NCBI GenBank assembly: GCA_965285935.1
Contig: OZ260661.1
Span: 135,408,001-135,472,000, forward strand
From: Ophelia neglecta
Taxonomy: Eukaryota
Direction of reading: 5' to 3'
Length of the DNA: 64,000 nt
Both the position numbers and the translations under genes were made by a program. Shown here one piece after another: positions 1-64,000 of the stretch. The stretch's first letter is position 1. The number at the start of each line of letters is the position of its first letter. A model generated the notes under the pieces. That model was not told the origin of the DNA and searched no databases. It was given only the letters and a program-made list of their open reading frames with translations.

Positions 1-162
1 ATAGGTTGGAAATTGCTTTAAATATTGCTATTAATGAATTCTTTTTTATCTTGACATTGTAATATGCTGACGTTTTATTGCACAGTTGAATTTCGTATGG
101 CATAGTCAATGCTATCAAGTGGGTGATGCGTGAATAATCTCGTAGCACTTGCATCAGACATG

Positions 163-1546
163 TTATTTCGACTTGTTCACGTTAGGGCCGTACGTAGTAT
201 TTTCAACCATAACGGTTGCGTCATGGTCGTCATCGCTTGTTTCATCATGGTCTTGGGTGGAGATAGTCCCCCTTTTTTTGTAGGGCACTCACTTCATCAT
301 CGATGTATAAATTAAGACTGTGACCACTCTTCCTTGATATTGACTCACTTGATAGCCCTTCATATTGTGGACTGATTCTTCCTGTATGATCATTTGCGGC
401 TGGTTTTCCAGTGACAGAGTCGTTTCGTTTGTACGAAATGTGGCCCCCGGATCTCTTGAGTTGCTTGCAGAAATGACGTCATTGATCTCGGCTTCATGTT
501 GCGCTTCTCTTCGGTCAATTGCAGGACTTTGTGTACTTTTGGATGCCTTTCTTCCAGTGAAAAAAAAAGCTTGTTCAAGTAATCGTTTGAGCTATGATCA
601 AACGCGGAGGTGCAGAGGCTTTGCGGAGGCTGAGGTCATGGATATTTCTGAGTTTAAGCATAAATAAGTCAGCAAGGCTAGAATTAGAACTGAGGGTTGA
701 AATTAGGATTAGTGGATGGAGTTTGGGACCGGTTTAATAAGTCTAGTGCTCTGTTTTAATTTCAAGATTTACCTCCGCACAGCTCCGAGCCTCCGCTTTT
801 AATTAAAAGCCAGCATTTGGCCTTAACTGCATGAATACAAACCACCACGGTTAGACCATAATGAAGTCTTTACATATAACCCTTAAATATGTGAATTACA
901 TACCGACGGCGCCTTATAAAAATAACAATGAGAACCCCGCCTATAACCAGTAAAACGAAACACACGGTCCCTACTCCGATTGCAAGTATTAATATTTGAC
1001 CTGAACATTTAAAATAATCGGACAATTTCTTTTATATTCACACGCACAAGATTAGTATCATGATTATCATGTTCTAATTTTTCAAGAAGTAATACCTCTT
1101 TCACAAATGTAGTATAGTGGCCGAATTCGTTGGCAACGAGATACGTTCAAACATAAAATCATAGCAATACACTGAATTGATACACCGGCAAAGCGGTTGG
1201 TGTGTCCATGCCATCAAGGGGTTCTCAAAAACAATCCGGCCATACTGGCTCAGCAATGATGGAATGCCGGAATTTGTGTCGTCGTCTAAAAGTTCAATCC
1301 AAACTTCACACTTGTTCAGAATATTCTTTGTACACGTGTTCGCAGTATTGATTCTAGGACTGTAAATAGTCAATGTGCCAAATTAAAAACATAAACATAG
1401 CATTACGATATGTACATGCAAGATATAATATTGATTGGCGTTGTTAACTGGAACTATGTATATGCCGTTCTCCATGACTTCTCCATGACCAGAAGCGATA
1501 TAATCCAATATATTGATCTCGGATAAATAACAAATATTTATCTCGG
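163..1546 (-). pseudogene. CLR0: decayed C-type lectin transmembrane receptor paralog
   Basis: Intact TM exon 1000-904 (GQILILAIGVGTVCFVLLVIGGVLIVIFIRRRR; AG/GT sites, same phases as paralogs). Frameshifted CTLD-b exon 1359-1096 (..NKCEVWIEL.., and ..YYICERG| in another frame). Possible CTLD-a remnant ~1546-1416 (NICYLSE..). Tail ~550-163 is split across three frames (YEGL, DYLHP, TVMVENTTY, stop 163-165). No signal exon identified. Confidence 0.7.
591..810. mobile_element. Degenerate MITE-like element in a CLR0 intron
   Basis: Imperfect terminal inverted repeats: gcggaggtgcagaggctttgcggagg (~604-629) versus cctccgcacagctccgagcctccgc (~771-797). Confidence 0.45.
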
Positions 1547-3279
1547 CTACAATATAATGTAATGCCAACAAAACAGGGTTGTGTGAAGCACGAAAGCGCT
1601 TAACCTATATACGATCAATTGTAATGAAAAAATAACTGGATAATATATATATAAATATATACTCTTTGTTGTCAGTGATAGCTATTTATTGGCAGACCTT
1701 CACTTGTATCAAGCAGATTGTCAGTTTGTAATATTTTTTGTTAGGTAGTTGCATAAACAAATGCGTTGAAAGGATATTGATTACGGATTACATTGTAAGT
1801 TCCATCACGAAAAATTCATCATATGTAAATTGCATCTATTTATGTAGAAAATTGCAATTTGCGCGTAACCAAGGAGGGAACAGCCTCGCATACTGTTGCG
1901 TTGTTCTACAGAATGATATGTTAGTTGTAGGAAACACCATTATGATCGTTCTGCCTCGTAGGCTGCTTTTCTTGATTAGGTGTACAGATCTCCAGTGGAA
2001 ATATCAGAAACTTAAGTGGGTCTTTCTTCTCTGCTTCTCCTTATTCTCTGCTTAATCGGAATTAAACAAAAATCGCCTTCCTTTGTAGCAGAGCCGACCA
2101 TTGTCTAAAATGAAAAAAAGTCAATAGCGATGATATTATCACATTCTCTTTGCTAGTCATGTGATGGTCGTTGAAATAAGTTACAGTCGAAGTCGTCCCA
2201 GGTTTTTCACATATACTCACATAATCCTTTTGTTTACTTCAGGACTCCTGGCCTATATAAAAACTTCTGCCTGATTTTAAATGGAGACACGTAGCCCTGG
2301 TGTCTTATTACTGACCCCGGAATACGTAATATGCAGGTAAAACAGGCATTTTTTCAAATTAACTGATAAATATTCCACGAATTTATTTAAATATAACATT
2401 TGAAATACGATCGACGAATCTCCTTTAGATTGCTAGCGCTTGGGTGCTAGTTACCAATGTTTTAACGCCCAAGCAGTAAAAGACTGCAATGAATTCGAGT
2501 GATCAATTCCCCTAATCTTAGGGGGCATGTGAATCTGCTTCACACTGATATAACAACATATGGTGCAGACATAAGTGTTCAGTCATAATATAAGCGTGAT
2601 TGGTTCAGTTTAATTAATTTACAACTTACATCACTGTCTAGGACATTTATTACCCTTTCATATTCAATGTACAATGACCTTTTACACCCTTATCTTGCGT
2701 TAATCGGAGGTTGAGGTTTTTCCTTACAATTGTCCCGACGAGCTGCTCATTCACCATTATTGGTTGGCCTTTTTTTAAAAATGGACCATTATCCATTAAA
2801 GCCAGATCCAGCCGTTTGGTTAATCAATAACCCTCCAATCCAAACACCACTTTTTGTCGGGTCAATCTAGTTAATCGCCTAAAACAAAGAAAATCTCAGA
2901 AAAATCATCTAAACTTAACGCGAAAAGGGAGTGGTTGCCCGGCTAATATCATAACTCAAGACATTGGCCTTTGTCGCCCTAGGTTGTAGCGAATTTTATT
3001 TTAGTTTCCAGTTTGGCCTAGGCGCAGTTTATCATAGACTTCTTAGTATGAACTATAATACGTTATACGTTAATATCCATATTTCAAAATAATTAGTAAG
3101 AAATTAGATCCAATTTGGGCTCATTACGGGTGAGGAAAATGTGCCTTAAGTACGTGTGTGTTGTGTTGGTGTTGTGTGTGCAAGTGTATATACTCCCGGT
3201 CCGTGGGATGGGGCCCGGCGTCTCGATCCAGCCTGGACACTGGGCAGTACTGTCAGCCAGAGTCCACTCTCGGCGGCCT

Positions 3280-3351
3280 GCAGTAGGAAACAGGCTCGGT
3301 TAAAGTCACAGTTAATGAGCTGTGACTTTAACCGAGCCTGTTTCCTACTGC
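3280..3351. repeat. Perfect 32-bp inverted repeat (hairpin) with 8-nt loop
   Basis: gcagtaggaaacaggctcggttaaagtcacag - ttaatgag - ctgtgactttaaccgagcctgtttcctactgc. Confidence 0.9.
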
Positions 3352-6082
3352 GGGCAGGACTAGGCCCAGCTAGGTTACTTCAGTTGGCGTGTTGGCTTCA
3401 GCCGAAAAACAGTTCCCATGCAAAAATTGTCATCCCAACCACCATCACCAGAGTAATGTCTTTTCTCAGTATATGTACTAGTTCTGTCATTGTTAGATCG
3501 TAAGTTTATGACTTCGGGGTGTGGGTAGGCTGAGTTGTATATGTAGTGGTAAACATTCATCGTAATATACTAATCATGTTGTGATTTACGCATATTAAAT
3601 ATTTTAGATAGTAAGCACCAAACGTTGGAGTCCGCTCTTGGTTATTTCTCCTTTTAAAAGCCTTTTAATGCGATTGAAATAATGGACGAAAAAGTAATGA
3701 TAACTGATAAGCATCATACAAATATGGTAATACGACAAAATAAACCAATTAGATCGGAGTACAGATTAAAAAAAACATGTTATTATCGTAGTCAGCCACA
3801 TGTCCATGGGAATACCAGCGCGCTTATCCTAGTTCGTGGATTGTTCACCTTTCTTTGGTTATTGTATGAAGCCTGAAAAAAGTACCACGTACCAACGCTT
3901 TACGTCACCTTTACCGATCCACGTTGGGTTGTGGATGATATAAGAACGAACTCATCTAGCAGTTTGTCGAAAACAAAATATATTTATAGAATAACATTTG
4001 AGGGCAAAGAGCAGATGGACGAGAGTCCCCTGTCCCCTGGTTGGTATACCCCGTGGAATATATTTACTAGATAAATTCCCCGTAAAAGCTACAGCCCACA
4101 CGTCATCGACAGGGCAGCAAATCGAGAAATAACAAATCAGGGAACGTGAAGGGCTCAGTTAATAACTATATGTATTTTAAGGAACTGAACAGGTCAAAAA
4201 ATATAATTATAGTGTTAACTTAATTTGTGGAATGTATACTCTAACACATAATGTATACTCTAAATATTTGCTTGATACACTGAAAAAAGAGTTTCGAGTG
4301 GGCGCGGTACGGTAGAATACAAACCAAATAATGTCAGGAGCTCAGTTAATTTATACAATGACTGGTACGTGCTGCAAAATCACGTAAGGCAAACTTAATT
4401 AAAATGTTTGCCTGAAAGATATAATCCATTTGTGAGTTCCTCTAGATATGATATCGATATTAGCGCCACATTGGAATGTCGTTACAAGTTGATCTATACG
4501 CACTTCTATAGCAATAAGTTATGAAGAGACCTAACGAATAACCTGCAATGCACCTCGGATTATGCACTTAAGCAAAGATTTAAGGAAAACTACATGCGGC
4601 TATTAAAGCAAGGCACTTAAGGTCTTAAGTATGGAGCCGCACGACCTGATGATATTTGTACCAATGTAATTATTAGTATCTGTCTCGAATATATCCAGGA
4701 ACCCAGTTGAGAAATGTTTTCCAATGGCGCAGTTCTTGGATTTAACTGACATTGAATGAAAGGTGGCTACATACATGTATTGCATAAATCATGTTTAGGT
4801 AATAGGGATCCCTTATGTTCAAACTATTTCCTCACAAACCTCTTTTTTCTTAACAAAACTAGTTACTTTTTAGAGACGTACTATTAGATAAGCGCCTCCG
4901 AAACCAGATCAGCATTTTCCAGTCCCTTGGATGGTCTTAATGCGCAGGTTTCACCGCGCCCCCAACCTTGCCTGCAACATTACCTGGAAAGCCCAATGTT
5001 CATACTACCCCCTTCTCCCACCACACTTTCTACCAAATTTGTCCATCTTTTCTATCACCTCCCCCTCCCCTTATCTCACTTTTTTTAAGTCGCTTTTAAA
5101 CTAACATATTTATTATGCCTCCTCTCTCGCACTTTAGCCCCCCCCCCCATGGCCGTGCTTCCGGTTAAATACTTGACAGGTGTACATGGAGTAATTAACG
5201 ATTGCCATTAGTGAGTGTAGGTGCACTTTTGGCGGTAACTAATTCGGGGACTATTCCCTAGGCAGCAAGGCCCCAATTGTAGAGTACGTGATTTTTCCAA
5301 AACAAAGGAAAAAAGTCGGGAACATAGCATTATAATTGATGTCGGGTTCTGGCAAATCATAAACCGTGTCTCATATTAGGTATATGATAAAACATATAAA
5401 GCATTTATTAGCATTTTACAAGTAAGACACATGAAAGATGAATGTTACAATATCATGTGTTTTCATTAGAGTCACTGCTGATAGTTGATAAAATTCTTTT
5501 TCGGACTTCATTTTTTACAATATATCTTCATAGGCTGAACAAGGAATTCGGGTCGAGTGAGCCGTAATGCTGCTTCATAATTGACTTTTGATAAAAGATA
5601 ACACAAGCTTTTGCCTAAGTCTAGTGTATACAAGGCACTCCATGATAAAGTGGGATTCAGTTCCTACTCTTTTGCCTTCTCACACAGGACAACTTTCTTG
5701 ACACCATTTCCAAGGTGTAATAACCACCTTTTTCTATCATCAGCCCATGTGGTGAATATCAAAATAATGACAGAGCTCTAATGGTATTTGCCAGCATTGA
5801 TAATGAATAGATATCATTTACAGTCCAAGAGTGTGAATTTAGCACACATTTTTTACTTTGAACTGCTATTCACGACTTCTTGCCAATTTTGATAAGCACA
5901 TCAAGCTTAAATTGACTGAGAAAAAAACAAATTCTATTCAATACCATGCAATACCAGATAAAAAAAATCCACACAAACTGGTGCATGAAAATATGAAGTG
6001 TAATTATATCTCTAAGGTTAAATATAGTTATCTGTTTAGCACTGTTGATGATGCTGAAATGACTCCAATGTTTTCCATTCCA

Positions 6083-9000
6083 TCAATAAAGATGATGCGG
6101 CTTAAATTCCCTATTGGTCTGACCGTCAGGTTCTTCATCATCGTCATAAACACCGTTCGTATTGCCCTTATTGGCTAATGCATCTTTACGTTTGAACTTG
6201 TTCATTACTTTGAACCAAATTTTGGGGTGCCTTTGTCTTGATGCATAACTGTATTCTATGTCACTGTTTTCATTGTTTTGCTCCGTTTCCACTGGTTTTA
6301 CACGTGGAATATTCACGTAGTCTGCGCTATGTTGTATACGTTCCGCTGGTTTTTGTTGTCGGGTATTGACATAGCCAGCATTATGGTTACTGACTGGGGT
6401 GATTTCAATAGGTTGTGGACTAGCTGTATTGACGTAGCTTTCCTGTATAAAGCCACCCCAACTTTGAGCGACTTCCTGTGAATACACCGGGAAGTCGTCT
6501 GGAGTTGATCTACTCATGGTGCTAATTTGACCGAGAGCCAGAGCATCATTAATAACTTTATCTGCTGCTTGCTTGGCTTTCCTGAAAATAATTGAACAGT
6601 TTAACTGTCAAACTTTAGACAAATTGAACTATTTTTTATAATTAGGAAATAAACAGGCCCACGTATACCCTCCATTTTTTAAAATTACTACTCTCATAGC
6701 TTACATGAATTCAATGGTGTAGACGATATAGTTGAAACACAATTGATGATAAAATTAAAAAAGCAATAAAATTCTAACCTAAAGTGAGATTACTCTTCGA
6801 TAAGCGTTTCGTTTTTTGTAAAATCCAAAAAAATGAAAATAAATATGTTTAAACCAAGATTCTAACCTTTTTCTCCATATTACCACAACTAAAACAATAA
6901 TGGCGGCTGTGAAAAGTAAGGCCAGCGACACTCCGACAGCGATGTATGTCGTGCCTACAACAAGACAAACTAAGAAGTAAATAGCACATTTGTTATTTGA
7001 TAACTGCTTAATGAGTGAATCAAGCTCAATGAAGCTAGTTATTGGTTATCAATCAGCCAGATTTTTTGGCTGTTACCCAAAGTAATAAGAAAAGTTGTGA
7101 TTTATAAGAACACTGGAAAAACGAGAAGGAATTAAGATCATATCCTTTGTCTTGACCGACCCCTTCCGCATCCCCAAATCCAAAAATCAAGTAAACATCG
7201 CTTAGATTATAAAGCTGAATTCGGATTAATATATTGTATATAAAAGCCTATAGGAGTACAATGGGATGTCATTTACTTACCATTATTTTGACCGCCAGTG
7301 TTTGCCAACGTTGTTATAGTTTGCGTCGAACTAGGGACTAGTGTTGTTGGATATGTATTGGGACCTAAAACATATATTGCACATAACTGGTTGTAAACTA
7401 TTATATATTCTTAAAACAAAAGATGTGAGTTGTTGCAAGTAATATAAACGATTTGGCATCACATCGTGGGGAAAAGAAGATGAATGCTACCATGTTTCCT
7501 AACCCCTCGACCTCCAAGAAAATGCGCTATTATTTCGTTGAAAAAGAAAAAAACATGACGACTGAATATACCACAAAGTTAATACCAAAATGTCAATCAG
7601 ATGGCTTTTTATGCCAACCATACAAAACATACTCTAATAAACGAATGTAACGACCCTTACGGGCATTTACATGTGAAGTTAAAGGGCACTACAGTTGTGA
7701 CAGAAAAAATCATACGTAGTTATCTTGCTTACCACTATAGGGAGGTCTCGTGCTTTCCACCGAGGTACTTCTAGTAGTTTTTTTGCTAGTCGAATATGGA
7801 GGAACTATGCTCCGTAACGGGGTCTGCGAGGGTTGTGTGGAGACAAATTCTGGTGTTGTAAACCGGTTTATGGTTCGTCTGGGGGGATTGGTAACTATCC
7901 TTGACGTTGGACGGACAACTGTGTAAATAATACATGACAAATGATTGTATTATTATTTTGAGGTAACATAGAACATATATATAAGTATTATATCAAAAAT
8001 TTAGTTTTTATACAAAATCAAGACTTATTTACAAACCAATCGAGAATTTATTGCATGTAGTATGGTAATGTTGACGGTATGATTTCTATTTACCGTTTTG
8101 TTCGCAAATATATCTCAAGCTCGTGCCGTGTGCCTGGCCATACCAAAATCCAGCTAATGACATGGCGACATGGCCGAGGTTTTGTCCCGGCTCGGGATGA
8201 TTTATACTGTCGCCATTGAACCAGTTCATCCAGGAGTATGCTGATCCATCTAGCCACTCATAGCCCTTCCGGCGTAATAAAACGTCTTCAGTAAAGACGA
8301 GATGATCCAGATTGGTCAGTCCTATCCAGAACATGTTCTCATTGGTACAGGATATGTCTCCCGAAGAACACACGGAAGGACTGAAATATTAATTTAAAAA
8401 ACCTTTGCTAACGTTAGCCATTAACAATAAGCATTGGAGAATAAAAAGTTGGGTAAGACGCTTTTCTATGACCTCACAATTCTCTTTTTCGAAGTGAATG
8501 TCAATCATATAAACACATAGCATATAATACCTTATTTTTTTTATAAGGGTGCACACTTAGATAAATGGCGTGTTGAATGGGGGGGGGGTTGCCCTAGAAA
8601 AATTATGTTATGGGCTGTTATAGGATGAAAAACTGTAAACATAACCAAAATTCTCGAGATATGACTATTGTGTATTACACTGTGTGTGGTTAATAGGAAT
8701 ACTTGGAGGAATTAGTTTCGCGTCTACCAACTCCATATTCCAATCCTTTTATAATATATATACTTACATTGCACCAATGATTTGGTTAGTTTCTTCATTG
8801 GACGTGACAGAAACCAGTCTTGCCCTAAGCTGTCCACACTGTGCCGAAGAATCGTCCCAGTCCCGGAGATCTTCCCTCTCGGATATAAAATAACACCTGT
8901 TATTGCTATACATCCACAGCCCTGACGAGGGACATTGGCCCCACACACCTGCACACGAAGAAGATAACACGTCTCATTATAAGATACTTGTTCAACCCCA

Positions 9001-9838
9001 AGGCTAATGTCTTATTATAAAATATACATTTACTTTAGTAACTCTAATAAACTCAATTCAAAAAGGGTTGGAATGTCTAAAATATTATAATTATCGTAGA
9101 AACATTCTGTTTTAAAGCACTCTCCGAAGGACGCAAACATCTATACATAATTTATCATTTTTAATGTATACTGTATAGATAAGTTTAAACTTTAAATGCA
9201 TATTCATAAATAGATAATTAAATTATATTAAATTGAATACTCTGGAAAGACCGGCCTACATTGCAGGTAGTATGTGAGGCTTGCCTGCCGAATATTGGAC
9301 TTTTCCCCGGTTCTTTGTCTTTAATTGAGTAATATCCATAATTACTTATGAAATTGTAAATACAAACAAATCCTGGAATATTTCACACTTATATGTGTAC
9401 GAGTTCAGTGCAACCCCGCCACGTAGAGAATTGTATATATGTGTCTTAGACTGTTGATTCGTTACATGCCCGGCAAACCTTAACAAGGAGTCAAGGCACT
9501 TTGGAATCACGTGCAACCGAAAAAGTGTAACTGACATTTAGATTACATTGGCCGATACTTCAGTATTATAGACTATGTCATATATGCAGCAAGTGGTTTC
9601 TACTCCGCCAGACCTCTGCCTTCGAAAAGCCGAAAACAAGCAGCTTAACAACATCCTTAGGCGCAATGCCCGATACCAAGAACAACTACCTTAAGTGTCC
9701 AGCTAATGTAGGCACAAGCACCATTACTAATGTATACATTTTCATCGAGTTCATTATGTAAATACATCCAATAATGTATTATAGCATACCTGATAATACT
9801 GCTGCACATATGAACACCGCCCCTGTCCTGTCTAGCAT
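6083..9838 (-). CDS. CLR1: type I membrane C-type lectin domain receptor (~457 aa, 7 exons) with a tail carrying three YVN motifs
   Basis: Exons 9838-9790 (signal MLDRTGAVFICAAVLSG), 8948-8768 and 8380-8094 (CTLD: CYFISE..WIGL..WLDGS..RYICE), 7918-7733 and 7364-7281 (S/T/P stalk), 6954-6867 (TM YIAVGVSLALLFTAAIIVLVVVIW-RKR), 6581-6083 (tail). All GT-AG; 1374 nt open frame. Confidence 0.88.
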
Positions 9839-10784
9839 GTTATACTAGAACATGTGTTTTCTATATTATTTCCGGTATTACTTTGCAGGCATCAGCTCTC
9901 AAGATCATCAAGAGAGAGTATCGGCAAGCATCTTAATGTATATGTTAAATTGTGTACATACAGGAAAGACGGAAGCATAAATAAAACAAATTTCACATCA
10001 CGACTTCCCAGGGTTAAGTCTACTTCTCATGCTGTTTTATATTGTAAGCTTCGGTGAACACACCCGACCATCGTCAATGGTTTGCCTCCACGGTGACTGT
10101 ATACAAATGTTAAGGCAGCATATCTATTTACATTACTGCACGTTATATGCACTGGGTTTTTACAGTTAAGGGTTTCATTCATTTTTATACGTGCAGGCAT
10201 TGATGAAAAAACGACTGATTTCCCATGTTAAATCTATTGTAAATCTATAAATCTGACATAAAACATAAGAAGTTCATTTAGATTTTTACCAGATATCCTT
10301 AAAGTGTCGGGCACAGGTGTAACATCGACGATTAACGACGAAAAGCAATGACGGGGATGAGCGCCAGACAGTTATGATGGTCACACCGGAAAGAGCAGCA
10401 ACATAACCACTTAATCACAAAGGACAATATATATATATAGATGTTAATATAAATAAACAAAAAGCACAACCAATGTTTTCATTACGCATTCTTGAATATT
10501 TCATACGACTTATAAAAACACCCGCACGTCAAAATAATTATAAAAAAAAATTGTGTCGTGCTTTACAGCCCGGTCAACTTTATTAAAAGCAGTTTAGTCT
10601 TAAAACTTTGCGTGTCTCGGGTCTATTTAAGGCTATCAAACATCGGCCAAACACGAAGTTTTTGTATTACTGCGAACAACAATTGTGTTCGTCATTAAAA
10701 TAATTCAAAATAAAGCAGAAAGTTTGGAACTCTTTGTGATATATAATATTCTAAGAATTATTGTGGTAAAATATAGAACACAGG

Positions 10785-11000
10785 GCATAGTTTCTGGAAT
10801 CGATATTGACTCTTAAAGTAATTAATCGGTGTTAACTTGCTTATTGAGGATTCTCAAAGGTGTGTTCGGTCTTAAACCGTGCAACTTTTTTTCGTAAACA
10901 TAAACCTTGTCCATGGAAACACGGATTATCTTGGTTTAAGGTTATTAGTCATAGGTTAATCTAGTCCCAAAACTTTAGACCGCTTCCAGGAACCGGGTCC
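10785..11000. mobile_element. Short degenerate non-autonomous TIR element (same family as 31955-32177)
   Basis: Ends gtttctggaa.. / ..gaccgcttccaggaaccgggtc, and internal words (ggtcttaaa, tggaaacac, taatcta) shared with the copy at ~31955-32177. Confidence 0.4.
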
Positions 11001-12192
11001 AAGGGTTATTCTTTTTTAGTTTACATCCTTTATTTGACACTTTATGCAATTATCTTGCTTATAAATTTGTCAGTTTCTGCTGTTATTCCTATAGTATGTT
11101 GCTAAGATGTGACTTGGTGCATACGGCTGGCTCGCTGATATGCGAGGCATACTTTAAGCCTTGGTTCGTTGAGACGCCCTTCACTTCTGCATACTCTGCG
11201 CATTGAATTGTCATTGTTATGTTTGCAAGGCCATATAAGCTTGACCCAAGTTATATCGAGTTATTTTAATCTCTTTGTTGTCAGGTTTATTCTAAAGCTT
11301 TCATAGTAGAATGGGAAAAACTAGGAAATGTCGTTCAGTAAACAGTATAGGTACTATTTATCGCTGCCTGATTTGCGGTGAGGTTGAAAAGGAAGAGCTT
11401 AACGCCACTGTGATCTATAGAAAATCGGTTTATCGTAAAAACCTTTGCATAATTTGCATTATATCCAAGAATGCACACCCATTTTTAAAATATGGGGATC
11501 CGTGCTTCGGTGGCGTTTACCAAAAGCTTGTGGCTTATATCAAGGAAAGCACGGAGCCTCGTGCTTAAACTATGACTTAAAGTACGGTAAATTCTGCCTG
11601 ATGATTGGTCAATCACTCAAAGGTGTGTTCTAATATTCAATATCAGTACCATTACCTTGGTTTGATAATTATGCAGACTAGAAAACATATTGATGGCAGG
11701 GCAATATTAACGACAAATGTGTATTTATTTTCTTGCAAAACAGGGATATCTTACGGCTACCTTTAATCACTATGACCCATACTAAACATGTTAAAACAAG
11801 GTATCATGTTTATGTGTTAATTAAGCTTTTCATTACAGCGTATCATGTATGTGTGCCAAGTCCTTAAGAAACAACACATCCTTATATATGCAACCCCTTT
11901 CATTAAAATTGAGTATTATATGTACTATAAGGATATTTAATTCAAACGAATCTTATTCTTACAATGGTCCAAATACGTTTTTAAACGTACTTGCACAATT
12001 CTGAACATACACATTAAGAACTGAGCATGACATCACCTGGCCGCTATATCTGAATCATTTGTATGTACAATGCAACGAACGGCTCAAACACTGTAGTATG
12101 CTCTTATATTAATCGTCAGCGTATTATGGCTCATCACATTTATTCTCGAATAATTATAGATCCCTAGAAAAATAAAGGGAAAAGACGCAATT

Positions 12193-14623
12193 CTAGCTTG
12201 TCATATATAAGGTGTTTTCCACAACAGTTGTTTCCTCGTCATCGTTCTCACACTGTTCAGCTGGCATTTCCGTGAGCACTGCGTATACGTGGCTTTCTGA
12301 TTCCAGTTCAGCGGTGCTTCCATTGGGATGATTTATATATGTGTTATCGGTAATTGGAGATAGGCCATTGCCAACAGTAGCATAGGCTGTCTCAGCACCC
12401 TGTGAAGGCGCTATTGGCCCAATCACGTTTTGATAGTACACTGCGTCACCCTCCATATGTCCACGTATTGTTTCATCACAATAAATTGGGTTGTTGCCAG
12501 CTGTATCTTGATGGTAAATGTTTTCTGTCGTTCCTGTTGGCTTGAGGTTTGAGCTACACAGTGAACATCTGAAGAAACAATAATTCACGTGATCATGGCA
12601 TATCATCATTGATTTTGGGAAATGTATATCCATATACCTAATTTATCATGTAATGGTTATCGTTATAGGTAAATTATTATATAAGATCTCATTTATTTAG
12701 CTACCACACTTCACCATATCTTACCTTCGTCTTATGATTAACACTGCTACTATGACGGCTGATCCTAGAACAAACAAACTTGCAACACCGACACCTATGC
12801 CAATGTTTCTTCCTACGACAAAAATGCCAAGACGATTTAGTTAGTTTCAACTTATTTGGAAATTGATTGCTATATATCAATACTGTTCTTCTAGGGGATT
12901 AATATTCGCTTCCACTGGGTTTGATATGATACTATACGTCATATAGGCGTCTAATCACCTGAATCTGCCATCGTCATGGGTTCGGTATTGTTTAGACCGA
13001 CGGTGTACACTGTGGATCGCATGGCAATATATTCAGTAGTAAATGACAATGTGGTTGGCTCTGCAGCACCAGACATCTGACTTGTTGCGTTGCCCTCAGT
13101 AATTAAACGAGCTGGATGAAATAAATAGTGAGGTGTAATATTTGCACTTTATTGGTAAATCTCTGAACCTTTAAGTACATTAGATTTACATCAAGAAAAT
13201 TGACATGCAGCAAGCCACACATTAGCTTACCCGGTTTTTCACATATAGAGGGGCGCTGATCGTTTCGCTTTCTGCTATACCAATATCCGGTTGTACCTCC
13301 CATTGAGGCGTAACATTCCGAACGATCCGGTTCGGTGAATGCGTTATCATTACGCCAGTTATACCAGGTATAAGTTGTTCCGTCTAACCATGTCCAACCT
13401 GTCTTCCTGTGCCGTCACTGCCAGCTATGGCATGACCGGTTACTTATGAGTCCAATCCAAAGGACCGACGAAAGGTCATTCCTTACAATTACAAATGCAA
13501 GTATTGATATATGATCCGTTTGTACACAATATATTATATATGATATATGATATATATATATATATATATATATCTAGATTATAGCATTTACAAAAATTGT
13601 CAAGGCTTAGAGCCAAAATATTCCATAACCTTAAAGTAATACATAGGGCATCACAGGCATCATATGATTTAAGTTTATGACCCCCCCACCCCCCCATAAT
13701 TAATAAAACAAATTGGATGACAGTGAAATTTTGCTTGACCTGCAAAGCCGTGCTTAATGTTTTATGGTATACAACTACTTTCCCCAATTGAGGCAGATAT
13801 CCGAAAGCTGTGAAAGCTGAACAGTTGAAACTTGCTAAGAATAATGGTGTTTATAAGTCATCATTTCTTCAAAAATTATGAATGTACATGGGTTTCCTGA
13901 CATGTCTCTCACTTACTTAAACCGGTAGAGAAGAAACACGTACTTTAAAACCACATTTGAGTTTCACAACGCCATTCCTACACACATAATTATATAATTG
14001 TAAATTGTTATATTTAAAAAAAATAGGAAAGTACAGCTGATCCAACAAGAAGGCAGTCTCGTCCATATTTCCCACTGAAACAAGTGTAGCATCCATAGAT
14101 AAACACGCTTGTTTAGCCAAGTCGAATGTTTTATTGTCCAAATCCACAAGGTAACAATGATGATTATAGAGCTTCCACCCATCATCACAGTGTTGTGTCA
14201 AACCTGCAAAGAAATTAATACAACACTCAGGTAGTCATTGCATGATTTATTTCGGTCGGGGAAAATGGCGAAACAAGGAGAGTGTACGAGTAAAATCCAC
14301 TTGAACTTTCCTAGTATTAATGGGTGACATGTGATGACCAAAAGGCAACATCTTATTAATTAAATGGACATGGGTCTGACGTAGCCGCAAACTGTGGCTG
14401 ACTTGATAGTTTCTATTCTATTGTAAGCTTATGTAAACTTGTAGTGTACATTCGCATACAAGTTAGTATAGTTCTATTTGACATGTGATTACACCCTACC
14501 AATGATCAAAATATTAATAGATGCTCCCATAGCTTTATACACCAGCATTCAAAATGGACACCTACCTAAATTGCTGACCATTAAAGCGACCATTATCAAA
14601 AACAGTATCAGTGATTCATACAT
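12193..14623 (-). pseudogene. CLR2: CTLD receptor with in-frame TGA in the lectin exon (pseudogene, or lectin-less ~224-aa isoform)
   Basis: Exons 14623-14566 (signal), 14203-14035 and 13481-13231 (CTLD, with TGA at 13417-13415 in ..SCHSWQ*RHRKTGWTWLDG..), 13111-12959 (stalk), 12812-12725 (TM), 12568-12193 (tail: NPIY, YQNV, TAYATV, VYAVL, VVENTLY). The rest of the frame is intact. Confidence 0.8.
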
Positions 14624-14912
14624 TTTTTCGACGATGTTGTCACATGTCTGATCACCACCCTGTTTATGCTTCAGTGAGATACACTGCGGCTTAGAAATAT
14701 TGAGGGGTGTTTTTTGTGCGTATTGCTTATAAGGAACACCGTAAAGCATACCTTCATGTATCTGGTGATAAGTGTATTTCGTTACACATCGTGAACAGAC
14801 CGTGACAATGTTTACACTTAAAATAAAGTTTGCTACGGATCGAGGTTGACGAAATGATTGGGCTTGCGTGACACCTTCTCCAAGAAGCCATCTAAAGGAA
14901 CGGGAACCTGAC

Positions 14913-14914
<2 letters not shown>

Positions 14915-14968
<54 letters not shown>
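14915..14968. repeat. (AG)27 microsatellite upstream of CLR2
   Basis: Uninterrupted AG dinucleotide run. Confidence 0.95.
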
Positions 14969-14972
<4 letters not shown>

Positions 14973-16210
14973 GGAGAAATGACCGTTGGTAAACCAGATT
15001 GGGGAACATAACCTTGACACCTGACTTGAATAACCCTCACCCATACTATCTCCATAACCCTTTAATGAACCCCAGCCCCAGCCATAGGCCTTCTCCAGCC
15101 TTAAGGCTTAGACCATCCGATAAAGGTACATGACTCCGCCCCTCCTAGTCTTCACACAACCAATTTTAAGCAATAACCAAAATACGAAAATGTTATACAT
15201 TTCGAACTCTGGAATGTGGCTACCTGTATTTGGTGCTGTGCTTTCTTCGCTGTGCTAGAATAGTAACTAACCTTACTCCAACCACAACTACCGCCTTCCT
15301 CCCCACCCCGCCCGTCTGAAGAAAGTGGGCTCTACTTCACACCTAAAATTCTTACCCACAGTACATCTACATGTAGGCCTTGCATACATGTGTACCATAA
15401 TTATGTTGGGGCATTTGCACACACAAAGATACTTCCTGGTTTCGTAAATATTTATATATATACAAGACACGTTCATAGAAAGTGATTATAATAAACCTAA
15501 CATAAGCTTACATAATAATATGTCAGGGTATTTGATCAGAACAGCTTTTTTAATGTTTGGTACCGATTGTGTCACGTCAACCTCCTACAGACTGGACACA
15601 AACCCATAAGGATAAAGGACATTACAATGCAAATGTCGAAAGTCAACAGGTAAATCCCGTGGGATAAAATACAGATTATATGTAACTGCCATATTTAGAT
15701 AACAATAAACTGATAAAAAAATAATCTATAAAACAAATATAAGTTGCTTAAGACATGTATTAGGACATATATTGGCTTCGGCCATGATCTTCCGCGATCC
15801 ATAAGTTTACTTAGTTTGAATATTATGCACCCAAGAAAACATTTAATGACAAAGTAATTTAAATGAGAAAAGGTGTATTCTTGGAAAGCAGGTACATCTT
15901 ATCCTTAACTTTCATTACATGTGTTCATTCTGATCGACTTTTCATGCATGCTAAACATGTTAAAGCAAGTTATCATGTATAATTGCTAAGCCATTCATCA
16001 TAATTCCAGGAAATGTCTACCATTATTCTACTTAATCAAAACAATCAAATCTCGTTTTGCTCAAATTTCAAAATCCATTTGTAAAGTCACTTGCCCAAAT
16101 ACAGACATACACATTTAGAATCGAACATCACATATGTTATGTCATGTACTTTGGGTGCGAAATAACAAGTTGTTGTATATACAATACAACGACCAGCTTC
16201 TCATATTGTA

Positions 16211-18887
16211 TTATTCAGTCATTATGTTCTTGTATAAAGTATTTTCCACAAAAGTTGTTTCCTCGTTTCCACACTGCTCAGCTGGCATTTTCGTCATTCT
16301 TGGCACTGCGTATACGTTGCTGTCTGATTCCAGTACAGAAGTGCTCGCATTGCGATTATTAACATATACGATATCTGTAGTAGGAGATGGTCCATCGCCA
16401 ACAGTCGCGTAGGCTGACTCAGCAATCTGTGATGGACCTACTGACCCAATCACATTTTCATAGTACAATGTGTCACCCTGCTTTCTTCCACTTATTGTTT
16501 CATCAAAATATATTGGGTTGTTTCCAGCCGCATCTTGTTGGTTATAGTTTTCTGTCGTTTCCTTTGGCTTAGGATTTGCGTCAAACTGTGAACGTCTGGA
16601 GAAAACAATGATAAGAGAGAAACACGTGATTATTCTGAATAGACACATGTTCAGGAGTTTAAATGTTAAGAGGGCCATTTCTATTCAATGCCTAAAAAAA
16701 CCACCGTAAAGGACTGGTACTCTCCTGGAACGAATATCCCGCGGACTAGACTTAGCAACCCTAAGCGCAACACAGAAGTCCGCCGGTGTTTAAACAATAG
16801 CATTTTAGATCCGTCGGTGCAGAAATCACACTATTATGGGGATTTGGTCTACAAATCTTTGGTTATTAATACCCCTGATCACAAAATACATAGGATTTAA
16901 AGTTGGAAGGACCTTTCAGCCAGGGGGACTTTTTAATCTTATACACTGAGTCCGTTTCTATTCAATACACAGAGAAACCGAGTCATAATACCTTAAAACT
17001 TACTGTCATGACTAGGGTCGTGGGAAAAGGTCAGAGCATTGATTCGAATTCATTGTTATACATGTTCTAGTCGTTTTACACAGTTTTCAACTAACCATTA
17101 GTTCAGACACAAATTGATGTTCGGACATTATATGCATATTCATATATATAATATATAATACTTTAACTATAATTATCATATTGTTAGCATATCTTTACAT
17201 GGATCATTTTAATATACGCACCACGCTTCCCCGTATCTTACCTTCGTCTCATCATTAACAGTACTATTATGACTGCTGTTGTAAGAACAAAGAAACAAGC
17301 AACACCCACACCTATACCGATGTTTCTTCCTAGGAGAAAGATGCAATAATTCTGTTAGTTATGTTCAAAATGCTAAAATTGCTGATTTTTATATAATACA
17401 TTTTTTCCCATTTGGTGATCTGTCGACTCCGCAGAGTTATGGTAAAATATTCCATATACACGTCTTATTACCTGATACTGCCATTGTCATATGTCCTGTA
17501 TTGTTTACACCACTGGTGTCCACTGTGGAACGCAGGCCAATATATTCAGTAGTAAATGACAATGTTGCCGGAATGTCTGCAGCACTTGACATCTGCCTGG
17601 TAGCGTTGACGTCAGAAACTAAACGACCTGGATAATAGGAATGGATAGCGAGTTCTATGTTTGGGATTCTTTGAAAATCTCTTTCACGATTAGTATGTTC
17701 CTTTGGCCATGTTCAAGAGAAGGTCACGCAGACGGCCATACGGATTATTACCGGGTTTTTACATATAGAATGACACTGGCCTGTTGTACCAATATCCGGT
17801 GGTATCTACAATTGCGATGTTACATTGCCTATGCTCCATCATTTTTCCATCTGACCATATCTACCTTTTTTTACTTTCTCCCAACGAAATTTGCAAAAAT
17901 TGCAGTCCCTCTTCCTTCATGCATTTCGGTTTGGCAACAATGTGAAAGAATTGTTCCAAAAATGTTCAGTTCAAGGCCAAATGTAGGCGCTTCATTACCG
18001 TCAATTAAACCCGCCTAGCTTTATCGCTCTAACGTGCTTGGCCAATAACATTTCGTAACTCTCATAGACTAAGCAGTAATTTTGTACAAAGTATGCCAAA
18101 GAAATTTCCCTGACCCAAAAACATAATTCAAATAAAATGTTTTCTGTGCGTCAAGTTGTTTTACAGCCATTTTTTGCTTTTTTCATTTCTTTATCAATTT
18201 GACCTTCAACATACACTCCTCTTATTAATTCAGGGCTGAACTGCCATATCAAAAGTACGAATGCATACATTGGATGTTATTATATATGTCAATATTGTTA
18301 GATTTCATCCATACGCTTATCAGTACATGGCCAGGCATGGACGTCGGATTCCTGTCGATTTTTGGGAACCGTACCTGTAATGTAGCAATAGGAAGTGAGC
18401 GCAAAGTAGTCACTACAAATAGTTTCCAGTTTCAGGCATACTTATAATGGCCTTATTGTTTCTGTGCATTGAGGCGTTGCTTAGCCAATACAAATTGACC
18501 CGGTGGCGTCGCGCCCAGCCGCGGTGGGGCTACCAGACAATCTTGTGTCCAAATTCATATGCCCCCTTTTTTCTGTGAATATGGTTGGGGCCAGAAACAA
18601 AACTAGACAACAAAAAGAAAGCCACAAGAAGAAAACTGTATCACGACCTGTTGTATCCGCAAAGCGTGTCTAACATGCGAGTTAGGCTATTTTTTACAAT
18701 GTTGTGATGAACGTGCTATCACGTTCACTACCGCATGATTTTGTCCATAATACTTATTATATACTACCGACCAACGATCAAAATATAGCCAGATTTCGCC
18801 GCCATCTTTATAACACAGTATACACCTACCGAAACTGGTCATCATTAAAGCCGCCAATATTATCGACAGTGTAAATGATTCATTCAT
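16211..18887 (-). CDS. CLR3: CLR2 paralog lacking the lectin domain; predicted 228-aa signal-stalk-TM-tyrosine-tail protein
   Basis: Exons 18887-18830 (signal MNESFTLSIILAALMMTSFG), 17627-17472 (stalk), 17329-17242 (TM), 16595-16211 (tail); 687 nt open frame with canonical GT-AG. Only a frameshifted 3' scrap of CTLD-b remains (~17830-17752, QCNIAIVDTTGYWY..); no recognisable CTLD-a exon. Confidence 0.7.
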
Positions 18888-20099
18888 TTCTCTACTTAAA
18901 ATCTATCCACGATATGGTCACATGCCTGATCACCACCCCGTAGCTGCTGATACACTGCTTAGAACTAAGTAAGGATGCCATTTTATGCAAATTGCCGTCC
19001 AGAGTACAGTTTATGACATCTTCTAAACGGCTGTGAGTGTACTTCGTGACTCATCGTGAATAGGCATAGTAATGTTTTCCCTGAAAGTATTGTTAAAGCG
19101 GATCTAGGTCTAGGGAAGAGAGAGGGAATTCCCCTTTACTAAAACAGCCATATTTTCTGAAGGAAATTACAGACAGCCAACCAGTGGAACGGGGACCAGA
19201 TTGATCGACTATACGCTTTAATATGTCAATGCGGGTACATCTCCATGTAGTACATACGCATATGTGACGCATCATTCAACAGTAAACAGTTTAGACTAGC
19301 TCTACCCTCATTCCCAACATACTTAGCTCTCGACGCATGCCAGAGCAGCATCTCCAATAAACAGCGCAGCCTGTAATAAAGTTGACCTGTGATAAATATG
19401 GACATTATACAGAGTATATTGCGCGTAACAATGATAAATCAACGCAGTTTTATTGTTTACTATCATGATTTTGTAAAATATGCTTGAAGCATGCTTCCTC
19501 GCGGCTAAAAGTACGTGAAATGGATAATTCATCTTGTTTTTATTGAGATGTGGAGTTTTATTCAATTCGTTGTAGATATGGAAACTTTATATGCTGCATA
19601 TTTTATACATGCATATGTTAGGCATGACAAGATATTTGAAGAATGTTCGTTTGTACTGCTACTTGGTATTGGCACATTGCGTTGTATAACAGGGTGGTAT
19701 GGTTTTATACCTCTTCATATATATAGGCCCACGTATGGGAGTATATTTGTGGGGGTAAATTTGTACTGTGTCTTTATGTGTGTGTGTGTGTGCCCGCGCA
19801 CACATTTTACCACGTGATAATGAGCTTGCCTTGCGGCGGGATATGTTTGGTGTTCTGATTCAGACGATCCCATGAGAAATGACTATCTTAAAAGAAACCC
19901 TAGCTTAATCAGTTATGTTTCTTAACCGATAGTTACTGATATTTTGACATGAGACTTAATGATAGTTAACATTCAAATGGTGGTTTAACATTCGAGAAAG
20001 CCAAGATTGGTATAATGATCATCTTAAGTTGACATATTTCTAAATAGGTTTAGTAAAATCAAAGAAAATACAGTGCTATCAATCCAGACATTAAAAATT

Positions 20100-20800
20100 G
20101 ACATATGCACTTTCGCTGATGAATGGATATTTGTGGTCAATAGCCTGACCGCCTATGTGTCCACGTCCATGTTAGACTTACTAGTAAAGCAAAATCGTCA
20201 TCTGCATGTGGTTCAGCTTTCAGTCAGTAGTCCCATTCATATTCAGCTTGATTTAACCAGTACCCGTCGTCCAACGTCGAATTACATGGTAAGTATAGGG
20301 CATGTTTCTTTGCAGTCCTAAGAAGAACAAAGTGCATCGACGCGACAAATAAATCATCGAGAATAATATGTTTAAAAAGTTCCTCCACTGGCGAATATGC
20401 TTTTTGTACCTCCTAAAATGTAAAAATCATTGAACAATTTCGGCCGGGCCAAAGCAGGTTTGCATACTTAGCCGACCATTCTAATTCAATGGGAATTTTC
20501 AGTTACATGTCGAATTACAGCTGCCTTATTTTAAATAATCATGCACAGAAAAACACACCGTCTGCAAGGTAACATATCAATAGACAAAACCATGCTTATG
20601 GGCAATACTTACGAATCTATTAAAGATTAGATACATTGGCTTTTGCAACTGAGCCAAGTGTCGCACTTAGTCTTTAATAGAACTGTTCTGCATCAATAAA
20701 AATTAAATTTATGATGAAAACACGATAACAATGGTTATCAAAGAAATCCCATACGTGTCTACAGTTACTACTTAAGGCTAAAATAAAGGAGATACAGACA
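20100..20800 (-). pseudogene. Decayed partial duplicate of the CLR4 lectin exons
   Basis: 20100-20350 aligns to the CLR4 CTLD-b exon (gtcgatgcac..ggactgcaaagaaac; tggttaaatcaagctgaatat) with stops. ~20760-20800 matches the start of CLR4 CTLD-a (acagttactacttaa.gcta). Confidence 0.7.
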
Positions 20801-21985
20801 CCAGAATAAAGACAATAAAAGTAAATCAGGCAAACTAACTTAACTGTTCATAGAGTAACTCTTTTGTCGCAATTTGTGATTTCGAATATATCAATGATGC
20901 AATGACTCACAACACCACTGCTACATGGGATATGTTATAATCTGTGTTTTGATTTGTGTTTCCTTTACATTCTGTAATATTTTACATAGGTAGCGCATTG
21001 TTTGTTTAAGTTGAATAATATGATGGATCCACGATGTTACTTTTATCATATTGTTACTGATCTAGGCCTGATTGTATTAATGATGCTGTCGAGAAGGATG
21101 ATCTGAATTATATTGTATTGAGAATATTTAGTCTGTGAATATTTGCCTTGAGCCGGTATTAAGCAGTTTCTTTTTTCAAATATTGGGTTCACTGGGTATA
21201 ACAGCGAAGTAAATGTCTGATTAACACAATGTTTCATTTTTGAAAGATATTGAGTGTAAAATCCAAATTTTCTTTGGATTATGCCAAATGTGCAACCAGT
21301 AATGTTGTTGTTCACATAATTGCAACTGATAATTCATGGCAGTGTGAATTAAGAAGGTTATCACAATCAAAGATTATTCTTATTCTTGAGCAATCATCCT
21401 TTTTTTTTTCTTGAGAAGTCATTCAATTGTGTAATTTAAATGAGACAATAAATCTAAAATGAGTCTTCATACTAATAAATAGTGCTGTTTCACGGGTTAA
21501 AGTCCTAAAGTTTCTTAATTGAGTATTCGACATATAATGTATCTAGACTTGCTAGGAAAACAATCGCGAAAGTCTTAGACATAAAGTCAAACATTAAAGG
21601 CCAGTATACATAATATCAGTCAAACTTTACTTTATTTTCATCAATACCCATGCCTTTCTCTGCTCGCAAAAATGTGAGACACTAATATTCATAATTATTT
21701 TATGCTACCAAAAAACATGTCGGACAATCGATCGCCTACATATATTTATTTGTGTTGACTATCTTCCATATCCAGTATACAACAAATAATTTTTAATAAT
21801 CTTACATTCTTAATCTTATGCTGAATGCTTGATTGGCACGGATGGTAATATGTAGTTAGCATAGTCGGGTTCAGTCTTCTTGACAAAACAAGTCTAAGCT
21901 AATTGTGATTTTATTGCTGATACTGCCATTACATAGTTACTGGATCGTTACTAACACTATTTGGCTGTATATTATGTATGACTAT

Positions 21986-24900
21986 CTAATGAGCGCTGTC
22001 ATACATGCTATTATCAACCATACTAGTTTCCTCTTCGTCGTGAACGCCACCCATCTGCGATGTGGAGCTCTGTTCTTTGAGTGTCCTTAAGTTCATATTC
22101 CTGCAAGCGGCACCACAAGCAATAAACGGTTCTTTGTTTGTTTCATATACAGTATTGTCAACCATGGTTGTTCCCACACTATCAGCTTTATTTTCTGAGT
22201 GAGCGATGTATGGAACTACATTAACCGAGTAATCATAGGGGTCGGAACCTTTAAGCTGTGTTTTCAGGTTCGTGTTTGTTACATCAAAAGTTAATACAGA
22301 GGTACAGGTATCATAAAAAGCTTCAGAAGTACAGACTGAGTTTTCTGATTTTGCCGATTCTCGATTTCTTGCCATATTGTCTCGATCGGATACTTTGTGT
22401 TCCTTTTCTAATGAAGCTGTTGGTTTACTTTGGTGTCCTGTTGGTTCTGAGCACCTACAGCATAAAATAGAAGTCTTGTCTAGTTTCATATAAAGGATAA
22501 ACTGTTTGTAGATGGTGTTGCTTTTGCCTTGTTTCTCTGTGATAAAAAAAAAAACATTGAAATTATTAACATTGAAGTTAACGTGGTCATCAATGAAACA
22601 CTATATATATGAAAAGGTAAAAGAGCTGCCAATGGAAACAATTCAGACAAATCATAATTGTTTACTATTTACTGTGGTAGTTCCGACATCTTCAGAAGCC
22701 CCGTTAATTTTATATCTTAAACGTGTCAAGTGACCCAAACCACAGTCTTTAACTTATTAAGCGCCACCCCGTGTACGATATGACTTTGTTCTCAAAACCA
22801 TATGAGAGAACCCTTTTAGGAAGATGCAATCATTATATCTGCTGATATATTGTTTTGTTGAAAATCCAACAGGGGTAATTTACCCATTGATTTATAAACT
22901 TTTATGATTATTCCAGGGTTAAAACTGAACATTCTGGACGACTGTATGATAATTTTGTACAAAACAAATGGAAAATGTTGGCTTTGTCCAACTTGATATC
23001 TGGTAACCAAGGCAACCAATATTCATATTGCTATTTTCATTTGTCTATCCGAAGCCTCTACACCTGAAGCATGTTACATGTAATCTAGAATCAGTTTCTG
23101 AACAATGGCCTTCTTGCGAACTGGCATGCTTTCTGTTATTCCAGATTCTGTTATGCAATGTTCTAAGGTTTCCAAAACTTTCTTCATAATGTCCCAAGGA
23201 AATGGGGGGGGGGGGGGCGGAGGAGCGGGATTGGTATCTGGCAAATTTGGAGCTAGGGACTATACATCGCCACCTTTAACCTATTAACATCATGAACTGC
23301 GGTGGTATTATACTTACATTTTATTTTATACAGTGTGCCAACAAAATTATTAATTCTAGACAAGGGTACCAAAACCTGAAAGATGAAGACCACGGATTCC
23401 CGTATGGGAAGCTCTGAATTATTTTACACATGGACTATTACATTATACTTTTAATTTTACCTTCGTCGTAGGACTCTTATTATAAGCGTAACACCTCCAA
23501 CTAAAAGTAGAAGAAAGCCGGCTGTACCTATGCCCATGCCAATGATCGTTCCTTGGTCTGTAATTATAGAGGCTTTAGTTTTAGTCGTCAAATGTACATT
23601 ATATCATATTTGTGGTCAGATTGAATCGATAAATATTAGGTATATAACGATATACAAATATGGCATTTACCAAAGTGCAGTGAATTATCATTTTTATTCA
23701 TATAGGAACCATCCGTCTTGGTGTCTGTCTTGACTGTTGACATTTCAAGGACGTCCGAAGAAGGTTTATAGGGACGATCTGTCACAGGCGGAGGGAGATC
23801 TGTTTAGGATGGATCTAATTCGTGAACGTTTCCATTTATATTACTAATGGTATTAACCGTAGTAGCACGATTGGTGTTGAATTCTTTTAAACGATACTCT
23901 TCATGCATATATTTGATGCTGAGGAACTCATTAATGTAATCAAGAAAGATTAAAAATCTTGACCACACGTGCCAACCTCGAAAACAAATCATTGACTTTA
24001 TTTGATATTAATGACCACGATTATTGGTTGATGAAGCCGATCCAGATTTATAATTGTGTGATAATTAAGTGAAACTAGTATAGAACAAAATTTTATTATA
24101 TCCAGGAAAATGTGTTTGCCTAACAGTATGATAAGTTTCAAACTAACTCGACTTGCTTACGACTTAAACATTCACATATTCGCAGCATGGCTTAGAAAAA
24201 AAACCTTTGGTAGGAACCTGGCTTCATAAAACAAATGGCTTGATGTATACAATCACGAATTTCAATGCAGGTCTGAGGGCCAGGAGTATCACTAATGAGT
24301 ATAAAAGACGGATTTATTCAAATATTTGAAATGAATATACCTAAGCTATACTTATGAATATTGGCTAAGAACCAGGTTGGTATAAAAGTAATGTTATGAA
24401 TAGTGTTGTTTATCGACCAAGCGACACACATATTCAATCGTTTATAAGTAAGCTTTTCCAAGGAGTTAAAAATCAACTGATTATCTGATTTCTATAATAA
24501 CTTGCTTAAAGAAGACAGCCGCTTTCTACTTCTGACTTTCTTGAAACTGTTTGTATTCCTTTAGTTTCGTGCCTCTTGCTGAAAAGCCAGCAGGAATCTA
24601 TAAGCAGTAAGCCAAACGTATTGATAACATTTTACTAAAGAATTTCAGAATAATAAATCGTTCACTGGCATATTCTTCGCTGACATATCTGGTAGTATTT
24701 CAATATTTAGCATTTGTATGACAACTGAATTATCAGTTATTGTTATATTCTGTAAATCCAAACAATATGTCTTCCAAATTTATCCTCATCTTTAATGAAA
24801 TTTCTCCTGAGATACTAAAAATATATAGGGGTAAGAATCCATAACTTACGCTAGCAATATTAAGCACACAAAGGTTAAATAAATTTCAGTAAAGTGTCTG

Positions 24901-27249
24901 TTCTAAAACCACATTGATCAAAATTTGAAGGGATTTGGGGGTTCCAAACACTTTAATGGTATAACATTTACCCGTAAAAGTATAAGACAGTAATAAAAGA
25001 ATTTAATATCAAAATTTGAATAGATGGGTTAAAAAGGTTAGCGATGTCACTAAATATGTGGAAAAACAAGCCTTTCTTTGCAATACTAAGCAATAGAAAG
25101 CTTTCTCTGAGTGTTGAATGTTGAGGTTACTAAAAGTGGAGTGCGCCCCAGTTTTTCCGGCCACTTTACTTCCTCTTCGTCTAACATCTTTGTCCAAATG
25201 GGTATTGCGGTAATTCATCAAACTATTGGTATTCCAATTGCGACCAATCGCGCTTCTTTTGTTGCATATTTGTATCTGTTCACTTATGAGTATGATTTTA
25301 TTTCTGGTTTCTTGAGGGGTGTGACGTTACACATATTATTTCACAAATACTTCAAGGCAATATGCTTGTGAAATTTATCCAACACTATAAGTATCTATAG
25401 TTACACCACTGACAGCCCCAATGGTTAATCATATTTGGAATTATTCTTCCATAAAGACCGAAATAACAGTTTATGTGCAAGTCTGCATAACAAAAGAGAT
25501 TATTTCGATTTTTTAAAGAACTCCCCATTACTCGATAGCAATATTCCTATATCCCCAGCATATGGGGTGTATACTTTGAGGTTCGTTGGCTTTGTAAGAG
25601 CTTGGGATTTTTTCTGGCTGATTTAAACGGAAGTCACGTAGGTCTGCTGTGAAAACTGGCAGAAAATTCACGGATAAATATTCCACCAATTTATGTAAAT
25701 AAAACTCTCGCCTTGAAGGCTTATCGGATTAAGGATTTCATCCGACTCGAGGAGATTCAAAATACGATCGATGACTTTCATTTTAACTGCTCGTGTGTAG
25801 GTTCTAGTTGCCATATTTCATCTATATCCTCCTTTGAACACTGACTCGTTTATTTTGTAGTCTGACTCGCAAAACTGTTGCCTAGTTATTGCAAGTGAAA
25901 TCTATATTTTTTTCGAACGTTTTATTTTGCTGTTTGGGACCTGGAAATTGATTTATTGGTGATTTGGCCTTTTCTATGAAAGGGAAAATATATATGGAAA
26001 AATTTATGGAAATTGCAAACCTTCTATTTGATTTTGTTTATAGTTTTAGTTATGGAATATTAAAGTATCACACCTATTGGAAAATGTATAAATGGTGGGC
26101 TAGACATGGTTGATGTGAGTAATTAAATTAATTAAAGAGTTTTCATATTAGTGGTCTGAATTGACAGGTGGTCTGACTATAGAAGTGATCTTTAAGGCAG
26201 ATTTCACTGTATAAACAAATGAACTTTTCAAACATTTATCATTCCAGACAGTGTAAAGTTTATCGACCATTGTTTTATAAATGCTCTTACCTGATATTTC
26301 ACATATGAAGGGATTTCTGCTCCCATCAACTTTACGACGACTGTACCATATGCCCGTTAAACTACCTGATAATGTTATATCGTCACCGGTTTGCGGCTCA
26401 TCTGCCTGCCAGTTGTTCCATTGGTATTGAGCTTGAGTTAACCAGAACCATCCGTCTTGCCTCGAACTAGGGTCAGTAAAGGAAACGTTTCTTTGCAGTC
26501 CAATCCAAAAAAACGTGCATCGACATGACCGCTAAAAACCATCAAGAAAATATACTACAAAAATCGAGTAATGCTCCTATTGTTATCCTCTGAAATAACA
26601 ATCTAAATTAATGGCATCATACATGCATTTGGGATATTATCAATGGGAATATTCTGTAACATGCCAACACATCAATTAATTTTTAATGAACGTGTACAGA
26701 AAGATGCAAAGACCGCAAAGTTACTTATCAGTAATTAATCACTTTGCGCTTTGAGATAATACTTACAACTCTTCTATCACAAATCTCGATACATTTGCAT
26801 TTGCTATTGACGCAAGTGTCGCATTCATCCTGTTACAGAAGTCTGCAGCTTTATCATAATGTACCATTTCGATGAAAGCACGATAACAATGATCATCGAA
26901 GTCAGTCCATCCTTCTCTACAGTTACTACTTAAAGCTACAGTAAAGGAGAAATCTAGCATATAACATGGATGCTAATTTCGCACTATAGCATCGACAAAA
27001 TCAAATAACCCACAGCATATCTTCAACGATGATCAAGGCTATTTGATTAAATTGCGGCTTTGCAAGATGGTCAAGTACATTGATAAAAGTGTCGTACATA
27101 CTTGCACGTTAAAATGACCTACAAGATTCGGCTCGGTAAATCAGAAAAAATAGAAAAACAGAGGCTTAAGCCCAAAAACAATGACACTTACCAAAACCTG
27201 TCTGAGATAGAACTAGCCATATTAACAACACTGTCGACAATACAATCAT
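21986..27249 (-). pseudogene. CLR4: CTLD receptor whose two lectin exons are out of phase (frameshifted, or lectin-less ~250-aa isoform)
   Basis: Exons 27249-27192 (signal MIVLSTVLLIWLVLSQTGFG), 26935-26767 (169 nt) and 26531-26291 (241 nt), which sum to 410 (not a multiple of 3), 23799-23671 (stalk), 23557-23461 (TM), 22454-21986 (tail with two MVDNxxY motifs). Non-lectin exons are intact and in phase. Confidence 0.72.
25150..25630 (+). mobile_element. Degenerate Penelope-like retroelement reverse transcriptase fragment in a CLR4 intron
   Basis: Translations HQTIGIPIATNRASFVAYLYLFTYEYDF and KRDYFDF..NSPLLDSNIPISPAYGVY resemble the PLE RT core (QxxGIPMGTNCAP) and thumb (KRDDFxF..FP.LDSNIP.SPAYGVY) motifs. 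The element may extend 5' to ~24100. Confidence 0.7.
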
Positions 27250-41612: not shown

Positions 41613-42269
41613 TTATAAACAAGACGGCGTGGTTATTGCAATAATTACGTGACATTACGCAGCTATTGAAAGGCCTAGAATGTTCTCGATCAAGTCTCAA
41701 CGTGGATACACGCACGTCCGCCCCGTTTTTTCCAGAGTGAAAGATATACTTGAGGGTCAATCAATCCTAAATATAGATAGACAGTAGTGTTGTTGATACA
41801 TACATGACGTAAATCTGTTTATAGCCACATGTGCTTAACATATAGTGCTCCAAAGTAAACGTTTAACAAAAACACATTCCATTGATTAACTGTAATATAA
41901 ACTATGTGGAGTGAAAAGTGAAGTGTATCATTCCAGTAATCATGTAACAGCGGAATAAATTGACATTTCTTACCGTTCATGCCATGTTCTATTGTCGCTG
42001 TACCACGCGCACTTGAATCTATCCTAGACAGGGGGGAAAACAACTTGGTAACAATACTGTATATATGGTGTATATATGTATATAAGAGACTCGCATTCCC
42101 TAGGCAGGGGGAAAAACATGGTAACCATAGTGTATCTATGGTGTATATAATTATGTATATAAGAGTCAAACATATCAATCATTTCCATGTGCACCTTTTT
42201 GAAATGAAAAATACCCATCGTGTACCGGGGATGGAGGTAGGGGATGGGGATAATAATTTGCATCCGCAT
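41613..42269 (+). repeat. 657-bp direct repeat, left copy (flanks the LINE)
   Basis: Matches 45229-45885 base for base apart from about six substitutions. Confidence 0.95.
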
Positions 42270-45228
42270 TGGCATTCACGCCTTCCAGATCACTCGGCCC
42301 TGTTAGCAGAATTCGATTTCGGTTTTGGTAATATAAGTTATACAAACCGTGTAAATACTAAAGACTATCATACCTGTCGATACAAACTGAAACAAATCCC
42401 ACTCGGCTTTATGGAAAGTGAGAACATAAGGAGGGCAATTCTCGATATTATTGCTCGTATTGAGAGTGCCCGCGAGACCCAGGACGAAAAAGACTTAATC
42501 TATGCTCAGTTGTGTGAGACGATAACCCAGGAAATGTCCCGCTTGATTCCCCAGTACAACTCCTCGAGTCAGTCAAAAAAACGGCACAAATTCAGGAGGC
42601 CTTACTGGAGCCAGGAACTATCTTCTTTGTGGACTAATATGTGTAATAAAGAAAACGAATTTCTTCATTGCTCCAGAGGTAGGCGTATTAAAAACAACTT
42701 AAGGCAGCAATATATATCGGCTCGAGATGCCTTCGATAAACTTCTGCGCCAATCAGAGCGGTCCTATAGGCGAACACAAGCGGTCGATATTGAGGAAATG
42801 ACAACTAATAACCCAAACGAGTTTTGGAGAAAAATCCAACAGCTAGGCCCCAGAAAAAACAGATCAATACCCACTGAAATAGTCGACGGTCAGGGCAATG
42901 TCATTAATGACGAATCTGCTGTTTTCGAACGCTGGAAATTAGATTTTAGGAATTTATATAATCGGGATGATGACACTAGTTTCGATAAAAATCATTACCA
43001 TCAATCAAAGTTGCACAAATATTTATTGGAGCTTGATATGGAGGATCCACTTTTCCTAACAAACTCGCAGTTAAACGGAAATATTACCAGCGATGAACTA
43101 ACATATATTGTTACGCGTGCTAGGTCGGGTTCTGCTTATGGATATGATGGCATACCCTATGACGTTCTTAAGTATCAGCCAGTCGTCACTGTGCTCCGAC
43201 ACCCCTTCCAGCTCGTCTTTGATTCAAGTATAATACCGTCTGAATGGAGAAAATCTATTGTGTGTCCTATTTTGAAAGTTGCCAACTCAGATAAACGTGA
43301 CCCATTGAACTATCGTGGTATCAGTTTATTATCCTGTATCAGCAAACTATACAGCTCTTTTATCAACGCACGGCTGAAAAAATACCTCGAGGGAAATGAT
43401 TTATTAGCGGACTAACAAAACGGTTTCAGAGCCCACAGATCCTGCGAAGAACATGTTTTTGCTTTGAATAGCATAGTTAGAAATAATAACTCAGTATTTA
43501 CAGCCTACATCGATTTAAAGAAATGTTTCGACTTCATCGACCGTGACATGTTGCTCTACAAGTTGTTGCTACTAAAGATCGATGGAAAACTGTATAATTC
43601 AATAAAATCTATATATTCCAGTACAACTTCGTGTGTGAGAATAAACAACAAATTAACTGACTGGTTTGATTGTTCTACTGGGGTCAGACAAGGATGTAAC
43701 CTGTCTCCCACATTGTTTTCTATATTTGCTAATGATCTCATCAAGGAGGTGAACAACCTCAATCTGGGGATTCAGATGGGCGATGTGTCAATATCATTGT
43801 TAATGTATGCCGACGACATCGTACTTATAGCAGACTCAGAGGCCAAATTACAAGCTATGCTCACGACCTTGCATGACTGGTGTAAACGCTGGAGAGTTCT
43901 TATAAACACTACCAAGTCCAAATGTATGCATTTCAGGAAAGGTAGAACCAAACGTAGTGACTTTCAGTTTACGATCGGCGATAACGTACTCGAGACAGTT
44001 GAGCAGTATAAATATTTAGGAGTAGTTTTTCAGGAGAGGAATAATTTCGTGCCAAATTGCGATGGATTATCTAAAGGAGCCTGCCGAGCTTTTGGAAACA
44101 TTATAAATAAAATACACTGTTTTAAAGACTTCGGCTTTAAGTCCTATGAAAAACTCTTCTATTCTTGCGTAACGCCAATTCTCGATTATTGTTCTTCTGT
44201 CTGGGGCTACAAACATTACCAGAGCATCGACAACGTACAGCACAGGGCCATGAGATACTTCCTAGGAGTACACCGTTTTGCCCCGCGACTGGCACTGTAC
44301 GGTGACACAGGGTGGCTTCCTGGTATGTATCGCAGGTGGGGCACTATGCTTCGTCTCTGGAATAGACTTATCTCGATGGACAACAATAGACTTGTAAAAC
44401 GCATACTTTACCATGACTACAACCTATGTAACAATAACTGGTCTTCCGAAATCAAGCAAATATTAACTCATATTGGTCTTTCATAAAATTTCGATACGAT
44501 GTCTCAAATTGACTTACCACGAGCTAAAGAACTTTTATCTACTTATTATGCCGATAAATGGGCACACGACACAGGACTTATAAATCATTTAAACTTGAAT
44601 TTAAATGTGAACATTTCGTTTTACTGAACCTACAAAAGCAGGAACGTTCTGTTTTGAGTCAATTCAGATGTGGAATTTTACCCCTTAGGATCGAGACCGG
44701 AAGATATGTCAGGGAGCCCCCAACCGATAGAGTTTGTAGATTTTGTGATCTGCAGTCTGTAGAAAATGAAAAACCCTTCCTATTTGAGTGCAGCCATTAT
44801 TCTCATATAAGATCATCTACCCTTGGTAGTTTACTAAATTCTCAACCCTTCACAAACTTGCCTTGTAATGATTCTATGTCTTTATTGATGTCTGAGTTCC
44901 CAAGAAAACTCGCCAAATTTATTCTAAGAGCCTATTTACACAGGAGAGATTCTCTTTATTCATAGAAATTCTGTGATTCCGATAATTGTATATGGATTTC
45001 GTGTGTCTGTGGGTTATATATTGTATATTTATATTTAATTTTGGAGAGCCAGACGGACAGATCTGGGAGGTTATTTACCTGCTGCCTTATATAATTGTAT
45101 AATATTCTGGTGACATATAGGCCCAATGGGCCGGATGCTTCTGTACTATGTGTAACGTACGGGGTAGCGACTGTTGTTTTCCATGTATATAGCCTAGCAC
45201 ATGTCACGGTAATAAATAATTTACTTAC
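42270..45228 (+). mobile_element. 5'-truncated, inactivated non-LTR retrotransposon (LINE ORF2; RTE-X-like C-terminus)
   Basis: Begins at the end of the APE endonuclease (LPDHS). RT motifs NYRGISLL, QNGFR, GVRQG..LSPTLF and YADD (~43806). C-terminal IETGRY..CRFC..ENE..C motif. Stops at 43413-43415 and 44484-44486 plus a frameshift near 44560. 3' end is aataaa followed by a (ttac) repeat tail. Confidence 0.92.
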
Positions 45229-45885
45229 TTATAAACAAGACGGCGTGGTTATTGCAATAATTACGTGACATTACGCAGCTATTGAAAGGCCTAGAATGTT
45301 CTCGATCAAGTCTCAACGTGGATACACACACGTCCGCCCCGTTTTTTCCAGAGTGAAAGATATACTTGAGGGTCAATCAATCCTAAATATAGATAGACAG
45401 TAGTGTTGTTGATACATACATGACGTAAATCTGTTTATAGCCACATGTGCTTAACATATAGTGCTTCAAAGTAAACGTTTAACAAAAACACATTCCATTG
45501 ATTAACTGTAATATAAACTATGTGGAGTGAAAAGTGAAGTGTATCATTCCAGTAATCATGTAACAGCGGAATAAATTGACATTTCTTACCGTTCATGCCA
45601 TGTTCTATTGTCGCTGTACCACGCGCACTTGAATCTATCCTAGACAGGGGGGAAAACAACTTGGTAACAATACTGTATATATGGTATATATATGTATATA
45701 AGAGACTCGCATTCCCTAGGCAGGGGGAAAAACATGGTAACCATAGTGTATCTATGGTGTATATAATTATGTATATAAGAGTCAAACATATCAATCATTT
45801 CCATGTGCACCTTTTTGAAATGAAAAATACCCATCATGTACCGGGGATGGAGGTAGGGGATGGGGATAATTATTGGCATCCGCAT
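45229..45885 (+). repeat. 657-bp direct repeat, right copy
   Basis: Starts immediately after the LINE tail; about 99% identical to 41613-42269. Confidence 0.95.
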
Positions 45886-46560
45886 ACGTCAAAAACATAA
45901 AAATTCAAGTAATAAAAGGTCAAGCTTATCCTTTGAACTTGCATGTTTCCTCGTGTTCCTAAAACAACAAAACAGTCATAATAATGTTTGAACATGAGCG
46001 TAGGGTTCAATATGTATTAATGTTATTGACATAGATCATGCTTTGTTTAGCTGTTAACTTTAAAGTAAGTTTTAAAGTAAGAATTATCGATTGTGACAAA
46101 AAAGATTCTTCCGACCATGTACAATTTAAACAAGTTGGAAAAATCTATATGAATGATATCAGTAAAATTCCTTACAGGCAATGCCCTCCTTTGAACGATT
46201 TCCTCACAGCCATTACATCGCACCGTGCAGGAGATTCTTTGCCTGGTGATCGCTTTCCGGGCACAGAACTCCGGGTGGACCTGGAAATATTGTATTGTCC
46301 AATACTACTACGGTTTGACTGTTTGCAATAAATGTATTAATATGTATAACTTTTATCTTTTAATATTTGAATTTTCAAAACTTTGTATCAAATTTATTAT
46401 AATATTATATTCTAACGAAAAAGTGTTCAAAAGTGGTCAAGTACGTGTATTCAATATACATTAAACACATGTCACATTCTATGAACTGTGTCCCTATTAG
46501 TGGATGGCGAAAAAGGTAAACAAAAAGTAGTTTAGTTCTCACTAAGAAAGGTTGACTTAC

Positions 46561-46808
46561 AGTGTCGGTATAGCCCCACAGGTGTCATCTGCCAGGGGAC
46601 AAATCACGGCTGTCCCCGATGTCTCTCCCTGTGGTGTAGCTTTCAGTTAACTAGAAAGACACTTGTCACAGAACCTATGACCTCAAAAAATGCCTGTACA
46701 GACTGAACCATTAAACGCTTGCCTATTGGGCACACATATTTTGAATCCACATCAACAAAACTCAGGTAATAACACTTGACTTTTGCAGTTAATTCGATAG
46801 CTTACCAT
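46561..46808 (-). pseudogene. Decayed duplicate of the TRAF RING exon 1
   Basis: MVSYRINCKSQVLLPEF/VDVDSKYVCPIGKRLMVQSVQAF/*GHRFCDKCLSS*..GTAVICPLADDTC.. followed by a GTAAGT donor; co-linear with 41455-41210 but with frameshifts and stops. Confidence 0.85.
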
Positions 46809-48439
46809 CGGTTTTCGTTGCGAGTGCTTCATAAACATTTATCTGGTTTATAATTGAATAATCAACCAGCATGTAGGTCCTGACAAATCATTTCTCTAAT
46901 GTACAACGACTGGATCCTGTATTTAAATAGTGCATTTAACCTTGTCCTAGTTAGGGTCATATAGTTTTCCCATAGTACGTACACACTTGAAGATGAATGG
47001 GTAATATTTTCTAACAAGGTGCGGTTGTTATCATGTATATTCGGTAATCACGCATGCAAGACGTCGTGAGAATAAACCCGGGAACATTGCCCCTTTATTG
47101 ACAGACCTACAACGACTATTATTTTTCTAGACGTGCCTAGACACACATCTGACGCATCTTTCTCAGACAGGTGCAATAGATAATAAGGGTTTCCAATTCT
47201 ACAAATAACACTTAATGTGTTAGATTTCAATATATGATGTAATGGGTGGGAAAAGCTTCTCCCTTACAACTTTGAATTTCCAGTGTTTCGACCTCTGCTC
47301 AATGTTACAGGTAAATTGTAATTCGGATTTTAAAAGGAATGCATAAATACCAAATCAGTTGTCACCAAGGTTTATTAAAATATGAATGAATTGTTGATAA
47401 CAGACACTCCACTGCGGAATATATGTTTGAGCATAAATAAGATTTTATAAACATAACCGACAATAGTATGGACAAAATAGAATAAACAATGTGTAAGCTT
47501 AGTACCAAATTAATGCAACATAATATTATTGGTCAGAAATCCCTGGCTTCAGAGAGTTTCGCGCTCCAGTGACAAACAAACGAATAGAAAAGAGCGGGTT
47601 CGTTTCTGGTGTTACTATATACCCAGTTATTTAGAACACACATCAGTTACCAAATAATACAATCAAGATAATTAATCCAACATTGTTCATATTGCAAGAA
47701 TATTTCAATCCGGATTTGTGAAAAAGATACATGTGACAATTTGTAAATTAGCAATATGTTATCTGAATTGCTATATTACGTAACGGAGAGAATACGCGTC
47801 GCTCGGCCATTCGTAATGTAGAAATGACGAGGTTGCCAGACCGAGTCGTGTCTTACGTGTTAACAACGTTATTATCCCTTACATAACAACTCGTCAATCA
47901 TGAAGGCTGATTCTTGGGGCAGAGAGGGCACCCTAAACAGAGTTACTATAACACAGATGGATTTAACTTGCTCTGAGTGCATAGTAGACGCAATTTTGCA
48001 CCAGAAACACCAGTGGCATCTGCCTAATTGAGAGCAAACGTGATTGGGTTTTGCCTAGTATACTGTTTACTGGGTGGTTTGCGATTTATTGTAGATAACA
48101 GTCCATACCATTGAACGAAAGTTGTAGCGCCATTTGATCCAGTCTTCCAAAAACAAAGCACTGTGCTACCTTGCCAATTTTCTCTCCAGTTAACATGACA
48201 ATATAATACATGAATAGGTTAGTACTTAAAGACATTAACATTACATTGCAAGCAGTGAATACATCACAAATTAAAGTTTTATACATATCGGTCTATTCGT
48301 GAGCAATGCTTTTTTGAATTCGTCTGGCTGTCTACCTTACACCACGGCTATAATCGTGATAGCAACAAAGCACTCACAGTGCAGTATTGCCTAGTTCGCT
48401 TATATTCGGTTCTGAAGACATCCACACTCAGTCTGGAAG

Positions 48440-51400
48440 ATGATTCCGTCTATACTTGGATTCCTTGCCCTAATTACAGGTAGATAAGAGTTTGCTTAGA
48501 TACATTTCCGATCAATCTTTCCATTGTATCATGTTTCGCTGGTTTGGGGGATACTGAGAATCCTTAAAAGTACTGCCGTGTATAATATTTTGGGCATATC
48601 TTTCTTCTTGGCAGTTTTCACTTTGTAAATAAAATGCCCGGAAATTTCAGCCTATAAGTGCACATCAAATTCTCTGTCTTTGTCTCTGTTCTCTGTCTCT
48701 GTCTCTCTTCGTATGACATTTCATACAATTTGGCAGTTTACAGAATACGAACATAACAAGCAAGTATAGCAATGCTCACTGTTAAGTCACCGGGAACTGC
48801 TTTAGTGATGCTGACTCAAAAAAAGAACTTTTGAATATAACCAGCCTCTAAGCTCAACATGAATTTCTGGCAATGCCACATCGTTCCTGTGTTGAATTGA
48901 TTTCATCATATTACATTTTGTAGTTGAATGTGATAATTGGAAAACTAACAAATCATTCTCGACTAGCTTCTTTGATTAAGTGTTGATTTCAGGTGCGGTG
49001 GCACAATGCAATACTGCTGTGAACTGGATACACTCCGATGAACATTGTTATTACATCTCCGAGCCTAACGATTTACAAAACTACACCGCCGCGCTTCACA
49101 CCTGTCGGCAGCTCGGGAGTTATCTATTATCACTCACAAGCCCAGAAGAAACTGACTTTATAATATACGATATGTGAGTGTCATCTTAAATAACTTTCAT
49201 TCCTTTATAGTTGAAATCCGCTTGACTTAATATTAATTTTGAGAATGCGCGTAGTCTGTTTAATCAGACAACGTAGTGATAGCGCGGGAGTTTACTATCA
49301 TCAGCCACCAGTCCAGAACTAACTTATTATGTGTGATTTGGGAGTGTAATTCGTTCATCTTTTGTATTCATTTGAAGACAGATTTATGTGAATTGCACAA
49401 AAATTCATTTGCTGGTCTAAGGGACGGACCATTCAATATCTGGGGGGGGGGGGGGGGGGGGCGACAATTTAAAAAAAAAAATTGTTTGTTTCTGGTTATG
49501 CATAAAAAAAATTGTTTGTTTCTGACTCTGGAAAAAATAAATTGTTTGTCTGATATTTTCTTTTAAAAAAATTGTTTGCATAAGCACTGATCCATTCTTC
49601 GATGGATTCTAAAAAAAGGTTGGCCTGACGGCCAAATAATGACTTAACACATAGGGTATACAAGTTTGATCAAGGCTAGGGAAAAAATATTTGACAGAGA
49701 TTTGTTAGAAAAAAAAATTGTTTGCTTTCCAGATAGGAAAAAATAAATTGTTTGTTTGTCCAAAGCTAGAAATTTTTTTGTTTCACTAGAAAATATTTTG
49801 TCGCCCCCCCCCCCCCCCCCCAAATATCTAATCGTGCGTCCCTAATTTCTAGTGATCCTTTATACTTTTCAAATCCATCTGGCTTAAAATTAAATTTGAG
49901 AGTACTTGTAGTCTGTTCATAAAACTTAGAAACGTATTTCTGTCGTTACGGCCTATGGTGTTGTTTTAATGAAATAAAACCACGTGTCGCGTTCTTACAG
50001 AATGGTTGAACAGAATAAATCGGCTATTTCATATAAACAGCCATTTAAATTTAACTTGGTAAAATATAATTACTAACTCAATTGGTAATCTTGATAAAAA
50101 AAAAACAGTTACAATTAAATTTAAATCAATTAACAGGTTGGATTGCAAGCAAGAGGGACACTGCAACCTTTACGACCCTAAATATCTCTTCTGGATCGGA
50201 CTCGGAAAATACACTCGCACGCCTCAGGATACTATAACCCGGAGGCGCGGCGGATGGACATGGCAGAGCGGAGAAATGTACAGCTGGCAGAACTGGTATC
50301 CCGAGCATCCGGGTCCGGATATAGAACACGGATTGTTGTATTACACCGGGCAATGGGCTGGCAAAACGGCAAATGATCAACTGAGATATATATGTGAGGG
50401 AAAGATAAATTGTAAGTTTTTATTAAACATATTGCTGTGCGGTCTATAGCCACTTTGTAAAATTCCAATATATTGCTCGCCATTACAATGACAATTTCTG
50501 GTTGGCAGCAATGGGTGTTTGGGTTTCCAGCATCGTCTGCAGCATACAATATTATATCAGTATGATGCAGCTGCACATGCCCCTAGCCCTACTATGATCG
50601 GGTTTGATCACTCAAAGCCAATTCAGTCTTTAACGGGTAGGTGCTAAAACAATGGTAACTAGAACCCACACATTTGGCAGTTAAGAATATATTGTTTAGA
50701 ACAGTTTGTCAACTGAGTTTAAACAGAGACAAAATCAACACGCGCACTCGCTGAGTTTGCCAGACGTTACCGTAGATGATATAGAACCCATAGATGCACA
50801 GAAGTGACTTAACTTTGTTAGCTTAGTTATCCTGCTGCATTATTTCTTTGAGACTACTATCATTTTCCCCGTTTCCCCGTGTACTTGTAATCATCATTGT
50901 GTGCCAAATTAAATCACAATTTCATAATCTATACATAAAACCAATTTACAATGAGAGGCGGTTCAATGGCTCATAAATCAATTCATTTCTATGTGAACCC
51001 TAATATATAAACTTGTTTACCCAAACCAAATTAAGCTTTTCAACCAGCTACAGATGCGTGCAAAAATGTGACTGACGGCTATATGTTTATATTATTTTTA
51101 TTATTAAGAACAAAGTTAAAATGTATTGTTGCCACAGATCATATACCAAATGCATCATGCCTAATCACAAAAAGGCATACATATAAACAATTGGGGCTAG
51201 ATAATTGAGCGTGTAGTATAAAATTCTGTTACAAAAAGAGGCAGAAGCCTATATGTCTCGCCACATTTAAACCAAATCAATGTTTCGTTATTTGTAGAGC
51301 AAGGTGCAGGGGGAAAAGTCGTATCATATACACACACAAATGTATAGACACACTAGTGATAGTATCAGGTCAAATTAGAATGAATAAATAAGCGTTACAG

Positions 51401-52410
51401 AAGAAATGTTAACAAAGACAGGGATCATTAGAAGCTTAGTTAGTCTATGAAGTATAATATAATAAGTGACACTTTGCTAATTTGAACAATTCTAATATGT
51501 TATGCACTATTATACAAGGACTATTGTCTGTGTTAACATTGCGTGTTTGATTTTCAGCTTCGTCATTTCCGGGTATCGATGGTCCTATCGATGGTCCGAC
51601 CACCGATTGGTATTCTCCATCCTCGCCACCAGCTGCCAACATGATCGTCCCAGCAGTGTTCAGCGGTAAGCGATACTTGTACTCCCCTTCAATGTACGGA
51701 TAAAAATCAAACTCATCAAAAATCTCATTTCTTTGTTACTTTCCTATATGCTTCAATTACATGAATAAATTGATATTTTTTATAAGGAAGGAAATGGTTT
51801 AAGTTAGTCTTATTAATTGACTTTCAGACCAAGCAATGAGCATTATTATCATCAGCGCCTCCGTTGGTCTGCCCATATTGTTAGTGGTGATGCTTGTTAC
51901 AATTGTTATATACCAAAAAGAAAGGTAAATTTCCCTATACATGTACATTTCTTTTGGTATAATTTAATTGTATCGTAATCTGCACATCGTAGAACGTTAA
52001 GAAAGAAGAAATGTGCTAAGATATTATGTTAGTGAAATAAAAACGGAGTAACCTAGAATAATTCAATTGTACATGTAACGTTGTAGATATTATCCCGGAT
52101 AATGGTACCGACAATTTCGTCTTCTTGTAGGAGGAAATTACACAATATTCGTCAACAAGGACCAGAATGTTTAGCTAGCCCTTACACTGAGCCTTGCGAC
52201 AATCAGGAGCCGGGGCCATCAGGCGTGACCAGTGAACGACAAAATAGCGTAAACAAGCTCCAAATGCCCGCAAATGACATGAATCCTCATGATCGCATTG
52301 GAAATTCTAGCCAAATGGCTGAACCTGTAAACGACGAATATGAGGAATTACGTGGTGTCCCAATGAGCAGCAATCGCAGTAGTATCTACCAGGGACTAGC
52401 TCCCGTTTAA
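48440..52410 (+). CDS. CLR6: type I membrane C-type lectin receptor (~326 aa, 6 exons) with an ITAM-like tail
   Basis: Exons 48440-48479 (signal), 48993-49173 and 50137-50411 (CTLD: HCYYISE..FWIGL..WQNW..RYICE), 51558-51665 (stalk), 51828-51924 (TM), 52131-52410 (tail ..DEYEEL-x12-YQGL); 981 nt open frame. Confidence 0.88.
49421..49842. mobile_element. PIF/Harbinger (Tourist-like) MITE in CLR6 intron 2
   Basis: TAA|gggacggaccattcaatatctggggg ... cccccaaatatctaatcgtgcgtccc|TAA: imperfect TIRs and a TAA target duplication. Confidence 0.75.
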
Positions 52411-52698
52411 AATCAGGCATCGATCTCACCGATCGTCCCTTCAGACATATAACAGACTGAAGCTAGTCGTTATATATTTTCAATGTACATTTAGTCACTG
52501 CTAATAAGTGTTTCCAATTATCAATTTAGTAATGGCAACATTATATAAGCTGTGTTGACATTTATGTTTATATTCGCGCTGTATGTTCCGCATATTTCAG
52601 TCAAAATTCATTTGTTCACGTGATTTTGACTTTCTTTTAAATAATTATTCATAACCTTACTATTGGAAAAGTTGAGCAAATCAATAAATGTATGCATA

Positions 52699-52878
52699 CA
52701 GTGAAACCTGTCTAATCAGGTCAGTCAAGGGACTGGAAAAAAACTGACCACATTATGTAGGTGGCCTTAATAGGCAGGTCTATTAACACAGGCATAAATG
52801 GGGATTGGACTATTATTTAGTGACCTTAGTGGGCAGGTGCCCTTATTACACAGGTGACCACAAACACAGGTTTCACTG
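52699..52878. mobile_element. Tc1/mariner (pogo/Tigger-type) MITE
   Basis: TA|cagtgaaacctgt ... acaggtttcactg|TA TIRs with TA target site duplication. Confidence 0.85.
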
Positions 52879-52929
52879 TATTTTGTTTAACATTAAAAAT
52901 CTTGGTGTATATTATTTCTCTATATGAAA

Positions 52930-53560
52930 ATACAAAGATCATTCCTATTAAAAAATGAAATTCATCTTCGAGTTTTTTACACAAGGCTCTGCATACTCTA
53001 AGGCAAGCTTGCGCCAGCAACACTTTCAATTGACAACTGATTTCTATTTCTAAATGAAGATAACGTCTTTATATTCATATCACCCAAACCGCAAGTCGTA
53101 TAATTTGGCAAATATTCCAACCCTTCTTTGGCATTTCGGTACCATTTCTTTGGCATTGTATATATATACCAAGAGGTTCCTCCTGAAATGAAGAACGACT
53201 CCACTGGCTACACTAGCCGATACAATCAGGTTGAACAATACATACCACAATAGAAGATAGCAAAATAAAAAATGTTTTTAAAAAAGTCAATTATACATTG
53301 TTTGAAGTCATCTCTCTTAATTTAAATGCTGGTTACACAAAAATAGCAAAATAACAGATAGCAATTTTCATTAGCAAATGGTCAGAATTAGTGAAAGGGT
53401 TAATAAAATGCAGTGAAGATTGACATAAGTTTACATTCCCGGGCAGGTGTCGTGTGCGAAGTGGCCTATATAAAGGACAAATCAAAACAAAGTGATAAGA
53501 GTCTTCCACCAAAAACTCCCCCGGATTGAACAATGATTGCACAATCTAAGCTCAGGATGA
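52930..53560 (-). mobile_element. Two decayed LINE 3' fragments (C-terminal Cys/His motif)
   Basis: Translations RVCRALCKKLEDEFHFL and VEDSYHFVLICPLYRPLR resemble the CxxC..EDExHF..C..Y motif of the same LINE class. Confidence 0.55.
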
Positions 53561-54893
53561 ATATTTCAACTAAAATAATTAGGAAGAAATTGTCATCATA
53601 CAACCTAAACTTCGATCTGTGGTTAGCCAATTTGCAATTACTATCCACAAGTATAGAAAAAGCTGATGCAATGAAGAAAGTGACTGTTATTGCTTAGAAA
53701 ATGAGCTAAAGCAAATATTATTGGTCATCATCAATAAAAACATGTATGTTCATGTATCTGACCACATTGCATAAAATATTGATCACTATTGCCTGACAAT
53801 GCAATAAAATGACATAAAAATCGCCAATGAAGCCTAATATTTGTCACTATTCCAAAGCTGTTGTACACTTTTGGTGACTATTACCTGAAAATCAGAAACA
53901 ACATAATGGAAATATAGTATCCTGGGAGGATAACTGTGCGAGTACCCCATCCCCATGCTCCACGATTTTCCACCGCCTTGCATCCCCCTGCACGGGTTCC
54001 ATCTCCCTCAATGTGTTCCATCCCCCTCCATGCGTTCCATCCCCTTCCATGGGTTCCATCTCGAGGAATTACATTTCGTGGCCAATGAAAGTGCAAAAAC
54101 ATGTTTAGCAAAAGTTCTGGCCAACCGTAAACCCGCATGCAAGGCAGTTAATTACCGCTGGAATACAGGTTGTTATAGAGTATTTTAAACACGATTTATA
54201 TTAAAAAAAATTATTGTGATATTTTAGAAATGTCAAGGAAATAATATTCAATATGCTCTCAGGGGATTGATTTTAGATGATGATGTTTAAAGAATTATGT
54301 TTATAACATCTAACCAGCAACATTAAACTATATCACACAAGAGCATTTTTTACTTATTGAATCGCACACGTTTTAAGAACATTAAAGAAATATTTCATTA
54401 ATATGTTACGAAAACATTCAGAATATTTTTTCACAAATTTTTAAATATTTTAAGATTTTATAATTATGTTTTTACGAAATGTTTCCAAAAAGACATTTGT
54501 GCAACCTAATCATACCATCATAACGTTATGAAAACGTTTGGAGTTACTTTGACCTCCATCAATGACTTCATATAGTCGTACGTGAATTAGCACCCGCGTC
54601 AAGACTCGGGCGCTAATTTAATGCCCATGTCGGAATGCTAATCATTGATGTTGGGGCAGCCAAGAGGCCAACTGCTTCTGTAGCCATCGCCAGAATTTGA
54701 AGGCGATGGAGGGCGATGGAGTGATGCTGAAAACACACGCCGTGAGAAGAGTTTCAGGAAGCTTGTTCTGTTATTCATTTAAAGTGAATAAGCTAAATCT
54801 GGTCCGACAAACGACCCCATAGCACACTGCGCCCGAGCGAGGCAGGCTGGTGTAATATATCCGAAGGTGCGAAAGTTCTCGGCGCTGCCTATA

Positions 54894-55062
54894 GGTCGTC
54901 GGACCAATGGGTCGTCGGACCAATGACGACCAATGGGTCGTCGGACCAATGGCAATGGGTCGTCGGACCAATGGGCCGTCGGACCAATGGGCCGTCGGAC
55001 TAATAGGTCGTCGGACCAATGGGCCGTCGGACTAATAGGTCGTCGGACCAATGGGCCGTCGG
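54894..55062. repeat. ~16-bp tandem repeat (gggYcgtcggacYaat)
   Basis: About nine tandem units; probably internal to a non-autonomous element. Confidence 0.85.
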
Positions 55063-55424
55063 AATATCGGGCAGTTTCCGGATAAGGCTTATGATTTGTA
55101 AGAAATACCATTCTGATAGGCCTATACATGTATAGGCCTACATAACTGGGATTCTATATTTGAGAATCGGGATTTTGTTTCTTTTAGTAACTGGGAAAAT
55201 TCAAAATATTTTACTGGGAACTGGACTGGGAAATGTCAATTTTTAAAACTGTGACCTGGGAACAGGCCCTCCTCCAACCCCCCCCCCCCCCTTATCAGGT
55301 TACGCGGAGGGATGATAATCCGAGATTCAGATTGCCTCCCTCTAATACCCCCCCCCCCCCCACCTTCCCTATATAGAATAAAATAAACTACGATTATTGT
55401 TACTACAGACATAAAACTAAAAAT

Positions 55425-55497
55425 AGCCCCCAGTGAGGATTGAACTCACGACCCCTGGTTTACAAGACCAGTGCTCTAACCACTGAGCTATGGAGGC
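55425..55497 (-). tRNA. tRNA-Thr (anticodon UGU)
   Basis: GCCTCCATAGCTCAGTGGTTAGAGCACTGGTC-TTGTAA-ACCAGGGGTCGTGAGTTCAATCCTCACTGGGGGCT: full cloverleaf, A and B boxes, followed by a T-run terminator. Confidence 0.95.
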
Positions 55498-55961
55498 TGG
55501 CGTTCCAATGAGCAGCAAGACGTTTAAAGCTTCTATCTTTGCTTGGCCAAAGCTTGGCCGTCTATCGACCATCTGATCTTTAGTAGTATCAACAGTAATA
55601 TATTTTTGTGCCATTTTTTTACGTCCTTTAGACGTTTTCAAGCCATTTTCAAGGGAATTTCACGCATTCGTTGTCAATGACTGTAAAATGCTTAATCAAT
55701 TTGGGATACAAACGTTTTATTAATCCCACATTCAATTAAGCCGTAAATCTCGGACGATATGCATGAGAATGTTTCAGAACAACAATAGATCCCAACGCAT
55801 ACTACTACTGAGGAATTATCGTATGGTCCCTAGGCAAGGAAATCAAAACATGGCCGCGTGTGACTGTGGTTGAGAATGCCTAACTTCTGAAATATATCGC
55901 TTTTATCGTGTTACACTTGAAGCCCAGACACACATTTGCTCGAAATACAACACAGAACAGC

Positions 55962-58900
55962 ATGGACCGAATTTGCGGCGAAATTTCGCTTGACCAAATA
56001 GATGATTGGTTTAAAATCGGGCGCCCAGTTCGTGGAGTAAAAACTATTTCGGCGTCCAAAACGGGGGGTCGCGCCTTGGATGCAAACGCTAAACCTATAA
56101 CAGCCCCTGTTTCTAGACAGTTCATACCGCCGTACAAACGGTAGGTGCCATTTATTTATATTAAACAAAACCAGTGTAAGTTTTTCCTTAGTTATTGGAA
56201 ACAGTATTTAATCTTTGAAAATAATATCAGTCCTGACACACTACTAGACCCACAGGGGTTTGAATTACATAAAGTTTTCTCCGATAAACAGTCCAGTATC
56301 GACCATCAACCGGCCCGGCGAAGTCAAAGATTTCGCAAGGGAACCAACGATTTTCCCGGTCAACTGTGAACACGATATTTACCTAATTGATTACGCTAAT
56401 ATATGCCACTTTCTTCCAACTTTTCCGGACCTAATACCTTCCTTCGTACATTCCCTTCTAATCCTCCAACATGTTTAAGTTGACAAATCCCCCAAAATTT
56501 ACAAACGCAGCCAAAGTGTTTTTCCTTCTGCTAACTGATAAAAAGTCATTAATGGCGGACGTTAGAACGGGCAAAATGAGAAGTGGCTCCTGATTGGTCC
56601 AAAATAAAAAAAAAAAACAATCAGAAGCCACGAACACTTTTGCCTCGGAGCTCGCCGCCATTTCCGTTCACAGATGATCGGGAAACTGGCTAAAAAGTTC
56701 GATTTACGTGTTTGAACCTGTCCAGGACATTTATTACGAACCAAGGCCATATATTTGCACTGAAATTGAGTAAAATTGCTATCGACGAATAAAAGGAAAT
56801 TTATTTATTTTCTGACTTTCCGCTAAAACAGGCAATAACTTAGCCCGAATTCCGGCCCCCCCCCCCCCCCCCCCCCCAGATCTCCGGGAAAATCTTTGGT
56901 TCCCTTGCGGAGTCTTCGACTCTGCGGGGTGGGTTGATGGTGGATACTGGTGAACGGACTGTTTATCGGAGACAACTTTATGTAATTCAGATCCCTGTGA
57001 CTAGACCGGGCAGAGATCAGACCAGGCCGGTGTATTTAAAATGCGCAACCACTCCAAACCCGCTGGATATTAACCCAAACCAAGTTGAAACAACAAGGTA
57101 TTAGGGCGAAATGCTTCAGGATTGTTGCTAAAGTTGTTTTTTAATAACTTGCTGAGCAATCGGGCCATTTAGTAGCAAAAAAACGAGCTAACTTGTTCGC
57201 CCGTTCTCCTGTGTTTACGTTAGATCGCGGCCATGACACCTGCACATCACACGCCCTCTGGTAGCGACTGCCCCGGATGTGCAGGTGTCATGGCCGCGAT
57301 CAACCGTAAACAACGGAGAACAAGTTAGCTCGTTTTTTGCTACTAAATGGCCCATTGCTCAGCAAGTTATTCAAAAACAACTGTAGCACCAATCCTGATG
57401 CATTTCGCCCCAAAACCTTGCTTTTCCAGCTCAGTTTGGGTAATTATTCAGTGGGTTTGGGGTGGTTGCGCAATTTAAATACACCCAACCAGGCGTTTGG
57501 GTCAGTTTTTTATAGGTTATTAAGGCCAGTCATAAAAATATTCCGGTTGCGGGTATCCCGCCCGGTCGCCTCAGAAAGTGCCGGTTGTAAACTTTTTTTG
57601 AGTATTCCCTGTTTGACATTTTTTACCATCCATTTTGGAAGGTCACATGATCTTTCTAAGCGTACAAATGGGTCACGTAGCCAGCCGAGCCATCACAAAA
57701 TTAAAAGTCATTGAAAAAAATAGTTTTATCTTCAATAAACTTTGTGCAGTAGACACAATAAACTTAATTACTAGTAATTAACCCAATAACAAAGCATGTC
57801 TTAGTTTAAAACGAGCTTTAGAAGAATTTCGTCATTGTAAAGAGGTCAGGTAAGGCTGTTCAAAGATAGCGGCTATCGATGTCCAGTCTTGCAATTTGCC
57901 TGAAGTGCAGAAGTGTTTTTTTCAAACAAGGCATGTTGGCCGTTGGGCATAAATGGCAGATGCACAAGATGCAGACCCAGTTATTCGCAATATGTAATAT
58001 AGGCTCCTTAGGCTCCCCGCCATTTTTACAACACAGGCAGGCTAGATTTGGTCGAGCTCAGCTCCGGCATGACACACGTGCACACCAGGCGTCAGTCTGC
58101 CGGTGACAAAGTCGCTTGTTAACGATCGCGATTTCATTCAAAAACGTAAAGCTAAAAAAATTGTCTAATTTGGGTATAAAAAAAAATTCCCTCCCGTCCG
58201 GTTCGAATTTTTTATCGGCATGATACCCGCAACTGAGATATTTTTAAGACTGGCCTAATAAACAATCTCTTGTTTATTACCATCACATCATACCACAAAA
58301 CACATGCATATCTGACCGGGAAACACATATCTTGCGATATCAATTGGTAAAATTTGATCTTCGATCATCCGTCGTAATAATAAAGCAATCATCGACGTGA
58401 CCATGAAAATAAACCCAGTGACTACTTACAAGCAGTAATGGCCCCAAAATGTGGTCAATTTTTGTTCAAATAGACACTGTGTCTATGTATACAGGTAGAA
58501 AAATGGCGAATACGAAGCATTCATCATACCCAGATAAGTCTGTGAATGTGGTTGCAAATATGCTGTAGTCCGCCAGGCGGCAGCAAGTGAGCTTGAGGTC
58601 AAGCTGATAGCGCATGATTCGTTGAATCTCAATCGCTGATGTTTCCCCAGTAGATCTATGGAAACTTCCGCAAATATAATGTTAGCAACTGCATATCCAA
58701 TACTACATATATATGTCTTTAGCCTTAGGTAGAAGAGTTATATTTTTTGTTTTGGAATGTATTTGAGCGATTTATTCAATTCAAAATCCAGCTATTGACT
58801 ACCGGTAAATATCAATAAAAAAAAGCTACAACAATGAGACAAATGAAGGGACAAATCTTAATTTATATTAATTTTTATAACTTATTAATATAAGCATGAT

Positions 58901-61900
58901 AAGGATGAGTGTGAAAATGTGTCTACATGGTTGATTAAAAAAAAAAGACTTTCCCTGATCAGAGGCTTGAACTCTTCATACATTTCATAAATATCATTGA
59001 ACGTATAAAGTTAACATATTACACTCTGTAATGTAGTGGAAACCAAAAAACGGTAATCTATATCAATTTTAACTGTAGCTGTGTACTAGCCAGATCGCCT
59101 TAATATATTAAATATATCGGAAAGTATGTGCACACTAAACAACATTTTCAAAACACCATAAATATTATTATGTTTATACATGAAAAGTCAAAAAACAATT
59201 GAATAATTTATAGCGATTCAAATTTTCTGGAAAAAATCAATATAGTGCCCGAAACTAACATAAATGACTGTTTGGCAGAAAAGACAAGCTAATAGCTAGG
59301 CTTGAAGTATGAAGACCACATATGGTATATGGGTAATGACGGCCAATGGGTACCACTAGATCAAATCTGTAAAATTATGTCATATAAATGCTAGTATACC
59401 TGCATTGTCCCAAAACTACAGCATTTTCATTCAACGATCAGTTACCATTAATTTAGCTGATTATTATGTATTTGTGATTAGCAAGTAAATGCCATGAACA
59501 GTCTGACACAGGGACTGCTCGGGGCAAGTAAAAATGTAAGTCGGGCACTTGATTTATAGCTTCATTGAAATCGATTTTATGTCAGCAATGCTCACAATTA
59601 AAGTTTTAGGCAAGTAAAGTTTCCAAAAGTTTTGTCAAGCCCTGAAATCTCCTGAAGTCGACTTGCTGACAGCGTTGCTGTCCTATCTCCTGGGCCTCTT
59701 TTTTTTTCAAAAATCTTCTTTTTAATTCAGACATGCACGTGCCAACAATCCAAACCAGACGGCCTATGCCAATCACTACAAGGAGCTGGAGGATGAGAGG
59801 ATGTTCAGACAAACTGCCCAGGTAATTAAATCATATTCACTTTGTAAAATGTTAATATTTTTAATGAAAAAATACATTGCAGAACCTGAAAAAATTAAAT
59901 ATATATGTACATGTATGATGCCATATATTTTAACTGTACACCAGTATAACACCACACAACAACATGACGCATGATGTTAATAACTCATCCATGAAAATTT
60001 CAGTCAATTGGCCATTTGACACATCAATAGGGGGGGGGGGGGGAGGGGGAGGAGGGGTTGGCATGGCAGGTGTTTAAAACATTCCTGTCATCCAAAGGGG
60101 GTTAAGGCCATTTATTCCCTATTGTATGGTGGTGTAAAACTAACCAGTATAGACACCCTGCTGGTCCCCCTATCTTGTTCTGTTTTCTATGCTACTATTA
60201 ACATATAATTAACTCTTTTCCCCTCAGGGTGCCCATGGTTATTACACTGAGGATGATGATGGGATGTCTGTTTCCTCCATGTCTGTGGCTTCCCTGGGTC
60301 CCAGGATGGAACAACTGGATTTAGACAGCATCCTTACAGGTATGTACCGGTCTGTGCCTTGAGCACTAGTCCTTAGCCCGAAGACTAGTAAAGCTCAACT
60401 GGACTAGTGTACTCTTCGGAACACAAATGTTGAACTTAGAATAAACGTTCGGTTTTCATGTCCATATCATATGGACATGAAATTAAATGTGACATATGAT
60501 ATGTCACATTTAATTTTCTCGAATAAATAAATTAATTCATGAAGCAAACCATAATGCCTTGGGGTAAAAATTTGGACTAGTGTCAGATATTTTTGACTAG
60601 TAGTATTCAAATTCTACTAGCCCTACTGTCTAATAGATAGAAGTAGATGAAAACACTGCTATTCAACATATAGAACACGGCACTTCTAATAATGTGTTAG
60701 GCCAATTGCCTTTAGAAGTAGGTGGGGTTGGACAGAACAGTCACCTTGTTAAAATTTTGCCCCGAGCAGGCATTGGCAAAAATTTGTGCTATGGGCTGAT
60801 GATATTCCAATAGTTTGACAACTCTCAGTCTGTAACAATAAGCTATAGATCTATTGTACTTAGTAAAGACAGTGGTAATCATTTTCTGCCTGATGAGCAA
60901 GGCAGCTTTCGACCAATCTGCAATATATAAAAACAACCAGACCACACGTTCCATTCAACTTGATATTAAACTGCATCCAACTCATGTATGGCTAACAAGT
61001 GCCAGGTAGAAAGTTCTACTGGAATAATCTGCCTTGTCCGCCATTTTATCACAGGGTTGACCGGCTAATACAGGGTAAACCTGGGGAATAAAACCTTGGT
61101 AAACCCATGTAGGGAAATATCACCAAAATGGGGAACAATGGGGATTTTTGAGGAATATATTTTCTATCAAATGAATAAAACAAATTTATATGATTTTTAA
61201 ACATTTATTTGCATGAATATTTTTATGGCCATCTAAACATGATGTTTATCCTCAGGTAATATATATCACTTGACTACTAGTGTATGATTCATTATCACTT
61301 GACTACTAGTGTATGATTCATTATCACTTGACTACTAGTGTATGATTCATTATCACTTGACGACTAGTGTATGATTCATTATCACTTGACTACTAGTGTA
61401 TGATTCATTATCACTTGACTACTAGTGTATGATTCATTATCACTTGACTACTAGTGTATGATTCATTCATTTTAATCACTAATGACAAATACCTGGTGGG
61501 TACTCTCACTATCAGAAGATCAGTGTGCTTGTTACAGTAATTCAGAAAGAGTACTGGTAGAATAAGGGGTGTTGTTTGTTCATAGCAGAGGGTGAGAAAA
61601 TCATCAGCCCTCTATGACAGAATTTAAGTGAATTTTGATTTTAATTTGCTCATTGTGAAACAGGAAGTTTTCAGGGATTCCCATTGTGTTACAATTGCTA
61701 AATAAACATGATAACTTGTATGTTAGGGACAAGGGGTGTGGGGTATAATTGCCATTAATTGGTGTTATATTGTGTATACATGTACAGTGTCTGAGGGGCT
61801 GCTAGTAGTCTGGGTATGTGTAGATCTGGTGTAAATGCCTTGACTTGTATTACATATCTGTACCACAATGTGTTGTTTAGACTAGAAGCTAAGAAGAGAG

Positions 61901-63522
61901 CTCTGTCATAGCTGCCTAGCATTAATCATCTATTTGTGTGCTTGGGAGGGAGGGTGAATTATTGGGCTAAATTGCTAGTAAATTTTTACTGCCCAGATTC
62001 CCAATAATACCCGGGTTTGACCACATTTGCCCACTGGGGAGGGCTTTAGGCATAAAACCCTGGATTAATAATCAAACATAAAAGTACATCTGCGTCCTAT
62101 ACACCAATTATTATAGTAACCCCATATATAGCACATTATTTTGACAGGTCAAGTGTTGGTTTCTGAGAGTTTATGTTTTATGCGTGCTGCTTGAGTCATA
62201 TCTTTGTATAACTACCAGGCATTGACTTAGAAACATCAGTTGGAGGCAGGTCTCGGGTTAAAATCAGAATTTTGGTATTGGGATCTGGAAAACATTAAAC
62301 ATTCGGCAATTGGTGTCTGGAAAGAAGTCAGAAATTGAGATTGGGACAGGGAGTGAAAAAATAAATTCAGGATTCAGGTGTGTGTGTGTGTGAGGGGGGG
62401 GGGACAGGGGTGTGGGTCATATAATTCATAATTAGCGGAAGGGAGGGGGCAGACCTTGTTCCCTCCCCACCCAGCCCCCGCACACCTATTTTGTATGCAA
62501 TAGCCCTCAGTAATTGAGTGTTTATCTGTGGTATTTGGGTTCTAATATATGATGAGTTAAAATATAAAGAAAATACTAGGTTAGAGTATATATATTTATT
62601 CAGCGACTATTAGGTGGTATGTACAAAGTAAAGTAATATATAAAATCTTTAAATAAAGATAAATACATGTATAAGTTACTCGGAGACAACAAATGTAATA
62701 TACCATTATAGATAGGCTCCAAGATAATATTAAAGAAAGTGACTTTACCTTCTATATAGGTGTTAATGATGTAATTTCTTATAAAGGTTATTCAAGTTAT
62801 TTCCATATCAATTCTTCCATAGACTAACAGAAAATATAATCGTAATATGGAATATAATACATGTACAATGATTTTTTACAACTTACCCAGTAGAGAACTG
62901 GATTTAAATCCTACAAAAATAAAAGGTCCTATTTGGCCAGTTGCCAGGTAGAAAGTGCTTTCAATATATTTAAGTTGATTTGCAAAATTACTGACAAATT
63001 CTACATTTCCTCATATCAAGTAGCATGTTATTATTTGCTGTTTAGGGACGACAGTGAAGCTGTTACCAGACGGGATGACGGAGGAGGAGGCAGTGAGGGT
63101 TTACGATACCTTCAACTTCAAACATAACTACGACGACAAGCTGGCCATCACCAGATACAGACAAGAGGTAGGTGACGGGCAGTCACTGACTGTGGCAGTT
63201 TCTGCGTTAGAACTTAATCTTTTTTCAAATGTTGGGCAAAAACCAGAATCGGAAACATTATATTTTACCAGGCCAGTGCTCTCTGCTGGGTATTAATAAA
63301 TTTATATGCTTTAAAAAAAAACGATTTATGGAATATGCTTTAAATTTGAGATCAAAATTGTGCTTGTTTTTATTTTTGTCTGTTTGAGAATATAATCATG
63401 ATTATAACGATTATCATGATTATAACGTAATTTTCCTTCCTCTTTCACAGATCGTTCAGACCATCGAGAGTAATCAAGTGACTGTCATACAGGGAGAAAC
63501 AGGCAGTGGGAAAACCACACAG
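55962..63522 (+). CDS. TDRD9: ATP-dependent RNA helicase TDRD9 / spindle-E, 5' part (gene continues beyond the window)
   Basis: Exons 55962-56140 (MDRICGEISLDQIDDWFKIG.., resembling the vertebrate TDRD9 N-terminus LTIEQINDWFTIG), 59731-59821, 60228-60339, 63046-63167 (..LAITRYRQE), 63451-63522 (IVQTIESNQVTVIQGETGSGKTTQ, DExH Walker A). Phases are consistent. Confidence 0.85.
57029..57485. repeat. Long imperfect palindrome (foldback/MITE-like; ~215-bp arms, 27-nt loop) in TDRD9 intron 1
   Basis: Left arm 57029-57248 is the reverse complement of 57276-57485 (e.g. gatcgcggccatgacacctgcacatc / gatgtgcaggtgtcatggccgcgatc). Confidence 0.9.
57524..58255. mobile_element. PIF/Harbinger-type non-autonomous DNA transposon
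   Basis: TAA|ggccagtcataaaaatattccggttgcgggtatc ... gatacccgcaactgagatatttttaagactggcc|TAA. Confidence 0.8.
61264..61466. repeat. 29-bp minisatellite (7 copies) in TDRD9 intron 3
   Basis: tatcacttgactactagtgtatgattcat x7, with one substitution. Confidence 0.95.
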
Positions 63523-64000
63523 GTAGGTCAGGGGCAGTGGGAAAACCACCCAGGTAGGTCAGGGGCAGTGGGAAAACCACAGAGGTAGGTCAGGGGCAGT
63601 GGGGAAACTACAGAGGTAGGTCAGGGGTAGGGGGAAAATCACACAGGTAGGTCAGGGGTGGGAATACGGGGAGAAACAGGCGGTGGAAAACTACACAGGT
63701 AGGTCAGGGGCGCTGGGAAAACCACAGAGGTAGGTCAGGGTCAGTAGAAAAACTACACAGGTAGGTCAGGGGCAGTGGGAAAACTACACAGGTAGGTCAG
63801 GGGCGGTGGGAAAACCACAGAGGTAGGTCAGGGTCAGTGGGAAAACTACACAGGTAGGTCAGGGGTAGGGGGAAAACCACAAAGGTAGGTCAGGGGTGGG
63901 AATACAGGGAGAAACAGGCAGTGGGAAAACCACACAGGTAGGTCAGGGGCAGTGGGAAAACTACACAGGTAGGTCAGGGGCAGTGGAAAAACCACACAGG
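63503..64000 (+). repeat. ~31-bp minisatellite built from the TDRD9 exon 5 / intron boundary
   Basis: About 14 copies of ggcagtgggaaaaccacacag-gtaggtcagg; the first copy is the coding GSGKTTQ plus the donor site. The array runs off the window. Confidence 0.92.

What the first reader, a model, noticed from the sequence alone, without database searches (positions are those of the whole stretch)
163..52410. Cluster of type I C-type lectin receptors with a menu of different tyrosine signalling tails around a TRAF3 gene
Seen: at least 7 paralogs share exon phases (1,2,1,1,2) and fall into two subfamilies (CTLD-a exon of 181 nt in CLR1/6, 169 nt in CLR2/4/5). Their tails differ radically: three YVN (CLR1); NPxY + YxN + ITSM/ITIM-like (CLR2/3); double NxxY (CLR4); almost no Tyr (CLR5); ITAM-like (CLR6). 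Established: vertebrate paired immune receptors combine similar ectodomains with activating versus inhibitory Tyr tails, but the vertebrate NK-complex lectins are type II. Inference: this is an independently evolved invertebrate paired/diversified lectin-receptor complex undergoing birth-and-death, physically linked to an innate-immunity adaptor.
Basis: partly seen in the sequence, partly recalled or inferred. Interest (0 to 1): 0.85.

Follow-up and report, generated by a model that had tools for sequence, protein, structure and literature searches.

The report
Decaying lectin-receptor gene array beside TRAF3
A tandem array of membrane C-type-lectin receptor genes, three apparently intact and at least five decayed, flanks a TRAF3 gene in what is probably a bivalve mollusc. 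It is a real but fairly ordinary lineage-specific gene expansion, not a demonstrated paired-receptor system.

Summary
The array is real. Between 163 and 52410 I rebuilt eight receptor-like units. Each has a signal-peptide exon, a C-type lectin domain split over two exons, a Ser/Thr/Pro-rich stalk, a transmembrane exon and a tail exon. Splice sites are canonical and intron phases are 1,2,1,1,2. A true TRAF3 gene sits in the middle.

- Only CLR1, CLR5 (two lectin domains) and CLR6 read through. CLR0 and CLR2 carry in-frame stops, CLR3 has lost its lectin exons, CLR4 is one base out of frame, and a CLR4-like fragment is dead.
- The tails are not all unrelated. CLR0, CLR2, CLR3 and CLR4 share an acidic run followed by a hydrophobic-x-N-x-x-Y motif, very like the mannose receptor's FENTLY uptake signal.
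- No two members combine similar ectodomains with opposite tails, and no tail has a TRAF-binding consensus.

Retroelement relatives point to a bivalve. Oyster membrane lectins that signal through a hemITAM are already published.

Verdict: a birth-and-death array of type I lectin receptors, probably endocytic or signalling. It is a new member of a known kind and of moderate interest.

The parts
163..1000 (-). CLR0: transmembrane exon 904-1000 and tail exon 163-549. Decayed copy.
   Evidence: The open frame has a GVG-type hydrophobic segment followed by RRRR. The tail frame is interrupted by TGA at 289-291, yet it stays open for 41 more codons and keeps the acidic run + VENTTY motif at 190-207. 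No significant CTLD exon lies between 1.0 and 5.8 kb.
6083..9838 (-). CLR1, apparently intact. Exons: SP 9790-9838, CTLD-a 8768-8948 (181 nt), CTLD-b 8094-8380, stalk 7733-7918 and 7281-7364, TM 6867-6954, tail 6083-6581.
   Evidence: All borders are AG/GT, the phases are 1,2,1,1,1,2, and no exon contains a stop. The tail holds three YVN at 18-21 residue spacing.
12193..14623 (-). CLR2. Exons: SP 14566-14623, CTLD-a 14035-14203 (169 nt, donor gtactt), CTLD-b 13231-13481 with an in-frame stop at 13415-13417, stalk 12959-13111, TM 12725-12812, tail 12193-12568.
   Evidence: The tail motifs are NPIY, YQN, TAYATV, YIN, YAVL and VENTLY at 12205-12222.
16211..18887 (-). CLR3, a duplicate of CLR2 that has lost its CTLD exons. 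Exons: SP 18830-18887, stalk 17472-17627, TM 17242-17329, tail 16211-16595. A CTLD-b remnant lies at about 17740-17860.
   Evidence: Nucleotide identity to CLR2 is 70-79% over the SP, stalk, TM and tail regions but absent between them. The remnant contains a stop. The SP-to-stalk junction stays phase-compatible. dN/dS against CLR2 is 0.56, Fisher P=0.003.
20171..20847 (-). CLR4-like dead CTLD fragment (pseudo-exons a and b).
   Evidence: It is 69-70% identical in nucleotides to CLR4 at 26356-26950. The family HMM gives E=8e-8 for the first half, and the reading frame is broken by stops.
21986..27249 (-). CLR4. Exons: SP 27192-27249, CTLD-a 26767-26935 (169 nt), CTLD-b 26291-26531 (241 nt, out of frame), stalk 23671-23799, TM 23461-23557, tail 21986-22454.
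   Evidence: The WIGL frame cannot be reached from the phase-2 CTLD-a donor. A T7 run at 26507-26513 lies between the acceptor and WIGL, so this is either a true frameshift or a homopolymer assembly error. The tail has two copies of the motif: VDNTVY at 22145-22162 and VDNSMY at 22001-22018.
29881..35000 (-). CLR5, apparently intact, with two CTLD cassettes. Exons: SP 34943-35000, CTLD1 34238-34406 + 33032-33282, CTLD2 32754-32922 + 32348-32601, stalk 31192-31380, TM 30975-31071, tail 29881-30415.
   Evidence: All phases are compatible, and a 109-nt intron joins the two cassettes. Pfam Lectin_C scores 28.4 bits on CTLD2-b. The tail has 1 Tyr in 177 residues. Its last codons and stop run into a 31-bp minisatellite at 29724-29910.
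36998..41503 (-). TRAF3 gene. Exons: MATH 36998-37552, coiled coil 37733-38083, zf-TRAF 38470-38646 and 38855-39103, RING 41180-41503.
   Evidence: Pfam MATH E=5e-49 and RING E=1e-8; zf-TRAF is weak. The best solved-structure matches are TRAF3, above TRAF5 and TRAF2. Named database relatives are TRAF3 proteins of many animal phyla.
48440..52410 (+). CLR6, apparently intact. Exons: SP candidate 48440-48479, CTLD-a 48993-49173 (181 nt), CTLD-b 50137-50411, stalk 51558-51665, TM 51828-51924, tail 52131-52410.
   Evidence: Pfam Lectin_C scores 25.0 bits. The tail ends in an acidic DEYEEL, then 12 residues, then SIYQGL (ITAM-like, P=0.002 by shuffling).

Best explanation
This is a lineage-specific tandem array of type I membrane C-type-lectin-like receptors in a non-vertebrate animal, probably a bivalve mollusc.

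How it was built (shown from sequence):
- The array grew by repeated local duplication of a six-exon unit.
- The two-exon lectin cassette and the stalk exon each start and end in phase 1. Cassettes can therefore be doubled (CLR5) or lost (CLR3) without breaking the frame.
- The array is in active birth-and-death. CLR1, CLR5 and CLR6 read through. CLR0, CLR2, CLR3, CLR4 and one fragment are damaged.

How it probably works (inferred):
- The intact proteins sit in the plasma membrane of immune or epithelial cells. The lectin domain is held on a glycosylated stalk and binds microbial or self ligands. Binding is probably not through the canonical Ca2+/sugar site, because none has WND and only one domain has EPN.
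- The 169-nt subfamily ancestrally carried an acidic run followed by a hydrophobic-x-N-x-x-Y signal near the C-terminus. This is the same logic as FENTLY in the mannose receptor and FxNPxY in the LDL receptor. It would recruit PTB-type clathrin adaptors for uptake.
- CLR1's three YVN sites would recruit a Grb2/Drk-type SH2 adaptor after phosphorylation.
- CLR6's acidic YEEL...YQGL would recruit a Syk-type kinase, as in the oyster CgCLec-HTM.
- The position next to TRAF3 is most likely incidental.
For: - Gene models with canonical splice sites and conserved phases.
- CTLD identity: Pfam; profiles of both exon halves against solved structures, with best hits to mannose-receptor-family CTLDs at E=1e-10 and 1e-40 summed over domains; the family HMM scan.
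- Duplication history and decay.
- Purifying selection on CLR2/CLR3 non-lectin exons: dN/dS 0.56, P=0.003.
- Shared tail motif: 5 of 8 window-wide matches lie at tail C-termini, against 0.7 expected for the whole window; with the acidic run it is 5 of 5 against 0.07 expected.
- FENTLY mediates clathrin-dependent internalisation of the mannose receptor (PMC8551360).
- Oyster membrane C-type lectins with a hemITAM signal through Syk-ERK (PMC13027682, PMC12842671).
- Taxon: the TRAF3 MATH tree places the window outside the jawed-vertebrate clade. All top named relatives of the inserted retroelement's reverse transcriptase are bivalve sequences.
Against: - There is no expression, protein or ligand data.
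- No homologue of any tail or CTLD exon could be recovered from the protein collections, so conservation in orthologues is untested.
- Every copy that carries the endocytic-type motif is damaged in this assembly.
- The motif lies 100-150 residues from the membrane, not close to it as in the mannose receptor.
- Single motifs are short and only modestly above chance.
- Tyrosines are not preferentially conserved between CLR2 and CLR3.
- The bivalve assignment rests on a mobile element.
Confidence: 0.6

Rival explanations
1. The array is an independently evolved paired or diversified immune-receptor complex, in which similar lectin ectodomains are coupled to activating or inhibitory tyrosine tails, and it is functionally tied to the neighbouring TRAF3 adaptor.
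For: - Different tyrosine motifs occur on different members: YVN x3, an ITAM-like pair, and SxYxxV/TxYxxV.
- The family is tandemly arranged around TRAF3.
- Oyster precedents show that membrane C-type lectins can signal through Syk.
Against: - No pair has similar ectodomains and opposite tails. CLR2 and CLR3 share one tail type, and the other members are only about 30-52% identical in CTLD-b.
- No charged residue occurs in any transmembrane exon.
- The ITIM/ITSM-like sites lie only on a copy with a premature stop (CLR2) and a copy without a lectin domain (CLR3).
- No TRAF-binding consensus occurs in any tail.
- The TRAF3 3' flanks of three other animals lack such genes.
Confidence: 0.1
2. The genes are non-immune adhesion, cargo or matrix receptors, comparable to layilin, chondrolectin or CD302. 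They would be used in tissue organisation, feeding or shell biology, and the tyrosine motifs would serve only sorting and cytoskeletal links.
For: - The canonical sugar-binding residues are mostly missing. There is no WND, and EPN occurs in one domain only.
- The shared motif is an uptake or PTB type rather than an immune type.
- Type I single-CTLD proteins with such roles exist in vertebrates (my own knowledge).
Against: - Rapid duplication and decay with unrelated tails is typical of immune-type families.
- The closest described bivalve membrane C-type lectins act in haemocytes.
- No sequence relationship to layilin, chondrolectin or CD302 was detected. The best solved-structure matches are mannose-receptor-family CTLDs.
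Confidence: 0.15
3. The array is essentially a gene graveyard. Few or none of the copies are functional in this genome, and the tail 'motifs' are chance or relic sequence without present function.
For: - Five of eight units are visibly damaged.
- The CLR5 tail ends inside a minisatellite.
- No homologues were found in very large protein collections.
- Motif statistics are modest and tyrosines are not specially conserved.
Against: - CLR1, CLR5 and CLR6 keep 6 to 8 exons open with good splice sites.
- dN/dS between CLR2 and CLR3 is significantly below 1.
- The shared motif survives in four diverged tails.
- The stops could be recent or polymorphic, as in bivalve presence/absence variation.
Confidence: 0.15

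Closest known systems
Oyster membrane C-type lectins CgCLec-HTM and CgCLec-TM1 (Crassostrea/Magallana gigas)
   Same: - These are bivalve haemocyte lectins with one CTLD, a transmembrane segment and a cytoplasmic YxxL (hemITAM) that couples to Syk-ERK and cytokine induction.
- CgCLec-HTM has its transmembrane segment at the C-terminal side, like the genes here (PMC12842671, PMC13027682).
- The acidic DEYEEL of CLR6 fits the same logic.
   Different: - No sequence relationship could be tested, because no reference sequence was available to the tools.
- Here there is a whole array with several unrelated tails, a second YxxL in CLR6, and no canonical QPx/WHD-type sugar motif.
- No array with alternative tails turned up in the papers I read for the oyster genes.
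Vertebrate mannose receptor family and CD302 (type I CTLD endocytic receptors)
   Same: - Both have type I topology.
- CTLDs of MRC1, MRC2, LY75, PLA2R and FcRY are the best solved-structure matches for both exon halves.
- CLR2 and CLR3 tails contain VENTLY, against FENTLY, the clathrin uptake signal of the mannose receptor (PMC8551360).
   Different: - The genes here have no cysteine-rich or fibronectin type II domain.
- They have one or two CTLDs, not eight to ten.
- The motif lies at the far C-terminus of a 120-170-residue tail, not close to the membrane.
- The top ranks in the structure search partly reflect scores summed over many domains.
Vertebrate NK-complex and Dectin clusters of C-type lectin-like receptors (paired activating and inhibitory members)
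   Same: Both are tandem clusters of CTLD receptors that evolve by birth-and-death, include pseudogenes, and carry tyrosine-based motifs (PMC1193534, PMC11624271).
   Different: - The vertebrate receptors are type II.
- Their pairs have near-identical ectodomains with either an ITIM tail or a charged transmembrane residue.
- Neither feature is present here.
Bivalve C-type lectin gene expansions
   Same: Large, diversified, lineage-specific CTL repertoires that include transmembrane forms are documented across bivalves (PMC10140915).
   Different: That work catalogues domains and expression. It does not analyse cytoplasmic tails, exon phases or this locus.

Membership tests
[quoted passage not shown] | Significant match to the Lectin_C profile or to solved CTLDs | tested here: met
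   Pfam Lectin_C scores 28.4 and 25.0 bits (cut-off 22.6) for two second-half exons; the others are below threshold as half-domains. Family profiles of both halves hit solved CTLDs at E=8e-11 and 1e-40.
[quoted passage not shown] | Core framework: N-terminal Cys pair, alpha-1 Cys, WIGL strand, C-terminal (I/V)CE Cys | tested here: met
   All are present in the six full copies. The usual Cys after the WND position is absent. An extra Cys after WIGL (169-nt subfamily) or an extra pair before WIGL (181-nt subfamily) takes its place.
Ca2+-dependent sugar-binding C-type lectins | EPN or QPD tripeptide together with WND | tested here: not met
   EPN occurs only in CLR5 CTLD2. CLR2 and CLR5 CTLD1 have EPD, CLR4 has EPQ, CLR1 has EPG, and CLR6 has none. 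The WND position reads WYG, WYS or WAG in all.
Type I membrane receptor | N-terminal signal peptide, one hydrophobic segment after the ectodomain, basic residues on the cytoplasmic side | tested here: met
   The signal-peptide exons are 58 nt in four copies, 49 nt in CLR1 and 40 nt in CLR6. The transmembrane exons have about 20-23 uncharged residues followed by RRR, RK or HR. This is by exon order only. Predictors were not run on a joined protein, and there is no transcript evidence.
Paired activating/inhibitory immune receptors | Members with closely similar ectodomains but opposite signalling parts | tested here: not met
   The closest pair, CLR2/CLR3, shares one tail type. Members with different tails are about 30-52% identical in CTLD-b.
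Paired activating/inhibitory immune receptors | Activating members have a short tail and a charged transmembrane residue for an ITAM adaptor | tested here: not met
   No Asp, Glu, Lys or Arg lies inside any transmembrane segment, and all tails are 92-177 residues long.
ITIM/ITSM-bearing inhibitory receptors | (S/I/V/L)xYxx(I/V/L) or TxYxx(V/I) in the tail of a functional receptor, binding SHP-type phosphatases | tested here: inconclusive
   Consensus matches occur in CLR2 (2), CLR3 (3) and CLR6 (1), with shuffle P of 0.02-0.25. CLR2 and CLR3 are damaged copies. Phosphatase binding is not testable here.
ITAM / hemITAM receptors | YxxL/I-x6-8(to 12)-YxxL/I, or an acidic cluster followed by a single YxxL; Syk recruitment | tested here: inconclusive
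   CLR6 has DEYEEL, then 12 residues, then YQGL. The spacer is at the upper limit (P=0.002 for the pair, 0.02 for acidic YxxL). Syk binding is not testable here.
Mannose receptor family (group VI C-type lectins) | Cysteine-rich domain, fibronectin type II domain and 8-10 CTLDs | tested here: not met
   Only a signal-peptide exon precedes the one or two CTLD cassettes. No other domain exons were found.
Mannose receptor family (group VI C-type lectins) | Cytoplasmic hydrophobic-x-N-x-x-Y uptake signal (FENTLY) | tested here: met
   VENTLY occurs in CLR2 and CLR3, VENTTY in CLR0, and VDNTVY and VDNSMY in CLR4, each after an acidic run. Function was not tested.
TRAF3 | RING, TRAF zinc fingers, coiled coil and C-terminal MATH domain, with TRAF3 as the best match | tested here: met

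The most novel reading that the evidence does not exclude
The three intact genes, perhaps with polymorphically intact alleles of the others, form a working invertebrate counterpart of the vertebrate Dectin/NK lectin clusters. Phase-symmetric exons let one lectin scaffold be recombined with alternative output modules: Grb2-type YVN repeats, an ITAM-like pair, a PTB/endocytic signal, or a tyrosine-free tail. The lectin-less CLR3 (signal peptide, stalk, membrane segment and full tail) would act as a decoy or signalling partner.
Probability: 0.15. Interest if true: 0.65.

Novelty: new member of a known kind. Interest (0 to 1): 0.35.

Why it matters
If the intact members are expressed on haemocytes, the locus offers a compact natural experiment in how an invertebrate couples one recognition fold to different intracellular outputs, and how quickly such genes are made and lost. 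An ENTLY-type uptake signal on mollusc type I lectin receptors would suggest either deep conservation or convergence with the vertebrate mannose receptor tail.

As it stands, it is one more lineage-specific C-type lectin expansion of the kind already catalogued in bivalves. Several copies are dead, and there is no functional link to TRAF3.

Tried and rejected
- **Tail homologues, unrestricted length.** I searched a profile of the CLR2+CLR3 tails against 1.84 billion representative proteins. The only hit was an unrelated repeat protein sharing a GDxxYYxN-like word. In hindsight these two copies are damaged and may not be annotated anywhere.
- **CTLD-b homologues.** A CTLD-b family profile in the 5.8-billion-protein search found nothing at E<=1e-5. 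The length window also excludes full-length receptors.
- **Exact look-up.** The TRAF3 MATH open frame is not on record, so this genome is probably not in the collection.
- **Synteny.** I fetched TRAF3 3' flanks from three other animals (L001, which groups with a clam in the tree, plus L002 and L003). No CLR exon lies within 7-10 kb. Walking further along the contigs was too costly.
- **Organism from TRAF3.** The best identity is only 71-73%, hits come from all phyla, and the tree is unresolved apart from excluding jawed vertebrates. The retroelement search was more informative.
- **CTLD exons for CLR0.** Short suggestive pieces at 1085-1213 and 2197-2238 are not significant.
- **TRAF-binding motifs in tails.** None were found.
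- **Preferential conservation of tyrosines.** It is not seen.
- **Rfam scan.** It found only a tRNA.
- I re-ran it by reference.
- I made no search, membrane or signal-peptide prediction, or structure prediction on a joined (spliced) protein. All protein work was done exon by exon.


Full report
**What the window is.** The window is AT-rich (GC about 0.38), has no gaps and has short introns. It is not human: the gene content is a lectin array around TRAF3.

A reverse-transcriptase element is inserted in the TRAF3 5' region. Its best named relatives are only bivalve sequences (Ostrea, Mercenaria, Dreissena, Mytilus, and a contaminated clam-symbiont bin) at 55-61% identity. A tree of the TRAF3 MATH exon puts the window outside a well-supported jawed-vertebrate clade but does not resolve the phylum.

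I therefore treat the source as a non-vertebrate animal, probably a bivalve mollusc. No close relative is present in the protein collections: TRAF3 MATH identity is at most 73%, and the exact open frame is not on record.

**Checking the observation.**
- Self-comparison with translated exons and with family HMMs finds six complete first-half and six complete second-half C-type lectin domain (CTLD) exons, plus remnants.
- I rebuilt each unit from open frames and splice sites.
- The common plan is: a signal-peptide exon (58 nt in CLR2, CLR3, CLR4 and CLR5; 49 nt in CLR1; a 40-nt candidate in CLR6), CTLD-a, CTLD-b, a Ser/Thr/Pro-rich stalk exon (two in CLR1), a transmembrane exon ending in basic residues, and one tail exon.
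- CTLD-a is 181 nt in CLR1 and CLR6, and 169 nt in CLR2, CLR4 and both cassettes of CLR5.
- The 181-nt pair also shares a four-residue insertion and a different cysteine pattern, so the two subfamilies are real.
- TRAF3 is unambiguous. Its MATH exon is 72% identical to human TRAF3 and scores above TRAF5 and TRAF2. RING, zinc-finger and coiled-coil exons lie upstream on the same strand.

- CLR2 has an in-frame stop in CTLD-b (13415-13417) and a degenerate CTLD-a donor, gtactt.
- CLR3 is a duplicate of CLR2, with 70-79% nucleotide identity over the signal-peptide, stalk, transmembrane and tail regions. Its CTLD exons are gone, and only about 87 nt of the CTLD-b end remains, with a stop in it.
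- The CLR4 CTLD-b exon is 241 nt. The other copies are 287, 251, 251, 254 and 275 nt, all 2 modulo 3. The WIGL frame therefore cannot be reached from the preceding exon. A run of seven T at 26507-26513 lies in between, so this is either a true frameshift or a homopolymer error.
- A CLR4-like pair of dead CTLD pseudo-exons lies at 20171-20847.
- CLR0, at the window edge, has a transmembrane and a tail exon only. A TGA at 289-291 interrupts the tail, and no significant CTLD lies upstream.
- Only CLR1, CLR5 and CLR6 read through every exon.
- CLR5 has two CTLD cassettes joined by a 109-nt phase-compatible intron.
- Birth-and-death evolution is thus strongly supported, but the 'menu' of tails is largely carried by dead or doubtful genes.

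**The tails are not all unrelated.**
- CLR0, CLR2, CLR3 and CLR4 (the last twice) end in an acidic run followed by hydrophobic-(E/D)-N-(T/S)-x-Y. The instances are VENTTY, VENTLY, VENTLY, VDNTVY and VDNSMY.
- The window's six-frame translation holds eight matches to this pattern and five of them are these. About 0.7 are expected for the whole window. With the acidic run, the count is five of five against 0.07 expected.
- The motif has the form of PTB-domain and clathrin uptake signals. It is almost the same as FENTLY, which drives clathrin-dependent internalisation of the mannose receptor (PMC8551360).
- Mannose-receptor-family CTLDs are also the best solved-structure matches of both exon halves. 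That ranking is inflated because scores are summed over their many domains.
- This makes an endocytic or phagocytic role at least as likely as ITIM/ITAM signalling for the 169-nt subfamily.

**How strong the motif evidence is.**
- By shuffling each tail, the notable items are three YxN in CLR1 (P=0.02), the YxxL pair in CLR6 (P=0.002) and the doubled motif in CLR4 (P=0.002). The ITIM/ITSM-like matches are weak (P 0.02-0.25). About 56 tests were made.
- Between CLR2 and CLR3, the signal-peptide, stalk, transmembrane and tail exons give dN/dS of 0.56 at dS 0.37, significantly below 1 (Fisher P=0.003). So there was selection on these parts after duplication.
- Tyrosine columns are no better conserved than the rest: 7 of 9 identical against 65% identity overall (P=0.32).

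**Testing the paired-receptor and TRAF3 ideas.**
- Paired receptors need near-identical ectodomains with opposite outputs, and usually a charged transmembrane residue in the activating partner.
- Here the only close pair has the same tail. Members with different tails are about 30-52% identical in CTLD-b. No transmembrane exon has a charged residue.
- No tail contains a TRAF2/3/5-binding consensus.
- In three other animals, one of which groups with a clam in the tree, the 7-10 kb downstream of the TRAF3 MATH exon holds no CLR exon.
- I therefore regard the adjacency to TRAF3 as unexplained and probably incidental.

**Ligand binding.** Only CLR5 CTLD2 has EPN, and none has WND; the position reads WYG, WYS or WAG. 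The canonical cysteine after that position is missing. Classical Ca2+-dependent sugar binding is therefore doubtful, although bivalve lectins with aberrant motifs do bind glycans (table in PMC12842671).

**Comparison with what is known.**
- Large lineage-specific C-type lectin expansions, including transmembrane forms, are documented in bivalves (PMC10140915).
- The oyster lectins CgCLec-TM1 and CgCLec-HTM have a hemITAM and signal through Syk-ERK to IL-17 and TNF. CgCLec-HTM has its transmembrane segment on the C-terminal side (PMC13027682, PMC12842671).
- The general kind is therefore known.
- What may be new is the genomic picture: one array, phase-symmetric cassettes, several tail types including an ENTLY-type signal, and a lectin-less derivative.

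**Limits.**
The CTLD-b profile search found nothing within its length window.
- I left out every step that needs a joined spliced protein: full-length homology search, topology predictors and structure prediction.

**Verdict.** This is a real, well-structured but largely decaying array of type I C-type-lectin-like receptor genes next to TRAF3. It is a new member of a known kind and of moderate interest.

Noticed in passing
window 41613-45885 (+): A reverse-transcriptase element (open frames 41979-43412, 43464-44483, 44558-44965) is flanked by 657-bp direct repeats that are 99% identical (41613-42269 and 45229-45885). It sits inside the 5' part of TRAF3. All its best named relatives are bivalve sequences.
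   Followed up: partly
window 46050-46304 and 46646-46808 (-): Degenerate second copies of the TRAF3 zf-TRAF exon and RING exon lie upstream of the retroelement. The RING copy is 74% identical in nucleotides to 41303-41455 and its zinc ligands are partly lost. This looks like a partial duplication of the TRAF3 5' end.
   Followed up: partly
window 16211-18887 (-): CLR3 keeps an open signal-peptide, stalk, transmembrane and full tail exon set with compatible phases, although its lectin exons are deleted. If it is spliced, it would encode a lectin-less membrane protein with the complete tyrosine-rich tail.
   Followed up: partly
window 29724-29910: A 31-bp minisatellite (5.4 copies, 97% matches) overlaps the last codons and the stop of the CLR5 tail exon. 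The present C-terminus of CLR5 may therefore be a replacement of the ancestral one.
   Followed up: partly
window 63388-64000 (+): A helicase-type P-loop exon (GETGSGKT) is followed by a 31-bp unit repeated about 16.7 times (63502-64000). The unit copies the end of that exon together with its splice donor.
   Followed up: partly
window 29479-29661 and 52697-52880: An 85% identical repeat lies just downstream of the stop codons of CLR5 and CLR6. It has the same absolute orientation in both places although the genes are on opposite strands, so it is probably a mobile-element fragment.
   Followed up: no
window 55424-55498 (-): A tRNA-Thr (anticodon TGT) gene, scoring 71 bits in Rfam.
   Followed up: yes
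window 3276-3355: A near-perfect hairpin (36-nt arms, 97% complementary, 8-nt loop) lies in the stretch where CLR0's lectin exons would be expected.
   Followed up: no
window 14915-14968 and 61264-61467: An (AG)27 microsatellite lies about 300 nt upstream of the CLR2 signal-peptide exon, and a 29-bp x 7 tandem repeat (98% matches) lies at 61264-61467.
   Followed up: no
transmembrane exons of CLR0, CLR1, CLR2, CLR3, CLR4 and CLR5: The membrane segments begin with a shared small-residue pattern (IGIGVGV, IAIGVGV, IGMGIGT, IAVGVS). This is a possible helix-packing or dimerisation motif. CLR6 lacks it.
   Followed up: no

What the first reader, a model, noticed from the sequence alone, without database searches (positions are those of the whole stretch)
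12193..27249. Three neighbouring paralogs lost only the lectin domain: possible birth of transmembrane adaptor proteins
Seen: CLR2 has a stop in CTLD-b and weak CTLD splice sites (GTACTT donor, AAG acceptor). CLR3 has lost CTLD-a and most of CTLD-b. In CLR4 the CTLD exons are out of phase. In all three, the signal, stalk, TM and tail exons are open with canonical splice sites, and the CTLD exon pair is a symmetric phase-1/phase-1 cassette. Skipping it gives 224-, 228- and 250-aa proteins with a short ectodomain, TM and 6-8 tail tyrosines. The true pseudogene CLR0, by contrast, is also broken in its tail. Established: this architecture defines vertebrate transmembrane adaptors (LAT, PAG, SIT, LAX). 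Inference: receptors were repeatedly converted into ligand-less signalling adaptors rather than simply dying.
Basis: partly seen in the sequence, partly recalled or inferred. Interest (0 to 1): 0.85.

Follow-up and report, generated by a model that had tools for sequence, protein, structure and literature searches.

The report
Lectin-less copies in receptor gene cluster
In a tandem cluster of invertebrate C-type-lectin membrane receptor genes, three copies are damaged only in their lectin exons; one (CLR3) seems to have kept its lectin-less remainder under selection, the other two are single-mutation knock-outs, and no RNA data show that any lectin-less protein is made.

Summary
On the minus strand lie paralogous type-I receptor genes with the exon order signal, CTLD-a, CTLD-b, stalk, TM, Tyr-rich tail.

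- **CLR2:** one in-frame TGA in CTLD-b, and a uniquely weak intron between the two CTLD exons.
- **CLR3:** CTLD-a and the start of CTLD-b are replaced by old repeat fragments. The remnant carries a TAG, a 42-nt deletion and an 11-nt frameshift.
- **CLR4:** its CTLD cassette is one base short, at a T7 run.

In all three, the other exons are open with canonical splice sites. Skipping the cassette gives 224, 228 and 250 codons.

Phase-1/1 symmetry is generic for extracellular modules. CLR2 and CLR4 have one lesion each, so intact remaining exons carry no weight; they may be young pseudogenes or null alleles in a very heterozygous individual.

CLR3 is different. Several lesions in its CTLD remnant against none in 687 nt plus six splice junctions is unlikely under plain decay (P about 0.01). 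CLR2/CLR3 exon indels are all in frame, and dN/dS is 0.56.

No RNA run, no homologue of the tail outside this genome and no outgroup exist. Expression and adaptor function remain untested.

The parts
14566..14623 (-). CLR2 signal-peptide exon (ends in phase 1)
   Evidence: ATG, hydrophobic core, donor GTAGGT
14035..14203 (-). CLR2 CTLD-a exon, open, with a derived weak donor GTACTT
13231..13481 (-). CLR2 CTLD-b exon with an AAG acceptor. It is intact apart from one in-frame TGA at 13415-13417
12959..13111 (-). CLR2 stalk exon (phase 1 to phase 1, two N-glycosylation sequons)
12725..12812 (-). CLR2 transmembrane exon
12193..12568 (-). CLR2 cytoplasmic tail exon: 8 Tyr, 2 YxN motifs, juxtamembrane CSLC, C-terminal VENTLY
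18830..18887 (-). CLR3 signal-peptide exon
17880..18760 (-). CLR3 filler in place of CTLD-a and the 5' part of CTLD-b. It consists of fragments of old dispersed repeats and has no similarity to CLR2
17751..17875 (-). CLR3 decayed CTLD-b remnant: TAG at 17861-17863, a net 42-nt deletion and an 11-nt frameshifting deletion
17472..17627 (-). CLR3 stalk exon
17242..17329 (-). CLR3 transmembrane exon
16211..16595 (-). CLR3 tail exon: 8 Tyr, 3 YxN motifs, 65% identical to the CLR2 tail
27192..27249 (-). CLR4 signal-peptide exon
26767..26935 (-). CLR4 CTLD-a exon, open, with a strong donor GTAAGT
26291..26531 (-). CLR4 CTLD-b exon, one base short of being in phase. A T7 run lies at 26507-26513, just upstream of WIGL
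23671..23799 (-). CLR4 stalk exon
23461..23557 (-). CLR4 transmembrane exon
21986..22454 (-). CLR4 tail exon: 6 Tyr, no YxN, C-terminal VDNSMY. It is the only copy in the genome
20149..20778 (-). CLR4-like dead fragment. It has only CTLD-a (with stops) and part of CTLD-b, and no stalk, TM or tail

Best explanation
This is a lineage-specific, tandemly duplicated cluster of type-I membrane C-type-lectin receptor genes. It evolves by birth and death, and its members sit at different stages.

CLR2 and CLR4 are very recent knock-outs of an otherwise intact lectin domain: one nonsense codon in CLR2, and one base lost at a T run in CLR4. They are most simply young pseudogenes or null alleles. In CLR2, both splice sites of the intron between the two CTLD exons are weak, so both exons are poorly defined. 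The exon pair may therefore already have been skipped in part of the transcripts (inferred).

CLR3 lost its lectin exons long ago. Its signal exon would now splice directly to the stalk exon and give a 228-aa membrane protein with a roughly 50-residue glycosylated stub, one TM helix and a tail with eight tyrosines (YxN, YxxV). This frame appears to have been kept by purifying selection after the lectin domain was lost (shown statistically, not by expression).

The product would most likely act as a ligand-less, tyrosine-phosphorylated docking or modulating partner of the intact receptors. That last step is inference by analogy only.
For: - Gene models and lesions.
- The CLR2 and CLR4 CTLDs keep every family-conserved Cys, WIGL and the GWxW motif apart from the single lesion.
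- Cassette share of coding bases is 0.38 and 0.35.
- The CLR2 donor GTACTT is unique among seven paralogues.
- CLR3: at least 2-3 independent lesions in a 178-nt remnant, plus loss of CTLD-a, against none in 687 nt, six junctions and the ATG. Likelihood ratio 0.03-0.005 and joint P about 0.01 under decay.
- Exon mismatch is 0.20 against 0.39 in the interleaved introns (P = 2e-11). There are 4 exon indels, all in frame, against 11 intron indels of which 1 is a multiple of three (P = 0.004).
- dN/dS is 0.56, CI 0.38-0.82.
- The interleaved introns are as diverged as the flanks, so recent gene conversion does not explain the open frame.
- The filler is made of old repeats.
Against: - No RNA run exists for this organism in the index, so no transcript of any form is shown.
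- Constraint is mild: mismatches by codon position are 44/34/57, P = 0.05.
- dN/dS averages both lineages and the time before the CTLD was lost. No outgroup exists: the tail has only two copies in the genome and no homologue elsewhere.
- All four displayed heterozygous SNPs in the CLR3 tail are non-synonymous, including Tyr17Asp.
- CLR3 has no AATAAA within 360 nt of its stop, whereas CLR2 and CLR4 have one at +49 and +71.
- The deletions in the remnant could stem from one complex event. That would leave only two independent lesions (P about 0.04).
- The pattern was picked out after the fact.
Confidence: 0.5

Rival explanations
1. All three genes are plain pseudogenes or null alleles in a decaying cluster. 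The open remaining exons of CLR3 are luck or the result of clustered mutation, and no lectin-less protein is made.
For: - The cluster is full of wreckage: CLR0 and the CLR4-like fragment at 20149-20778.
- CLR2 and CLR4 have one lesion each, which gives no power.
- dN/dS of 0.56 fits CLR2 at about 0.3 with CLR3 neutral for much of its lineage.
- The shown CLR3 tail SNPs are 4 non-synonymous to 0 synonymous.
- CLR3 has no proximal poly(A) signal.
- There are no homologues and no RNA.
Against: - The joint probability of at least 2 lesions in the CLR3 remnant with an intact 687-nt frame plus splice sites is about 0.01 at best.
- All exon indels are in frame.
- Seven of eight tail tyrosines are conserved between CLR2 and CLR3.
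Confidence: 0.33
2. One reading: CLR2, CLR3 and CLR4 were each converted into ligand-less transmembrane adaptors, made by skipping or loss of the symmetric CTLD cassette.
For: - In-frame skipped products of 224, 228 and 250 aa with signal, TM and 6-8 tail tyrosines.
- Both splice sites of the intron between the CLR2 CTLD exons are weak, as expected for poorly defined exons.
- CLR2 has a juxtamembrane CxxC, and CLR2 and CLR3 have YxN motifs like LAT/NTAL (PMC3342071).
- The CLR3 statistics.
Against: - CLR4 has strong sites at all four CTLD exon borders and no YxN motif. Its lesion is a single base at a homopolymer.
- The CLR2 CTLD is otherwise perfectly conserved, so its stop is very recent.
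- Inclusion of the cassette would give a premature stop and probably nonsense-mediated decay.
- The stub ectodomain is about 50 aa, not the 'few amino acids' of TRAPs (PMC3342071).
- There is no expression evidence.
Confidence: 0.1
3. The point lesions of CLR2 and/or CLR4 are assembly errors or are confined to one haplotype. These two would then be ordinary functional lectin receptors, and only CLR3 is truly lectin-less.
For: - The CLR4 lesion is one base in a T7 run.
- The sample is extremely heterozygous: about 190 variant rows in 6 kb, with alternative contigs differing by 2-4%.
- Both CTLDs are otherwise intact.
Against: - No alternative letter at 13415-13417 was among the rows shown, although 150 rows were hidden.
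- The derived weak donor and acceptor of CLR2 are independent of the stop.
- CLR4 was not covered by the single reads call.
Confidence: 0.07

Closest known systems
Vertebrate transmembrane adaptor proteins (TRAPs: LAT, NTAL/LAB, LAX, PAG, LIME, SIT, TRIM)
   Same: They share a single TM helix and a cytoplasmic tail without an enzymatic domain but with many tyrosine motifs. These include the Grb2-type YxN motif: 2 in CLR2, 3 in CLR3. CLR2 also has a juxtamembrane CxxC like LAT, NTAL and PAG (class features from PMC3342071, PMC2194117, PMC2213442, PMC3291652).
   Different: - There is no sequence homology, and the tail has no relatives anywhere.
- The predicted ectodomain stub is about 50 residues with two N-glycosylation sequons and follows a cleavable signal peptide. 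TRAP ectodomains are 'only few amino acids'.
- CLR3 lacks the CxxC and CLR4 lacks YxN.
- The origin from a receptor by domain loss is not described for TRAPs in the papers I could search.
- Phosphorylation and SH2 binding are untested.
Type-I membrane C-type-lectin-domain proteins (such as layilin, CD302; from my own knowledge)
   Same: The ancestral architecture is the same: signal peptide, CTLD, stalk, TM, cytoplasmic tail. Pfam Lectin_C matches the CTLD exons.
   Different: - This is a lineage-specific family of about a dozen CTLD-b exons in two clusters on one chromosome.
- It has an unusual Cys pattern and a long loop after WIGL.
- Its tails are Tyr-rich and end in VENTxY.
- CLR3 has no CTLD left.
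Splice isoforms of lectin receptors that lack all or part of the lectin domain (such as LOXIN, the exon-5-less LOX-1; from my own knowledge)
   Same: The idea is the same: a lectin receptor locus can produce a membrane protein without a working lectin domain, and this protein modulates the full-length receptor.
   Different: Those are alternative isoforms of intact genes and are shown by cDNA. Here the domain is genomically disabled or deleted, and no transcript is known.
Birth-and-death immune receptor clusters with pseudogenes and truncated members (such as NK-receptor lectin clusters; from my own knowledge)
   Same: Both show tandem paralogues of very different ages, dead fragments (CLR0, 20149-20778), single-hit knock-outs, high heterozygosity and fast-evolving tails.
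   Different: CLR3's frame outside the lost domain is better preserved than decay predicts.

Membership tests
C-type lectin-like domain (Pfam PF00059 Lectin_C) | Sequence match to the Lectin_C profile across both halves of the domain | tested here: met
   Tested exon by exon.
- CLR2: CTLD-a matches profile positions 2-31 (15.2 bits); CTLD-b matches 51-107 (23.9 bits, above the 22.6 cut-off).
- CLR4: CTLD-a 15.9 bits, CTLD-b 15.6 bits.
- The CLR5 halves score 20-24 bits.
- CLR3 was not scanned. By DNA alignment to CLR2 it has only a 125-nt decayed remnant.
C-type lectin-like domain (Pfam PF00059 Lectin_C) | Uninterrupted reading frame through the domain | tested here: not met
   CLR2 has a TGA at 13417-13415. 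CLR3 has a TAG plus deletions, and CTLD-a is absent. The CLR4 cassette is 410 nt, one base short.
Transmembrane adaptor proteins (TRAP class, defined by architecture, PMC3342071) | Short extracellular part of only a few amino acids | tested here: not met
   The skipped products keep a stalk exon of 153, 156 and 129 nt. That is about 43-52 extracellular residues after the signal peptide, with conserved NAT and NNT sequons in CLR2 and CLR3.
Transmembrane adaptor proteins (TRAP class, defined by architecture, PMC3342071) | Single TM helix and a tail without an enzymatic domain but with several tyrosine motifs (YxN and others) | tested here: met
   The best 19-mer in each TM exon has a Kyte-Doolittle score of 2.2-2.8. 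The tails have no Pfam domain. Tyrosines number 8, 8 and 6, and YxN motifs 2, 3 and 0.
Transmembrane adaptor proteins (TRAP class, defined by architecture, PMC3342071) | Juxtamembrane CxxC palmitoylation motif (present in LAT, NTAL and PAG; absent in LAX) | tested here: inconclusive
   CLR2 has RRR-CSLC. CLR3 has RRR-RSQF, with no Cys. CLR4 has one Cys. The motif is optional in the class.
Transmembrane adaptor proteins (TRAP class, defined by architecture, PMC3342071) | The protein is expressed, tyrosine-phosphorylated, and recruits SH2 proteins | not testable with these tools
   No RNA run holds the locus. There are no proteomic data.
Unitary pseudogene | Disabling lesion in the ancestral coding sequence | tested here: met
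   All three genes carry at least one lesion in the CTLD cassette.
Unitary pseudogene | Neutral evolution of the whole gene after the lesion (stops and frameshifts spread over all exons, dN/dS near 1) | tested here: inconclusive
   CLR3: lesions are confined to the cassette, P about 0.01 under decay. Pairwise dN/dS is 0.56, but it cannot be split by lineage or period. CLR2 and CLR4 are too young to tell.

The most novel reading that the evidence does not exclude
The CLR2/CLR3 ancestor already made a lectin-less isoform by skipping its symmetric, weakly defined CTLD exon pair. After duplication, CLR3 became a dedicated lectin-less gene by deleting the cassette, and CLR2 is following. This would be a documented route by which a ligand-binding receptor gives birth to a LAT-like tyrosine-phosphorylated membrane adaptor in an invertebrate.
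Probability: 0.15. Interest if true: 0.7.

Novelty: new variant of a known kind. Interest (0 to 1): 0.42.

Why it matters
The evolutionary origin of transmembrane adaptors (LAT-type scaffolds) is unknown. They have no detectable relatives outside vertebrates, and I found no paper that derives them from receptors.

A receptor paralogue that has lost its ligand-binding domain but keeps its signal, membrane anchor and phosphotyrosine tail under selection would be a concrete, testable example of such a birth. It would also be an example of an alternative isoform being resolved into a separate gene after duplication.

If instead all three are ordinary pseudogenes or null alleles, the locus is a routine case of birth-and-death turnover in a lineage-specific lectin receptor family.

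Tried and rejected
- **RNA evidence:** No junction could be tested.
- **Reads:** The zygosity of the CLR2 TGA stays unknown, and CLR4 was out of reach.
- **Tail homologues:** none at 85-271 aa in the 5.8-billion-protein set. The profile search of 1.84 billion representatives returned only a repetitive 565-aa protein matched through GQAQGDVLYYNG-type repeats, which I reject as spurious. The Atlas feature search scored 0.82, chance level. No Pfam family was found.
- **Outgroup for lineage-specific dN/dS:** the CLR2/3 tail has only two copies in the genome. The tails of the second cluster are only 24-36% identical, so this was abandoned.
- **Gene conversion as the cause of CLR3's open frame:** rejected, because the interleaved introns are as diverged as the flanks.
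- **Alternative acceptors or donors that would restore phase in CLR4:** none without a stop.
- **A mini-intron or selenocysteine/readthrough reading of the CLR2 TGA:** not supported. The stop lies in the family-conserved loop frame, and no recoding signal was looked for.
- **Tyrosine conservation test:** 7 of 8 conserved, not significant against 65% background identity.
- **Literature:** searches for receptor-to-adaptor conversion and for CRD-less lectin isoforms in invertebrates found nothing pertinent.
- All searches were exon by exon, by reference.


Full report
**What is there.** The window has 36-43% G+C and no Ns. It carries a minus-strand array of paralogous genes with the exon order signal peptide, CTLD-a, CTLD-b, stalk, TM, tail. 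I found the following members:
- CLR0 (about 166-2238, wrecked).
- A seemingly intact gene at about 6083-8970.
- CLR2, CLR3 and CLR4.
- A CLR4-like dead fragment at 20149-20778.
- A two-CTLD gene at about 29881-34528.
- A plus-strand member near 48989-50398.

Pfam Lectin_C matches the half-domain exons. A second cluster of the family lies 1.5 Mb away on the same chromosome. About a dozen CTLD-b exons exist in the 762-Mb genome. Earlier notes of the scan take the animal for an annelid or another lophotrochozoan; I did not test that.

- The signal exon ends in phase 1.
- CTLD-a (169 nt) runs from phase 1 to phase 2.
- CTLD-b runs from phase 2 to phase 1.
- The stalk starts in phase 1.

In CLR2 the cassette is 420 nt, and the only break in it is a TGA at 13417-13415. 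That stop sits in the loop between WIGL and GWxW, which all paralogues share, so the frame is not in doubt. CLR2's CTLD-a donor is GTACTT, whereas all six other copies have GTRAG. Its CTLD-b acceptor is AAG behind a purine-rich stretch.

In CLR3 nothing similar to CTLD-a or to the first ~73 nt of CTLD-b remains. The space (17880-18760) is filled with fragments that match dispersed repeats at 67-87% identity. The remaining CTLD-b piece (17875-17751) has TGG>TAG, a net 42-nt deletion and an 11-nt deletion.

In CLR4 both CTLD exons are open and well formed, but the cassette is 410 nt, one base short. A T7 run lies directly before WIGL. No alternative splice site restores the phase.

In all three genes the signal, stalk, TM and tail exons are open with AG/GT borders. 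Joined without the cassette they give 224, 228 and 250 codons. The tails hold 8, 8 and 6 tyrosines.

**How much of this is more than chance.** Phase 1-1 symmetry of an extracellular module is the norm in animal genes (established knowledge), so an in-frame skip is expected, not special.

For CLR2 and CLR4 the cassette makes up 38% and 35% of the coding bases. A single lesion falling there says nothing. A single lesion also implies so little elapsed time that the other exons would still be open in a dead gene. Both CTLDs keep every conserved Cys and motif, which confirms that the lesions are recent.

CLR4's four CTLD splice sites are strong. Its default transcript should therefore include the cassette and end prematurely.

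CLR2 is a little different. Both sites of the intron between the two CTLD exons are weak, so both exons are poorly defined, yet the exons themselves have not decayed. That combination is what one sees in alternatively spliced cassettes. It allows, but does not show, that skipping preceded the stop.

**CLR3 is the informative case.** I compared CLR2 with CLR3.
- The tail exists only in these two copies.
- Exon mismatch is 0.20 against 0.39 in the three introns that lie between those exons (P = 2e-11).
- Exons have 4 indels, all multiples of three. Introns have 11, of which one is a multiple of three (P = 0.004).
- dN/dS is 0.56 (bootstrap 0.38-0.82) and dS is 0.37.

So the frame was under selection for most of the time since duplication, and recent gene conversion cannot be the reason.

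I then asked whether CLR3 could have been drifting since it lost its CTLD. I used the intron indel rate and a 4.2% stop-creating share of substitutions. An intact 687-nt frame with six junctions and the ATG allows at most about 0.04 substitutions per site of neutral time (P = 0.05). In that time the 178-nt remnant would rarely collect two or more disabling hits. The best joint probability is about 0.01, and the likelihood ratio against pure decay is 0.03 to 0.005 for two or three independent lesions.

**Weaknesses of the CLR3 case.**
- The deletions might be one complex event.
- The pattern was chosen after the fact.
- The constraint is mild: mismatches by codon position are 44/34/57.
- dN/dS cannot be split by lineage because no outgroup exists.
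- The four heterozygous SNPs that the reads tool displayed in the CLR3 tail all change the protein: K102T, A22T, D21E and Y17D.
- CLR3 has no AATAAA within 360 nt of its stop, while CLR2 and CLR4 have one at +49 and +71.

**Expression and relatives.** The single run search found no RNA run, only three DNA-like contig sets from one sample. Laid on 12995-18990 they confirm contig continuity and show about 3% heterozygosity. However, 150 variant rows were hidden, so I cannot say whether the CLR2 stop is heterozygous, and CLR4 was not covered.

The tails have no homologue in either large protein collection. The one hit is a repeat artefact. They have no Pfam family and no meaningful Atlas neighbour. 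I sent no joined spliced model to any search or fold; all queries were single exons by reference.

**What it works like, and membership.** The CTLD-less products have the general layout of vertebrate transmembrane adaptors, which have a single TM and a non-enzymatic tail with tyrosine motifs. They carry the Grb2-type YxN motif (2 in CLR2, 3 in CLR3, none in CLR4), and CLR2 has a juxtamembrane CxxC (class definition in PMC3342071).

They fail the class's 'few extracellular residues' criterion: the stub is about 43-52 residues, glycosylatable, and follows a signal peptide. There is no homology. Phosphorylation and SH2 recruitment cannot be tested here. 'Works like an adaptor' therefore remains an analogy, and a dominant-negative or chaperoning partner of the intact receptors is equally possible.

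**Verdict.**
There a maintained lectin-less membrane protein is about as likely as not.
- CLR2 and CLR4 are best read as fresh knock-outs or null alleles.
- The claim of three independent conversions is unlikely (about 0.1).
- Interest is moderate. The idea is attractive and cheaply testable by RT-PCR, but at present it rests on one gene and a P of about 0.01.

Noticed in passing
window 29881-34528 (-): This family member has two intact tandem CTLD cassettes (a/b, a/b), a long Ser/Thr-rich stalk and a Tyr-poor 176-aa tail. A VNDNNVY ending that resembles the family's C-terminal VENTxY motif lies in another frame just before the stop, which suggests a late frameshift in the tail.
   Followed up: partly
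window 6083-8970 (-): This neighbouring member seems intact. CTLD-a, CTLD-b, a Pro/Ser/Thr stalk, the TM and a tail with three YVN(T/I) motifs are all open.
   Followed up: partly
window 20149-20778 (-): This dead fragment shows the opposite pattern. Only CLR4-like CTLD-a (with stops) and part of CTLD-b survive, with no stalk, TM or tail downstream.
   Followed up: partly
window 13231-13481, 26291-26531, 32346-33239, 8092-8373, 50186-50398: There are two CTLD subtypes. CLR2 and both CLR5 domains have a Cys in the long loop after WIGL together with a Cys in 'ECY'. CLR4, the 6-9 kb gene and the plus-strand gene lack both. The two Cys thus appear to be gained or lost as a pair, which suggests a non-canonical disulfide. 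None has the usual Cys of the W-x-D-x-x-C loop.
   Followed up: no
G000:C1:133842000-133953999 (loci L004-L008): A second cluster of the same family lies about 1.5 Mb upstream on the same chromosome. It includes a two-CTLD gene. Every TM exon seen there has CTLD exons next to it.
   Followed up: partly
window 12995-18990: The sequenced individual is very heterozygous here. There are about 190 single-letter variant rows and 20 indel rows in 6 kb, a 160-nt insertion allele at 15807-15815, and a 3-nt indel inside the CLR3 CTLD-b remnant (17782).
   Followed up: partly
window 14915-14968: A perfect (AG)27 microsatellite lies about 300 nt upstream of the CLR2 start codon. Contigs of the reads break there.
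   Followed up: no
window 48989-50398 (+): A further CTLD-a/CTLD-b pair on the opposite strand is most similar to the 6-9 kb gene. I did not model the gene.
   Followed up: no
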